A DNA stretch of 23,161 nt. Source: a virus (lineage: Duplodnaviria > Heunggongvirae > Uroviricota > Caudoviricetes). A program made the translations under genes and the position numbers. The stretch lies in IMG/VR virus record IMGVR_UViG_2695420643_000009; one strand, 5' to 3'. How positions within the stretch are numbered: the stretch's first letter is position 1; the number at the start of each line of letters is the position of its first letter. The notes under the pieces are model-generated. The model was not told the DNA's origin and did no database searches. It saw only the letters and a list, made by a program, of their open reading frames with translations. This document shows, piece after piece, positions 1-23,161 of this stretch.

Positions 1-105
1 ACGAACTGCCCGTTGACGGACCTCGGGGGAAAAACGTGTATTTTTAGTCATCCTGTTTACCTCTTTCTCAGGGAGTTTAGTCTCCAGGATTCCCGGGGCG
101 GTTCA
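1..105 (-). mobile_element. IS3-family insertion sequence (IS629/IS3411-like), inner left-end only; transposase orfA starts at 51 and reads leftward out of the window
   Basis: Minus strand reads TGAACCGCCCCGGGAATCCTGGAGACTAAACTCCCTGAGAAAGAGGTAAACAGG-ATG-ACTAAAAATACACGT..., i.e. terminal TG, RBS and an ORF beginning [17 protein letters not shown], which I recognise as the N-terminus of IS3-family OrfA (HTH transposase). Element end placed at 105 from the terminal TGAACC. Near-identical copy in opposite orientation at 23082..23161. Confidence 0.7.
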
Positions 106-122
106 AAGAGGTTATTATCCTG

Positions 123-527
123 ATGGATCAGGTCGTTGTTTTTCAAAAGATGTTTGAGCAAGTGAGAAAAGAGCAAAACTTCTCCTGGTTTTATTCAGAA
201 TTAAAACATCACCGTATTGCACATTACATTTATTATCTGGCTACGGATAACATCAGAATTATTACTCACGATGACACGGTTTTGTTATTAAGAGGAACCA
301 GGAACCTGTTAAAAGTTAGTACGACCAAGAACCCTGCTAAAATAAAAGAGGCCGCATTGCTTCATATTTGCGGAAAATCTACATTTCGGGAATACTGTTC
401 AACACTAGCAGGCGCGGGCGTTTTCCGGTGGGTTACTGATGTTAATCATAACAAACGCAGTTACTACGCCATTGATAATACGCTTTTATATATTGAAGAT
501 GTAGAAAATAATAAACCATTAATCTAG
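123..527 (+). CDS. ycgX: DUF1398-family protein YcgX (chromosomal, function unknown)
   Basis: 134-aa ORF MDQVVVFQKMFEQVRKEQNF...; matches my recollection of E. coli YcgX in length and sequence, and sits next to iraM as in K-12. AAGAGG RBS 11 nt upstream of the ATG. Confidence 0.8.
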   Translation: MDQVVVFQKMFEQVRKEQNFSWFYSELKHHRIAHYIYYLATDNIRIITHDDTVLLLRGTRNLLKVSTTKNPAKIKEAALLHICGKSTFREYCSTLAGAGVFRWVTDVNHNKRSYYAIDNTLLYIEDVENNKPLI

Positions 528-736
528 CTAAAGTTGGATGCTTAAGAAATGCTTCATAATTCAGTAAGGCATTAGCATAATGGGAATAAAAGTACAGAGA
601 CTATCCCTATGGATGATAAATACTGTCCTTTTATTGCTACCCATAAATAATCACCATGCCAATACTATCAAATTGATATTTGAAATGTGATCACTTGACT
701 TTCTATACGTTATTTTATAACGGTTAATATATTTAT

Positions 737-787
737 AAAAACAACGGGTGTGCCATACGCCCGTTTCAATACTTAACGCACATGTGT
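737..787. repeat. Copy 1 of a ~48-bp terminator-like hairpin repeat (AAAACAACGGGTGTGCCATACGCCCGTTTCAATACTTAACGCACATGTG)
   Basis: About 85 percent identical by eye to 1593..1640, which is the hairpin just downstream of the icd stop. GC stem AACGGG.../...CCCGTT at 743..765, followed on the minus strand by a T-rich run. Confidence 0.5.
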
Positions 788-1222
788 TTTGGTTTAGTCA
801 TCATCCAGTTATATGTATTTTAGCCAGGAACAGGTTAAACCTTTCCTATATAACTCAAAAATTGAAACCTTATTCTCATGTCATGCTTATATTCATTATT
901 ATCGTTATATAAAAAGGCAACCATAATGTTTAGCAAATTGGCACAAAGTAGCATAAAGGCTATGTTTTAATTACAGGATGTTCAGTCATTTGAATGTATA
1001 ACATTATAGCTAAACAAATCTAAAACGAAGTGAATAATTTATTGTTTTCACTAAATCTCATTTTGTTTAACATCCATTGAGATTCCTTGCTTTAAATTTT
1101 GTTTTATATAAGCAATCGTTTTAATTAATTTATTTTTTGAAGGGGTAATATACTCATATGCAAAATAAAGAAATGAACATCCAAATGAACTATATTAAAT
1201 ACCGTGGGATAAGACATAACAA

Positions 1223-1546
1223 ATGAAGTGGATAGTAATTGACACGATAATTCAACCTTCATGCGGCATATCTTTTTCAGCCATATGGGGTAATATGAAA
1301 ATGATCATCTGGTATCAATCTACTATATTTCTCCCTCCTGGCAGTATATTTACACCGGTTAAATCTGGAATTATCCTTAAAGATAAAGAATATCCTATTA
1401 CTATTTATAACATCGCACCATTCAACAAGGATTTATGGAGTCTACTCAAAAGCAGTCAAGAGTGTCCTCCAGGAGAAAGAAAAATAACAAATAAATGTTT
1501 GCATAATAGTTGCATTATAAAAATATGCCCATATGGGCTCAAGTAA
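1223..1546 (+). CDS. iraM: Anti-adaptor protein IraM (inhibitor of RssB-mediated RpoS degradation)
   Basis: 107-aa [44 protein letters not shown]...KICPYGLK; recognised as IraM (same length, near-identical to K-12 as I recall it). AT-rich upstream region. Confidence 0.9.
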
Positions 1547-1602
1547 AGGGTTTTATATAAATATGCTCGATATGCTATTAATAATACCTACATAAATAAA
1601 AC

Positions 1603-1625
1603 AACGGGCGTGTTATACGCCCGTT
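1603..1625 (-). terminator. Intrinsic terminator of icd (hairpin plus T-run on the minus strand); copy 2 of the hairpin repeat
   Basis: Stem AACGGGCG/CGCCCGTT with 7-nt loop, followed on the minus strand by GTTTTATTTAT; lies 24 nt downstream of the icd stop codon (1649..1651, minus). Confidence 0.55.
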
Positions 1626-1648
1626 GCAATATTAAACACATGTAGTGA

Positions 1649-1813
1649 TTACATGTTCTTGATGATCGCATCACCAAATTCTGAACATTTCAGCAGTTTA
1701 GCGCCTTCCATCAGACGCTCGAAGTCATAGGTTACGGTCTTCGCATTGATTGCGCCTTCCATACCTTTAACAATCAGGTCTGCGGCTTCAGTCCAGCCCA
1801 TATGGCGTAACAT
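1649..1813 (-). pseudogene. icdC: icdC: detached 3'-terminal 55 codons of isocitrate dehydrogenase (original icd 3' end displaced by prophage integration)
   Basis: Minus strand translates to [54 protein letters not shown], the Icd C-terminus. Homology to icd stops abruptly at 1813 (upstream is LN*), with no N-terminal part of icd present. Confidence 0.9.
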
Positions 1814-2000
1814 TAGTTAGATGACTAAATCGTAACTATTTGACATAGCAACATAATTTTACTAATTTGCATATAACTCATTAGCCCTTAGCATTTCTAT
1901 AACTCATTGATTATAAACATGTGTTTTTGAGTTTTGATAACCATTTTTAGCATAAAAATAGCAGTTAACATTTGCAGAAGTTAAGATCAGAAAAAATTTT

Positions 2001-2014
2001 TACCCTGTAGGGTA
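2001..2014 (-). terminator. Possible weak intrinsic terminator downstream of mcrA
   Basis: Short palindrome TACCCT-AGGGTA followed on the minus strand by AAAATTTTTT; about 33 nt past the mcrA stop. Stem is short, so weak. Confidence 0.3.
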
Positions 2015-2046
2015 TTACGTCTTAAATGTGACTTTAATAAATAATT

Positions 2047-2880
2047 TTATTTCTGTAATCGGTTTATATTAACGTAAAGCATCTCGATTAGTTCTTTTGC
2101 ATTTTTACTATAGTGCAATTCTCTATGGCAATTCGGACAAAGGGCAACACAGTTATCTGTTGTATCAGCACCACCTGAAGACAGGGGAATTACATGATGC
2201 ACTTCCAAATATGGGTTTCCATCATTTAAATAAAACGGAGCATTTTTACCACAGTTTTCACATATACCTTTACTTTGCTGTAAAATCCAAGCTTTTACCA
2301 TCGGGTCTCGGACATAAACTTTTTGTAGTCTTTCTACCTCAACTGGTTTCCTGGAGCCCTCGGGTTGACTCAACGTTTTCTTAATTAATTTACTAACCCT
2401 CATATTCAGAAGCGATTCATCATCTGTAGGCTGTGAAAGCTCTGATAGTTCTCCACGTATTATAGACGCCCAAAAACTGTCACTATAAATACCTGGAACA
2501 TTTATCAATATTCGTTTCGTTCTATTGCCGGAAGGAATTTCCTTTCTCCCCGTACGACTAAAATAAGCCTGATAACCACACATCTTCAAGCGTATATCGC
2601 GGGGGCTATTACCAATCAAAGTAAAATATTCACCAGGATGGATTTTTCTTTCATCCAAAGAATGCATATGTTTTCTGACTGATGATGACGCCAGATATAC
2701 TACGACTTGGGATACACCAGAATCAACCAACCGTTCAATGATATAATCAAGAGCGATATTGTAATCTTTGTTTCTGTCACCCGGCCCCCACGACTCAAGG
2801 ATTAGACCATAAACACCATCCTCTTCACCTATCGAACACTCAGCTTTCAGTTCAATTCCATTGTTATCAAAAACATGCAT
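2047..2880 (-). CDS. mcrA: McrA, 5-methylcytosine-specific restriction endonuclease (HNH nuclease)
   Basis: 277-aa ORF; C-terminal HNH/zinc motif CENCGK...EVHHVIPLSSGGADTTDNCVALCPNCH visible; length and sequence match my recollection of K-12 McrA; position (phage end next to pin) as in e14. Confidence 0.9.
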   Translation of the reverse strand: MHVFDNNGIELKAECSIGEEDGVYGLILESWGPGDRNKDYNIALDYIIERLVDSGVSQVVVYLASSSVRKHMHSLDERKIHPGEYFTLIGNSPRDIRLKMCGYQAYFSRTGRKEIPSGNRTKRILINVPGIYSDSFWASIIRGELSELSQPTDDESLLNMRVSKLIKKTLSQPEGSRKPVEVERLQKVYVRDPMVKAWILQQSKGICENCGKNAPFYLNDGNPYLEVHHVIPLSSGGADTTDNCVALCPNCHRELHYSKNAKELIEMLYVNINRLQK

Positions 2881-2986
2881 AATATTAATCTTTAATCAAT
2901 TTTTCACGACAATACTACTTTTATTGATAAAATTGCAACAAGTTGCTGTTGTTTTACTTTCTTTTGTACACAAAGTGTCTTTAACT

Positions 2987-3541
2987 TTATTTATCCCCTG
3001 CAGGAAACCTCTTATACAAAGTTGACACACCAACATCATAGATAATCGCCACCTTCTGGCGAGGAACTCCTGATGCAATTAATCGTCCGGCCTGTTCCCA
3101 TTGTTCTGGTGTAAGTTTGGGACGACGTCCACCAATTCGTCCCTGTGCGCGAGCAGCTTCCAGTCCAGCTTTTGTTCTTTCAACAATCAGTTCACGCTCC
3201 ATTTCAGCCAGGGCACCCATCACATGAAAGAAAAAGCGCCCCATTGGGGTACTGGTATCAATTGAATCCGTCAGACTACGAAAGTTGATGCCTCGTTCGC
3301 GCAACTCCTCCACCAGCACGACAAGATGCCGCATACTGCGCCCTAGTCGGTCCAGTTTCCAGACCACCAGCGTATCACCTGCCGATAATGTCCTGAGCAG
3401 TTTTTTCAGTCCCGGCCTTTCGGACTTTGTACCGCTTATCTTGTCTTCAAAAATCAGCTCGCATCCTGCACAGTTCAGCGCATTACGTTGTAGATCTGTG
3501 TTCTGGTCATTTGTTGACACACGTACATAGCCAATAAGCAT
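2987..3541 (-). CDS. pinE: Pin DNA invertase (serine recombinase, Gin/Hin/Cin/Pin family)
   Basis: MLIGYVRVSTNDQNTDLQRNAL... with the catalytic-serine motif GYVRVST and a C-terminal HTH; 184 aa from the ATG at 3541, which has a GGGAG RBS 8 nt upstream. The ORF track's longer 196-aa start at 3577 has no RBS. Confidence 0.9.
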   Translation of the reverse strand: MLIGYVRVSTNDQNTDLQRNALNCAGCELIFEDKISGTKSERPGLKKLLRTLSAGDTLVVWKLDRLGRSMRHLVVLVEELRERGINFRSLTDSIDTSTPMGRFFFHVMGALAEMERELIVERTKAGLEAARAQGRIGGRRPKLTPEQWEQAGRLIASGVPRQKVAIIYDVGVSTLYKRFPAGDK

Positions 3542-3567
3542 GGTAGATCTCCCTGACAAAAGCAGGA

Positions 3568-4119
3568 ATGATGCCATTTGCTCGTTATTTCTGCATTTTC
3601 ATAAACGTTGGTTTGGGAGAAGGTTCGGCATTACCCGTTGGCGTGCCTGTTCCGTGGCCTTCCGCCACTCCGCCAACAGGCTGGCTGAAATGCAACGGTG
3701 CCGCTTTTTCTGCTGAAGAATACCCGGAACTGGCAAAGGCTTATCCGACAAATAAATTGCCTGATTTACGTGGTGAGTTTATTCGTGGCTGGGATGACGG
3801 GCGTGGAGTGGATAGCGGTCGTACTTTATTAACGAATCAAGAGCATGCAGTAATTTCTCATAATCATGGAATACCTACAAAAGTGGGGTCAGTTACTAAT
3901 ATCCCGTATGGAATAGAACAGGTTATATCTGATGAAACCATTTTTTCATCAGCAAAAACAGTTGGTGTGGATTACTGGTCTAACAGTGAGCGAGTTTTTA
4001 CTTATACCACTGGTGGAAGAAATGGTGCTGAATCAGTGAGTTCACCTGATGCCTCCTCTTTAATTAAAGAAACCAGACCACGGAACCTGGCATTTGCGTA
4101 TATCGTGAGGGCTGCATAA
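3568..4119 (+). CDS. stfE: Promoterless tail-fibre C-terminal (variable) cassette, stfE-like, duplicate copy A; lacks the constant N-terminal fibre domain
   Basis: 183-aa ORF whose residues from [32 protein letters not shown] to AYIVRAA are identical to the C-terminal 150 aa of the expressed fibre 6024..6824. DNA identity checked at several points. Confidence 0.55.
   Translation: MMPFARYFCIFINVGLGEGSALPVGVPVPWPSATPPTGWLKCNGAAFSAEEYPELAKAYPTNKLPDLRGEFIRGWDDGRGVDSGRTLLTNQEHAVISHNHGIPTKVGSVTNIPYGIEQVISDETIFSSAKTVGVDYWSNSERVFTYTTGGRNGAESVSSPDASSLIKETRPRNLAFAYIVRAA
3596..3621 (+). promoter_or_regulatory. pixL: 26-bp Pin crossover site (TTTTCATAAACG-TT-GGTTTGGGAGAA)
   Basis: Imperfect dyad with the same 12-2-12 architecture as gix (TTCCTGTAAACC-GA-GGTTTTGGATAA, from memory); lies between pin and the cassette; inverted-repeat identity with pixR starts exactly at the central dinucleotide (3608). 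Confidence 0.6.
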
Positions 4120-4550
4120 TGGATTACGCTGTATTAAATAACGAATTTATCGCCACCCAAGCAGGAAATATTACGGTTTATAACTATGATGGTGAAACAC
4201 GGGAATATATTTTCACATCAACTGAATATCTTGCTGTGGGTGTCGGCATTCCGGCATGTTCCTGTTTAGATGCTCCTGGCTCATACAAAACTGGGTATGC
4301 AATCTGCCGTTCTGCAGATTTTAACTCATGGGAATATGTGCCAGACCATCGTGGTGAAATCGTCTTTAGCACAGAAACAGGAGAATCAAAAGAAATCAAA
4401 GCTCCGGGTGATTACCCTGAAAATACAACCACTATCGCCCCTTTATCTCCATACGATAAATGGGATGGTGAGAAATGGGTAACCGATACTGAGGCACAGC
4501 ATAGCGCCGCAGTAGACGCGGCAGAAGCACAGCGCCAGTCACTGATTGAT
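3608..4550. repeat. Inverted repeat copy A (943 bp): stfE variable cassette plus first 144 codons of tfaE
   Basis: Perfect identity to the reverse complement of 5593..6535 wherever I spot-checked (boundaries, 4081..4140 vs 6001..6060, 4201..4260 vs 5881..5940); translated ORFs are identical. Confidence 0.85.
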
Positions 4551-4607
4551 TGGTTTGGGAGAAGCGGCAAAAAGGAATGTGGGCAACGGGGAAAACCAAA
4601 TCCCTGA
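4119..4607 (+). pseudogene. Truncated tail-fibre assembly gene: tfaE N-terminal 144 codons fused to 17 unrelated codons (WFGRSGKKECGQRGKPNP*)
   Basis: Identical to TfaE (5422..6024) through ...AEAQRQSLID, then diverges at 4551, where the sequence becomes the right half of a pix site. Confidence 0.6.
4538..4563 (+). promoter_or_regulatory. pixM: hybrid pix-like site (GTCACTGATTGA-TT-GGTTTGGGAGAA) with a canonical right half and a tfaE-derived left half
   Basis: Right half and centre identical to pixL/pixR; left half is tfaE coding sequence; the inverted-repeat identity ends inside the central dinucleotide (4550/4551). Confidence 0.45.
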
Positions 4608-5004
4608 TATGTCTTTCTGGACGGTTACTGGTGGCAATGGAAATTTTGTGATTCGTCAACCTGACGGGCTAATCACTCAGATGGTTACTGTAAGTATAAG
4701 CGGTCCAGTGGCGATGAATGGAATGACTGATAATGCTTATGCCATTACAGGTTCTAATAAGTCTTATATTGCCACAGCCACATTGCCCTTTGTATTTCCT
4801 AATAAGGTGCTGGGCGTTATCCCTCTGGTATCAACAACAGCCTATGGTGGTGTATCCAGTAATATTACAGGTTCATACGCGACGGCGGTTTGTTCTTTTG
4901 CCGCTGTCCGGGGGAATAATACGATTGTATTCAAAGTCGACAAACCACTGAATGCAGCCTTTCCTTCAGATACCAGCGTCTCAGCGTTAATCATTGGACG
5001 GTAA
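4549..5004 (+). CDS. Silent alternative tail-fibre variable cassette (Sv'); has no start of its own, would be fused in frame to the constant fibre domain after inversion
   Basis: Open frame ...IGLGEAAKRNVGNGENQIPDMSFWTV...VSALIIGR*. The GLGE codons (GGT TTG GGA GAA) are in the same phase as the GLGE at the Sc-Sv junction of the expressed fibre; followed directly by a tail-fibre assembly gene. Confidence 0.6.
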   Translation: MGLGEAAKRNVGNGENQIPDMSFWTVTGGNGNFVIRQPDGLITQMVTVSISGPVAMNGMTDNAYAITGSNKSYIATATLPFVFPNKVLGVIPLVSTTAYGGVSSNITGSYATAVCSFAAVRGNNTIVFKVDKPLNAAFPSDTSVSALIIGR

Positions 5005-5006
5005 TA

Positions 5007-5450
5007 ATGAACTCAGTATTCTTTTCACCCGGAAGTAAAAGTTTTTATCTACAAGAATTGTTTCCAGAATATGAGGATGCGGGAACGCTTCCAGATGATG
5101 TTATTGAAATTACCCGAGAAACATATGAGCAATTTCTTGGGCTGCATCCAGAAGGGAAAGAAATTGGCGCTGACAGTTCAGGACGGCCAATATGGATTAA
5201 TTCCCCACCGCCTTCAAAAGAGGATGAGGTGTTGATGGCTGAAATGAAAAAAATATCTTTGGTTTCAGAAGCCAATACCTACATCAATACCCATCAGTGG
5301 CCTGGCAAAGCTGCTATTGGTCGTCTGAAAGGTAACGAGCTGGAGCAATATAATTTATGGCTGGATTATCTGGACGCACTGGAACTGGTTGATCCCTCCA
5401 GTGCTCCAGATATTGAATGGCCTACGCCTCCGGCAGTTCAGGCCAGATGA
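5007..5450 (+). CDS. Tail-fibre assembly protein (alternative, tfaP-like), partner of the silent Sv' cassette
   Basis: 147-aa ORF MNSVFFSPGSKSFYLQELFPEYEDAG...IEWPTPPAVQAR; resembles the tail-fibre assembly chaperone family, including the C-terminal WP motif region; starts 3 nt after the Sv' stop; converges on tfaE. Confidence 0.7.
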   Translation: MNSVFFSPGSKSFYLQELFPEYEDAGTLPDDVIEITRETYEQFLGLHPEGKEIGADSSGRPIWINSPPPSKEDEVLMAEMKKISLVSEANTYINTHQWPGKAAIGRLKGNELEQYNLWLDYLDALELVDPSSAPDIEWPTPPAVQAR

Positions 5451-6024
5451 CATTCGGCGCGGTGCTGGTATCTGTTGCCGTCACCGCGTCAATGTAATCC
5501 AGCACAGCGTTAAGCTGGGTTGTTTCTGCCTGCGTCAGTTTCCGTCCGGCCTGTAATTTCAGCTGAATCAGACTGATGGAAGCCATTGCAGCATCAATCA
5601 GTGACTGGCGCTGTGCTTCTGCCGCGTCTACTGCGGCGCTATGCTGTGCCTCAGTATCGGTTACCCATTTCTCACCATCCCATTTATCGTATGGAGATAA
5701 AGGGGCGATAGTGGTTGTATTTTCAGGGTAATCACCCGGAGCTTTGATTTCTTTTGATTCTCCTGTTTCTGTGCTAAAGACGATTTCACCACGATGGTCT
5801 GGCACATATTCCCATGAGTTAAAATCTGCAGAACGGCAGATTGCATACCCAGTTTTGTATGAGCCAGGAGCATCTAAACAGGAACATGCCGGAATGCCGA
5901 CACCCACAGCAAGATATTCAGTTGATGTGAAAATATATTCCCGTGTTTCACCATCATAGTTATAAACCGTAATATTTCCTGCTTGGGTGGCGATAAATTC
6001 GTTATTTAATACAGCGTAATCCAT
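5422..6024 (-). CDS. tfaE: Tail-fibre assembly protein TfaE
   Basis: 200-aa [28 protein letters not shown]...VIWPELPEA; start overlaps the fibre stop; matches my recollection of e14 TfaE (200 aa). Confidence 0.85.
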   Translation of the reverse strand: MDYAVLNNEFIATQAGNITVYNYDGETREYIFTSTEYLAVGVGIPACSCLDAPGSYKTGYAICRSADFNSWEYVPDHRGEIVFSTETGESKEIKAPGDYPENTTTIAPLSPYDKWDGEKWVTDTEAQHSAAVDAAEAQRQSLIDAAMASISLIQLKLQAGRKLTQAETTQLNAVLDYIDAVTATDTSTAPNVIWPELPEA

Positions 6025-6535
6025 TATGCAGCCCTCACGATATACGCAAATGCCAGGTTCCGTGGTCTGGTTTCTTTAATTAAAGAGGAGGCATCAGGTG
6101 AACTCACTGATTCAGCACCATTTCTTCCACCAGTGGTATAAGTAAAAACTCGCTCACTGTTAGACCAGTAATCCACACCAACTGTTTTTGCTGATGAAAA
6201 AATGGTTTCATCAGATATAACCTGTTCTATTCCATACGGGATATTAGTAACTGACCCCACTTTTGTAGGTATTCCATGATTATGAGAAATTACTGCATGC
6301 TCTTGATTCGTTAATAAAGTACGACCGCTATCCACTCCACGCCCGTCATCCCAGCCACGAATAAACTCACCACGTAAATCAGGCAATTTATTTGTCGGAT
6401 AAGCCTTTGCCAGTTCCGGGTATTCTTCAGCAGAAAAAGCGGCACCGTTGCATTTCAGCCAGCCTGTTGGCGGAGTGGCGGAAGGCCACGGAACAGGCAC
6501 GCCAACGGGTAATGCCGAACCTTCTCCCAAACCAA
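5593..6535. repeat. Inverted repeat copy B (943 bp): expressed stfE variable region plus tfaE N-terminal part
   Basis: Reverse complement identical to 3608..4550 (see copy A). Confidence 0.85.
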
Positions 6536-6824
6536 GGTTTTCGAGAGCTGTTTTCACCGTGCCATCCGATTTGATATCGCCAAACGGATTCTTGCGGCTT
6601 AACAGCAGCGCACGAAGCGCGGTAAGCAACTGGTCGTGCCGCGCCTTCTCCAGGCTGGCACCGGATGCCTCCACCACGCTGCAGAGTTCTTCCTGCAACA
6701 TATCAAAGTAGTCATCATCCAGATCGGTGGCAGGCGTGCCAGTCTGGGGGTTACCACGGGTAAAACCGTTCTTACCCACGCCGAACTTATCCTTCTGCGC
6801 GGTTTTCGTGTCTATACGATGCAT
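6024..6824 (-). CDS. Side tail-fibre protein: constant N-terminal domain (about 116 aa) fused at a GLGE junction to the stfE-type variable C-terminal domain; currently the expressed fibre
   Basis: 266-aa [24 protein letters not shown]...; GGAG RBS 7 nt upstream; start 3 nt after the ymfQ stop; C-terminal half is duplicated at 3608..4119. Confidence 0.85.
6522..6547 (-). promoter_or_regulatory. pixR: 26-bp Pin crossover site inside the fibre gene (minus strand CTCTCGAAAACC-TT-GGTTTGGGAGAA)
   Basis: Near-palindromic; same right half as pixL but on the opposite strand (inverted orientation, as inversion requires); encodes the ...ENLG-LGE junction of the fibre. Confidence 0.6.
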
Positions 6825-6827
6825 GGA

Positions 6828-7412
6828 TTACTCCGGATATTTAAAAATTACGTAGGTATGCGACGGGCAGAGTTTGTTAAGCACACACTCGACAACGGTG
6901 TCACCCCAGATACGCAGTGCGGAATCACAGGGATCGCCACATGTCATCCAGGTGGTGTTGGTGGTGGTTGGCATGTTGACCTGCCAGTAATACCGCCATT
7001 CCGGCGCATTCACCGCGTCAGTACAGGCCGATGAGCAGGTGAACGTGCTTTTGTCGTATCGCGTGATGGTGGCATCTGGTCTGCCCAGGGCAGCAAGCTG
7101 TGCAAGATAAAAATCCTCGTTGATGCCGCCCGCCAGGTTAACCTTCGCATCCAGCCGTTGCTGACGCTGGCGAAGGGTCTGCGTTCCCGCCGGAATACAT
7201 TCATCCGGCAGACCGCACAGACGCTCCCAGCGGTTTATCAGTTCAGTGGTGGTGCGCGGATCCAGCTCCCGCATCAGGGCATCCGCACGCTGATGAACAC
7301 GGGTTAATGACGGTGCCGCACCGGCAATCGCCGGATCGCTGGCTGACCACGCCGGACCGGGCGGCAACAGTGCCGATAACAGGCGGATGTAATCATCGTT
7401 TGTCACGTCCAT
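6828..7412 (-). CDS. ymfQ: YmfQ-like tail/baseplate protein (Mu gp48-like, DUF2313)
   Basis: 194-aa ORF directly upstream of the fibre gene; same length and position as e14 ymfQ as I recall it. Confidence 0.75.
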
Positions 7413-8461
7413 GAAATCGTCCCCAGTACCGCCAGTTCGTTTTTCGCAATGGAGATATTGTCCACCGGTGCAAGCAACTGATGGCTGTATTCCCCGTTCG
7501 CACCGGAAATCGCCTCACTGATACGCGATACCTTCAGTTCTCCCTGCGGATAACCATCACGCAGCAGGAACGAACGCAACTCCGCGGTAATGGCAGCCCG
7601 TATTTCCGGTGTGTCCGGCGTCACGCGGATATGAAAATCCACTTTATGCGCCACCGGCCTGAATACATACAAATCAGAGCCTGCCACCGGGGCCAGTGGC
7701 TCAATGTGTTGTCTTGCCGCCGTTTCCGTTGATTCTTCCGGAATGGGATTAATCAGGTCACTGCTGGCAATCATCACACCGACAGTTCCCGTTCCCATCC
7801 AGTGACGGTATGTCCATGCGCGGGTAATGCCGGGCACTTCTTTAGCCCAGACGACATAGTCCCCGTCAGCCCCGCCCTGAGGCGTCCAGTAATACCGCTC
7901 AATGACGCGGGCGCGCCACGTTTCCAGCTCTTCAGTATCAAATCCACCTGTCAGGGTATCTGCCACGCCGGAAGACGGCAGACCATTAACCGGCGTGACC
8001 AGGATTAATGACGTACCGTCGTCAGCGTTACCGACCGCGCCTGCACTTGAGCAGGCGATCGGCACGCGCAGGACACCACCGGAGCTGGTTGCATCGGCAG
8101 TTGCCGTGTACTGAACCAGGTCATCGCGCTGAATAACACTCCCGGCGGTCACCTTCAGGCCATCGCTGACACCTTCCCAGCGCATATACCCGCTGGCAGC
8201 CGTGGCCCCCTTGCGCGGACACCGTTTCATCGCAGCATGTCGCGCCAGCCAGGACTCATCGCACAGGTCAGGCAGCATGTTCATTGCCAGATAATCGATG
8301 TACCCGTAAACCGTATGCAGCGCCGCCGCATACACCTTTGCCCGCACGTCTTCATCCATGCGCCGGAGCGTGTCGCTGACGTCCAGCCTGGCGAATAAAT
8401 CGTTACGGAGCATACTGATATTTTCTGCCAGCGTCGGGCGCTGAAATTCACTGTCCGCCAT
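7403..8461 (-). CDS. Baseplate J-like protein (Mu gp47-like; full-length counterpart of the e14 jayE fragment)
   Basis: 352-aa ORF; position between gp46-like and ymfQ-like genes; baseplate-J family resemblance. Confidence 0.8.
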
Positions 8462-8876
8462 GCGTTATCGCACTCCACAGATCATCAAAAGAAATCATTA
8501 CCGGTCCGTCACGACGCCAGAGAGTGATACTGTTACCCAGTTCATTAATCCCGGTGCGGTGGATATCCAGATCAATACGGGACACCACGCCGTCATCAAT
8601 CATCCATTGCAGGCATTCGCGGATATACCCCCTTACCGTCAGCACCAGCTGATTGGTCAGTTTGCTGCGCTGAAGCAGCCACAGTCGGGAGCCGTAACGG
8701 TCATTCTGTACCGCAGGCCAGGTATCCCCCCACCATCCCATCGGGACGTCGGCGTTGTCATCAGGCTCCGCCCGCCGCCAGGTAAACAGGGAAATCACCA
8801 CGGCGCGGGTCAGCGGATCCAGCGGTGCGCTGGCGCAGGTGCGTTTACCGTTCACCGTCAGCCACAGTTCCATCAT
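8448..8876 (-). CDS. Baseplate protein, Mu gp46-like
   Basis: 142-aa ORF with the Trp-rich character of the gp46 family; overlaps both neighbours. Confidence 0.65.
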   Translation of the reverse strand: MMELWLTVNGKRTCASAPLDPLTRAVVISLFTWRRAEPDDNADVPMGWWGDTWPAVQNDRYGSRLWLLQRSKLTNQLVLTVRGYIRECLQWMIDDGVVSRIDLDIHRTGINELGNSITLWRRDGPVMISFDDLWSAITHGGQ

Positions 8877-9421
8877 GCCTCCATCGATTTATCAGGTTTG
8901 TCGGTGTTACTGCCCTGACCGTTCTCTCTGTGACGATGCCCGTTATAGGCAAGCCGCATCGCTGACATGGTGGTGCCGCTGGAGTCGCACAGGTCTTTCA
9001 CCTGTCCTGTCACTTCCAGGTCCATTTCAAAACGTGCTTTAGGTGAATTGCGAAACGTGATCGTTTTACCTGCACCGTCCACCACGATCCCCTCCCGGGT
9101 CAGCGTCACGGACTGCCCCTGATCGTCATAGACAGCCACCTCACCCGTCTGCAGCCCTTTCAGGCGGTAGCGCCGGTCCGACACCGTAACAACCACCGCA
9201 TGAGAACGGTCACCATCCGGAAACAACACCACCGCTTCCGCACCGCTGTTTGCCCTTGCGGTAAAACCGTAGGGTTCAAGATGTTCAACCCCGGCTTTGG
9301 GTTCACCGGCAATCAGGGACACATCCACGGTCTGACATTTCGTGGCGGCACTGATGCTTTTCACCACCGCCCGCCCAATCAGGCCGAGGAGTTGTCGCTG
9401 CATGGCTTCAATCGCCTTCAT
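8873..9421 (-). CDS. Baseplate assembly/spike protein (gpV-like, Mu gp45-like)
   Basis: 182-aa ORF; ATGA overlap with the upstream gene; gpV-family resemblance. Confidence 0.7.
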   Translation of the reverse strand: MKAIEAMQRQLLGLIGRAVVKSISAATKCQTVDVSLIAGEPKAGVEHLEPYGFTARANSGAEAVVLFPDGDRSHAVVVTVSDRRYRLKGLQTGEVAVYDDQGQSVTLTREGIVVDGAGKTITFRNSPKARFEMDLEVTGQVKDLCDSSGTTMSAMRLAYNGHRHRENGQGSNTDKPDKSMEA

Positions 9422-10500
9422 CAGAACGGGTCCTCCTGTACTCTGGCTTTTTTCTTTTTCCGCGCGCCGGGGGCTTCGGGTTCAGGCAGATAAGCATCAG
9501 GTGGGCCGACACGGATTTCCGTCAGGGTGCCATTCTGGTCCTGAGTAAACGTGACTTCCGAGACAAGCAGTTCGGTATTGTCGAAACCACAGACCGGATC
9601 GAAGACAATCACCCGCTGGTTGGGCTGCCACAGCGTACCGTTACCCTGTCGCCAGCCCTGCACCACATAGGTGGTTTCATCCGTCCGCGCCGCCCGTTGT
9701 CGGGCTTCAAAGTCAGCACGCGCAATACAGCCTGCCCCCGTAGCCTGCCCTGTCTGCCTGATATACATCGGACGGTAACGGGCAATAAATGCGTCCTCTG
9801 TGCGGGCCCGCAGCGCAGTTGTGGTGGCCTCACCGAAATCATCGTCGTTTCCGGCACGCTGCCCCGCCACCTGGTAAACAGAAAACCGCTCCCGGATACT
9901 CTTCTCCGTATCGCAGGAAAGGATGTTTTCCCCGAGTACCAGCGCGGTATGTGCCCGCGTTGAGCCAATACCGCCAATCACCAGCCTGCCGTGCGGGTCG
10001 TCATAAGCCAGCGCCTGCTGCTGACCGAGTATTTTGTTAATCACCTCGATCACCGTTTCACCGTGATCAGGCTGGACATCAGGAATAACACCCGACGGCG
10101 CACCGCTGTTCACCACCTCAATGCCGAAGGGCGCAGCAAGCGCCTGCGCAATCTGTACCAGTGATCGTCCGTTAAACTGTGTCGGTTCAGCTGCACAATC
10201 AATCAGGTCAGCGGTCAGACTGCGTCCGGCAATACCGGTGCTGACCGAACGGGCATCGTAACGAACGGGCGTCGCCTCCACCCAGCCGGTGATCACCAGC
10301 TCATCACCAATCAGCACCTCCACTTTTGAACCGTTTTTAATGCGCGGCTGAAGCGTGGTGATACCCTCATCACCCGGCCACTGGCGGGTGATCTCCACAC
10401 TGAAATCCCGCGCCAGTCGTTCAACACCGGCACCGATGCGCACCGATGTCCAGCCATTCCACTCCCGGCCATTTACCCGTAGCGTGACATTGTCGTTCAT
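9421..10500 (-). CDS. Tail/baseplate hub protein (P2 gpD-like, Mu gp44-like)
   Basis: 359-aa ORF; C-terminal Lys-rich tail (ARKKKKARVQEDPF); synteny with the Mu-like tail module. Confidence 0.65.
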   Translation of the reverse strand: MNDNVTLRVNGREWNGWTSVRIGAGVERLARDFSVEITRQWPGDEGITTLQPRIKNGSKVEVLIGDELVITGWVEATPVRYDARSVSTGIAGRSLTADLIDCAAEPTQFNGRSLVQIAQALAAPFGIEVVNSGAPSGVIPDVQPDHGETVIEVINKILGQQQALAYDDPHGRLVIGGIGSTRAHTALVLGENILSCDTEKSIRERFSVYQVAGQRAGNDDDFGEATTTALRARTEDAFIARYRPMYIRQTGQATGAGCIARADFEARQRAARTDETTYVVQGWRQGNGTLWQPNQRVIVFDPVCGFDNTELLVSEVTFTQDQNGTLTEIRVGPPDAYLPEPEAPGARKKKKARVQEDPF

Positions 10501-11825
10501 TGCACTGGCACCTTCAGAGGGATCACCGGCACAAAGCCGGGATGCGTAATGGCATTACGCCGGATAATGTCCGCATCACGCGCCGCGTTATCAAACCAGG
10601 TCGCCGCCAGCACCAGCGCGGGTAAAACCTCATCCGGTGTGCGCTGAATGATCCGTGCAGACTGTTCAAGGCGCGTGTTGATATCCGCATTCAGATCTGC
10701 TTTCACCCGGCGCAGTGCCAGAAACAGCGCATCACTGGTTGTACGGGACAACTCCTTATCAATTGCCGTATTCAGTGTGTCGCGAATGTCAGTCAGTTCT
10801 TCCCACGTTGGCAGGTCAACCGTGTTTTTCACCGCCGGTGCATTGTTCAGTGCCGGATGCGTGACGGAAGGCCAGCCAGTGCTCTGCGCAGGTGTTGTTG
10901 ACTGCCCCACTGCGGCATTCTGCATCACCGCGGAAGTTGTTGGCGCAGGCAATCGGGTGACGGCATACGCCGCTTCGCTGATTGCGGTCGTACGAAGGGT
11001 GCTGGCAACCTCGTTACGCTGATGCGTCGCCGTGGCGGTGGTTTTACTGTCCGTTTTCCAGACGCCGCGCGGTTGCAGATCGCTGCCGAGGCTGACACCG
11101 GAAAGCGTTTTGATCATGGTGACCAGGTCGCTGGCGTTACCATAAAGGCGTTTCCCGGTACGCCACATTTTCTGCATCTGCTCAACGAAATTTTTGCCTG
11201 ACGATGGTGGCGGCAGAAGTACCGAGATATCCCCCTGCAACAGCCTGGCAGCATCCGATACGGCAGAATCCACCACTTTCATCGCATCAGAAACATACCC
11301 AAGCATTGTGCTGGCATTACCGACGACGTCGTTCTGCACAAAATCCGCCACGCCATCGATACTGAAACCGCTGAAGCTGTCACTGATGCAGTCATCCAGT
11401 GCAGAACAGGATGACATCAGCGTCTGCGCCGTCGCCGCACCTGATGTGGGGTAAGAGAGTTCTCCCGCTTCGACAAACTTCAGGTCAAAGCGGACAATAC
11501 GCCCTTCACTCTTCGATGTGCTGACCCGAACCTCTCCGTCAACACAGACTTTCAGCTCACCGTAAGTCGGATGGACAAGCGTGCCGGGACCGGGTTTATT
11601 CAGCGCGTCAATCAGACGATCGCGCTGGTCAAAGCAGTCATCTCCCACCACATAAGCTGTGATGGACGGGCGGAAAGTGATTTTCCCCAGGTCTTCGGTA
11701 TAGGGTTTGTCGCGGTTCGGGTATTCGTGCGTTTCCACACGACGACCGGTTCCCGCACTTTCTTCTTCAACCTTAAACGGCACACCGCGAAATGACGCGT
11801 CCTGAAGTCTGTCTTTCCACGTCAT
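10497..11825 (-). CDS. DNA circularisation protein (Mu gp43-like, N-terminal DNA_circ_N domain)
   Basis: MTWKDRLQDASFRGVPFKVEEESAGTGRRVETHEYPNRDKPYTEDLG... is typical of the family N-terminus. Start taken at the ATG at 11825 (GGAG 6 nt upstream) rather than the RBS-less track start at 11867. Confidence 0.7.
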   Translation of the reverse strand: MTWKDRLQDASFRGVPFKVEEESAGTGRRVETHEYPNRDKPYTEDLGKITFRPSITAYVVGDDCFDQRDRLIDALNKPGPGTLVHPTYGELKVCVDGEVRVSTSKSEGRIVRFDLKFVEAGELSYPTSGAATAQTLMSSCSALDDCISDSFSGFSIDGVADFVQNDVVGNASTMLGYVSDAMKVVDSAVSDAARLLQGDISVLLPPPSSGKNFVEQMQKMWRTGKRLYGNASDLVTMIKTLSGVSLGSDLQPRGVWKTDSKTTATATHQRNEVASTLRTTAISEAAYAVTRLPAPTTSAVMQNAAVGQSTTPAQSTGWPSVTHPALNNAPAVKNTVDLPTWEELTDIRDTLNTAIDKELSRTTSDALFLALRRVKADLNADINTRLEQSARIIQRTPDEVLPALVLAATWFDNAARDADIIRRNAITHPGFVPVIPLKVPVQ

Positions 11826-11885
11826 ATAAACTCCGTACATAAAAAATCCCACCGGAGTGGGACTCATTAACAGATTAATTTTTCA

Positions 11886-13721
11886 TTACCTGCCAAAGCG
11901 CGTATAGCCAACATCATGGCTGACATCAAAACCGCTGGATCGCGTTTCCATAACCCGCATACCCGGAGGCGAATTCACAAAAGAGACCTTGATCTCACCA
12001 TCAACTTTTGGCGCAGAAGCTTTGTTAATCATGAAGGGATTCGGGCCTGTGGCATCGGAGGCGTTGTTTGACTGAGCCGGATCTACCGCCTGATAAGGTG
12101 TGTATCCCCGTGCCGGTATTCCCGTCCCATAAGCATCATAAGCACCCGCGCCCCACTGCGCAGAGTTAATGGCATCGACCGTGTCACCGGAACTGTCGGT
12201 AAACCACTCAATAATTGGCTTCAGCTTGTCCCACATATCCTGAAACCACTTAACAACCGGTCCCCAGTTATTGATTACCATCCCCAGCGGCGACCAGGCA
12301 AAAACCTTCTTCAGAAGTTCCCAGCCAGCCTCAAAATAAGGACCAATGGTTTCCCAGAGCTTCTTGAAATAAGGTCCGACAACATCCCAGTTAGTGATAA
12401 TTAATCCCGCAGCCAGGGCTATCGCCGTCGCAATCATTCCAATCGGCGTCATCGACATGATCCTGCTGACAATACTGATGGCACCGCCAACGCCCATCAA
12501 TCCCAGTTTCAGAATCGCAAGACCGGCAGCAAGCCCGACGACGCCGCGAATAACCCGGGGATTTTCATCCGCAAACTTCGTGAATTTTTCCCCCAACTCC
12601 CCCAGCCATTGCGTGATATTTTTAGCGTCACCAGAAAATGCGCCGCCAATAGCTGCAAGACCGTTAGTTGCGGTCCCCGTCATTGCCTCCCACAGGTTGG
12701 ACAGCGTACCAAGCTGTGCCTGAACACGTTTATTCAGGCTGGCCTGTTTATTCATCTTCTGCTGGATCTGATCGTAACCATCCTTTCCTTTATCGATCAG
12801 AGCATTGACCACCTGAAGGGTTTCGGCATCATCACCAAATATTGCCTTAAGTACACCTGTTCGCTTAACGTCGGTCAGTTTTCGCAGCTTTGCCAGTTGC
12901 TTAAACATGTTATCAAGACCGCCAAAACTCCCTTTGCCGTCAGTAAAATCGAGCTGCACTCCGAGTTTCTGGCGGGCCATGACTTTATTGACGTCCCTGA
13001 TTTTCTTAACGCTTAATCCGGACTGGATAACTTTTCGCAGGGCATTACCTGCCGACTCCCCGTTCATCCCCATCTGATCCATCATGACGCTGATAGGGGC
13101 AAGGCTCTGTGCAGCCTGAAGACCGTCCTTATTCACCATCTTCAGAACAGAACTGGTTTTAGTGAAGAAGGACAACATGTTGGTATCGTCAACGCCCAGA
13201 TAAAACGCCTTCTGGATAGTATCGAACAGCCCCATCATGTCTTCTGAGGCCGTTCCGGTAGCATCCTGCATCTTTGCTGCAAACTCAGCAGCCGCTTCCG
13301 GTGTTTTTTTCAGTTGTACCGCAAGATAAGCTGTCGCTTTACCCACACCACCCAGGATGTTTTCTGCCGGGATCCCCTGACGCACCAGCATCTGCATCAT
13401 GTTCTGGAAATCAGCCGTTGTACCGGGTAGCTGGTTACCCAGGCCAATAGCCAGTTTATTGATGTCCTGAAAGCGCTTTCCAACCTCGCCGTTCGCATCC
13501 ATCATGGCGACTTTCAGCCCGGTAGCGGCGTTTTCCTGATCGGCATAAGATTTCAGGGAAAGCGTCAGCCCCGCTGCCAGTCCGCCACCAAGCGCCAGCC
13601 CACCCTGTGACGCTTCTTCCGCCTGGCGTTTAAATCCCCGGATTTTCTTTTGCATTTTCGACAGCGCGGGAGAAAGCCTGTCGACACCGGTGATCAACGC
13701 CTTAAGCTCAAATTCAGCCAT
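11886..13721 (-). CDS. Tail tape measure protein
   Basis: 611-aa ORF; Ala/Gly-rich helical sequence with hydrophobic segments (GVVGLAAGLAILKLGLMGVGGAISIV...) and a Trp-rich C-terminal region; position after the chaperone pair. Confidence 0.85.
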   Translation of the reverse strand: MAEFELKALITGVDRLSPALSKMQKKIRGFKRQAEEASQGGLALGGGLAAGLTLSLKSYADQENAATGLKVAMMDANGEVGKRFQDINKLAIGLGNQLPGTTADFQNMMQMLVRQGIPAENILGGVGKATAYLAVQLKKTPEAAAEFAAKMQDATGTASEDMMGLFDTIQKAFYLGVDDTNMLSFFTKTSSVLKMVNKDGLQAAQSLAPISVMMDQMGMNGESAGNALRKVIQSGLSVKKIRDVNKVMARQKLGVQLDFTDGKGSFGGLDNMFKQLAKLRKLTDVKRTGVLKAIFGDDAETLQVVNALIDKGKDGYDQIQQKMNKQASLNKRVQAQLGTLSNLWEAMTGTATNGLAAIGGAFSGDAKNITQWLGELGEKFTKFADENPRVIRGVVGLAAGLAILKLGLMGVGGAISIVSRIMSMTPIGMIATAIALAAGLIITNWDVVGPYFKKLWETIGPYFEAGWELLKKVFAWSPLGMVINNWGPVVKWFQDMWDKLKPIIEWFTDSSGDTVDAINSAQWGAGAYDAYGTGIPARGYTPYQAVDPAQSNNASDATGPNPFMINKASAPKVDGEIKVSFVNSPPGMRVMETRSSGFDVSHDVGYTRFGR

Positions 13722-13881
13722 GTGTGCGTTTCTCCTGCTCTATCCTGTTTGCCTGACTGACCAGCAAGGGAATTTCACTGATCGGCATATTCAGCAATTC
13801 GAAGGGATTAATGCGCCAGTAGCTGGCGCAGTCAAAGAAGCGATCAGTGAGGTATTCAGCCGTCAGGCCTGGAGGAAAAAA
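13714..13881 (-). CDS. Frameshift extension (T part) of the tail assembly chaperone; expressed only as a G-T fusion by -1 frameshifting
   Basis: -1 frame relative to 13863..14132; slippery heptamer T-TTT-TTC (plus-strand 13875..13881 GAAAAAA) at the start of the overlap; ORF runs to a stop at 13714 overlapping the tape-measure start. Confidence 0.55.
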   Translation of the reverse strand, partial: FFPPGLTAEYLTDRFFDCASYWRINPFELLNMPISEIPLLVSQANRIEQEKRTHG

Positions 13882-14132
13882 CCAGCCACAAGCCACGCCG
13901 CTGCATTCAGGTCTGCCGGAGACATCTGGTCGACAGAGCTTTGCGGCACTTTCGCCAGCCGCACAATGTATTTCGACACCACATGCGCCAGAAGTCTGAC
14001 GGACTCATCCTGATTCATCTGGTAGGGATACCCCAGCTCGCGGACATCCTTCCCGGTGGGTTCATCAAACTCCAGTACGGAGAGTGTCTCGCCATGAGCA
14101 ATAATCGGTTTCTTTAACTCAAGCTCTTTCAT
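13863..14132 (-). CDS. Tail assembly chaperone (gpG-like)
   Basis: 89-aa ORF between the tail tube and tape measure genes; ATGA overlap with the tube gene; ends ...AGFFLQA* over the slippery site. Confidence 0.7.
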   Translation of the reverse strand: MKELELKKPIIAHGETLSVLEFDEPTGKDVRELGYPYQMNQDESVRLLAHVVSKYIVRLAKVPQSSVDQMSPADLNAAAWLVAGFFLQA

Positions 14133-14488
14133 TACTGGTAATCCCCTTCTTCACCGTGGAACTCAAGATCAACCGTGCCTTCTTCGGCATTATGGTTCGC
14201 TTCGCCGTGCAGCCAGGCAGACGACAATACATAGACCTGACCGTTCGCCAGCTCGGCAGTGATGGTCATCTCAACAGACGAGGTGATTTTGCTCACCGGA
14301 AAATTCTTCGGCACCTTGAAGGTTCCTTTGACATAAGGCGCGCGGTGAGTTTCCTTGCGGTCCACTGAACCATCCAGACCGATGATGTCATCGTTAACCG
14401 TTTTGTTCATGGGCACCTCAATGCCGCCGGTCAGCGATAGCTGCTGACCGTCAATTTTGAAATAACAGGTTCCCCCGATACGGGCCAT
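14132..14488 (-). CDS. Tail tube protein (Mu gpM-like)
   Basis: 118-aa ORF immediately after the sheath gene with ATGA overlap. Confidence 0.7.
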   Translation of the reverse strand: MARIGGTCYFKIDGQQLSLTGGIEVPMNKTVNDDIIGLDGSVDRKETHRAPYVKGTFKVPKNFPVSKITSSVEMTITAELANGQVYVLSSAWLHGEANHNAEEGTVDLEFHGEEGDYQ

Positions 14489-15984
14489 TATGCAGACTCC
14501 TCTGAATACTGAAGACGGAACTGGTTAACCACGGCAAAGACACGCAACTGGTTAACATAGTCAGGCGGGAACAGCGTGTTCAGGCGGTTCGGATCGCTGG
14601 CATCACGCTCCACAATCAGGTACTGCTTGAACAGTTCGTAGTTTTCCACGATCCCCGCACGCTCGAGCTGACGGTAGGTTGCCAGCAGTTCCCCTTTGAT
14701 CACCGCCGGGGTGACAATCGCCTGACCGGGACCAAAGCGGGTACCGTCACTGGCAAGCTTGTGACGCCCGTACTTACTGGTAATGACGGATTTCAGTTTG
14801 CGCAGTACATACGCGCTGGTATGCAGCGTCTCGCTGTCGAGGTAGCTGTTATCCGCAACACCGTAAGCGTTTTTCCTGTACGTGGTGACATCACGCTGAA
14901 TGCGCAGCACCCCGCTTTCGACATACGCCGTTGCCACGCCATGAGACAGCAGGGTCTGTTGTTCGGTCATCGTGAACCGTTTCCCCTTCGGCGCAGGCAG
15001 CATACCCACCAGCTCACCGGTCTGCGTGGGACGTGCCGGATCGTTGCGAATAAACACCGCTGCGCGGGCGGTACGGCTTGCCGCCAGCTCGTCGGCAGGC
15101 GTCTGGGTCTCTTTTTCGTATCCCGCCAGGGTAATGTGCTGCTGGTTAAACTGGTCACCTGCGGTCACCAGTTCTGACAGCGTGCCGATCTTTGCCGTGT
15201 ACACATGACCATACAGCTGACGCGCATAGCTCCAGCGACCGCTGGTATCGTTCATCTCGGTCACCAGCGTGTTAACGGAGGCCGTGTCGTTGAACGGCAG
15301 GCCGATATAATCAAACGGCTCATCCGCCATTGCAGCCACCGCGCCGGTGAGAACAGGAGCGCCCGTTCCGGCGGTACCCGTCGCCACGGCAATCTGTACG
15401 CCCGCTGGCAGCACTTCGCCCCCACCAAAGCCGTAGTAATTGAGGCTGACAGGAATTTCATTCCCGCAAAGCCCCTTATGACGCGCGGTCAGTGTGACCA
15501 CGCCTGCCGAAGATGAGGCAGTAAACGGCAGGGTCGGAACGGCATTGATGGCATCTTTGATACTGCTGGCAATCGTCGCGACGTTATCGCCGTTGGTCAC
15601 CGGTGCCTGCACGCGGGTACGTCCCACATAAACATTCACCGTGCCGGTTTCGGTTGCCGCGCCGGTCACCGTCAGCGTAACTGTTGCCGCCGCGCCCGTG
15701 GATTCAGGAACGGCAATCACATACAGTTCACCAAACGGGTCGGTCTGGCGATAAGCCTCGACCATACGCGCCAGCTGACTTCCCGCACCACAAATCTGGC
15801 GTGCATAGTCTGCCGACGGCATCAGCACCAGACTGTTGGCAACAATCTCTGCACCGTTATTGGCATGACCAATCAGCAGCGATGCTCCGCTGTCCTGTGC
15901 AGTATTCGCAGCCTGGTTATCCATTTCCGCATAAAACAGCGGAACCAGCGTATTCGACGGAATGGTGTTAAAGCTTATCGTCAT
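14488..15984 (-). CDS. Contractile tail sheath protein (Mu gpL-like)
   Basis: 498-aa ORF; size, position and sheath-family resemblance. Confidence 0.85.
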   Translation of the reverse strand: MTISFNTIPSNTLVPLFYAEMDNQAANTAQDSGASLLIGHANNGAEIVANSLVLMPSADYARQICGAGSQLARMVEAYRQTDPFGELYVIAVPESTGAAATVTLTVTGAATETGTVNVYVGRTRVQAPVTNGDNVATIASSIKDAINAVPTLPFTASSSAGVVTLTARHKGLCGNEIPVSLNYYGFGGGEVLPAGVQIAVATGTAGTGAPVLTGAVAAMADEPFDYIGLPFNDTASVNTLVTEMNDTSGRWSYARQLYGHVYTAKIGTLSELVTAGDQFNQQHITLAGYEKETQTPADELAASRTARAAVFIRNDPARPTQTGELVGMLPAPKGKRFTMTEQQTLLSHGVATAYVESGVLRIQRDVTTYRKNAYGVADNSYLDSETLHTSAYVLRKLKSVITSKYGRHKLASDGTRFGPGQAIVTPAVIKGELLATYRQLERAGIVENYELFKQYLIVERDASDPNRLNTLFPPDYVNQLRVFAVVNQFRLQYSEESA

Positions 15985-16138
15985 CGGTGTTCACCTTTTT
16001 ATTCACGCGCCGGATATCACCCGCTGCTTCACGGCGCAGCCAGTAGTTGTTCTCATCAACATTTCGCCCTTCGGCGGGCAAAAGGTCGCCGTGGGCAGGG
16101 TCAGGCACTGACCGCCCTTTAACAGGTTTCACAAACAT
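15968..16138 (-). CDS. Small hypothetical protein (56 aa) preceding the sheath gene; absent from the ORF track because it is under 60 aa
   Basis: ATG at 16138 with GAGGA just upstream; MFVKPVKGRSVPDPAHGDLLPAEGRNVDENNYWLRREAAGDIRRVNKKVNTDDDKL; stop overlaps the sheath start; fills the only gap in the operon. Confidence 0.3.
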   Translation of the reverse strand: MFVKPVKGRSVPDPAHGDLLPAEGRNVDENNYWLRREAAGDIRRVNKKVNTDDDKL

Positions 16139-16146
16139 GATGATCC

Positions 16147-16707
16147 TCAGGAAGGAAGGGGTATTTCGGTGTGATGTTCGATATCGCCGTCAGGCCCGTT
16201 ACCGGGATCGAGATAATCAACATCAATCGCCAGCGTTCGCAGTTCATCCAGACTGTTCAGGTCATCCTGCTGGCGGGTATCGTCTTCGGTCAGCTCGCTG
16301 ATGACCGAAAAATCGAACTGATAAATCAGCTCATGACGATTCAGATCCAGCAGCGTGCCGCCGTCATAGGTAATCGGGTTACCACACGCTTCCGGGTTCC
16401 AGCCCAGCAGAGCCTTAAAGAGCATCTGCCGGACATCGTCCACCACATCATACGAGGCAAACTGACCGCGCTCATCACGCCCGTTACTCAGTATGACAAC
16501 CACGGAGAAGCCCTCTTTCAGCTCCTGCCAGTAGTCGGTCTGGCTTTTGTTTTCTCCCGGAGAGTCATCACCCGGTACCACATATGCCGCCGGGAGCTTC
16601 AGCTTTCCGACCTCCGGCAGATTTTTGAACTGGGCCGCGCCTGCCACCCGGTTTTCAAAATACGGACAGCGGGCACGCAGCGCAGCAATAACAGGAGTCA
16701 GTTTCAT
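16147..16707 (-). CDS. Putative tail terminator / tail completion protein (Gp37-like)
   Basis: 186-aa ORF in the head-to-tail junction block; assignment by position and weak family resemblance only. Confidence 0.4.
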   Translation of the reverse strand: MKLTPVIAALRARCPYFENRVAGAAQFKNLPEVGKLKLPAAYVVPGDDSPGENKSQTDYWQELKEGFSVVVILSNGRDERGQFASYDVVDDVRQMLFKALLGWNPEACGNPITYDGGTLLDLNRHELIYQFDFSVISELTEDDTRQQDDLNSLDELRTLAIDVDYLDPGNGPDGDIEHHTEIPLPS

Positions 16708-17210
16708 CTGTGTCGTCGCTCCGGCTTCAGTGATTTACGCAATTCCCGCGCCAGAAAATAGCGTGTCCAGCTGCGGTTCTTTTCAAGCGTTTCCACCATG
16801 AAGTTATTACGTGGAGCCAGTCGCCAGCCGCTGCCACCGGATGCACCACGATGATGGCTGCGACGACGCTTTGCCCCTCGCCTCACGCCATAGAACAAAA
16901 AAGCCGGATAAAAATCACCGGTGATACGACGGTTTCCCTCTCCATTACGCTGGTTAGGGGCTATACGTGCCATAAAACCAGGGCGATGTTTACTGGCTCT
17001 GGGTACCATGTAACCAATCGAATGAGCCAGGCGTCCGGTCTGATAACCGGGGTTTTCACCCGGTGCCGACCGCGCACGGCGCATCACCAGCCGACGGGCA
17101 TCACGCATATGACGCTGACCAATCGTGACAAACGCCCGCCGGACACGGGCGCGGTTAAAGCGCATCTCCGCAGGCTGCTGAAAATCAACGTGCAAAAAGG
17201 AAGTCGTCAT
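16704..17210 (-). CDS. Putative tail completion protein (HK97 gp10-like)
   Basis: 168-aa Arg-rich ORF; position in the connector block. Confidence 0.4.
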   Translation of the reverse strand: MTTSFLHVDFQQPAEMRFNRARVRRAFVTIGQRHMRDARRLVMRRARSAPGENPGYQTGRLAHSIGYMVPRASKHRPGFMARIAPNQRNGEGNRRITGDFYPAFLFYGVRRGAKRRRSHHRGASGGSGWRLAPRNNFMVETLEKNRSWTRYFLARELRKSLKPERRHR

Positions 17211-17595
17211 TGTTGCCTCCGTGACTCTGCCTACATTCGCCCAGCTCCGTACACTCCAGCAGCAGAAAGCGCCGCGCCCCGTTCAGATCGCGCTGACGTT
17301 TCACCCGGTACACACTGTCACCGCAGACCACCTCATAATCAGCGGTGATCCCCCGGCGGTAACGAATGGTGATGTAATGGGTGATGGCGTCCCCGGTCTG
17401 CGCGGTTTCCTGCCAGGTGGTGGCACTGGTCTGGATAACCTTCGCCCATGTCCGGAACGTAACCGGGTATTGAGGCTCCACGCCAAAGTTATCCGCGGGC
17501 ATATCCACCCGCTGGCGGATCAGGACGCGTTTATTCAGTTCACCGGGGTCCGGCAGAATGTAGGTTGCGCTGGTCTGCGCCTGACGAATTTTCAT
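17185..17595 (-). CDS. Putative head closure / head-tail joining protein
   Basis: 136-aa ORF; position after the gp6-like connector gene. Confidence 0.45.
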   Translation of the reverse strand: MKIRQAQTSATYILPDPGELNKRVLIRQRVDMPADNFGVEPQYPVTFRTWAKVIQTSATTWQETAQTGDAITHYITIRYRRGITADYEVVCGDSVYRVKRQRDLNGARRFLLLECTELGECRQSHGGNNDDFLFAR

Positions 17596-17915
17596 TGCGG
17601 AAAGTACCTGTACGGGCCGACAAGCCAGCCAAAACTCTGCGGCATGTCGAGTTTCTCCACTTCCGTAACCGACGAGCGGTTTTCGTAAAAATGGCTGATA
17701 AGCATCAGCATCCCCAGACGAATATCATCCGGCAGGTGCAGCCCGTCCGGATCGCTGTCCGGAATGGTTTCATCCGGTGCATAGAGCTTCCGGTTCAGAT
17801 ACGTTTCCGTCCGCTTTTGTGCCGCACAGGCCAGCAGTTGCAGATGGCGGTCATCAGCATCGAAATCCTCATCCAGCCGGAGTTGGGCTTTAATCTCTTC
17901 CATTGTCAGAAGCAT
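17592..17915 (-). CDS. Head-tail connector protein (gp6-like)
   Basis: 107-aa acidic ORF MLLTMEEIKAQLRLDEDFDADD...; pattern typical of gp6-like connectors. Confidence 0.55.
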   Translation of the reverse strand: MLLTMEEIKAQLRLDEDFDADDRHLQLLACAAQKRTETYLNRKLYAPDETIPDSDPDGLHLPDDIRLGMLMLISHFYENRSSVTEVEKLDMPQSFGWLVGPYRYFPQ

Positions 17916-17917
17916 AC

Positions 17918-18118
17918 TCAGCCCTCTTTACTGGTCGTGGCTTTTTTCTCTTTTGTCGCTTTACTGCTTTTTGCACTGGTTCCGCGCTCTGCTAACCCGG
18001 CCTGAAGTGCAATCTCCTGCACCCGGGCAGGAAGCGCCCCGTCGTCATACTCACCGGCCCGAATGACCTCAACACGCATACCGTCCGGTGACCATTTCAG
18101 ATCTTGTTTCAGGATCAT
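17918..18118 (-). CDS. Small lysine/serine/threonine-rich hypothetical protein after the capsid gene
   Basis: 66-aa ORF; C-terminus TSAKSSKATKEKKATTSKEG; preceded by a GC hairpin. Confidence 0.4.
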   Translation of the reverse strand: MILKQDLKWSPDGMRVEVIRAGEYDDGALPARVQEIALQAGLAERGTSAKSSKATKEKKATTSKEG

Positions 18119-18138
18119 GATTCTTCACCCGTCAGAAC

Positions 18139-18160
18139 AGGGGCGCGGTTCCGCGCCCCT
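18139..18160 (-). promoter_or_regulatory. GC-rich stem-loop immediately after the major capsid gene (possible attenuator or mRNA-stability element)
   Basis: AGGGGCGCGG-TTC-CGCGCCCCT, a 9-10 bp GC stem; not followed by a U-run on the coding strand. Confidence 0.4.
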
Positions 18161-18166
18161 GAGTGA

Positions 18167-19372
18167 TTACGCCACTGCAATCTTCAGCAGTTTGATGGCC
18201 TGCGAATCGACCAGCATGCCGCCGGTGCGTTTGGTGGTATAAAAACCGACAAACGGTTTATTGGTGTACGGGTCACGCAGAATGCGGGTGCCGATACGGT
18301 CAACGATGGTGTAACCCCGTTTGAAGTTACCAAATGCAATGGCTTTCGCATCAGCGGCGATATCCGGCATCTGTTCGTTTTCAGCGATACCGTAACCCGC
18401 CAGAGAGGACGGCTGCCCCAGCTCCAGCCCCGGACGCCACAGATAGTTACCCTCGCTGTCTTTCAGCAGACGGATGGCAAACAGGCTGTTGTTGTTCATC
18501 ATGAACTTCGCGCCTGTGCGGTGTGCCTTACGCAGCGTGTAAATCAGTTTGATAATGGCGTCTGCGGTCACCGCCGTCGCGTCGCCGGATACAATATGCT
18601 GAAGTTTGCCGAACGCCCGGACCTTATCGGTTTCATCCGTGGATTCATACGCCAGGAACCCTTTCGGCTTCTTGGTACCATCGCCGGTGGTAAAGGCAAT
18701 TTCTTCCTGTTCGGCAAATTCGGTTGCCAGCTCGCTGTTGATCCATGCTTCCACGTTGAAAAAGGCATCATCCAGCATTTTCTGGGTGGCCTGCGGGTTA
18801 CCGTAGATTTCCCCCATGAAAGGTTCAATCAGGCCCAGTTTTGAGGTGGCAGTCTGGGAGCGCGCGTCAGTCTCGCCAACCCATCCGGAAGCCGTGCCGC
18901 CCAGATTCACCAGTTTTTTGTAGTCGGAACCACCAACGGTGATCACCGTGGCTTCCTGGCGCATCACCACTTCATCTTTCAGCAGGGTGAGAATGTTGCG
19001 ATCCAGTGCTTCCGGCACGGCATAGCCGCCGTCTTCATCGGTGCCCACCTGTAATGCCTTGCGCTCCAGATCGCGCAGACCATCTTCACGGCCTTTACGC
19101 AGGAAGCCCACAAACGCTTCTTTATGCTCGGTGGTCAGTTTATTTTGCGCACCACCTGCCGGACGTTTCAGCTCAAGCAGCTCTTTTTCAAGGTCGCTTT
19201 TGAGATTTTCCAGCTCGCTGAGTTTCCCGTTCAGGGTTTCCACCTGCCCGGCAAGCTTGCCTTTTTCCTGCTCAATCGCATCCACGCGCTTGTCGTTCTT
19301 TGCTTTGAAGTCGTCAAACTTCTGCTGCAGCTCCTGCGCGACCTGTTCGACATCTTTAATATCAACCGCCAT
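18167..19372 (-). CDS. Major capsid protein, HK97 family (with N-terminal coiled-coil delta/scaffold domain)
   Basis: 401-aa ORF; N-terminal 70 aa is heptad-rich (KLAGQVETLNGKLSELENLKSDLEKELLELK); follows a prohead protease gene. Confidence 0.9.
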   Translation of the reverse strand: MAVDIKDVEQVAQELQQKFDDFKAKNDKRVDAIEQEKGKLAGQVETLNGKLSELENLKSDLEKELLELKRPAGGAQNKLTTEHKEAFVGFLRKGREDGLRDLERKALQVGTDEDGGYAVPEALDRNILTLLKDEVVMRQEATVITVGGSDYKKLVNLGGTASGWVGETDARSQTATSKLGLIEPFMGEIYGNPQATQKMLDDAFFNVEAWINSELATEFAEQEEIAFTTGDGTKKPKGFLAYESTDETDKVRAFGKLQHIVSGDATAVTADAIIKLIYTLRKAHRTGAKFMMNNNSLFAIRLLKDSEGNYLWRPGLELGQPSSLAGYGIAENEQMPDIAADAKAIAFGNFKRGYTIVDRIGTRILRDPYTNKPFVGFYTTKRTGGMLVDSQAIKLLKIAVA

Positions 19373-19386
19373 CGTATTTCTCCTGA

Positions 19387-20037
19387 TTAGAAGTTCAGAT
19401 TTTTCAGTGCATTCAGTGCAGAGCCCACATCCTCAGCGTCGCGCAGGGACAGTGCGCCATAGCCCCCGGCCATGAATGCTTTGGCCTGGGTACGGGAGAG
19501 TCCGACATCACGCAGGACTCTTTCGATTTTTTTCTGTTCGGGGATTTCCCCGCGGGCCAGTGCGTTCTTGACGTCGCTGATCCGCGCCTCGTCGTTAGAC
19601 GGGAACGTCACCAGGCTGACTTCCCAGAGGTCGATTTCTTTCAGCAGAAAGGCTTCTTTGCTCCGGTCGTATTCCCAGTCTTTCAGGACGTACCCAATAG
19701 AAAGGCCGGTTAACGAACCGGCCTTCATGTGTGCATGTGCGCGTTTTGCGAGGGGATCATCATCAATAAGCAACCGTCCCCTGACGTAAAGCCCGACATC
19801 GTCTTCCTTCATTTCGGTGTAAACACCGATGGGTTCATCCATGCGGTGCTGCCAGAGCAGCGCAGGTAACGCTTTTCTGTCACTCCACGCCCGCAGGGAA
19901 GCAGCAAATGCCCCGGACATCACCACATCATCGTGGCTGTCCTTTACACCAAAGACGGAGCCATACCCTTCAAACTCACCGGAGTCACTGACAGATTTCA
20001 GACTCAGCGGTACATCAAGACGTTGTTTCGTCTGCAT
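19387..20037 (-). CDS. Prohead protease, HK97 family
   Basis: EGYGSVFGVKDSHDDVVMSGAF motif region. Start taken at the ATG at 20037 (AAGGA RBS upstream) rather than the track start at 20073; overlaps the portal 3' end by 23 nt. Confidence 0.8.
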   Translation of the reverse strand: MQTKQRLDVPLSLKSVSDSGEFEGYGSVFGVKDSHDDVVMSGAFAASLRAWSDRKALPALLWQHRMDEPIGVYTEMKEDDVGLYVRGRLLIDDDPLAKRAHAHMKAGSLTGLSIGYVLKDWEYDRSKEAFLLKEIDLWEVSLVTFPSNDEARISDVKNALARGEIPEQKKIERVLRDVGLSRTQAKAFMAGGYGALSLRDAEDVGSALNALKNLNF

Positions 20038-21256
20038 TGGCGTTATCCTTCTGCTTACCGGCTTTACTGCCATCGGAGGGTTTCGTGGTCATGTTCATCG
20101 GTGTGAGATAGACATCACCACCGGGACGCGGATTCATATCTTCCAGGTCGCGGCAGTCATTGGGAGAGTAAATTCCCCAGTTAATCCCGGTGGCGTAGGC
20201 TTCAAAACGGGACTTCATATCCCCGCGCAGTAACGCCCCGGCGTTAAATTTGGCGTAATAAACGCCCTGCTTACTTTTTCGTACCAGTCCGGTGTTGATC
20301 CGCTGTTCGATGCGGGTCAGATACGGCACCAGTGAATAGTTGATAAATCCGAGCCCCAGTTCTTCGATATTGTTGAAGGTGGCGCGATCGGTGTTCTGCA
20401 CCATGTGCAACGGTACCCGGAACAGACGACAGATTTCTTCAAGCTGAAACTTGCGGGTTTCCAGGAACTGGCTGTCCTCGGCGTTCAGCGCCATCGACTT
20501 CCAGTCCAGCCCCATCTCAAGGATCATCGGGCGGTGAGCATTGCCAAGCCCGGTGTGACGCTCCTCAAAATCTTTCTTCAGGCGCTCGTAAGCCTGATCT
20601 GACAGCGTCTGCTCTGTACGCAACACACCCGACGTCACCGCGCCATTGCTGAACAGTCTGGCCCCGTGCTCTTCGGTCGCTGCCGCCAGCGATATTGCCT
20701 CGCGGGCATAGGCGATGGGATTCAGCCCCACCAGTCCGTCCAGCGTCAGCGTGCGCACATGCCAGATATCCTCCTGGCTCAGTACATCCGTGGAGCCATC
20801 CGGGAATGTGACCTGATAGACCGGCTCCCAGCTACTGTTAAGCTTCGGTACCACACAGCCGGGATCGACGGGCAGCAGTTCAGCCACTTCGCCAAATGCT
20901 TTCACTTTGTAGGCATAAAAGTTTCCCCGCAGGCACAGACAGGTGACCACCAGCTCCCAGAACTCCTGCGGCGTCATATAGCCATTGGGATGCGTGGAGA
21001 TCAGCTTATGCAGACGTTCGCCAGTGGCTCTCTGCTTCAGGCTGCCGTTCAGGCGATACAGGTTGCAGGGCAACATCCCGACCGACTCCGCCAGCACCCT
21101 GACGCAGGAAAAAACCGCCGTCAGTCGCATGGCCCTCTGGCTGCTGATCTGCTTTCCGGTATAGGTGTCGTATGACAGCCCGATAGCATCCACCAGCTCT
21201 GCTGGCGTGGTCACCGGTGCGTCACTTTTTCGTTGAAATAATCCCGAAAAGAACAC
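20015..21256 (-). CDS. Portal protein, HK97 family
   Basis: 413-aa ORF starting with GTG that overlaps the stop of the upstream small gene by 1 nt; portal-family resemblance; position between terminase and protease. Confidence 0.85.
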   Translation of the reverse strand: MFFSGLFQRKSDAPVTTPAELVDAIGLSYDTYTGKQISSQRAMRLTAVFSCVRVLAESVGMLPCNLYRLNGSLKQRATGERLHKLISTHPNGYMTPQEFWELVVTCLCLRGNFYAYKVKAFGEVAELLPVDPGCVVPKLNSSWEPVYQVTFPDGSTDVLSQEDIWHVRTLTLDGLVGLNPIAYAREAISLAAATEEHGARLFSNGAVTSGVLRTEQTLSDQAYERLKKDFEERHTGLGNAHRPMILEMGLDWKSMALNAEDSQFLETRKFQLEEICRLFRVPLHMVQNTDRATFNNIEELGLGFINYSLVPYLTRIEQRINTGLVRKSKQGVYYAKFNAGALLRGDMKSRFEAYATGINWGIYSPNDCRDLEDMNPRPGGDVYLTPMNMTTKPSDGSKAGKQKDNANADETTS

Positions 21257-21438
21257 TATTTACCTCCACCAACAGACATCTGTGTACGGTCGAGATATCG
21301 CGCCACCAGCCACGACCAGAACAGGCACAACGCCCCGGCAACAACAAACCCCGCCGGGGGATAAATCAGCCAGGCACCATACGCCAGCAAAAGCACCCCC
21401 AGCACGCCCACCAGAGGCGCGAGAATCAGCATGATCAT
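21256..21438 (-). CDS. ymfR: Small two-helix membrane protein (YmfR-like)
   Basis: 60-aa [56 protein letters not shown]...; GAGG RBS; coupled to the portal gene. Symbol assigned from the matching length and position of e14 ymfR as I recall it. Confidence 0.55.
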
Positions 21439-21449
21439 AATTACCTCAG

Positions 21450-23060
21450 TTAAAGCGAGCGGATCCCGTAGGACTCAATGTGGTCGGACAGCGCGTCTTC
21501 TTTCTCATACAGCATGGCTCTGCCAACCGCCATAATCAGCGCAACTGCACCATCGATTTTGTTTTCCGCCTGCTCTTTGACGGGCTTCACCACATCATCG
21601 TTACCCGGAATGGTTTTGCCGACCACGTTGCCGATACACCAGGTCATGATGGGATTGCCATCATGATGAAAGCGCCCCGATTCAATTGCCGCTTCCAGCT
21701 CTTTCATCGGGTCGGACATGTTGGTGTAGTTCTGAATGATGGTGATGGGATTCAGGTCTTCATCAGCAAGGTCATGTGACAGCCCGGTCGCCCCGAAGGG
21801 GTCGATGGGTGACTCGCTGACCGGGCTGATTTTGTTCGCCGCTTTGGCCTCTTCGAGGATGTAGCGATAATCCACCTCTGCACCATCGGTAACGGTCAGG
21901 ACGCCCATTTCCACCCATTTCTGAAAGCGTTCGGCTGTCCGGCGATCTTCATTTTTCTCGACGCTGTACACCGTGTCATACGGTACCCAGAAACGCGGGG
22001 CCACACTGTAGTAATGCGTTTTACCGTCAATCTCGCGGGTATAAAGTCGCGCCATGCTGTTCATATCCAGCTTACGCGCCAGGTCAAAGGCCAGAATGCA
22101 CGGCTGCCCCTCGAACTGCTCAAGAGTCAGTGATTTATCCTCGCAGCTCTGCCAGCTCACCAGGTTGAAATACGCCGAACGCGCCGACACCCAGATATTG
22201 AGGTGTTTTGTTTTAAAGACGTTTGCCAGACGGGCGTTATTTTTCGCACGCTGCTGCTGACTTAACAAAAATTCGCGATAAACCGACACGCCAATATTCG
22301 GGTTAGCTTTTTCCAGCACCTGCGGGTCGGTCCAGTCATCGCCTTCGTCAACGGTATAGATGATCCCGAACAGTTCATCGTTGGGTACCGACCCGTTGAG
22401 CATCTCGATAACTTCCCGTCGCTTGTCGTAGCACGGCCCCTCAATGTTGTACCCGGCGGTGGTGATGGCCCACATCAGTGGCTGACGTCGCGCGCCCATC
22501 CCGGTAAGCATCGTGGTATAAAGCGCATCGGTGGCGTGCTCGTGATATTCATCCACCACGGCACAGTGGGGTGATGAACCATCACCGGGGTTACCGATCA
22601 GCGGTTCAAACCGCGCGCCATCCTCCGGACGGTTCATGTTTGAGGCGTTAACCTCAATCCCGAACGCTTCCGTCAGCATGGGTGTGCGTTTACACATCAG
22701 TCGTGCCGGGCGAAAGACTTCCCACGCCTGTTTCTCTGTCGTGGCACCGGAATACACTTCCGCGCCAAACTCGTTATCACAGGCAAAACAATACAGGGCA
22801 ACACCGGCAGAGATTGCCGATTTGCCGTTCTTACGGGGGATTTCGGTATACACCTCCCGGAAGCGGCGCAGCCGGGCCCCTTTATTGACCCAGCCAAACG
22901 CACAGCAGACCACAAATAGCTGCCACGGCTCCAGCGTGATGGGCATCCTCTTGAATGCCCACTCACCCTTGGTGTGCGGCAACAGCTGAATAAATTTGGC
23001 GGCCCGTTCAGCCAGGTCCTTGTCGAAGCGGTAACGAAACGACTTACTTTTTTCCGCCAT
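21450..23060 (-). CDS. Terminase large subunit
   Basis: 536-aa ORF; Walker A-like motif EIPRKNGKS; ATPase and nuclease arrangement; first gene of the packaging-head operon. Confidence 0.9.
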
Positions 23061-23081
23061 CAGGTCATCAAGATGGCGCTG
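23061..23081 (-). pseudogene. Last 6 codons (SAILMT*) of a truncated upstream gene, most likely the small terminase subunit, cut by the IS
   Basis: In the -1 frame relative to the terminase, the 21 bp between the IS end and the terminase ATG read AGC GCC ATC TTG ATG ACC TGA, with the TGA overlapping the terminase ATG (TGATG coupling). Confidence 0.45.
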
Positions 23082-23161
23082 TGAACCGCCCCGGAAATCC
23101 TGGAGACTAAACTCCCTGAGAAAGAGGTAAACAGGATGACTAAAAATACTCGTTTTTCCCC
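23082..23161 (+). mobile_element. IS3-family insertion sequence (IS629/IS3411-like), left end only; orfA starts at 23136 and reads rightward out of the window
   Basis: TGAACCGCCCCGGAAATCCTGGAGACTAAACTCCCTGAGAAAGAGGTAAACAGG-ATG-ACTAAAAATACTCGTTTTTCCCC; about 97 percent identical to the reverse complement of 1..105 (two mismatches seen). Confidence 0.7.

Follow-up and report, generated by a model that had tools for sequence, protein, structure and literature searches.

The window, a 23,161-nt stretch of DNA, runs from ycgX and iraM across icdC into a prophage that carries mcrA, pinE, an invertible tail fiber region, a tail and head module, and terL, and it ends at either edge in part of an insertion sequence (IS) of the IS3 family (Table 1). 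The tail module comprises a Mu-like baseplate, sheath, tube, and tape measure, and the head module comprises an HK97-type capsid, protease, and portal. This morphogenesis module is 97.3 to 97.8% identical to those of the Shigella flexneri phages SfI, SfII, SfIV, and SfV; for the tail and head genes, identity to these four phages and to vB_EcoM-689R6 is 97.6 to 97.8%. The counterpart region of the relative L001 is 99.5%/97.9% identical to the window, and icdC was assigned by position from the alignment of window positions 106 to 3622 with L001. With an icd 3' duplication, mcrA, pin, invertible fiber genes, a Mu-type tail, and an HK97-type head all present, the prophage is of the e14/SfV-like kind found at icd. 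The portal, McrA, and a 183-aa fiber fragment are too widespread to single out close relatives. An Rfam scan of the window returned no matches.

Table 1. Features of the 23,161-nt window
Feature	Position	Strand	Basis or remarks
Left IS629-group IS3-family end	1..105	-	IRL tip 105, orfA start codon 51-49; 100% match over 105 nt
Native remnant between IS tip and ycgX ATG	106..122	+	Shine-Dalgarno AAGAGG 106-111
ycgX (DUF1398)	123..527	+	ORF; annotated ycgX in 99.5-99.8% identical regions of L001, H105-H129
iraM (anti-adapter protein)	1223..1546	+	ORF; annotation carried over from L001
icdC, duplicated 3' fragment of icd, attachment site (attR side)	1649..1816	-	L001 pseudogene "isocitrate/isopropylmalate family dehydrogenase, incomplete"
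mcrA (5-methylcytosine-specific HNH endonuclease), prophage accessory	2047..2880	-	ORF; L001 annotation; PF01844 HNH on identical protein
pinE (serine DNA invertase)	2987..3541	-	L001 annotation; PF00239 Resolvase + HTH_7 on neighboring call in L015-L036
Pin-invertible tail fiber region	3603..6540		948-nt perfect terminal inverted repeats 3603-4550 / 5593-6540; three crossover-type sites
Complete tail + head module, SfV/SfI/e14-like prophage	6024..21438	-	ORFs; L001 annotation; Pfam on identical/near-identical genes
terL (terminase large subunit), cut by right IS	21450..23081	-	Codons 35-577 left; translation
Right IS1203/IS629 end	23082..23161	+	IRL tip 23082, orfA ATG 23136; 100% match over 80 nt

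The interior of the window (positions 106 to 23081) is collinear with 103 complete E. coli genomes (coverage of at least 80%) in which both sites are free of an IS, and among the matches listed, every alignment to the interior begins at 106 and ends at 23081. It consists of chromosomal backbone and the attR-proximal two-thirds of the prophage, and comparison of synteny with E. coli confirmed that these stand in native order between native flanks. The host chromosome appears to be most like that of a B1-type STEC.

The largest repeat inside the block is the 948-nt perfect inverted repeat of the Pin region, a feature separate from the ISs. A mixed-orientation assembly chimera is an unlikely origin for this repeat, since the junction between positions 4550 and 4551 does not lie at a homologous switch point. 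No protein on record corresponds to the chimeric Tfa fragment of 162 aa.

Insertion sequence ends at the window edges

A repeat search of the window detected inverted arms at positions 26 to 108 and 23079 to 23161 that are 83 nt long and 96% complementary. The last 3 nt of these arms (AAG versus CAG) represent a chance extension into the flanks, and the IS portion spans 80 nt (26 to 105 versus 23082 to 23161), 78 of which are identical. The original prediction of two near-identical inverted ends with two mismatches was thus confirmed; there are exactly two, at IS positions 14 (G/A) and 69 (A/T). That prediction had the left arm spanning positions 28 to 105, with an inner limit that was off by 2 nt, pairing starting at position 26. 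The left copy continues for 25 nt beyond the paired arm, down to window position 1. An 80-nt inverted match at 97.5% identity within 23 kb is far above chance expectation, and the remaining inverted pairs listed for the window are 31 nt or shorter, at 71 to 82%, except for the 948-nt pair in the Pin region.

Both IS ends are left ends, each with an IRL and the start of orfA, and they are mutually inverted and face inward. The outermost sequence at each IRL tip is TGAACCGCCCC.... The 5'-TG terminal repeat TGAACCGCCCCGG(G/A)AATCCTGGAGAC is present at both ends, matches the IRL of IS629, and is identical to the IRL of two full reference copies, L025 and L026. In both elements the orfA ATG lies at IS position 55, just inside the IRL, and orfA reads inward into the element and hence outward from the window, as had been proposed, with 17 codons inside the window on the left and 8 (MTKNTRFS) on the right. 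The left element runs on leftwards and the right element rightwards, past the window limits.

The left 105 nt match, at 100% identity, annotated transposase elements of the IS3 family that represent the variant on EHEC O26/O111/O103/O145 plasmids, and the right 80 nt are 100% identical to "IS3-like element IS1203 family transposase" of O157:H7 and others. The two ends thus correspond without mismatch to separate natural subtypes, and the view that they are distinct, closely related ISs in inverted orientation was supported. Elements of the IS3 family transpose by copy-out/paste-in with target duplications of 3 to 4 bp. Full copies of the two subtypes are 1310 bp long and 95.5% identical (59 of 1310 positions differ), and they share unbroken identical stretches as long as 125 bp; L025, of the left subtype, has the 3-bp target site duplication (TSD) AGC, and L026, of the right subtype (IS1203), has the 3-bp TSD AAG. 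The full-length features (about 1310 bp, orfA/orfB with a -1 frameshift, DDE transposase, and IRR) come from these reference copies only, the window itself displaying 105 nt of the left element and 80 nt of the right. In agreement with these copies, published IS629 subtypes differ from one another by 55 to 60 bp and co-occur in one genome, IS629 TSDs are 3 to 4 bp, and 62% of insertions sit in prophages (PMC3271280).

Insertion sites in the bluR-ycgX spacer and in terL

The left IS abuts the native bluR-ycgX spacer to the base, 17 bp before the ycgX ATG. The empty site occurs in L019 and L001, where ...CACAACTAAC is joined directly to AAGAGGTTATTATCCTGATG, matching the window to the base beside the IRL tip. 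The left copy, of the O26/O111/O103/O145 plasmid subtype, would have inserted immediately 5' of the ycgX Shine-Dalgarno sequence, with a predicted TSD of AAG (106 to 108). Because only the Shine-Dalgarno sequence is still attached to ycgX, any native promoter is now separated from the gene; ycgX would be cut off from its former upstream sequence, and its expression may be affected. Promoter scans detected no sigma-70-like site reading into ycgX within window positions 1 to 130 and no consensus sigma-70 site in the native bluR-ycgX spacer. The 17-bp distance given in the original prediction is correct; in view of the negative scans, the accompanying claim that a native promoter was displaced is an argument from geometry only.

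The right IS abuts terL to the base at codon 34/35. The initial 34 codons (102 nt) are on the far side of the IS, and window position 23081 corresponds to the point 102 nt after the start of the 1734-nt terL of L001. The empty site, in which ...GATGGCGCTG is joined directly to GCAGGCCTGAATC, is present at 100% identity in the draft relative L013, which is 100.000% identical to the window from position 17450 to 23081 (the last 5.6 kb) and carries an intact terL without an IS. TerL is an intact 577-aa protein in L014, and terL is intact at the corresponding position in phages SfI, SfII, SfIV, and SfV. The IS1203-subtype copy would have inserted after terL codon 34 in the SfV/SfI/e14-like prophage at icd, with a predicted TSD of CTG (23079 to 23081). 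No protein on record corresponds to a 536-aa TerL (truncated at ATG) or to a 569-aa TerL (to the window edge). Searches with a 498-aa TerL call and with a rare 456-aa DNA-circularization protein found only relatives without the IS. With terL split, the prophage would be unable to package DNA, and an otherwise complete SfV/e14-like prophage is predicted to be disabled by the IS.

A set of 5,426 complete E. coli genomes contained neither the left nor the right IS junction, and the exact junction patterns were absent from the species-representative genomes, metagenome contigs, and viral contigs searched.

Origin of the bracketed arrangement

We consider it very probable that the arrangement arose when IS629-group elements (IS3 family, 1310 bp) inserted twice, independently, into a part of an E. 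coli chromosome that is otherwise unremarkable. Both insertions would be recent and independent of each other, and the inverted orientation of two such insertions is a 50:50 outcome. Beyond the window, each IS presumably continues to full length and is followed by a normal outer flank. On the left, the outer flank ...CACAACTAACAAG (bluR side) would lie beside the IRR, and about 1310 bp before position 105, the plus strand would read ...GCAGTCTCACAACTAACAAG followed by TGAACCGCCCCGG(T/G)TTTCCTGGAGAG...; on the right, the IS would end in ...CTCCAGGAAA(A/C)CCGGGGCGGTTCA followed by CTGGCAGGCCTGAATCACAAACTGG..., with CTGGCAGGCCTGAATC... (the rest of terL, then terS) beside the IRR. The bluR spacer would thus end in AAG at the left IRR, and the right IRR would be joined to CTGGCAGGCC (the terL 5' end), each IS being of one subtype throughout and flanked by matching TSDs, AAG and CTG.

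The pair might instead be an artifact of assembly or extraction, in which one IS, or the consensus sequence of numerous copies, was placed at the two ends of the contig. Both window ends lie within about 100 nt of an IS tip, a pattern typical of contigs broken at repeats, and just the first 80 to 105 nt of the elements are present. However, the ends are distinguished by two mismatches, and either version perfectly matches a natural subtype of its own; each also adjoins a separate, genuine target sequence, and the break at the IRL tip is clean. An artifact is accordingly very unlikely, and the collapse of one IS onto both ends, which the original prediction had raised against itself, is disfavored by the same subtype-specific differences and flanks. 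Given two subtypes and two genuine flanks, the junctions are real even if assembly set the window ends. Of the 5,426 complete E. coli genomes, 3,575 contain IS629-group ends (median, 3 places per genome; maximum, 50), and such ends are therefore a typical assembly break point. The window ends were probably set by these multicopy repeats, and a selection effect probably accounts for the bracketing. The window spans a 948-nt perfect inverted repeat, which is normally beyond the resolution of short-read assembly, yet stops in ISs of 1.3 kb, so the contig-break account is likely but not proven.

A different history would be RecA-dependent recombination between the inverted IS copies, by which the 23-kb block would have been inverted or would still be switching. 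The terL 5' end and terS would then lie outside the left IS and bluR would lie outside the right IS. Inversions mediated by ISs are familiar from IS-rich E. coli and Shigella, and the geometry here permits one, since full-length copies in this inverted arrangement would be about 95.5% identical and would share the identical stretches described above. There is no positive evidence for it, and inversion would leave the inner junctions unchanged, so that the window cannot show one. The first 69 nt of each IS copy are not chimeric, as each end keeps its own subtype bases at IS positions 14 and 69, which excludes crossovers only in those 69 nt. In addition, subtypes 4.5% apart recombine less readily than identical copies, and inversion is improbable a priori for any one pair of ISs. 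We therefore regard inversion as unlikely. If it had occurred, the head and tail genes, together with mcrA, iraM, and ycgX, would be uncoupled from upstream regulators, and the icd/e14 locus would carry a strain-specific structural polymorphism.

The original prediction had also suggested that the pair could act as a composite element, in which the two ISs and the intervening DNA moved, or could move, as a unit. The formal layout, with related inverted ISs around a segment, is all that favors a composite transposon. Against it, the interior is native in order, and each inner junction continues the native neighboring sequence exactly. The outer ends of such a unit would both be IRR, from two different subtypes, and IS3-family elements transpose via IRR-IRL circle junctions and rarely form composites. 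No such unit was found at a second locus or outside its native context among complete E. coli genomes, species-representative genomes, and metagenome and viral contigs. Composite transposition is thus extremely improbable. The segment is indeed bracketed by IS ends, which probably stems from the way the sequence was delimited and not from a functional unit. Inversion or composite behavior of the 23-kb block is conceivable in principle only, and nothing shows that the block has moved or flipped.

Beyond annotation, the importance of the two independent insertions is small. The two strain-specific IS629-group insertion sites may serve as typing markers. For genome scans, the lesson is that matching IS ends on either side of a segment are usually a product of the way it was delimited and not a sign of a mobile or invertible unit.

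Comparison with known systems

The order ycgX-iraM-icdC-mcrA-pinE-invertible fiber genes-baseplate-tail-head-terminase is common to the window, to e14 of K-12, and to SfV, SfI, SfII, and SfIV, and both e14 and the prophage described here are located at icd. While e14 is a 15-kb remnant, the prophage here has a complete morphogenesis module, but its terL is split by an IS. Its invertible region also differs from those of the e14/SfV group by the extra 948-nt inverted duplication.

IS-mediated inversions in EHEC and Shigella genomes have the same substrate, inverted homologous IS copies (here 23 kb apart), whereas the interior and inner junctions here are as for simple insertions. Similarly, Tn5 and Tn10 consist of two related inverted IS copies around a segment, but the interior here is native and in place, and the arms are two different IS3-family subtypes. 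The terminal TGAACCGCCCCGG..., the orfA start, and the orfA N terminus of the window ends are common to IS629, IS1203, and IS3411 of E. coli O157:H7, non-O157 EHEC, and Shigella; only the two insertion sites, absent from the 5,426 complete E. coli genomes, set the window apart from these. As is typical of IS629 (PMC3271280), one of the two insertions is in a prophage and the other in the backbone. The elements at the two window ends are ordinary IS629/IS1203-type insertions, of a kind already known.

Two IS629-group left ends in inverted orientation

The presence of like sequence in inverted orientation at both window ends, as claimed in the original prediction, was confirmed by reading the ends and by a repeat search of the window, which returned an 83-nt inverted pair (96% identity). 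The outer three positions of this pair are flanking sequence (AAG left, CAG right), and their agreement at two of three bases is due to chance. Alignment placed the true common element at 80 nt. Its copies disagree at two bases, element position 14 (G in the left copy, A in the right) and position 69 (A and T, respectively); these are the two differences noticed initially. Both copies open with TGAACCGCCCC, and an ATG 55 nt inside each begins a product (MTKNTRFS...) encoded in the direction out of the window; the left copy runs 25 nt beyond the matched part. No other inverted match of >31 nt was listed in the window, save the 948-nt pair in the prophage invertible region, and chance origin of the paired ends is not an issue.

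The left 105 nt were 100% identical to annotated IS3-family transposase elements on plasmids of EHEC O26, O111, O103, and O145, as well as on the O145 RM9872 chromosome, and the right 80 nt matched, at 100% identity, elements annotated "IS3-like element IS1203 family transposase", which are present in O157:H7 and in numerous further strains. Full reference copies of the left (L025) and right (L026) subtypes are both 1310 bp long; the transposase gene of each is in two frameshifted parts, and the target duplications are of 3 bp, AGC for L025 and AAG for L026. The two copies differ at 59 positions (95.5% identity, no gaps), the longest identical run being 125 bp. These features agree with IS629, for which subtypes differing by 55 to 60 bp and target duplications of 3 to 4 bp have been described (PMC3271280). 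Because each end is 100% identical to a different natural subtype and the subtypes differ at 59 positions, the ends belong to two distinct IS629-group elements of the IS3 family, as had been proposed, and not a single copy seen twice. A single collapsed IS placed at both ends, the scenario named at the outset as the one to overturn this reading, is disfavored, as the ends differ at two subtype-specific bases and have clean junctions with different flanks.

Coordinates of features in the window
Feature	Position(s)	Detail
Left IS end	1-105 (-)	tip at 105; reaches window position 1
Right IS end	23082-23161 (+)	tip at 23082
Inverted pair, repeat search	26-108 / 23079-23161	83 nt
Common element	26-105 / 23082-23161	80 nt
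Interior	106-23081	
ycgX ATG	123	
Backbone portion	106-3600	
Direct repeat (family D2)	738-780 / 1598-1640	43 nt, 84% identical
mcrA	2047-2880	277 aa
Pin-invertible region	3603-6540	
Inverted arms	3603-4550 / 5593-6540	948 nt, 100% identical
Third crossover-type site	4540-4563	hybrid
Chimeric ORF	4119-4607	162 aa
DNA-circularization protein	10497-11867	456 aa

Insertion sites in ycgX upstream DNA and terL

In relatives, the empty left site reads ...CACAACTAAC/AAGAGGTTATTATCCTGATG and the empty right site ...GATGGCGCTG/GCAGGCCTGAATC (slash, insertion point), and both agree with the window to the base adjoining the IS tip. The left IS lies directly 5' of the ycgX Shine-Dalgarno, and the right IS lies 102 nt, exactly 34 codons, into terL (577 codons). 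Over the last 5,632 non-IS bases of the window, the draft relative L013 (GCA_019555375.1) shows 100.000% identity, and it reads on through the uninterrupted site; another relative (L014) encodes full TerL (577 aa). Both IS junctions were absent from 5,426 complete E. coli genomes and from species-representative genomes, metagenome contigs, and viral contigs, and a protein look-up had no proteins specific to the IS-bearing sequence on record.

The original prediction held that the left IS sits 17 bp upstream of ycgX and displaces its promoter. The distance was correct, and since 17 bp is too short for a promoter, native upstream control of ycgX would have been removed. This argument is one of geometry, because a simple scan for sigma-70-like sites was blank not only from the IS end into ycgX but also in the native bluR-ycgX spacer. 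Loss of an intact terL, now interrupted after codon 34, is expected to leave the prophage incapable of DNA packaging; its head and tail module is nevertheless still complete.

Two further observations concern these loci. In the best-matching E. coli region (L001, NZ_CM149575.1), an IS2-like element (IS3 family; 4560-5905) ends ∼95 bp upstream of the IS629 site, so that the bluR-ycgX spacer has been struck independently at least twice. Several IS-free relatives (L002, L006, L008, L010, and L013) carry, in place of the 577-aa form, a terL call of 498 aa (start MPITLEPW) that leaves 234 nt between terS and terL; the choice of start codon or a lesion in the 5' portion may account for this.

Native interior and Pin-invertible region

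The interior was collinear with complete E. coli genomes, 103 of which cover ≥80% of the window, and among the matches listed, all begin at the first interior base and stop at the last. Gene order in L001 is bluF, bluR, spacer, ycgX, ymgL, ymgK, iraM, and the icd 3' pseudogene (prophage attachment site); then mcrA, pinE, invertible fiber and fiber-assembly genes, Mu-type baseplate, tape measure, tube, and sheath; and finally HK97-type head genes, portal, ymfR, terL, terS, HNH, and lysis genes. For the backbone portion, the highest identity was 99.8%, with STEC strains that include O113:H21 and O91, and the morphogenesis module was 97.3 to 97.8% identical to functional phages SfI, SfII, SfIV, SfV, and vB_EcoM-689R6.

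The proposal that the IS pair and its interior form a composite transposon is disfavored: the interior is native DNA in native order, with each junction continuing into its own neighbors, and no such IS-bounded unit was found elsewhere in the complete E. coli, species-representative, metagenome, or viral sets. Inversion of the 23-kb block by recombination between the copies found no support; since recombination keeps the inner junctions as they are, the window is compatible with either orientation. Independent insertions would give an inverted arrangement as often as a direct one.

The sole part not aligning in one piece was the Pin-invertible fiber region, which is unusual and unrelated to the IS finding. 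Both arms carry the same fiber C-terminal cassette together with the opening ∼144 codons of the corresponding assembly gene. The truncated copy of cassette A is joined to cassette B by a third crossover-type site, CACTGATTGA-TT-GGTTTGGGAGAA, whose left half is fiber-assembly coding sequence, leaving duplicated A beside B. None of the 5,426 complete E. coli genomes contained the 4550/4551 junction; their matches all end at 4550, and the chimeric ORF was not on record in a protein look-up. The duplication could be a product of unequal invertase-mediated or illegitimate recombination, or a misassembly.

Elsewhere in the interior, the 43-nt direct repeat flanks iraM; each copy holds a short GC-rich hairpin (AACGGGYGTG..ATACGCCCGTT) and may be a REP-like element or terminator. 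The assembly collection lists the exact McrA in 27,069 blocks, and assemblies L015-L018 and L021-L024 are among its carriers. In many long contigs, the next neighbors of pin-mcrA are a DUF3626 gene and genes for pertussis-like toxin subunits (PF02917/PF02918), not iraM-ycgX; the same prophage end thus exists in a different context. Only 3 contigs of that collection (PURU01000036.1 and PURV01000036.1 among them) have the 456-aa form of the DNA-circularization protein, a rare variant, whereas most relatives encode 442 aa; the prophage is therefore mosaic relative to its nearest neighbors.

Window boundaries and known IS629 distribution

IS629-group ends occurred in 3,575 of 5,426 complete genomes, at up to 50 places per genome. 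Assuming ∼20 copies in ∼5.5 Mb, the chance that random cuts would place both ends within ∼100 nt of an IS tip is roughly estimated at <1e-6. Since this chance is negligible, the window ends were almost certainly set by the IS repeats, as at contig breaks. Fitting poorly with this, the window reads through the 948-nt perfect inverted repeat, near which short-read contigs of at least two relatives (PURU01000036.1 and ABBVIQ010000075.1) appear to break.

Prophages hold 62% of IS629 copies, and the IS1203 type and another IS629 subtype have been found together in one genome (PMC3271280). The arrangement in the window is of an already known kind: copies in both prophage and backbone are the textbook situation for IS629/IS1203 in IS-rich E. 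coli.

Follow-up and report, generated by a model that had tools for sequence, protein, structure and literature searches.

The gene iraM lies beside icd between two similar copies of a short hairpin element, which raises the question of how the gene came to be bracketed in this way and what the two copies are. We addressed this question in a stretch of DNA of 23,161 nt (IMG/VR virus record IMGVR_UViG_2695420643_000009), the whole of which is referred to here as the window; the features of the locus are collected in Table 1. A preliminary description of this DNA had read the pair as a relic of integration at the 3' end of icd that brought in the AT-rich iraM gene, and had offered a small regulatory or sRNA terminator as the alternative. 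The window is E. coli DNA of a non-K-12 type, and its positions 530-1660 are 100% identical to strain 120899 and ~95% identical to K-12. The prophage that starts at 1814 carries an mcrA-like HNH gene (2047-2880), an invertase gene (2987-3577), Mu-like tail genes and genes for capsid, portal and terminase, and in the tail region it shares 96-98% identity with phages SfV and SfIV. Because this prophage, integrated in icd, displaced the short icd fragment, the fragment is the equivalent of icdC; in K-12 and Nissle-type genomes its counterpart carries the annotation of a partial isocitrate dehydrogenase. The small proteins encoded by ymgL and ymgK have been detected experimentally in K-12 (PMC6001520). 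Copy 2 is located 51 nt past the iraM stop codon and 5 nt past that of icd.

Table 1. Features of the iraM locus, with positions counted from the first base of the window
Feature	Position	Strand	Basis
ycgX (DUF1398 protein), outer neighbour of the locus	123..527	+	ORF and annotation as ycgX
ymgL, gene for a 36-aa small protein	580..690	+	Carried over from the RefSeq annotation of L001
Stretch resembling the attL-side arm of the e14 family, with TTTTGATA(A)C repeats, abutting copy 1 on the left	688..730		Alignment
Copy 1 of the icd-terminator element, outer (displaced), with weakened stem	738..785 (48 nt); hairpin 743-765		Alignment and folding
Islet interior, 812 bp	786..1597	+	Empty-site alignment, composition
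ymgK, gene for a 14-aa small protein within the islet	926..970	+	Annotation
iraM, RssB anti-adaptor (Pfam PF11183), convergent with icd	1223..1546	+	ORF, annotation, Pfam
Copy 2, icd-proximal terminator, with minus-strand T-tract	1598..1643 (46 nt); stem-loop 1601-1627	-	Folding, terminator scan
Palindrome ACATGTA-gtgat-TACATGT across the icd stop codon (1649-1651)	1638..1656		Sequence; predicted 7-bp hairpin
Displaced icd 3' end, 54 codons, icdC equivalent	1649..1813	-	ORF
SfV/SfIV-like, e14-related prophage integrated in icd	1814..23161, past the window end		ORFs and comparisons

Copy 1 and copy 2 are in direct orientation and, aligned over 48 columns with two 1-nt gaps, agree at 41 of them (85%). 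When copy 1 was compared with the rest of the window, the highest local alignment score was 57, obtained with copy 2; with copy 2 masked it fell to 23, and 100 random windows generated under a dinucleotide model gave 22.9 ± 2.1 with a maximum of 29. A 28-nt core pattern had two matches in the window, and 100 shuffles yielded none. These figures bear out the two direct repeats of about 85% identity that had been seen around iraM by eye, and only their limits needed adjustment, since those given before (737..787 and 1593..1640) are a few bases off; the repeats span 738-785 and 1598-1643 and end in ACATGT. Each runs from an A-tract (AAAAC) through the hairpin to ACATGT, so that the right end of the homology is the left arm of the ACATGTA-N5-TACATGT palindrome. 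On the far side, similarity ends at AAAAC|AACGGG in E. coli and in the other species and icd-targeting elements compared, and the same point is the left edge of the homology between copy 1 and copy 2.

A 59-nt query containing copy 1 was found at a median of 2 and a maximum of 4 places per genome across 5,417 E. coli genomes, and a 48-nt test sequence gave matching counts; the many copies at unrelated loci that characterize REP/BIME, ERIC or MITE families were not found in these genomes. When one genome per bacterial species was scanned for the exact pattern, 15 loci were returned, and every match lies directly 3' of the icd 3' end, apart from one hairpin in a member of the Aeromonadaceae that sits in an unrelated context. 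The icd-linked matches come from E. albertii, E. whittamii, two other Escherichia species, three Citrobacter species and E. coli/Shigella, all with GGGCGTGTTATACGCCC as the icd-proximal hairpin. Two metagenome bins labelled Sutterella and Veillonella also match 3' of icd, yet their contigs look like E. coli contamination; one metagenome-bin locus (L010) is near-identical to the E. coli sequence that lacks iraM. In the 8-kb loci fetched from outgroup Escherichia and Citrobacter there is one hairpin each, directly 3' of icd, and iraM is absent. Within the one-genome-per-species scan the pair at 860-bp spacing was found only in E. coli/Shigella.

Of 5,426 E. coli genomes, 3,933 (~72%) have the interior of the islet (786-1210), each at one place and nowhere else. 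It is missing from the other ~28% of these complete genomes, among them B2 strains such as Nissle. In iraM-less genomes the element is present as a single copy, whose left flank is that of copy 1 (the ymgL/ycgX side) and whose right flank is that of copy 2 (icd). This empty site was seen in SYNB1934 (a Nissle derivative), in S3 and in at least 9 further loci, including prophage-prediction contigs, and the breakpoints of the indel are the edges of the repeats. As the outer flanks are joined at a single copy, one repeat plus the 812-bp interior make up an 860-bp indel bounded by the repeats. An integration relic would sit badly with a repeat dispersed over many unrelated loci, or with iraM-less genomes carrying both copies. 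The genome-wide search found no such dispersal and each of the iraM-less genomes compared has one copy; given these results and the one-copy sites with the outer flanks, the integration proposed in the preliminary description fits the locus.

Relative to the inter-species consensus, every copy 1 has a CC loop in place of TT, CAATAC in place of CAATAT, and an extra GC before ACATGT. The single copies of iraM-less genomes have the consensus at all three of these sites. We also searched the 5,417 genomes for the chimera that a crossover in the longest identical block would leave behind (CC loop with an icd-type right half), and found no match of 99% or more, the best (95.8%) differing by the two loop mismatches. 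Together with the one-hairpin outgroups, these comparisons favour the single-copy state as ancestral, and a gain of iraM would be the likelier direction of the event. In none of the sampled outgroups is ycgX adjacent to icd, and the empty site could therefore in principle derive from one old deletion in which the repeats crossed over within their first 15 nt. Islet sequences diverge by 5-7% among E. coli lineages, a figure that bears only on the age of the event and suggests that it is old.

Elements with icd as their integration target bring along a copy of its terminator. Integrase genes adjoin the terminator in two of the loci examined (L009 and L012) and in O157:H7, with the end of the tyrosine integrase gene ~65 nt from the hairpin; this spacing is found in E. 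albertii and on a contig whose icd-side integrase gene is complete. In the lambdoid remnant of O157:H7, xis and int (plus strand) run into the terminator. The attL of K-12 e14 has TTTTGATAAC arm repeats and a stem-variant hairpin of its own, AACGGGAGCGTTACGCTCCCGTT, at the homologous position. The flanks of K-12 e14 and of Citrobacter braakii align at corresponding positions with the stretch at 688..730 of the window. For the iraM-less (Nissle-type) allele of this arm the score was 15-17 where shuffles gave 8-9 ± 1.5 (z about 5, 0/300), and the allele in the window scored lower, with z = 3.0 against e14 (6/300) and z = 3.4 against C. braakii (0/300). The flank of copy 2 that faces iraM did not resemble arms of the e14 or integrase type (z at most 1.3).

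The islet itself has a G+C content of 22-35%. Its 812-bp interior holds only ymgK and iraM, without an integrase, excisionase or other mobility gene, and it has no nucleotide match among 50,697 phage records; an intact version of the iraM-bearing element was not found. Homologues of IraM with 52-71% identity are present in Stx2 and other lambdoid prophages and on plasmids. Those of lambdoid prophages (57-71% identity) are located between the Q antiterminator gene and the holin gene, antisense to the late genes, and some adjoin stx2AB (Stx2c phages), while other iraM-like genes lie beside IS91 on a plasmid and beside IS21-type genes on unclassified contigs. Judged by these sequence comparisons, IraM is a member of a mobile gene family carried as phage and plasmid cargo. 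In a DNA alignment of iraM with one phage and one plasmid copy, homology was confined to the ORF and the flanks were unrelated, so that descent of the chromosomal gene from a lambdoid prophage is a matter of inference. In one lambdoid prophage (L079) the order is DUF1398 (+), lysis genes (-), iraM-like gene (+) and Q (-), so that the family of ycgX is represented there as well. Allowing up to 2 mismatches, we found 4 matches to the PhoP box (KGTTTA-N5-KGTTTA) where 4.8 were expected.

It has been stated that iraM lies on prophage e14 (PMC4045071). This placement can be corrected: in K-12 the e14 feature ends at 1211412, at the icdC boundary, and iraM lies beyond icdC, and in the prophage-free strain MS6192 iraM is found beside an intact icd. 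The gene is outside e14 and persists without it.

The two copies differ in what they appear to do at present. On the minus strand, copy 2 forms an 11-bp stem with 7 G-C pairs and a TTTTATTTAT tail (-27.3 kcal/mol, z = -5.0), and by sequence and folding criteria it is predicted to be a textbook intrinsic terminator; a terminator scan called copy 2 only, not copy 1. In MS6192 it ends the intact icd gene. Copy 2 is named correctly as the icd terminator in the preliminary description, except that in the window it follows a displaced 54-codon fragment; it is predicted to terminate icd (here icdC) and probably the convergent iraM as well. The hairpin of copy 2 is nearly invariant (pi 0.004, 1/23 columns variable), an invariance that is partly ascertainment since many loci were fetched with an intact-hairpin pattern, and the contrast with copy 1 was alike in BLAST-derived genomes. 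For copy 1, pi is 0.080 with 5/23 columns variable, against 0.02-0.07 for other non-coding and islet segments. Rfam 15 returned no family at the gathering score and nothing on copy 1; below threshold there were tpke11 on copy 2 (26.4 bits against a gathering score of 43) and one snoRNA model.

Copy 1 folds at -13.4 kcal/mol on the plus strand, with two G.U pairs, and at -9.9 kcal/mol on the minus strand, with C.A mismatches. Its inferred original form folds at -15.3 kcal/mol, and lineages now range from -9.7 to -13.4 kcal/mol. Six sequence variants were found among iraM-positive lineages, in which the stem-weakening changes differ by lineage; in K-12 both partners of one stem pair have changed, leaving a C.T mismatch. 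The minus strand of copy 1 keeps a U-tract, and its stem with C.A mismatches has no gene upstream; no promoter-like site was found upstream of copy 1 on that strand. On the plus strand the stem holds, followed by a tail, UUUCAAUACUU, that makes a poor U-tract. The confinement of G.U pairs to the plus strand had suggested strand-specific selection on copy 1, an idea that fails across lineages. The earlier statement that copy 1 is orphaned stands as far as minus-strand genes are concerned, but it is not wholly orphaned because ymgL, on the opposite strand, ends just upstream, 47 nt away. The stretches that vary most across the locus include the copy 1 hairpin, which speaks against its being kept by selection as an sRNA or regulatory terminator; its sequence variation points to a relic with a decaying stem under little or no selection, which may still play a weak part in ending ymgL transcripts on the plus strand. 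A Term-seq supplement has one 3' end internal to ycgX, none under ymgL, ymgK or iraM and no entry at copy 2, and a SMRT-Cappable-seq supplement has no entry for the locus.

We propose, with a probability of roughly 70%, that the repeats are att-type scars of a Campbell-type integration at the terminator 3' of icd, made by an iraM-bearing element that has since decayed. The ancestral order would have been ycgX-ymgL, a single hairpin and the convergent icd, an arrangement that would persist in iraM-less E. coli. The incoming element, like other icd-integrating elements, would have carried a ~48-bp homologue of the icd terminator region. It would have passed through a circular intermediate, with a predicted circle (attP) junction of ...CCTACATAAAT-[48-bp element]-GTTTTGGTTTAGTCATC..., and recombined with the chromosomal copy by a single crossover, which would place one copy on each side of the insert. 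Of the element only 812 bp would then have remained: ymgK with the promoter region of iraM, the iraM gene and 51 bp downstream of it. Copy 2 would have kept terminating icd, and probably convergent iraM too, while copy 1 would have been stranded at the end of the ycgX-ymgL unit with its stem decaying. The reading is strengthened because IraM homologues are mobile cargo and because elements integrating at icd carry the terminator. Of the features by which att repeats are recognised, the locus has a segment bounded by repeats, an empty site with one copy, a known target and foreign or mobile cargo. A recombinase encoded within the element is missing, and the segment is therefore best called a decayed integrative islet. 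The crossover would have fallen between the icd stop codon and the hairpin, with the 48-bp duplication being the whole att homology and internal decay following; the recombination core is possibly the ACATGTA-N5-TACATGT palindrome at the icd stop codon.

Other accounts of the pair can be weighed against this reading. That the similarity arose by chance, or that the element belongs to a dispersed family of REP, BIME or MITE type, has only the hairpin shape in its favour and is already refuted, by a score of 57 set against 22.9 ± 2.1 in random windows, by the count of at most 4 copies per genome, and by enterobacterial matches that are all icd-linked. Reversing the polarity of the event gives another account, which we consider unlikely: the two-copy, iraM-positive state would be ancestral, and iraM-less strains would have lost the islet by recombination between the repeats. 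The iraM-less strains in question are of B2 type, Nissle and CFT073 being examples. RecA-dependent deletion can be supported by direct repeats of this length (46-48 nt) and original identity (~92%), and both the presence of the islet in ~72% of genomes and its 5-7% divergence in several lineages suggest that it is old. Such a deletion is hard to reconcile with the single copies that have the ymgL-side flank, 9/9 of which have the consensus TT loop and no copy-1-specific change, with 0 chimeric copies in 5,417 genomes, and with the fetched loci of other Escherichia and Citrobacter, which have one hairpin each; it also leaves the origin of the duplication unexplained. More improbable again is that copy 1 is a selected RNA element, whether the terminator of a minus-strand sRNA or an insulator or terminator that closes ycgX-ymgL ahead of the iraM promoter. 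Bidirectional terminators shared by convergent genes are common, and copy 1 lies 47 nt past the ymgL stop codon, folds in every lineage (-9.7 to -15.3 kcal/mol) and in the lineage of the window keeps its plus-strand stem through G.U pairs. Against this stand the stem-loop pi of 0.080, the lineage-specific breaks in the stem with the C.T mismatch of K-12, the poor plus-strand U-tract and a terminator scan that was silent on copy 1, as well as the Term-seq supplement searched, in which ymgL, ymgK and iraM have no 3' end beneath them. The small regulatory or sRNA terminator of the preliminary description found no backing either in view of this variability, the absence of an Rfam family and the lack of a minus-strand promoter-like site.

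A further alternative retains integration but moves its geometry, and we regard it as the less probable course while giving it appreciable weight. The crossover would have fallen within icd, at the standard e14/21 core ~165 bp ahead of the stop codon; the module brought by the element, an icd 3' end with its terminator, would have become copy 2, and the older module, displaced, would have become copy 1. Deletions of the older icd fragment and of nearly the whole prophage would have followed, stopping at the edge of the terminator. A phage-21-like lambdoid prophage is an example of such a carrier. All characterised icd-targeting elements here are arranged in this way, with the displaced module keeping an icd fragment of 165-168 bp, and the order and orientation of ycgX (+), iraM (+), terminator and icd fit a lambdoid prophage at icd, as in L079 and O157:H7. 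However, no trace of icd is left to the right of copy 1: positions 781-1100 compared with 1641-1960 gave a local score of 16, where shuffles gave 12.1 ± 1.8 with a maximum of 19. For this course the deletion must also have stopped no more than a few bases from the edge of the terminator, a coincidence that a crossover at the terminator itself does not need. On balance we lean, without great firmness, towards integration at the terminator.

Several known systems resemble this locus in part. When e14 or phage 21 integrates at icd, attL has the phage-borne icd 3' end and the displaced host end becomes icdC. The islet shares this hot spot with them, and in both cases the target end is duplicated as direct repeats, in e14 and phage 21 because the incoming element carries a replacement 3' end. 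The attL module of K-12 e14 has a terminator hairpin at the homologous position, and the e14-related prophage of the window has displaced the icdC equivalent in the same manner. Unlike e14 and phage 21, the islet duplicates only the 48-bp terminator region past the stop codon rather than ~165 bp of coding sequence plus terminator; it is without an integrase, its place is beyond icdC and thus outside e14, and strains with no prophage at icd have it too.

Islands linked to tRNA and tmRNA genes likewise have AT-rich cargo, vary in presence between genomes with a single-copy empty site, and are flanked by direct repeats, tens of bp long, that come from the target's 3' end, whereas the target here is the terminator of a protein-coding gene and the islet is tiny (812 bp), its mobility genes gone. 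With lambdoid 'moron' cargo, such as stx2AB in the slot between Q and the holin gene, the locus has in common that genes of the IraM family fill that slot antisense to the late operon, and that chromosomal iraM is AT-rich; the flanks of chromosomal iraM, however, are not shared with the phage or plasmid copy aligned. A bidirectional terminator is a parallel for the hairpin itself, as a single hairpin with an A-tract and a T-tract lies between ycgX-ymgL and icd in the empty site and between iraM and icd in iraM-positive strains, yet the canonical T-tract is there only for termination on the minus strand (icd), and activity on the plus strand is only predicted.

A limited literature search found no paper describing the duplicated icd terminator. 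For iraM, whose part in regulating RpoS stability has been much studied, these results offer a concrete history of acquisition with defined boundaries (an islet at 786-1597 plus one repeat), and they explain why ~28% of E. coli lack the gene at a clean single-copy site. They also define the upstream limit of the DNA that arrived with iraM, which is useful for studies of its control by H-NS and PhoP. Beyond this, the locus is one more case of serial accretion at a phage integration hot spot and otherwise ordinary genome archaeology.

A broader reading, which we put forward only tentatively and consider rather doubtful as a whole, joins three suggestions. The icd terminator with the stop-codon palindrome may be a second att site, distinct from the e14/21 core and used by another integrase. 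The ycgX-ymgL unit with its e14-like arm, the iraM islet, icdC and the current prophage may form a stack of decayed phage modules. IraM, a PhoP-controlled anti-adaptor of RpoS, may be a domesticated lambdoid cargo gene, or 'moron'. A separate observation at the same locus, inverted matches between the left end of the islet (786-802 and 807-823) and the prophage junction (1820-1836 and 1862-1878), was attributed to chance: the matches are 17 nt long, 82% complementary and non-collinear, and a dozen pairs of equal quality occur in 3.5 kb.

Between ymgL and copy 1, the left-hand copy of the icd terminator hairpin element, lies a segment that aligns in matching position with one arm of the e14 family of icd-integrated elements (see the table). 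The allele of this flank carried by iraM-less (Nissle-type) genomes gave an alignment score of z ~5 against the e14-family arm (0/300 shuffles), while the window's own allele scored lower, at z 3.0-3.4. The presence of an e14-like arm to the left of copy 1 suggests, on the strength of these alignments, that the supposedly chromosomal ycgX-ymgL side is itself what remains of an earlier element that targeted icd. If so, the locus would be a stack of att modules.

Features of the icd locus and its flanks, in window coordinates
Feature	Position	Description
e14-like arm	688-730	between ymgL and copy 1; position-matched alignment to the arm that e14-family elements have on their attL side (TTTTGATAAC repeats)
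Palindrome	1638-1656	ACATGTA-gtgat-TACATGT; spans the icd stop codon; predicted 7-bp hairpin
Prophage	1814-23161	e14-like right end (mcrA-like HNH gene, invertase); extends past the window end

In the prophage occupying icd in the window, the genes for tail, capsid, portal and terminase are also present and complete, and the tail region shares 96-98% identity with phages SfV and SfIV. This prophage appears to be a more complete relative of e14, which in K-12 survives as a remnant. At the attL junction of K-12 e14 (locus L075, ~500-560) the terminator borne by e14 is the icd terminator hairpin with a variant stem, AACGGGAGCGTTACGCTCCCGTT; its A-tract and flanks are the same as in the icd element. 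The e14 variant is a natural case of an altered stem with pairing retained. A published statement places iraM itself on prophage e14 (PMC4045071). This assignment was rejected, as in K-12 (loci L075 and L020) iraM lies past icdC and outside the boundary annotated for e14, and it is also ruled out by strain MS6192, where iraM sits beside an intact icd with no prophage there.

Homology between copy 1 and copy 2, the terminator copy at icd, stops exactly at the left arm of the palindrome, and this non-coding arm is kept across Escherichia and most Citrobacter loci. Copy 2 also gave an Rfam match to tpke11 (window 1574-1644, minus strand) that, at 26.4 bits (E = 0.005), falls short of the gathering score of 43 and is probably mere terminator-hairpin resemblance.

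IraM-family genes, 57-71% identical, occur in lambdoid prophages (L018, 4001-4324; L076-L081; L086-L087), where they occupy the Q-to-holin cargo slot and are antisense to the late genes. In Stx2c/Stx2a phages the IraM-family gene directly adjoins stx2AB, and O157:H7 is without the chromosomal iraM islet. One lambdoid prophage with an iraM-like gene (L079) also carries a DUF1398 gene of the ycgX family (50-529) after its lysis genes, and the pair matches the window's ycgX and iraM in order and orientation.

The iraM islet is interrupted by insertion sequences in some E. coli strains. In strain ECMA0423 (L005) an IS1 end adjoins the 45-nt iraM 3' flank and iraM is gone, and other strains have IS1 or IS200C insertions inside the iraM locus (hits H2, H24, H26 and H33). 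Twenty E. coli records match the region upstream of iraM with no more than 60-80% identity; these could represent a very divergent islet allele or a second context.

Follow-up and report, generated by a model that had tools for sequence, protein, structure and literature searches.

An icd remnant with its terminator as the host-side half of attR of an e14-like prophage on an IS-bounded contig

We analysed a stretch of viral-record DNA of 23,161 nucleotides (hereafter the window) and found that its positions 1593-1813 make up, with a probability of about 0.95, the host-side half of attR for a lambdoid prophage of e14 type inserted into icd, the isocitrate dehydrogenase gene. A detached icd 3' end lies there with its own terminator, and at its inner edge begins a phage arm of e14 type; no evidence contradicting the attR identification was met. 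The window corresponds to contig CYFQ01000050.1 in its entirety (23,161 bp), from the draft short-read assembly GCA_001284485.1, which it matched at 99.994% over the 16.8 kb retrieved. The attachment of e14 in icd, the icdC remnant and the restoration of icd on excision are already known (1988-89 onward); the primary e14/icd papers are reportedly those of Brody & Hill 1988 and Hill, Gray & Brody 1989, to which PMC13626634 refers. The junction and the phage end next to it comprise the following features.

1591..1627, minus strand: native icd intrinsic terminator (predicted), with an 11-bp stem at 1601-1627 and a U-rich tail from 1591-1600; from the fold, a terminator scan and identity to EC7518
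1649..1813, minus strand: icdC, the displaced native icd 3' end, codons 363-416 plus stop; from translation, Pfam, EC7518 identity and K-12 annotation
1803..1813, minus strand: probable strand-exchange core, the first 11 nt of icd homology, ATGTTACGCCA here and ATGCTGCGCCA in K-12
1814..2046, no strand assigned: phage-derived, AT-rich attR arm, with two dodecamers and an mcrA terminator-like hairpin at 2001-2014
2047..2880, minus strand: mcrA, type IV 5-methylcytosine-dependent HNH endonuclease, cargo of the e14 right end; Pfam HNH, E = 3.5e-15, and RefSeq annotations
2987..3577, minus strand: pinE serine DNA invertase; Pfam Resolvase and HTH_7, and annotation

The sequence-only reading had taken 1649..1813 on the minus strand for the last 55 residues of isocitrate dehydrogenase. 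The icd identity was borne out by translation, by Pfam and by comparison with an intact gene, while the length was one residue too many: the segment encodes 54 residues and a stop, making 55 codons only when the stop is counted, and these residues are Icd 363-416 of 416. Residues 1-50 of the remnant were aligned by the Pfam Iso_dh profile to its positions 301-348 of 348, that is, to its last 48 positions, with a score (E = 1.5e-6, 28.1 bits) barely above the cut-off of 27. Strain EC7518 is without a prophage at icd and so represents the unoccupied site. Its intact icd 3' end was identical to the remnant over all 165 nt and over the next 80 nt as well (245/245, 0 differences), giving a native-type signature, TAATCACTACATGTG..., that runs on into the terminator. 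What the window holds is thus a detached copy of icd codons 363-416 carrying the native terminator. In K-12, icdC (b4519) is the same 165-nt remnant, followed likewise by the native terminator, iraM and ycgX; it differs from the remnant here at 13 of the 165 nt and in 2 residues, whereas the icdC of strain FWSEC0010 is identical.

The hairpin and T-run terminator placed by the earlier reading at 1603..1625 had its coordinates right, as both the fold and the terminator scan agreed. The hairpin starts 21 bases past the stop of the remnant; its 11-bp stem, with a core at 1603-1625, includes 7 G-C pairs and is followed by TTTATTTATG on the minus strand. Its folding energy was -27.3 kcal/mol (z = -5.17), and none of 200 shuffled sequences folded as well. 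The same terminator sequence was found at the intact icd locus of EC7518. A G+C-rich hairpin and a U run past the stop codon are the features of an intrinsic (Rho-independent) terminator, and we predict that the element would act as one. An Rfam search of the window returned no RNA family.

When the segment 1755-1875 was used as query, matches to intact icd genes ended at query position 59, which is window position 1813. This boundary is the ATG of icd codon 363, and its K-12 counterpart lies at 1211412/1211413: the K-12 annotation gives e14 as 1196209-1211412 and icdC as 1211413-1211577 (165 nt), the latter corresponding exactly to window 1813-1649. The end of icd homology at 1813, with an AT-rich phage end after it, had been noted from the sequence; the intact-icd matches and the K-12 attL and attR alignments agree on it. 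The alignment with K-12 icd and e14 that had been proposed as a check returned this boundary too and delimited a probable crossover core, the common stretch of K-12 attL and attR up to the first mismatch being ATGCTGCGCCA and nothing more (11 nt). In the FWSEC0010 lineage, attL and attR agree over 62 nt and first diverge at position 63. Should the mechanism be shared with K-12, strand exchange would fall within window 1803-1813, a position deduced only from attL/attR identity.

The AT-rich arm beyond the boundary contains TATAACTCATTR twice as direct dodecamers, at 1872-1883 and 1898-1909, which puts them 59 and 85 nt away from the junction. The two copies compare with 0.15 expected, they are kept in K-12 e14, and they may serve as arm-type binding sites for the integrase. 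The arm belongs to the right end of e14, with mcrA, pinE and stf/tfa, as indicated by K-12 identity and Pfam. Across window 106-3821 identity to K-12 was 96.7%, and the left part of the window corresponds, in reverse orientation, to the K-12 ycgX-ymgL-ymgK-iraM-icdC-mcrA-pinE region. K-12 e14 thus uses the same attB, meets icd at the same codon 363 and has the same right arm with mcrA and pinE. The collinearity (mcrA-icdC-iraM-ycgX) and the shared boundary upheld the proposal of an e14-type integration in icd. An attP of e14 type on a free phage was not found in the phage records searched. The only phage record holding both mcrA and the arm, ON470584.1, proved to be an incomplete prophage prediction, wrongly joined and flanked by host sequence, and was not used as attP.

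The event that this junction implies was observed at both of its ends in relatives. The closest complete genome, FWSEC0010 (O113:H21, NZ_CP031898), is 97.8% identical over 91% of the window and carries a prophage of about 41 kb between its remnant and an intact icd of 416 codons, with xisE and intE adjoining icd. The first 1086 nt of this icd are identical to the unoccupied allele of EC7518. Its last 165 nt differ from that allele at 10 positions, all synonymous, and the 80 nt past the stop, terminator included, differ at 39 positions; these 80 nt match K-12 e14 attL, from which they differ at only 3. In the last 165 nt of icd and the terminator, the phage type reads ...TAATGCCGTAGTTTG...AACGGGAGYGTAACGCTCCCG.... 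An intact icd with a phage-derived 3' end is present at attL in both FWSEC0010 and K-12, and it is in such relatives only that the phage-supplied replacement is seen. The integrase of FWSEC0010 shares about 94% identity with K-12 IntE but has an internal stop at codon 294 (intE, positions 3982-5109 of the retrieved locus), so this prophage, though complete in other respects, can probably not excise. FWSEC0010 and S88, both with full-length e14-like prophages in icd, have the same junction as the window.

Recombination at icd by a tyrosine integrase is established e14 and phage 21 biology. On that model, a phage tyrosine integrase would recombine attP with attB at icd codon 363, and attP would bring in the phage's own copy of the last 54 icd codons and a terminator. 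Because of this copy, a complete icd would be kept at attL in the lysogen, while the native 54-codon tail and its terminator would stay at attR as the silent remnant icdC. On excision the native tail would be rejoined to icd. The relation between e14, icd and icdC and the restoration of icd by excision have been described (PMC13626634, PMC6379469), and excision in K-12 was reported to regenerate a functional icd (PMC13626634).

Two other origins of the icd fragment were considered. That it might be an assembly chimera or a chance open reading frame was raised by the source being a draft short-read contig, and by a suspiciously perfect inverted duplication of 948 nt elsewhere on it. The identical 121-nt junction (window 1755-1875) was nevertheless present in 336 of 5,426 complete E. 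coli genomes, so it is no chimera of this assembly, and the region is collinear with K-12. The refuting outcome that the sequence-only reading had named, a chimeric assembly, is effectively ruled out by these genomes and this collinearity, and we give the idea next to no credence. At least 80% of the window is carried by 103 of the 5,426 genomes. The second origin is a prophage of phage 21 type. This lambdoid phage has the same target gene and the same surrogate-icd-3'-end strategy, and phages 21 and e14 are said to share the icd attB (Wang et al. 1997, J Bacteriol); our literature search joining phage 21, e14, icd and integrase found no paper. Fragments of the icd 3' end, 93-97% identical to the remnant, do occur in phage 21 and in lambda-like free phages (ev017, Lambda_2E9 and others). 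Phage 21 differs, however, in integrase specificity and arms, and the arm at the junction here is the e14 right end, with mcrA and pinE, at 96.7% identity to K-12 e14 over 3.7 kb. The relatives moreover encode IntE and XisE, and FWSEC0010 attL past the icd stop departs from K-12 e14 at only 3/80 nt. An origin from phage 21 is therefore very improbable, and we retain an e14-type prophage as the source of the junction.

A third question is whether the junction is genuine but orphaned in the source genome. Copies of an IS3-family element lie at both ends of the contig.

1..105, minus strand: left end of an IS3-family (IS629/IS1203-like) element, 17 nt upstream of the ycgX ATG; contig end
23082..23161, plus strand: left end of an IS3-family (IS629/IS1203-like) element, interrupting terL; contig end

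The 23-kb segment is consequently IS-bracketed and the contig breaks are repeat-induced. The two ends are inverted relative to each other and differ at 2/80 nt. The contig holds no integrase, no attL and no intact icd, and since its ends are IS copies, an IS-mediated deletion or inversion could have split attR off from the remainder of the prophage. In that case the early region, int/xis and attL would have been removed or moved, with no intact icd at the other end of a contiguous element. In keeping with this, the inverted IS left ends stand at both contig ends and one of them cuts terL at codon 34/35, both insertions are absent from the complete genomes compared, and the truncated terL product has no other record: two versions of it were looked up and neither was on record. 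A look-up of the portal product found other genomes only; in some of these terL is full length (577 aa), while in others it is called shorter, at 498 aa. Two simple IS insertions would, on the other hand, look no different from this in a short-read assembly. Furthermore, icd is a core metabolic gene and was complete in all 6 loci read (K-12, FWSEC0010, AR_0089, EC7518, ZF8-1 and the ON470584 prophage record), so the source genome is expected to hold, at some place, an intact copy whose 3' end is of phage type. We regard an orphaned junction as unlikely, at perhaps one chance in a few, and take the far junction to be probably intact, as in the relatives.

The prophage genes further along the contig are as follows.

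3603..6540, no strand assigned: Pin-invertible tail-fibre segment, with a perfect 948-nt inverted duplication
7403..8461, minus strand: Baseplate J/gp47, full length, 352 aa; Pfam Baseplate_J profile 2-255 of 255, same length in FWSEC0010
8191..20848, minus strand: head and tail genes, 12.66 kb, deleted in K-12 e14; from blast against K-12, about 97.7% identical to SfI/SfII
20015..21256, minus strand: portal, full length, 413 aa; Pfam Phage_portal profile 2-321 of 321, same product in many prophages
21450..23081, minus strand: large terminase, 5'-truncated, residues 35-577 only; BLASTP 540/543 identities to FWSEC0010 terminase residues 35-577

The late region is SfI/SfV-like and far more complete than that of K-12 e14. 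From about 6.5 kb to 23.08 kb it is about 97.5% identical to the Shigella flexneri serotype-converting phages SfI, SfII, SfIV and SfV, which have a Mu-type contractile tail, an HK97-type head and a lambdoid early region; for SfI and SfII the figure given for the late region is about 97.7%. Unlike the prophage here, these phages are without an icd surrogate, mcrA or a pin module at this end. They integrate at tRNA-thrW and carry gtr genes (PMC3636060); the same SfI paper describes full-length e14-like prophages, for example in E. coli S88, and the relationship between SfI and e14. The terminase, portal, protease, capsid, sheath, tube, tape measure and baseplate genes are present at reference length, terL excepted: the IS end at 23082 removes codons 1-34 of its 577, and terS lies off the contig. 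The contig hence falls short of a complete SfI/SfV-like morphogenesis module, and since the large terminase is cut by the IS, this prophage copy is probably defective too.

K-12 matches the window at 6520-8190 (ymfQ and a jayE fragment) and at 20849-22586 (beeE, ymfR and aaaE) and is without 8191-20848, having lost the 12.66 kb of head and tail genes kept here. Its jayE retains only the part up to window 8190, whereas baseplate J is full length in the window, and its terL is fused to oweE, whereas terL here is cut by an IS. The sequence-only reading had set fragments of the terminase, portal and baseplate J genes in K-12 e14 against full-length versions in this copy. That contrast stands for the portal (413 aa) and baseplate J (352 aa) but fails for the large terminase, which lacks codons 1-34. 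As for pinE, a product of 184 aa is annotated in relatives, so its true start is probably inside the open reading frame at 2987..3577.

The perfect inverted repeat of 948 nt lies at 3603-4550 and 5593-6540, within the Pin-invertible tail-fibre segment. In comparison with an otherwise identical complete genome it is an insertion at the crossover core TTGGTTTGGGAGAAG by pin. Its inner junction (4550/4551) was found in none of the 5,426 complete genomes, and complete genomes with full-length e14-like prophages, such as FWSEC0010, have neither this duplication nor the two IS insertions. It may have arisen by duplication very recently, or it may be an artefact of assembling short reads from a flipping segment that was present in both orientations.

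On the host side of attR, a decayed copy of the icd terminator region, 43-48 nt long, was noted at 738-780. It is 84% identical to 1598-1640 and stands as a direct repeat 860 nt away, with its hairpin degraded (z = +0.65). Between the copies lies an 860-bp islet (about 781-1597) of about 30% G+C that holds iraM and ymgK. Of the 5,426 complete E. coli genomes, 3,872 (71%) have the islet; from 1,037 (19%) it is precisely absent, and there a single terminator and then ymgL come after icd or icdC. Bounded by terminator repeats and either present or cleanly absent in this way, it places iraM outside e14, in a separate insertion-like islet. This location outside attR is contrary to an earlier account, which puts iraM on the e14 prophage (PMC4045071).

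An insertion that duplicated the terminator seems likelier as the origin of the islet than a deletion. The icd 3' ends of iraM-positive and iraM-negative strains differ by 3.0-4.8%, and those of two iraM-positive strains by 4.2%. Outside E. coli and Shigella, no IraM relatives with the same context were found, only IraL-like genes. A continuation of the second terminator copy into icd coding sequence, as an older icdC, was also sought and rejected: the local alignment upstream was no better than those of shuffled sequences, 468 of 500 scoring at least as high as the real one. We raise tentatively, as a rather doubtful idea, that the icd 3' end bears stacked relics of more than one insertion, the islet being what is left of an older integrative element whose target was the icd terminator region. 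If so, the RpoS anti-adaptor IraM would have arrived as its cargo.

Two further observations concern this locus in other genomes. E. coli WR3-3 has two IS200C copies there (2135-2843 and 3717-4422 of the retrieved locus, 98.7% identical), in the same position at the foot of both icd-terminator copies, equivalent to window 737-739 and 1598-1601, which suggests that the hairpin foot is a preferred IS200C target. In Shigella flexneri SFBU0723 (CP182557.1), bluR-ycgX-iraM-icdC-mcrA occurs twice, at 15444-23764 and 4671226-4679546, once near each end of the record, perhaps because a circular overlap was left untrimmed in the assembly.

The finding is real but ordinary, and its value lies mostly in annotation: the right label for the region is an attR/icdC junction belonging to an e14-like prophage, and the contig should be marked as bounded by IS copies. 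Polymorphisms at the icd 3' end, including apparent clusters of synonymous SNPs, reflect the presence, absence or excision of prophages (PMC13626634), and for this reason the remnant is not to be taken as an independently functional gene fragment. The junction illustrates cleanly how a phage keeps its target gene whole through a surrogate 3' end, which encodes the same 54 residues as the tail that it displaces.

Follow-up and report, generated by a model that had tools for sequence, protein, structure and literature searches.

Does the invertible tail-fibre segment beside pinE carry three crossover sites instead of two? The first-pass annotation of this DNA proposed that it does, naming the sites pixL, pixM and pixR. 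We analysed the proposal in the window, that is, the whole stretch of 23,161 nt, which is the entire draft contig CYFQ01000050.1 (GCA_001284485.1). Three copies of the motif are indeed present in the window, but the middle copy is very probably an artefact, the position next to its centre (4549) being an N in the public record. The third site is thus, in all likelihood, a product of assembly, and the locus the usual P segment, with two sites, of an e14-family prophage located at icd in E. coli.

We examined the genes around the segment, which are collected in Table 1. The open reading frames that had been named for the fibre, tfaE, Sv' and its Tfa all exist, and the description of the locus as a Pin-type tail-fibre switch of the e14 kind was borne out. 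The translation of pinE begins MLIGYVRVSTNDQ (N-terminus MLIGYVRVS(9)T), is 98% identical to PinE of K-12, and matches the structure of the Gin DNA invertase 3UJ3 with E = 5.5e-95 over residues 1-181. PinE, whose gene adjoins the segment, is a small serine recombinase that has its catalytic serine near the N-terminus and an HTH at the C-terminus. The gene names mcrA, in collinear genomes, and tfaE and ymfQ, in relatives, are those annotated there, and at the place of the icd' fragment K-12 J53 has an annotated partial isocitrate/isopropylmalate dehydrogenase pseudogene. In NCBIfam, neither the fibre nor the Tfa proteins received a family-level name.

The expressed cassette is indeed faced by a silent Sv'/Tfa cassette. 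Each of these two convergent cassettes consists of a variable domain and an assembly gene; both are inside the segment, and the constant 5' part of the fibre gene is outside it. On inversion in silico, the constant part continues in either orientation in frame through the shared ENLGLGE, giving fibres of 266 aa (with SvA) or 247 aa (with SvB), and the 247-aa fibre gene is called in three natural flipped isomers (L018, L020 and L022). The first-pass annotation had ascribed this fusion to recombination between pixM and pixR. An exchange at the central TT would be in frame as predicted, but pixR has pixL as its true partner: SvB follows pixL immediately in near-identical relatives. Relatives also have a 163-aa open reading frame that runs from upstream of pixL into SvB.

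Table 1. Features of the invertible segment and its surroundings (window coordinates).
Feature	Position	Strand	Basis or remark
icd' fragment, e14 attachment-site marker at the prophage end	1649..1813	-	Pfam Iso_dh (weak) on a 54-aa gene
mcrA, HNH 5-methylcytosine-specific endonuclease, cargo beside pin	2047..2880	-	277-aa ORF; PF01844 HNH
pinE, serine DNA invertase, 184 aa, catalytic Ser9	2987..3541	-	Pfam Resolvase and HTH_7
pixL, genuine crossover site	3596..3621	+	TTTTCATAAACG TT GGTTTGGGAGAA
Very probably artefactual duplicate: SvA of the flipped isomer and tfaE nt 1-430	3608..4548	+	reverse complement of 5595-6535
'pixM', very probably a pseudo-site	4538..4563	+	left half tfaE coding sequence plus N; centre and right half those of the real pixL
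Scaffold gap	4549..4549		'N' in the public record, shown as 'A' in the window
SvB (Sv'), silent alternative variable domain	4552..5004 (ORF start 4546/4552)	+	ORF; directly after pixL in the real locus
tfaB, tail-fibre assembly gene of the silent cassette, 147 aa	5007..5450	+	PF02413 Caudo_TAP
tfaE, tail-fibre assembly gene of the expressed cassette, 200 aa	5422..6024	-	PF28596 and PF02413
Expressed tail fibre, 266 aa	6024..6824	-	PF07484 Collar; constant part 6536-6824, SvA 6024-6535
pixR, genuine crossover site within the fibre gene	6522..6547	-	CTCTCGAAAACC TT GGTTTGGGAGAA
ymfQ, Mu Gp48-like baseplate protein, first gene of the constant tail module upstream of the fibre	6828..7412	-	PF10076

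We then compared the three copies of the motif. The 14-mer TTGGTTTGGGAGAA is found, as had been reported, at 3608-3621 and 4550-4563 on the plus strand and at 6522-6535 on the minus strand, three matches against 0.20 expected, a number reached in none of 100 shuffled sequences; the 26-bp intervals assigned to pixL, pixM and pixR are also correct in the window. The repeats are identical to the inversion repeats TTGGTTTGGGAGAAGG of K-12 e14, at which the P segment has been shown to invert (PMC12529663), which upholds the view of the motif as an invertase crossover site. In addition, pixL and pixR fit the site consensus of the Hin/Gin/Cin/Pin family quoted in PMC4134206. These two are both 26 bp long, stand in inverted orientation, share the central dinucleotide and have two half-sites each. 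The left half of pixL occurs at the pin-side site of all related loci (16 occurrences), and that of pixR at the fibre-side site of all of them (18 occurrences).

The left half of pixM (GTCACTGATTGA) is coding sequence of tfaE. Its score as a half-site (GTCACTGATTG plus the N) equals the median for random 12-mers: 49% of the 12-mers of the window score at least as high against the pix half-site, versus 0.01% for the left half of pixL.

The window and CYFQ01000050.1 were compared over 1024-11824 (10,801 nt) and differ at a single position, 4549, immediately 5' of the central TT of pixM, where the window has 'A' and the record 'N'. Across the junction the record reads cactgattgNttggtttggg. Because this base is an N, the pixM junction is an unsequenced scaffold gap, and the N suggests that no reads spanned it. 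A chimeric open reading frame of 162 aa crosses the junction; an exact look-up of its product gave no match, as explained by the X that the product of the record has at codon 144.

The sequence to the left of the junction is a duplicate, which had been overlooked. Positions 3608-4550 are a perfect inverted copy, 943 nt long, of 5593-6535, and comprise the expressed variable domain and the first 432 nt (72%) of tfaE. With the N and the tfaE-derived left half, this perfect inverted duplication undermines the middle site.

As a reference we used L007 (VTWD01000004.1), a relative whose P segment is unflipped as deposited. Window positions 106-4548 matched this locus with its P segment flipped in silico without any mismatch, and positions 4550-11824 matched it as deposited with one mismatch. 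When 3608-4549 were taken out, the window was again collinear with L007, with one mismatch in 10,777 nt. Beyond 4548 the flipped isomer would read ATGCTGCAATGG, and the window changes to TTGGTTTGGG; the junction in question thus connects tfaE at about nt 430 to TTGGTTTGGGAGAAGCGG. The right piece begins at T4550, which is the first base past the G/C difference between the left halves of pixL and pixR, and the start of the sequence common to both orientation isomers. The proposal of three sites instead of two therefore fails at its middle member, which stands on an N and joins parts of opposite orientation isomers.

We searched for the junction in other genomes. It is spanned in none of 5,426 complete E. 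coli genomes, where every match breaks at 4550, and no genome covered 80% or more of window positions 2900-7000. Junction patterns gave no match in the GTDB representative genomes or the JGI metagenomes, although these patterns carried the substituted 'A' and were unable to match the source record itself. The other related loci that cover the whole P segment have exactly two sites each, with only two types of left half among them. One candidate for an extra cassette, the APEC O78 locus (L004) with three annotated tfa entries, proved to have only two sites, one tfa being disrupted. The duplicate stretch 3608-4548 is absent from three relatives that are otherwise 100% identical (L006, L007 and L008), all of them unflipped. 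L018, L020 (CP182557.1) and L022 are flipped, and L020 is 99.98% identical to the window over 106-4550. Both orientations thus occur among near-identical deposited genomes.

These results suggest how the contig arose. PinE would exchange strands at the central TT of pixL and pixR and turn the segment of about 1,982 bp, so that the constant 5' part of the fibre would be joined in frame either to SvA and tfaE or to SvB and tfaB. The sequenced culture probably contained both orientations, and the draft assembly, presumably at a scaffolding or gap-filling step, would have linked part of the flipped isomer to part of the unflipped one. The former (window 1-4548) runs pin-pixL-SvA-tfaE, and the latter (4550 onward) from the pix core through SvB and tfaB to the convergent tfaE-SvA-pixR-constant part. 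Joined across a gap of a single N, with the N rendered as 'A', the two pieces would mimic a third pix site and a perfect inverted duplication.

Published descriptions of assembly software are in line with such a join. GapFiller lengthens the ends of contigs one base at a time, and a gap is closed only where the two extensions share 10 nt or more (PMC3446322). Both SSPACE and GapFiller work greedily and can produce false joins; in one widely used pipeline they are run only on reads that fail to map as proper pairs (PMC5320598). In a mixed culture, these are exactly the reads of the minority orientation. Mixed orientations of prophage fibre segments can lead to artefactual duplications in assemblies (PMC4134206). 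What fits assembly as the origin of the join less well is that the left extension ends after exactly 941 nt.

A real duplication could have been made by Pin itself, through unequal exchange between sister chromosomes whose segments stood in opposite orientations, in which the right half of pixL recombined with a TG-centred quasi-site in tfaE, and the N would then be a local failure of base calling. The geometry fits, as the new junction is exactly at the pix central dinucleotide, where a serine invertase cuts, and a flipped left part followed by an unflipped right part is the expected intermolecular product. An N, moreover, marks only unknown sequence, and a short unresolved stretch is compatible with a true copy. 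Cin is reportedly able to recombine at quasi sites, with localized conversion of the central dinucleotide (Iida and Hiestand-Nauer, in 1986 and 1987); our literature search on Cin quasi-sites returned nothing usable. However, the record has an N at the junction, the left side of the quasi-site has no pix half-site likeness, its right side, judged by eye, has essentially none, and its centre is TG rather than TT. The junction is also a singleton, with no second case in the 5,426 genomes or in any other collection searched. Furthermore, since the site centre coincides with the start of the sequence common to both isomers, a node boundary in the assembly graph predicts the same position without any enzyme. 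We therefore abandoned a Pin-mediated origin as the main explanation, on account of the N, the lack of half-site similarity in the quasi-site and the node-boundary alternative, and regard it as improbable. If it were true, the locus would have four isomers and the switch would be biased, as three of the four would express SvA, two of these with a truncated TfaE, and only a crippled hybrid site would give access to SvB. It would also show, in a natural isolate, a duplication generated by a serine invertase at a secondary site of unrelated sequence.

Even less probable is a real inverted duplication formed without Pin acting at a secondary site, either through break repair or because replication switched templates from one 15-nt pix core to another. 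The 942-nt insert is bordered by 15-nt direct repeats (TTGGTTTGGGAGAAG) and is an inverted copy of nearby sequence, but the return switch would have had only 1 nt of microhomology, for which we rejected this origin; the junction being an N and the structure a singleton speak against it as well. The least tenable reading, effectively refuted, is a natural system with several bona fide sites and more than two fibre cassettes: the window text does hold three copies of the right half and centre, and multi-site serine-invertase systems exist (Sandmeier et al.), but there are only two distinct cassettes, since the 'third' repeats the expressed one in inverted form with 100% identity, the middle site has no left half-site and lies on an N, and neither three or more bona fide sites with two halves nor recurrence is seen, as no relative has more than two sites and none of the complete E. 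coli genomes has the junction.

A two-site switch in a chimeric assembly thus remains by far the best explanation. The feature is the already known tail-fibre switch of e14, PinE with the P segment, two sites and two cassettes, and biologically there is very little new in it. The chimeric contig is an indirect sign that the culture of this isolate had a flipping P segment, which is consistent with work showing that inversion of the e14 P segment by PinE, PinQ or PinR affects phage adsorption (PMC12529663). For annotation, the case means that a draft assembly can merge the two orientation isomers of an invertible segment into one chimera, and that an N turned into a base conceals the join, which then passes for an additional recombination site with a perfect duplication. 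Comparison of a sequence with its source record for Ns would remove such false positives.

We compared the locus with known systems. It occupies the same chromosomal site as e14 of E. coli K-12 J53, with icd', mcrA and pinE collinear and 96.9% identical, and it shares with K-12 e14 (stfE/tfaE and stfP/tfaP) the arrangement of a constant fibre part outside, and two convergent Sv and Tfa cassettes inside, the segment. In DNA sequence the region of the pin gene is about 97% identical to that of K-12. The P segment here is, however, about 1,982 bp rather than the 1,797 bp of K-12. SvB and tfaB have no megablast-level match to K-12 stfP/tfaP, and SvA departs from K-12 stfE after about 200 nt. In addition, the head and tail modules of this prophage are intact; the e14 of K-12 is defective. 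As in Gin/G of Mu and Cin/C of P1, a small serine invertase acts at 26-bp sites with a 2-bp centre, and the switch acts on tail-fibre C-termini and assembly chaperones, though phage backbone and cassettes differ from those of both. Min of p15B, which has six crossover sites, belongs to the same invertase family, has the same kind of fibre-gene target, and is the precedent for more than two sites; yet its several sites are genuine and its cassettes distinct, whereas here the extra site is very probably a scaffold join and the extra cassette a duplicate. The closest parallel to the contig itself is E. coli EC958 (Forde et al. 2014, PMC4134206), in which a culture of mixed orientation likewise disturbed assembly at an invertase-controlled fibre segment, and whose authors warn explicitly that phage regions may acquire artefactual duplications. 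The alternative isomers of EC958 appeared as separate PacBio contigs, whereas here a partial isomer appears to have been joined into the main contig via a single N.

The 14-mer TTGGTTTGGGAGAA, which comprises the central TT and the right half-site of the Pin crossover sites, occurs three times in the window (chance expectation 0.2), and the 26-bp sites and named ORFs of the first-pass annotation were all found in their places. As a description of the window text, the three-copy observation holds; the third site itself is very probably an assembly artefact. An exact look-up of the fibre protein led to the source record, CYFQ01000050.1 (GCA_001284485.1), a 23,161-nt draft contig. A base-by-base comparison of window 1024-11824 with this record gave one difference, at the pixM junction, where the record reads ...cagtcactgattgNttggtttgggagaagcggc... 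The one junction that is new in this structure is therefore a gap left unsequenced. In the window text the ambiguous base had been swapped for A, masking the scaffold join, and further such replacements may lie outside the compared range. An exact protein look-up of the chimeric 162-aa ORF returned no entry, as expected from the X that the N creates in the record's product.

Coordinates of the features in the window
Feature	Position	Strand	Remark
pin	from 3541		184-aa form, as annotated in relatives
Longer pin ORF	from 3577		196 aa, possible
Tandem ATG codons	3568-3573		begin silent pin-side ORF
pixL	3596-3621	+	14-mer at 3608 (+)
pixM	4538-4563	+	14-mer at 4550 (+)
pixR	6522-6547	-	14-mer at 6522-6535 (-)
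Junction base	4549		A in window, N in record
Inverted repeat, pin-side copy	3608-4550		943 nt
Inverted repeat, fibre-side copy	5593-6535		943 nt
SvB	4552-5004		silent cassette
tfaB	5007-5450		silent cassette
tfaB/tfaE overlap	5422-5450		29 nt, convergent 3' ends
Baseplate, tail, sheath, tape-measure, capsid, protease and portal genes	6828-23161		uninterrupted; terL cut by contig end

Self-comparison of the window revealed a perfect inverted repeat, overlooked by the first-pass annotation, in which the inverted copy runs from the first T of the pixL centre to the first T of the pixM centre. The pin-side cassette is a copy of SvA, the variable domain that is expressed, and of nt 1-432 of tfaE and, thus, provides no third specificity. 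pixM is a hybrid: its match to pix is limited to the centre and right half, while GTCACTGATTGA, on its left, belongs to the coding sequence of tfaE and scored, with any base put in place of N, at the random 12-mer median against the pix half-site. The silent pin-side ORF crosses pixL, and the public gene call takes its second ATG, giving 182 aa. The overlap of tfaB and tfaE is also seen in K-12 tfaP/tfaE (related locus L002, 6782-6810).

We used the related locus L007 (VTWD01000004.1) as a canonical two-site reference and inverted its P segment in silico, with the exchange placed at both central dinucleotides. Window 106-4548 matched the flipped form with no mismatches and window 4550-11824 matched the deposited form with one; the window minus 3608-4549 differed from L007 at one position in 10,777 nt. 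Past 4548 the flipped isomer continues as ATGCTGCAATGG, whereas the contig switches to TTGGTTTGGG. The right piece starts at the first base past the single G/C difference between the left halves of pixL and pixR, where sequence common to both isomers begins, and a graph-based assembler would be expected to begin a contig there.

None of 5,426 complete E. coli genomes covered at least 80% of window 2900-7000, the best matches being without ~940 bp. The closest, L001, in which pixL abuts SvB directly, runs collinear at 99.65% with window 4550-10000. With a 221-nt query that had the pixM junction at its centre, none of the 5,426 gave a match spanning it, all matches ending at query position 111 (window 4550). 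The opposite orientation, mcrA-pinE-pixL-SvA-tfaE, is present in 177 genomes, K-12 derivatives among them; the window therefore resembles the left part of a flipped isomer followed by the right part of an unflipped one. Both isomers occur naturally: L006, L007 and L008 are unflipped (100% or 99.99% identity), and the complete genome CP182557.1 (L020) is flipped, with 99.98% identity over window 106-4550, an inverted P segment and a 247-aa SvB fibre gene. Exactly two sites are present in every other fetched locus that spans the segment in full, and left halves among related loci are of two types only, CTCTCGAAAACC at fibre-side sites and TTTTCATAAACG at pin-side sites. The proposal of three sites instead of two is not supported, as the pixM junction lies on the record's N and relatives spanning the segment are two-site.

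The artefact probably arose from a culture containing both P-segment orientations. The pin-side contig edge would have been extended for 941 nt along the flipped isomer, entering SvA and tfaE, and, as this extension could never overlap the contig on the far side, an N would have been left. Tools of the GapFiller type lengthen the edges of contigs one base at a time, and a gap is closed only if the extensions from its two sides share an overlap of 10 nt or more (PMC3446322). In one pipeline that is in wide use, SSPACE and GapFiller are run on non-proper-pair reads only, with false joins possible according to its authors (PMC5320598); in a mixed culture, such reads would be those of the minority orientation. 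Invertible fibre segments are exactly where Forde et al. warned of artefactual duplication of this kind (PMC4134206). A real duplication, pooled over three rival explanations, is improbable. Our initial model, in which Pin acted at a secondary site within tfaE and brought about unequal exchange between sister chromosomes, would account for a junction placed exactly at the pix centre, which favours a break made by an enzyme, but was set aside because the junction base is N in the record.

Gene content beside the switch varies. The gene or genes between pin and the prophage end (window 2047-2880) differ among otherwise near-identical prophages (L001, L016-L018, L020, L022-L024) and include mcrA (HNH), a LEM-3-like GIY-YIG protein, GmrSD, an AAA_15/AAA_21 pair, and EcoRII with a cytosine methylase; the spot looks like a hotspot for defence cargo. 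An identical cassette of the 182-aa silent SvA ORF and TfaE (L015 and L017, 5001-6151, against window 3571-4548 and 5422-6535) lies behind two baseplate backbones, Mu Gp48 with a 352-aa Baseplate_J and Phage_Wedge1 with a 399-aa Baseplate_J, indicating that cassettes are exchanged among types of prophage. In the collection, 840 blocks list the exact protein. In L023, inserted IS66-family and IS3-family elements (5590-9370) separate the SvA ORF from tfaE within the P segment, and the fetched range contains one pix core only.

The switch itself, the Pin system of e14, is already known. What the window covers is the icd end of a prophage of the e14 family, in the order ycgX, iraM, icd' fragment, mcrA, pinE, P segment, ymfQ, baseplate, tail, head and terL. 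Its PinE is 98% identical to that of K-12 and matches the Gin invertase structure (E = 5.5e-95). The core repeat is identical to the TTGGTTTGGGAGAAGG repeats of the K-12 e14 P segment, at which inversion has been shown experimentally and PinE, PinQ and PinR are all active (PMC12529663). PinE would cut pixL and pixR at their central TT, inverting ~1,982 bp. In the unflipped form, residues 1-96 (the constant part, with ENL at its end) would be joined through GLGE to SvA; the product is a Collar-domain fibre of 266 aa, and tfaE comes next. In the flipped form, SvB would take the place of SvA, for a fibre of 247 aa, and tfaB comes next. The in-frame fusion to the alternative variable part that had been proposed is reproduced in silico, but the partner of pixR is pixL rather than pixM. 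In K-12 e14 the baseplate J, portal and terminase genes are pseudogenes, whereas the prophage described here has uninterrupted baseplate and portal genes.

What the first reader, a model, noticed from the sequence alone, without database searches (positions are those of the whole stretch)
13714..14132. Programmed -1 ribosomal frameshift in the tail assembly chaperone pair (gpG/gpGT-like)
The 89-aa chaperone ORF (13863..14132) and a 60-aa ORF in the -1 frame (13714..13896) overlap at a perfect slippery heptamer T-TTT-TTC on the coding strand (plus-strand 13875..13881 GAAAAAA), 9 nt before the G stop. Slipping gives ...AGFF-PPGLTAEY..., a fusion of about 140 aa that ends where the tape measure gene starts. 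This is the conserved arrangement between tail tube and tape measure genes in long-tailed phages.
Basis: partly seen in the sequence, partly recalled or inferred. Interest (0 to 1): 0.5.

Follow-up and report, generated by a model that had tools for sequence, protein, structure and literature searches.

The report
Tail chaperone −1 frameshift, SfV-like prophage
This is an ordinary but real example of the programmed ribosome slip that long-tailed phages use to make a short and a long version of their tail assembly chaperone, found in an SfV-like prophage of E. coli where public annotation leaves it out.

Summary
On the minus strand an 89-aa tail assembly chaperone gene (13863..14132, Pfam PF10109) lies between the tail tube and tape measure genes. 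It carries an in-phase T_TTT_TTC heptamer (13881..13875) 9 nt before its stop. A −1 slip there gives a 139-aa fusion whose stop overlaps the tape measure ATG by 8 nt.

T_TTT_TTY sits at the same codons in 161 of about 170 distinct homologous loci, down to 38% protein identity. GGT and TTT are the only two of 30 amino-acid-invariant codon columns that never vary synonymously. The −1 segment evolves as coding sequence, and in 11 of 18 homologs it has no start codon of its own. The site is homologous to the annotated P2 E/E+E′ frameshift (T_TTT_TTG), not to Mu's −2 shift, although the surrounding tail genes are Mu-like.

No standard local stimulatory hairpin follows the heptamer. The 130 nt after it do fold into a long stem-loop (z about −4.5) that starts 6 nt downstream, and its apical hairpin shows frozen synonymous sites. 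Its role is unproven.

Verdict: a new member of a known kind, low interest, and an annotation gap in more than 1000 E. coli genomes.

The parts
14488..15984 (-). Tail sheath gene (498 aa), first gene of the sheath-tube-chaperone-tape measure block
   Evidence: Pfam Phage_sheath_1, Phage_sheath_1C and Phage_sheath_domII; phrog_165, E = 2.5e-232.
14132..14488 (-). Tail tube gene (118 aa). Its TAA stop overlaps the chaperone ATG (TAATG).
   Evidence: Pfam PF10618 Tail_tube, E = 7e-33; sequence read.
13863..14132 (-). Zero-frame tail assembly chaperone ('G'-type product, 89 aa)
13875..13881 (-). Slippery heptamer T_TTT_TTC (codons GG[T TTT TTC], Gly84-Phe85-Phe86)
   Evidence: Kept in phase in all 20 intact loci from other genomes. 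Census of distinct loci: 144 T_TTT_TTC and 17 T_TTT_TTT. GGT and TTT are the only 2 of 30 amino-acid-invariant degenerate codon columns with a single codon in all 17 non-redundant sequences. U_UUU_UUC belongs to the class of motifs most efficient in E. coli (H_HH.U_UU.Y; PMC4066793).
13714..13875 (-). −1-frame 'T' segment (53 codons plus TGA). It is read only after the slip. Motif: FDCASYWRINP...QANRI.
   Evidence: phrog_32181, E = 4e-40. Codon-position bias, and the only frame without stops in 17 of 18 homologs (Derxia has all three open). No start codon of its own in 11 of 18 homologs. Aligns to P2 E′.
13714..14132 (-). Predicted frameshift fusion ('GT'-type product, 139 aa): join(14132..13875, 13875..13714) on the minus strand
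   Evidence: The proportions (89 and 139 aa) match P2 E and E+E′ (91 and 142 aa).
11886..13721 (-). Tape measure gene (611 aa). Its ATG overlaps the fusion's stop by 8 nt (cATGGCTGA), the same geometry as in P2.
   Evidence: PF10145 and phrog_28 / phrog_17727. The 8-nt overlap is seen in 15 of 21 loci and in P2 (E+E′ ends at locus position 858, T starts at 851).
13751..13868 (-). Candidate long stem-loop that spans most of the T segment. Closing helix: GCCUGAC (13868..13862, which contains the chaperone's UGA stop and starts 6 nt after the heptamer) with GUCAGGC (13757..13751). Inner helix: 13850..13841 with 13784..13775.
   Evidence: MFE −45 kcal/mol, z = −4.4 to −4.8. The operon background has mean z −0.71 and sd 1.25, with 2 of 231 windows at or below −4. 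Median z is −3.6 over 54 distinct clade sequences, and 51 of 54 have a long-range closing pair starting within +1 to +12. One register-switch covariation. However, the closing helix is perfect in only 61 of 89 sequences and is degraded in one subclade. Function unproven.
13812..13830 (-). Apical hairpin U-GCGCCAG-CUA-CUGGCGC-A inside the T segment (codons Cys-Ala-Ser-Tyr-Trp-Arg)
   Evidence: The stem is kept in 89 of 89 distinct clade sequences. Among 54 of these, stem synonymous sites are frozen (TGC 54/54, GCC 54/54, TAC 53/54, CGC 53/53), while the loop codon is free (AGC 24, AGT 29) and so are flanking codons. In a 46%-identical relative (L198) the two inner pairs are replaced and the stem is kept. 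An antisense ORF cannot explain this, because that ORF is broken in 74 of 89 homologs. The hairpin lies 45 nt from the heptamer, too far to be a classical stimulator on its own.

Best explanation
The sheath, tube, chaperone and tape measure genes are probably read from one late transcript: no promoter-like or terminator-like site was found on the coding strand between them.

Most ribosomes translate the chaperone gene to its UGA and release the 89-aa product. A minority slip while decoding UUU (P site) and UUC (A site) at GG[U UUU UUC]. Both tRNA-Phe re-pair one base back on UUU UUU. Reading then continues in the −1 frame (CCU CCA GGC...) for 53 more codons, giving a 139-aa fusion.

By analogy with lambda gpG/gpGT and P2 E/E+E′, the shared N-terminal domain coats the tape measure protein. 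The C-terminal T domain, made only by the slip, recruits the tube protein. The slip rate therefore fixes the ratio of the two chaperone forms that correct tail assembly needs. Neither form ends up in the virion.

Shown here:
- the anatomy;
- family membership;
- selection on the heptamer at synonymous sites;
- coding constraint on the T frame;
- the lack of an independent start;
- homology of the site to the P2 site.

Inferred: that the fusion is made, its ratio to the short form, the binding partners, and whether the downstream stem-loop modulates the slip.
For: Anatomy.

Families of all four genes.

Operon context: no promoter-like site on either strand and no terminator-like site on the coding strand (one hit on the opposite strand, inside the tube gene) between sheath and tape measure.

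Heptamer conservation: present in all 20 intact loci down to 38% identity, although the zero-frame stop moves from 9 to 42 nt downstream in these genome loci and sits 63 nt downstream in ST64B, SfIV and phiP27. Census of 144 T_TTT_TTC and 17 T_TTT_TTT.

Synonymous freezing: GGT and TTT are frozen, whereas the other 28 amino-acid-invariant degenerate columns all vary.

T frame: third-position excess, 1691 synonymous against 2761 non-synonymous differing codon pairs, and no stops in that frame only.

No start codon for T in 11 of 18 homologs.

The +1/−2 frame closes 10 nt after the stop.

Homology to P2: hhalign of the fusion against P2 E+E′ covers columns 4-130 against 7-135 at E = 2e-4, and VAGF|F aligns to VVGF|L. 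The P2 record annotates a −1 frameshift at the same GGT TTT TTG, with the same 8-nt overlap with T.

Literature: the conserved frameshift in tail assembly genes and its role in lambda and P2 (PMC5009743; PMC3091744). U_UUU_UUC is frameshift-prone in E. coli, at 0.12% alone and 7.6% with the IS3 pseudoknot (PMC4066793 supplement).
Against: There is no direct evidence of the fusion protein for this phage group.

In a reporter the bare motif gives only about 0.1% frameshifting, and no standard hairpin lies 5-9 nt downstream within 50 nt (z = +0.6). A useful rate therefore needs context effects that I could not establish.

A few close relatives carry altered sites: GGG TTT TTC in L171, L258 and L264, and GGG TTT TTT CTC in L227. 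Two have an in-frame fusion caused by an extra G (L033, L034). The canonical heptamer is therefore not absolutely required for a prophage to persist, or else those copies are defective or mis-sequenced.

Public records do not annotate the joined product.
Confidence: 0.9

Rival explanations
1. Transcriptional slippage instead of ribosomal slippage. RNA polymerase adds one extra U on the T6 run, and normal translation of that U7 mRNA gives the identical 139-aa protein (GGU UUU UUU CCU...).
For: The site is a homopolymer. An added U gives exactly the same protein, so protein data alone cannot tell the two apart (sequence). The run and its edges are indel-prone in assemblies.
Against: Documented slippage by bacterial RNA polymerase is on runs of about 9 A or T (PMC5009743). 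Here the run is strictly 6 (7 when the last base is T) in 161 distinct loci and is never expanded. The homologous P2 site is annotated and described as translational. [quoted passage not shown]
Confidence: 0.05
2. Two separate genes. The 60-aa −1 ORF (13714..13896) is translated on its own from its GTG, as some GenBank records imply by calling it a 'hypothetical protein'.
For: ON470584 annotates it as a separate CDS. PHROGs holds it as a family of its own, phrog_32181. The window has a GTG 15 nt upstream of the heptamer.
Against: In 11 of 18 non-redundant homologs there is no ATG, GTG or TTG anywhere between the upstream −1-frame stop and 60 nt past the heptamer. No Shine-Dalgarno-like sequence was visible by eye in the 16 nt before the window's GTG, and that GTG merely overlaps the conserved Trp codon. 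The frozen synonymous sites of the heptamer would be left unexplained.
Confidence: 0.03
3. No recoding at all. The heptamer simply reflects the conserved Gly-Phe-Phe residues, and the −1 open frame is a relic or a chance feature.
For: In-phase heptamers with long −1 extensions also occur at three shadow ORFs in this window. RefSeq leaves the 141 nt unannotated.
Against: Synonymous codon choice is frozen only at the heptamer. The T frame shows purifying selection and conserved motifs down to Derxia at 38% identity. A 141-nt non-coding gap would be unusual in this tightly packed operon, where neighbouring genes overlap by 1-8 nt.
Confidence: 0.02

Closest known systems
Phage P2 gpE / gpE+E′ (−1 frameshift at T_TTT_TTG in the FETUD tail operon)
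   Same: - Same Pfam family, PF10109.
- The fusion aligns end to end with E+E′ at E = 2e-4.
- The slip site lies at the same aligned codons: GGT TTT TTN, in the context V-x-G-F.
- Same product sizes: 89 and 139 aa against 91 and 142 aa.
- The same 8-nt overlap between the fusion's stop and the tape measure start.
- It sits between the tube and tape measure genes of a contractile tail.
- No obvious local stimulatory hairpin, as reported for P2 (PMC3091744).
   Different: - The last base of the heptamer is C, not G, so the A-site codon is Phe UUC rather than Leu UUG.
- The zero-frame stop lies 9 nt after the heptamer instead of 18 nt.
- Overall identity is only about 25%.
- The surrounding tail module is Mu-like, not P2-like.
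- The P2 frameshift is annotated in its record and described in the literature as a −1 translational frameshift; this one is only inferred.
Phage lambda gpG / gpGT (−1 frameshift at G_GGA_AAG)
   Same: Same logic and same position between the major tail gene and the tape measure gene. A short abundant chaperone and a rare fusion whose T domain binds the tail tube subunit. The ratio of the two is critical, and neither is present in virions (PMC5009743).
   Different: No detectable sequence similarity. A different heptamer and different tRNAs (Lys). Lambda has a non-contractile tail. The lambda ratio of about 30:1 has been measured, whereas nothing has been measured here.
Phage Mu gp41 (Mup41) chaperone with a −2 frameshift
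   Same: The neighbouring genes in the window are Mu-like: Mu gp45, gp46, gp48 and GpP-type baseplate proteins, a DNA circularisation protein and the DUF2635 protein gp38. Pfam PF10109 names Mu gp41 in its description. The Mu T-like segment also ends just before its tape measure gene.
   Different: Mu has no in-phase X_XXY_YYZ heptamer. Its extension lies in the +1/−2 frame, in line with the reported −2 shift (PMC2628397; PMC5009743). In the window the +1/−2 frame closes 10 nt after the stop. Mu gp41 is 144 aa, against 89 aa here.
ST64B, SfIV and phiP27 chaperone genes (about 42% identical relatives)
   Same: Same gene order and the same −1 arrangement. A T_TTT_TTT heptamer sits at the homologous x-Phe-Phe codons, with a conserved T domain (YNxAxFW[RK][IL]NP).
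   Different: The heptamer ends in T. The zero-frame product runs 63 nt further, giving 107-111 aa. The apical hairpin of the SfV clade is absent. These records do not annotate the frameshift either.

Membership tests
Conserved tail assembly chaperone frameshift pair (G/GT type; Xu, Hendrix and Duda 2004) | The gene pair lies directly between the major tail / tail tube gene and the tape measure gene | tested here: met
   Tube 14132..14488, chaperone 13863..14132, tape measure 11886..13721, all on the minus strand.
Conserved tail assembly chaperone frameshift pair (G/GT type; Xu, Hendrix and Duda 2004) | The downstream ORF overlaps the 3′ end of the first ORF in another frame and has no translation start of its own | tested here: met
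   The −1 frame is open across the overlap in all 20 intact homologs. No ATG, GTG or TTG is available in 11 of 18.
Conserved tail assembly chaperone frameshift pair (G/GT type; Xu, Hendrix and Duda 2004) | A slippery sequence in the correct phase lies inside the overlap and is conserved among relatives | tested here: met
   T_TTT_TTC at 13881..13875. Conserved. Synonymous sites frozen.
Conserved tail assembly chaperone frameshift pair (G/GT type; Xu, Hendrix and Duda 2004) | The extension encodes a protein domain under purifying selection | tested here: met
   Third-position excess, no stops in the −1 frame only, and conserved motifs. phrog_32181.
Conserved tail assembly chaperone frameshift pair (G/GT type; Xu, Hendrix and Duda 2004) | Both the short product and the fusion are made at a fixed ratio, and both are needed for tail assembly | not testable with these tools
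   This needs protein detection and phage genetics. No paper on it for SfV-like phages was found in the searchable library.
Pfam PF10109 Phage_TAC_7 (P2 E, Mu gp41, gp14) | The sequence scores above the curated gathering threshold | tested here: met
   55.3 bits against a cut-off of 25, covering residues 4-86. The precomputed Pfam label is PF10109 on all homologs listed.
P2 E/E+E′-type −1 site | The slip occurs at the homologous GGT TTT TTN codons, and the T part is homologous to E′ | tested here: met
   hhalign E = 2e-4 (probability 47%) over both parts, with the sites aligned. Support is moderate because P2 entered the comparison as a single sequence.
Tail assembly chaperone fold (for example HK97, PDB 2ob9; YqbN/XkdN-like, PDB 3klu) | The structural model matches solved chaperone structures | tested here: inconclusive
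Frameshift sites with a 3′ stimulatory RNA structure (dnaX and IS3 type) | A stable, conserved structure starts 5-9 nt after the heptamer, with covariation support | tested here: inconclusive
   There is no local hairpin within 50 nt (z = +0.6). A long-range stem-loop starts at +7, with z about −4.5. Covariation is limited to one register switch. The closing helix is degraded in 21-23 of 89 sequences. No Rfam match.
Mu-type −2 chaperone frameshift | The extension lies in the +1/−2 frame | tested here: not met
   The +1/−2 frame closes 10 nt after the chaperone stop in the window and in its clade. Mu itself shows the opposite pattern.

The most novel reading that the evidence does not exclude
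In the SfV-like clade, the slip rate is set by an unusually long RNA stem-loop of about 118 nt that spans nearly the whole T coding segment. Its closing helix begins 6 nt after the heptamer and contains the chaperone's own stop codon. Its apical hairpin (13830..13812) is held by selection at synonymous sites. Phage tail chaperone frameshifts are generally thought to work without a stimulator, so this would be a lineage-specific structured tuner of the ratio between the short form and the fusion. Alternatively, it could control translation of the tape measure gene.
Probability: 0.3. Interest if true: 0.45.

Novelty: new member of a known kind. Interest (0 to 1): 0.2.

Why it matters
The biology is textbook, so the main value is practical. 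The same 141-nt stretch is left unannotated, or is called a separate 'hypothetical protein', in SfV, SfI, SfII, SfIV, ST64B and phiP27. The same gap appears in the RefSeq E. coli record inspected, and similar DNA is present in 1100 of 5426 complete E. coli genomes. The joined product could be added to all of these with confidence.

The locus also shows that a Mu-like tail module can carry a P2-type −1 site rather than Mu's −2 site. The recoding device therefore travels with the chaperone gene, not with the tail type.

If the downstream stem-loop proves functional, it would be a rare case of a structured stimulator in this class of frameshift. It would also help explain how a heptamer that gives only about 0.1% frameshifting in reporters could reach a useful rate.

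Tried and rejected
- **Local hairpin within 45-60 nt of the heptamer.** Not better than shuffles (z = −0.05 to +0.6). This holds for most of the clade.
- **Upstream Shine-Dalgarno-like stimulator.** Reading the 45 nt upstream by eye showed no GGAG or AGGA, and the sequence there is not conserved. No formal scan was run.
- **Rfam.** No frameshift element. The only hit is a chance CRISPR-repeat match at E = 0.76.
- **RNAalifold on 11 clade sequences.** The covariation term was +0.08, which is no support. The fixed-register pair count was weak. Only a register-aware count on 54-89 sequences gave any signal.
- **'Fusion' proteins in the protein database (P0001-P0006).** These are singleton proteins with different indels, most likely assembly errors rather than natural fusions.
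- **Structure prediction of the fusion.** Only the short product was modelled.
- **PDB sequence search with the fusion profile.** Only an irrelevant hit at E = 0.026.
- **Reading Xu et al. 2004 and Christie et al. 2002.** Neither is held in the library. I could not check whether SfV was in their survey, so what I say about those papers rests on how other papers cite them.
- **Literature searches for this frameshift in SfV-like phages.** Nothing found.
- **Antisense ORF 13690..14013 (+) as the cause of the frozen codons.** Rejected, because it is broken in 74 of 89 homologs.
- **Pro-Pro-Gly directly after the slip as a conserved stall motif.** Rejected, because it is not conserved: relatives have PAG, PQG, PSG, PRD and SGL.
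Full report
**What is there**

The window is the late (virion) region of an SfV-like prophage of E. coli. The 1.1 kb around the finding is 100% identical to two E. coli chromosomes (MLI104K1 and KE58). It is about 98% identical to Shigella phages SfV, SfII and SfI, and similar DNA occurs in 1100 of 5426 complete E. coli genomes.

All the relevant genes lie on the minus strand, in this order:
- terminase, portal, protease and capsid;
- connector and terminator proteins;
- tail sheath (14488..15984);
- tail tube (14132..14488);
- an 89-aa ORF (13863..14132);
- tape measure (11886..13721);
- Mu-like baseplate genes.

The 89-aa protein belongs to Pfam PF10109, 'Phage tail assembly chaperone proteins, E, or 41 or 14', at 55 bits against a cut-off of 25. 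No promoter-like site (either strand) and no terminator-like site on the coding strand interrupt the sheath-to-tape-measure block; the only hit is a terminator-like hairpin on the opposite strand inside the tube gene.

**Checking the observation**

The coding strand reads ...GCT GGT TTT TTC CTC CAG GCC TGA. TTTTTTC therefore occupies 13881..13875 in the X_XXY_YYZ phase, 9 nt before the stop.

After a −1 slip the next codons are CCT CCA GGC CTG..., which encode PPGLTAEY.... The fusion is 86 + 53 = 139 aa. Its TGA overlaps the tape measure ATG by 8 nt (cATGGCTGA).

A heptamer of this type is not rare by itself. There are 81 per strand in the window. Three shadow ORFs also combine an in-phase heptamer with a long −1 extension. 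One sequence alone therefore proves little.

**Comparative evidence**

I fetched 21 loci from other species' genomes, ranging from Shigella to Derxia at 38% protein identity. One of them, from Serratia symbiotica, is a pseudogene. I also fetched several hundred viral contigs and reference phages.

1. **The heptamer is conserved.** All 20 intact genome loci keep T_TTT_TTC or T_TTT_TTT in phase at the same Gly-Phe-Phe codons. Meanwhile the zero-frame stop moves from 9 to 42 nt downstream in these loci, and it lies 63 nt downstream in ST64B, SfIV and phiP27. Over all distinct loci the census is 144 T_TTT_TTC, 17 T_TTT_TTT and 1 G_GGT_TTT, with a handful of exceptions.

2. **Its synonymous sites are frozen.** There are 30 codon columns with an invariant, degenerate amino acid. 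Only two of them use a single codon in all 17 non-redundant sequences: Gly84 (GGT) and Phe85 (TTT). Phe86 is TTC in 16 and TTT in 1, and both keep the site slippery. Third positions elsewhere in the gene differ in 57% of pairwise comparisons.

3. **The −1 segment is coding.** Pairwise differences per codon position are 0.33, 0.26 and 0.51. In 17 of 18 homologs the −1 frame is the only frame without stops; in GC-rich Derxia all three are open. The motif FDCA-YWRI-P...QANRI is conserved. The segment matches phrog_32181 at E = 4e-40.

4. **It has no start of its own.** In 11 of 18 non-redundant homologs there is no ATG, GTG or TTG from which the T segment could be initiated. The window's GTG at 13896 is incidental.

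5. **The +1/−2 frame is closed.** It ends 10 nt after the chaperone stop.

Together these results exclude three alternatives: chance, independent translation of the −1 ORF, and a Mu-type −2 shift.

**Relation to known systems**

The P2 record annotates gpE (91 aa) and gpE+E′ (142 aa). It places a −1 frameshift in ...GTC GGT TTT TTG TCG..., and its tape measure gene T starts 8 nt before the end of E+E′. A profile of 12 fusion sequences aligns with P2 E+E′ over both parts (columns 4-130 against 7-135, E = 2e-4, 25% identity). VAGF|F falls on VVGF|L. The site is therefore homologous to the P2 site, which the literature describes as a −1 translational frameshift at TTTTTTG (PMC3091744).

Mu is different. 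The neighbouring genes in the window resemble Mu's tail genes, but Mu has no in-phase heptamer and extends in the +1/−2 frame. This agrees with the reported −2 shift (PMC2628397; PMC5009743).

The functional model comes from work on lambda as summarised in PMC5009743. The shared domain binds the tape measure protein, the T domain recruits the tube subunit, and the ratio is set by the slip rate. For this locus that model is an inference.

In an E. coli reporter, U_UUU_UUC gives 0.12% frameshifting alone, 0.89% with the IS911 stimulators and 7.6% with the IS3 pseudoknot. P2's U_UUU_UUG gives 0.12%, 0.25% and 0.77% in the same series (PMC4066793 supplement). Yet P2 is reported to frameshift two to three times more than lambda. 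Native context clearly matters.

In the window the first 45-60 nt after the heptamer fold no better than shuffled sequence. By eye there is no Shine-Dalgarno-like sequence upstream, and there is no Rfam match.

The full 130 nt after the heptamer do fold into one long stem-loop of −45 kcal/mol, with z = −4.4 to −4.8. It has three parts:
- a closing helix, GCCUGAC (13868..13862, starting 6 nt after the heptamer and containing the UGA stop) paired with GUCAGGC (13757..13751);
- an inner helix, 13850..13841 paired with 13784..13775;
- an apical hairpin at 13830..13812.

Across the same operon, 130-nt windows have mean z −0.71 (sd 1.25), and only 2 of 231 reach −4. I chose the 130-nt length after seeing the alignment fold, so this comparison is not fully independent.

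Among 54 distinct clade sequences the median z is −3.6. A long-range closing pair starts within +1 to +12 in 51 of them.

Evidence for the individual helices is mixed:
- The closing helix is a perfect 7 bp, in one of two overlapping registers, in 61 of 89 distinct sequences. One coupled change switches register: C15:G130 becomes G15:C126, with G·U intermediates (Fisher p = 9e-6, uncorrected for relatedness).
- The same helix is degraded in a Pantoea/Erwinia-like subclade of 21-23 sequences.
- Distant clades have other structures or none.
- The apical hairpin is the solid part. It is kept in 89 of 89 sequences. Its four degenerate stem codons are frozen, while the loop codon (AGC 24, AGT 29) and the neighbouring codons vary freely. 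By my own hypergeometric calculation from the table, the chance of that pattern is about 1.5e-4.
- A 46%-identical relative keeps the hairpin stem with two different inner pairs.
- An antisense ORF does not explain the frozen codons.

The hairpin lies 45 nt from the heptamer. On its own it cannot act as a classical stimulator, so its function is open.

**Rivals**

Transcriptional slippage would give the same protein and cannot be excluded from sequence alone. However, the run is only 6-7 T and is never longer in 161 loci, whereas documented bacterial cases use runs of about 9.

Independent initiation and 'no recoding' are rejected by the results above.

**Exceptions worth knowing**

Three close relatives read GGG TTT TTC, and one reads GGG TTT TTT CTC. 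Two contigs carry an extra G that fuses the two frames permanently. These may be sequencing errors, defective prophages or tolerated variants.

**Novelty and verdict**

The kind is well known, and the homologous P2 site is annotated as a frameshift. None of the records I inspected annotates the joined product for this group, and I found no paper that describes it. I could not read Xu et al. 2004 to see whether SfV was in their survey.

I class it as a new member of a known kind. Confidence in the frameshift reading is about 0.9, and interest is low. The downstream stem-loop is the only element that could raise the interest.

Noticed in passing
window 2987..6824: A serine recombinase gene (2987..3577, minus strand; Resolvase plus HTH_7 domains) sits next to tail fibre and fibre-assembly ORFs arranged head to head. 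A perfect 948-nt inverted repeat (3603..4550 and 5593..6540, 100% complementary) flanks a 1042-nt segment. This looks like an invertible host-range cassette of the Mu G-segment or P1 C-segment type, but with unusually long and identical arms. An assembly artefact is not excluded.
   Followed up: partly
window 13812..13830 (minus strand): Hairpin GCGCCAG-CUA-CUGGCGC inside the T coding segment. Its stem synonymous sites are frozen in 89 distinct relatives, while the loop codon and flanking codons vary. It lies 45 nt from the heptamer, so it is not a classical stimulator. Its function is unknown: possibilities include RNA processing or stability, control of tape measure translation, or a DNA-level palindromic site.
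   Followed up: partly
L033, L034, L171, L227, L258, L264 (site homologous to window 13875..13883): Near-identical relatives differ exactly at the boundary between the G run and the T run. Two have GGG TTT TTT CCT, an extra G that fuses the two frames permanently. Three have GGG TTT TTC, which loses the first base of the heptamer. One has GGG TTT TTT CTC. These could be sequencing errors, defective prophages or tolerated variants.
   Followed up: partly
window 13722..13862 and the matching stretch in public records (L001, L003, L025-L027, L030-L032): The RefSeq E. coli record inspected (L001) and the phage records inspected leave about 141 nt (84-141 nt in the other phages) between the chaperone and tape measure genes unannotated. 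One GenBank record (L002) calls the stretch a separate hypothetical protein. Similar DNA occurs in 1100 of 5426 complete E. coli genomes. The joined frameshift product is missing from every record inspected.
   Followed up: yes
proteins P0001-P0006 (homologs of window 13714..14132): The protein database holds singleton 'fusion' proteins of 107-139 aa with different indels around the T run. They come from raw assemblies and are most likely homopolymer or assembly errors, not natural fusions.
   Followed up: yes
window 13867..13875 (minus strand): In this clade the first −1-frame codons after the slip encode Pro-Pro-Gly, a motif known to stall ribosomes without EF-P (from my own knowledge). It is not conserved in relatives, which have PAG, PQG, PSG or PRD, so it is probably incidental.
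   Followed up: partly
window 15416..15545 and 7941..8070 (minus strand): Two other 130-nt segments of the late operon fold much better than shuffled sequence (z = −5.4 and −5.2). One lies in the sheath gene and the other in the baseplate J gene. I did not examine them further.
   Followed up: no
window 123..527 and 2047..2880: A DUF1398 protein (plus strand) and an HNH endonuclease (minus strand) lie beyond the tail fibre cassette, at the edge of the prophage late region. I did not examine their roles.
   Followed up: no
L018, L024, L022, L023 (distant homologs): Some distant relatives have a strong local hairpin that starts 1-2 nt after the heptamer. In L018 it is GGGCUCG-GCGG-CGAGCCC, with a 50-nt fold of −21 kcal/mol and z = −2.6. 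Different lineages may therefore use different downstream structures, or none.
   Followed up: partly

Follow-up and report, generated by a model that had tools for sequence, protein, structure and literature searches.

YmfR, a predicted two-helix membrane protein encoded directly before the HK97-type portal gene in phages and prophages of Proteobacteria

In phage T4, genes 40 and 20 are not adjacent to one another. The product of the former, gp40, acts at the inner membrane as a virus-encoded chaperone of gp20, the portal initiator bound there (PMC9958956). HK97 carries a small inner-membrane protein of a different kind within its late structural operon, namely the moron-encoded superinfection-exclusion protein gp15. 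The gp15 gene derives from the host gene yebO, is flanked by a promoter and a terminator of its own, deviates in GC content and is missing from relatives (PMC3594210). Genes of the moron class are defined by possession of their own promoter and terminator, deviant base composition, sporadic presence and expression from the repressed prophage (Juhala/Hendrix; Cumby et al., PMC3594210). In lambda, the gene for gpW, the head-tail adaptor Ad1, lies between those for large terminase (A) and portal (B); at 68 aa, gpW is similar in size to the protein described here. Class II holins, including the pinholin S21, are likewise small (approximately 60-70 aa), with two transmembrane helices, an N-in/C-in topology and a basic C-terminus.

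The e14 prophage of Escherichia coli K-12 contains ymfR (b1150) between a terminase remnant (aaaE) and a portal remnant (beeE), both of which are truncated pseudogenes. The mRNA of K-12 ymfR rises together with that of other e14 lytic genes under SOS-inducing treatment (log2FC 4.5, 23-fold; PMC10012262), and a literature search on ymfR/b1150 and on membrane proteins encoded before the portal found no functional study. The same gene occurs in the window, by which is meant the whole stretch of 23,161 nucleotides that was analyzed (IMG/VR virus record IMGVR_UViG_2695420643_000009). The large terminase (TerL) and portal genes are here both intact beside ymfR, unlike their K-12 counterparts, and the window is therefore a complete e14/SfV-type prophage; e14-type pinE and mcrA-like genes lie at its end. 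The TerL frame remains open as far as the window end (TerL of the near-identical E. coli H7 prophage is 577 aa by PGAP). The genes and translation signals of the region are as follows:

20015..21256, minus strand: portal gene, 413 aa, GTG start (PF04860, E=1e-108; PHROG 12)
21256..21438, minus strand: ymfR coding sequence, 60 aa plus TAG stop (open reading frame list and translation, PGAP name, PHROG 502, dN/dS)
21263..21267, minus strand: portal ribosome-binding site GGAGG, inside ymfR codons 57-59 (junction sequence GGTGGAGGTAAATAGTG)
21444..21447, minus strand: ymfR Shine-Dalgarno sequence GAGG, 5 nt before the ATG at 21438..21436 (junction sequence CTTTAACTGAGGTAATTATG)
21450..23161, minus strand: TerL gene, 5' end truncated by the window edge (PF03354 and PF20441)

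The coordinates and junctions of the 60-aa reading frame, including its GAGG and the overlap of its stop with the portal GTG, are thus confirmed as given in the first-pass annotation. The TerL stop (TAA, 21452..21450) is separated from the ymfR ATG by 11 nt, and the ymfR TAG (21258..21256) and portal GTG (21256..21254) have one base, 21256, in common, a gap of -1 nt. An alternative in-frame ATG at codon 3, 11 nt from GAGG, is less likely to be the start. Across the family, 74 of 90 unique ORFs have a Shine-Dalgarno-like motif ahead of the start that was chosen, and such a motif falls within the final 18 nt of 52/84 unique ORFs, compared with 3/84 in a control stretch. The conserved C-terminal GG[KE] of YmfR is accounted for by the portal ribosome-binding site GGAGG embedded in the 3' end of ymfR.

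The equivalence to e14 ymfR proposed in the first-pass annotation proved correct: gene and position are the same, the DNA is 96-100% identical and the product has the same 60 aa. PGAP names "protein YmfR" in approximately 1,340 of 5,426 complete E. coli genomes, again at 96-100% DNA identity. YmfR matches PHROG 502 "membrane protein" over residues 1-55 (E=7e-28), and at E<=0.1 the only PHROG families found were 502, 7105, and 12448, none being concerned with head assembly. ymfR and PHROG 502 were therefore already catalogued, and what is added here is the scale and placement of the family. It comprises 1,335 or more clusters at 90% identity, none matching a Pfam family, and a profile search retrieved 410 clusters at 50% identity, nearly all of 45-90 aa and with the core YGAW-x-IY-PPAG-F in common; the longer conserved motif is YGAW-x-IY-PPAG-F-I-x-x-G. 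Pfam holds no family for YmfR (sole match TctB, sub-threshold at E=0.07), an NCBIfam scan of the protein gave no match, and Rfam scans of the ymfR region and the whole window produced nothing credible. Foldseek comparison of the modeled hairpin with the PDB yielded no match at E<=0.001, while among PDB sequences the profile found an aquaporin alone, a chance match (E=0.29), and no relative in solved phage structures. The YmfR family is large and uncurated (PHROG 502), and belongs to phages and prophages of Proteobacteria.

The protein consists of an uncharged hydrophobic stretch followed by a short basic tail. There are no charged residues among positions 1-46, the first being R47, and Kyte-Doolittle means over 15 residues reach a maximum of 2.9. 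AlphaFold2 places helices at 2-25 and 29-57 (pLDDT 79.6) with a break at residues 26-28, in agreement with the two hydrophobic helices first read from the translation. Together, the hydropathy, alignment and model describe a predicted helical hairpin in which a conserved YPPAG turn links the two hydrophobic helices, and which is divided as follows:

21364..21435, minus strand: transmembrane helix 1, codons 2-25, Gly-rich, with G11, G14, and G21 invariant (AlphaFold2; hydropathy 2.1-2.9)
21349..21363, minus strand: Y-P-P-A-G turn, codons 26-30, the most conserved motif of the family, probably periplasmic (alignment; AlphaFold2 break)
21301..21348, minus strand: transmembrane helix 2, codons 31-46, with G35 invariant (alignment; AlphaFold2; hydropathy)
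21259..21300, minus strand: basic, variable tail, codons 47-60 (R47, R51, K60), probably cytoplasmic (charges; dN/dS)

In an alignment of 77 family sequences extending down to 33% identity, G14, G21, P28, G30, and G35 are invariant, and Y26 and A29 of the turn are at least 90% conserved; C38, W41, S42, and W43 of helix 2 are invariant within the enterobacterial members. YmfR contains the family signature G-x(6)-G-A-W-x-x-Y-x-P-A-G-F at its turn. Charges are confined to the stretches before helix 1 and after helix 2, and 70% of members have K or R at the column following helix 2. This charge distribution points to an N-in/C-in topology, with both termini probably cytoplasmic. Tandem-duplicated members also occur (P0153, P0188, and P0227), and these natural variants suggest a working unit of two or more hairpins. 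One of them, P0188, is located in a head module without a recognizable portal; its context is uninformative, the neighbors giving no Pfam or PHROG match except an S78 protease.

ymfR is subject to purifying selection. In a close set of 72 colinear E. coli-type loci its dN/dS was 0.23, and 14 of the 16 polymorphic codons were purely synonymous in frame. This ratio is approximately six times those of portal and TerL (0.03-0.04). Within the gene, the highest dN/dS, 0.76, is that of tail codons 47-60, which are almost neutral. A pooled dN/dS of 0.54 from 28 unique 60-aa sequences was discarded in favor of the close-set value because distant pairs were saturated. The evidence above shows that the 60-codon ORF is the previously annotated prophage gene ymfR and a real protein-coding gene.

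At approximately 90 distinct related loci, the ymfR-family gene lies directly 5' of an HK97-type portal gene. A PF04860-type portal was found just downstream of the small ORF in 169 of 172 related loci, the other three ending 124-137 nt past the ORF. These 172 loci were collected via the ymfR-family gene itself, and a statement that it is always next to a portal is therefore biased; the exception is the count seeded with the portal in E. coli, where 5,426 genomes contained 1,484 ymfR places against 1,501 places with the 5' end of this portal (98.9%). The one ymfR-less place that was checked is a deleted, pseudogenised prophage rather than an intact variant. Of the 90 unique small ORFs, 86 end in a stop that overlaps a start codon. 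Such overlaps are, however, the norm across these operons, as at the TerL-portal junctions of mEpX1 and phi2, and the overlap alone is therefore no sign of partnership. TerL and the small ORF can be separated by inserted methyltransferase or HNH genes or by unknowns, and insertion between the ymfR-family gene and the portal was seen in one case only (locus L104). The TerL-portal junction is also permissive to insertion of HNH, methyltransferase, and PemK genes. At one locus (L163) TerL belongs to another family and the small ORF still abuts the portal. Divergence of YmfR over 83 unique loci tracks the portal (partial r 0.69) more closely than TerL (0.32), and in Serratia loci identity is 35% for TerL, 73% for the portal, and 54-60% for YmfR. 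These observations show that ymfR has been inherited vertically and kept stably within the HK97-type head-morphogenesis operon, of which it looks to be a fixed part and not a stray add-on.

The slot is not filled in every phage of this type. Terminase is followed immediately by portal, with no ymfR, in HK97, the HK022-like mEpX1, phi2, RcapNL, and phiL7, and KPP5665-2 and Vibrio 1222 are further HK97-type phages without it; the gene is therefore not generally required for HK97-type assembly. On the other hand, a small ORF encoding two helices occupies this position in five of the 12 phages of Proteobacteria with HK97-type portals that were sampled. A small membrane protein gene is thus not atypical here, as the family size given above also shows, and the suggestion that it is was an overstatement. 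The slot ORFs of D3 (orf3), Dina (gp25), Vibrio phages K254 and P3, and vB_EcoS-733R4 encode 46-67 aa and, like YmfR, have two hydrophobic helices and a basic tail. Detectable family members are those of Ralstonia phage Dina, K254, and 733R4 (hhalign 94% for Dina; phmmer 1e-5 to 1e-7). Membership of Pseudomonas phage D3 orf3 was supported by neither hhalign nor phmmer, and P3_0062 showed no significant sequence similarity to the YmfR family; both are either analogues or relatives that have diverged beyond detection. The sampled portals with and without ymfR are alike 30-42% identical to the nearest ymfR-positive portal, a comparison by which gain and loss are not separable.

Among the options that the first-pass annotation had offered for the protein, a membrane-associated assembly factor would fit the synteny best. 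The same annotation had also raised a moron, such as a superinfection-exclusion or toxin-like peptide, and this part was not borne out by those moron criteria that the sequence could address. That YmfR is an exclusion protein or other host-benefiting moron, blocking incoming phage DNA in the manner of HK97 gp15 or T4 Imm, is compatible with its small inner-membrane architecture; HK97 gp15 provides a precedent in being a small inner-membrane protein from the late operon of an HK97-type phage (PMC3594210), PHROG 502 is filed, as an annotation only, under "moron, auxiliary metabolic gene and host takeover", and ymfR has stayed intact in defective e14 of K-12 between two pseudogenes. The gp15 gene, however, lies in the tail module and ymfR in the head module, and the features that mark gp15 as an acquisition are not shared by ymfR, which appears to be no independent transcription unit, has no deviant composition and is not missing from close relatives. 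Its gaps to TerL and portal leave no space for a promoter or terminator of its own, and counts in a consensus scan for these elements around ymfR were not above those in shuffled sequence, although a promoter inside terL is conceivable. Terminator-like hairpins within ymfR (21420..21393 and 21362..21348) were rejected, six being found against 4.1 +/- 1.7 in shuffles, and are taken to be by-products of Gly/Pro/Ala codons. GC and GC3 (0.585 and 0.672) match those of TerL (0.548 and 0.661) and portal (0.560 and 0.681), presence at nearly every E. coli place with this portal type is far from sporadic, and synteny that stays fixed as portals diverge is unlike the fast turnover of exclusion genes. 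PADLOC contains no family for YmfR at E<=1, and deletion of K-12 ymfR is reported to be phenotypically neutral, exclusion lying outside the phenotypes covered (PMC9145139). Such a role is thus rather unlikely. A late lysis-timing factor, a holin or antiholin of the class II type that modulates membrane permeabilisation, is suggested by the size, probable N-in/C-in two-helix topology and basic C-terminus of YmfR, which match the class II architecture given an orientation read from charges, and by its probable late expression. This reading is slightly less probable again, since the near-identical E. coli H7 prophage already encodes a lambda-family holin, a GH24 endolysin, and Rz-like and Rz1-like proteins in a canonical and complete lysis cassette approximately 3.3 kb upstream of ymfR, with TerL, TerS, and an HNH gene in between. 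Moreover, the family-wide linkage is with the portal and not with endolysins, beside which, unlike holins, ymfR is not found; no holin family was matched in Pfam or PHROGs at E<=0.1; and helix 1 is strongly hydrophobic and not SAR-like.

A place in the virion has also to be considered. Located in the head or at the portal of the particle, the hairpin could be released upon infection and aid formation of an inner-membrane channel for DNA, and the position of the gene in the head module adjoining the portal, a conserved hydrophobic hairpin able to insert into a target membrane, and restriction in the sample examined to phages of Gram-negative hosts are all in keeping with this. Having 46 uncharged residues and lacking a soluble domain, such a protein would nevertheless be expected to insert cotranslationally into the membrane of the producing cell, no relative is present in any solved phage structure, and support from virion proteomics was not found in the literature searched, making an ejection role distinctly improbable. 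Least credible is the absence of any protein function, with ymfR serving as a translated spacer that couples portal to terminase translation, existing as a chance ORF, or encoding a type I toxin-like peptide. The overlap of its stop with the portal start, the portal ribosome-binding site within its 3' end and the nearly neutral C-terminal tail are what a spacer might show, but an amino-acid motif is kept across more than 400 clusters at <50% identity and in-frame changes are mostly synonymous. Where the ORF is absent, phages join TerL to portal by direct coupling, and a spacer is therefore unnecessary. Type I toxins have a single helix as against two in YmfR, and no Rfam match, antisense element or promoter was found. 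On the basis of conservation at the protein level, this explanation is largely refuted and very improbable. Homology to lambda gpW was likewise rejected, the hhalign probability of 4% deriving from a chance PAGF tetrapeptide and gpW being hydrophilic; the name "head-tail joining protein W" that some GenBank records give to YmfR homologues is a positional mis-annotation.

By analogy with T4 gp40, it is possible, and tentatively preferred here, that YmfR is a late inner-membrane accessory factor working with the portal. Its synthesis would be late and parallel to that of terminase and portal, and it would insert into the inner membrane. There, as a portal accessory, it may tether the packaging complex or the initiation of portal and prohead to the cytoplasmic membrane, or nucleate them at this site; it would not be a moron expressed from the prophage. 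The activity of gp40 is that proposed for YmfR, the resemblance being functional and hypothetical only: PHROG and Pfam scans of YmfR, through which alone gp40 was covered, gave no match to head-assembly families. Membrane-bound initiation is not known from HK97-type phages. A broader form of the proposal, itself doubtful, is that hairpins of the YmfR type constitute a widespread and unrecognized class of portal-coupled inner-membrane factors that localizes or nucleates assembly of the HK97-type portal ring, prohead or packaging complex at the proteobacterial cytoplasmic membrane, perhaps by forming an oligomeric ring that matches the portal.

The significance of the family lies in its scale and in its placement, with ymfR held at the portal start down to approximately 28% portal identity and genuinely mobile genes entering immediately before it. 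Should YmfR instead prove to be an exclusion or lysis-timing protein, ymfR would be an ordinary accessory gene. A portal role, if true, would correct the database labels "moron" and "head-tail joining protein W", and if YmfR works with the portal at the membrane, this would bear on where and how HK97-type heads start with exactly one portal. Were the broader proposal also true, membrane-initiated head assembly, so far a peculiarity of T4 (gp20/gp40), would be common among temperate phages.

The 60-codon ORF between the large terminase (TerL) and portal genes is ymfR, a gene that is already annotated and, as a finding, known and ordinary. A 301-nt query spanning the ORF found matches in 1,343 of 5,426 complete E. 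coli genomes, where NCBI's annotation pipeline (PGAP) names it ymfR, and its product falls in PHROG 502 ("membrane protein", E=7e-28); Pfam, NCBIfam and PADLOC searches with YmfR returned no family. Homologues are encoded by Shigella phages SfI, SfII and SfIV, Salmonella ST64B, phiP27, phi467 and Klebsiella phages, and a 100% identical copy lies on a Shigella flexneri chromosome. K-12-type loci (L003 and L005) carry the same gene flanked by truncated TerL and truncated portal, which is the e14 order aaaE-ymfR-beeE and bears out the first-pass annotation in its identification of the ORF as ymfR of this K-12 prophage. The junctions are arranged as follows.

21450 to the window end, minus strand: TerL (PF03354 and PF20441)
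21452..21450, minus strand: TerL stop codon, TAA
21447..21444, minus strand: GAGG upstream of ymfR, 5 nt ahead of the ATG at 21438
21256..21438, minus strand: ymfR, 60-codon ORF between TerL and portal
21267..21263, minus strand: GGAGG, the portal's own ribosome-binding site, within ymfR codons 57-59
20015..21256, minus strand: portal (PF04860, E=1e-108)

Base 21256 is common to the ymfR TAG stop and the portal GTG, and the ORF length, GAGG site and stop-start overlap first described all hold. The TerL reading frame is still open at the window edge, so that the listed 536-aa ORF (21450-23161) is an incomplete gene; PGAP's TerL call in the near-identical prophage of E. coli H7 is 577 aa long, placing about 7 codons beyond the edge. 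Two GC-rich terminator-like hairpins lie within the ymfR coding sequence on the minus strand (21348-21362 and 21393-21420), one of which, CCCCGGCGGGG, is made by P-P-A-G codons; counts of such hairpins in the region show no excess over shuffled expectation.

The left end of the window carries the following features.

123-527, plus strand: DUF1398 gene, beyond the invertase
2047-2880, minus strand: 277-aa HNH protein (McrA-like), beyond the invertase
2987..3577, minus strand: Pin-type serine invertase, adjoining the inverted repeat
3603-4550 and 5593-6540: inverted repeat of 948 nt, 100% complementary, 1,042 nt between arms

The layout past the invertase matches the e14 right end (pinE-mcrA), which suggests that a prophage boundary falls inside the window. 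Taken with the identity of ymfR and the e14-like locus order, these genes identify the window as an intact e14/SfV-type myovirus prophage, in agreement with PGAP annotation of the H7 relative. Each repeat arm holds a tail-fibre C-terminus (Collar domain) and a tail-fibre assembly ORF. In fibre segments that invert, crossover sites of about 30 bp and differing alternative fibre ends are the norm, whereas the two alternatives here are identical, possibly through gene conversion or as an assembly artefact.

Several records of the gene are anomalous. A second prophage copy in S. flexneri SFBU0723 (L006, 4001-4179), on the same chromosome as the identical copy (L001), has a 1-nt deletion (179 nt versus 180) whose frameshift turns ymfR into an ORF of 71 codons that overlaps the start of portal; its TerL and portal are still 99.5-99.8% identical. 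TerL-ymfR-portal DNA, its encoded proteins matching those of the E. coli prophage at 94-99% identity, also occurs in two records with Gram-positive assignments, a "Bacillota bacterium" MAG (JAEWTL010000102.1, L004) and OR844959.1 ("Enterococcus phage Efm 3-10", 1,764 bp), most likely through mis-binning or contamination.

YmfR has no charged residue in positions 1-46, where 15-residue hydropathy means reach 2.9, and AlphaFold2 (77-sequence alignment, mean pLDDT 79.6) predicts helices at 2-25 and 29-57 joined at Y26-P27-P28, as expected from the two hydrophobic helices noted at first reading. Across the family, charges are confined to positions before helix 1 ("RD") and right after helix 2 ("AR"); by the positive-inside rule, this distribution suggests a hairpin of N-in/C-in orientation whose periplasmic turn is minimal. 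Structure searches returned no solved-structure relative or fold match. Down to 33% sequence identity, G14, G21, P28, G30 and G35 never vary, and conservation of G11, W23, Y26, A29 and F31 is 90% or higher. The GG[KE] conserved at the C-terminus (codons 57-60, 21259-21267) coincides with the portal GGAGG, and of 84 unique family ORFs, 52 have a Shine-Dalgarno-like motif within their final 18 nt, compared with 3 for a control stretch; what looks like protein conservation here is thus largely nucleotide constraint. Among 72 colinear E. coli-type loci, 16 ymfR codons vary, 14 of them synonymously only, the two replacements being A/V15 and S/M/L54. With a dN/dS of 0.23, versus 0.03 for TerL and 0.04 for portal, ymfR is under purifying selection as a protein, more loosely than its neighbours.

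The position of the gene is tied to that of the portal. In a set of 12 genome and 160 IMG/VR loci, selected through ymfR itself, the small ORF lies just upstream of a PF04860-type portal, on the same strand, in every locus with a recognisable portal (169/172, the other three stopping 124-137 nt past the small ORF). After dereplication, a start codon overlaps the small-ORF stop by 1 or 4 nt in 86 of the 90 unique ORFs. The immediate upstream neighbour is usually TerL; where the two stand 0.4-2 kb apart, the gap holds a DNA methyltransferase, HNH endonucleases or ORFs of unknown kind. In one locus (L163) a TerL of another family (PHROG 2) is followed by an HNH gene, and the small ORF nonetheless abuts portal. 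Only one locus (L104) has an insert between small ORF and portal, which is endonuclease VII-like. Over 83 unique loci, divergence of the small protein correlates more closely with that of portal (partial r 0.69) than with that of TerL (0.32), and none of 500 permutations reached either value; Serratia loci show identities of 35% for TerL, 73% for portal and 54-60% for YmfR. Because these loci had been picked via ymfR, an unbiased count was made in E. coli genomes with the first 300 nt of portal, which occur at 1,501 places versus 1,484 for ymfR alone; one non-matching place inspected, with the portal 5' end but without ymfR, is a deleted, pseudogenised prophage.

The slot between TerL and portal was surveyed in 18 annotated phages spread across portal tblastn matches. 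A small two-helix ORF was present in 5 of the 12 proteobacterial phages sampled (D3 orf3, Dina gp25, Vibrio K254_0002, Vibrio P3_0062 and vB_EcoS-733R4), and the initial view of a membrane protein here as atypical was therefore overstated: in phages of Gram-negative hosts the slot often holds such a protein. Those of Dina, K254 and 733R4 are detectable YmfR family members, whereas D3 orf3 and P3_0062 are not. TerL passes directly to portal in phi2, RcapNL, phiL7, HK97-like mEpX1, KPP5665-2 and Vibrio 1222; HK97-type assembly is not universally dependent on a slot gene. Campylobacter PC10 has a PemK-like gene instead, and an Stx1a-converting phage has a different layout, its TerL lying apart from the matched gene. 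The sampled Streptococcus, Staphylococcus, Paenibacillus, Mycobacterium and Acutalibacteraceae phages showed no hydrophobic ORF in the slot.

Morons are recognized by their own promoter and terminator, deviating GC, the appearance of an obvious addition and prophage expression (PMC3594210). No promoter-like or terminator-like site was found flanking ymfR, nor is there room for one; its GC3 (0.67) resembles that of its neighbours (0.66 and 0.68), and its near-constant presence beside the portal 5' end in E. coli is not sporadic. The suggestion of a moron is thus disfavoured. In K-12, ymfR mRNA rose 23-fold alongside other e14 genes under SOS-inducing treatment (PMC10012262), which shows co-induction with no sign of separate regulation, and ymfR has been replaced as a neutral integration site (PMC9145139). 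A role in superinfection exclusion is unlikely. A holin-like role in lysis timing is rather improbable, given that a complete lysis cassette lies at another site in the H7 relative and holin families were unmatched in Pfam and PHROG scans, and a virion or ejection protein would be more doubtful again. Four homologues (ON470603.1, ON470584.1, ON470580.1 and PQ793804.1) are labelled "head-tail joining protein W", a label unsupported by sequence or physicochemical character; homology to lambda gpW was rejected, gpW being hydrophilic and unrelated and the label positional only. That the ORF has no protein function is scarcely credible, and an Rfam search of the region and window found no credible RNA family.

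Thus, ymfR is a conserved, selected late-operon gene encoding an inner-membrane-type hairpin. Our tentative preference is for a membrane factor acting with the portal: YmfR would be synthesized in step with terminase and portal, insert in the inner membrane with both ends cytoplasmic, and there tether or nucleate portal or prohead initiation, or the packaging complex. The sole precedent cited is T4, in which the gp20 portal initiator is membrane-bound and dependent on the viral chaperone gp40 (PMC9958956). Interaction with the portal is proposed here from synteny. Against it, HK97 itself does without the gene, overlapping genes are commonplace in such operons, and the TerL-portal junction is also an insertion hot spot.

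A profile search of 1.84 billion representatives recovered 410 clusters at 50% identity, nearly all of 45-90 aa and sharing a core motif, and PHROG 502 was matched by all 52 distant members tested. A second profile, with clustering at 90% identity, gave at least 1,335 clusters, all of them free of Pfam domains; the named sources are Burkholderiales, Azospirillum, Reyranellaceae, marine samples and uncultured Caudovirales. In three clusters the protein is a tandem duplication, 102-122 aa long, a hint that the working unit may be two or more hairpins. One such protein (P0188, 102 aa, two hairpins; L187 1500-1808, JGI metagenome 3300036819) lies in a different head module, ordered 161-aa ORF, 320-aa ORF, duplicated YmfR, 100-aa ORF and S78 prohead protease, in which neither portal nor TerL is recognisable by Pfam or PHROGs. 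[quoted passage not shown]
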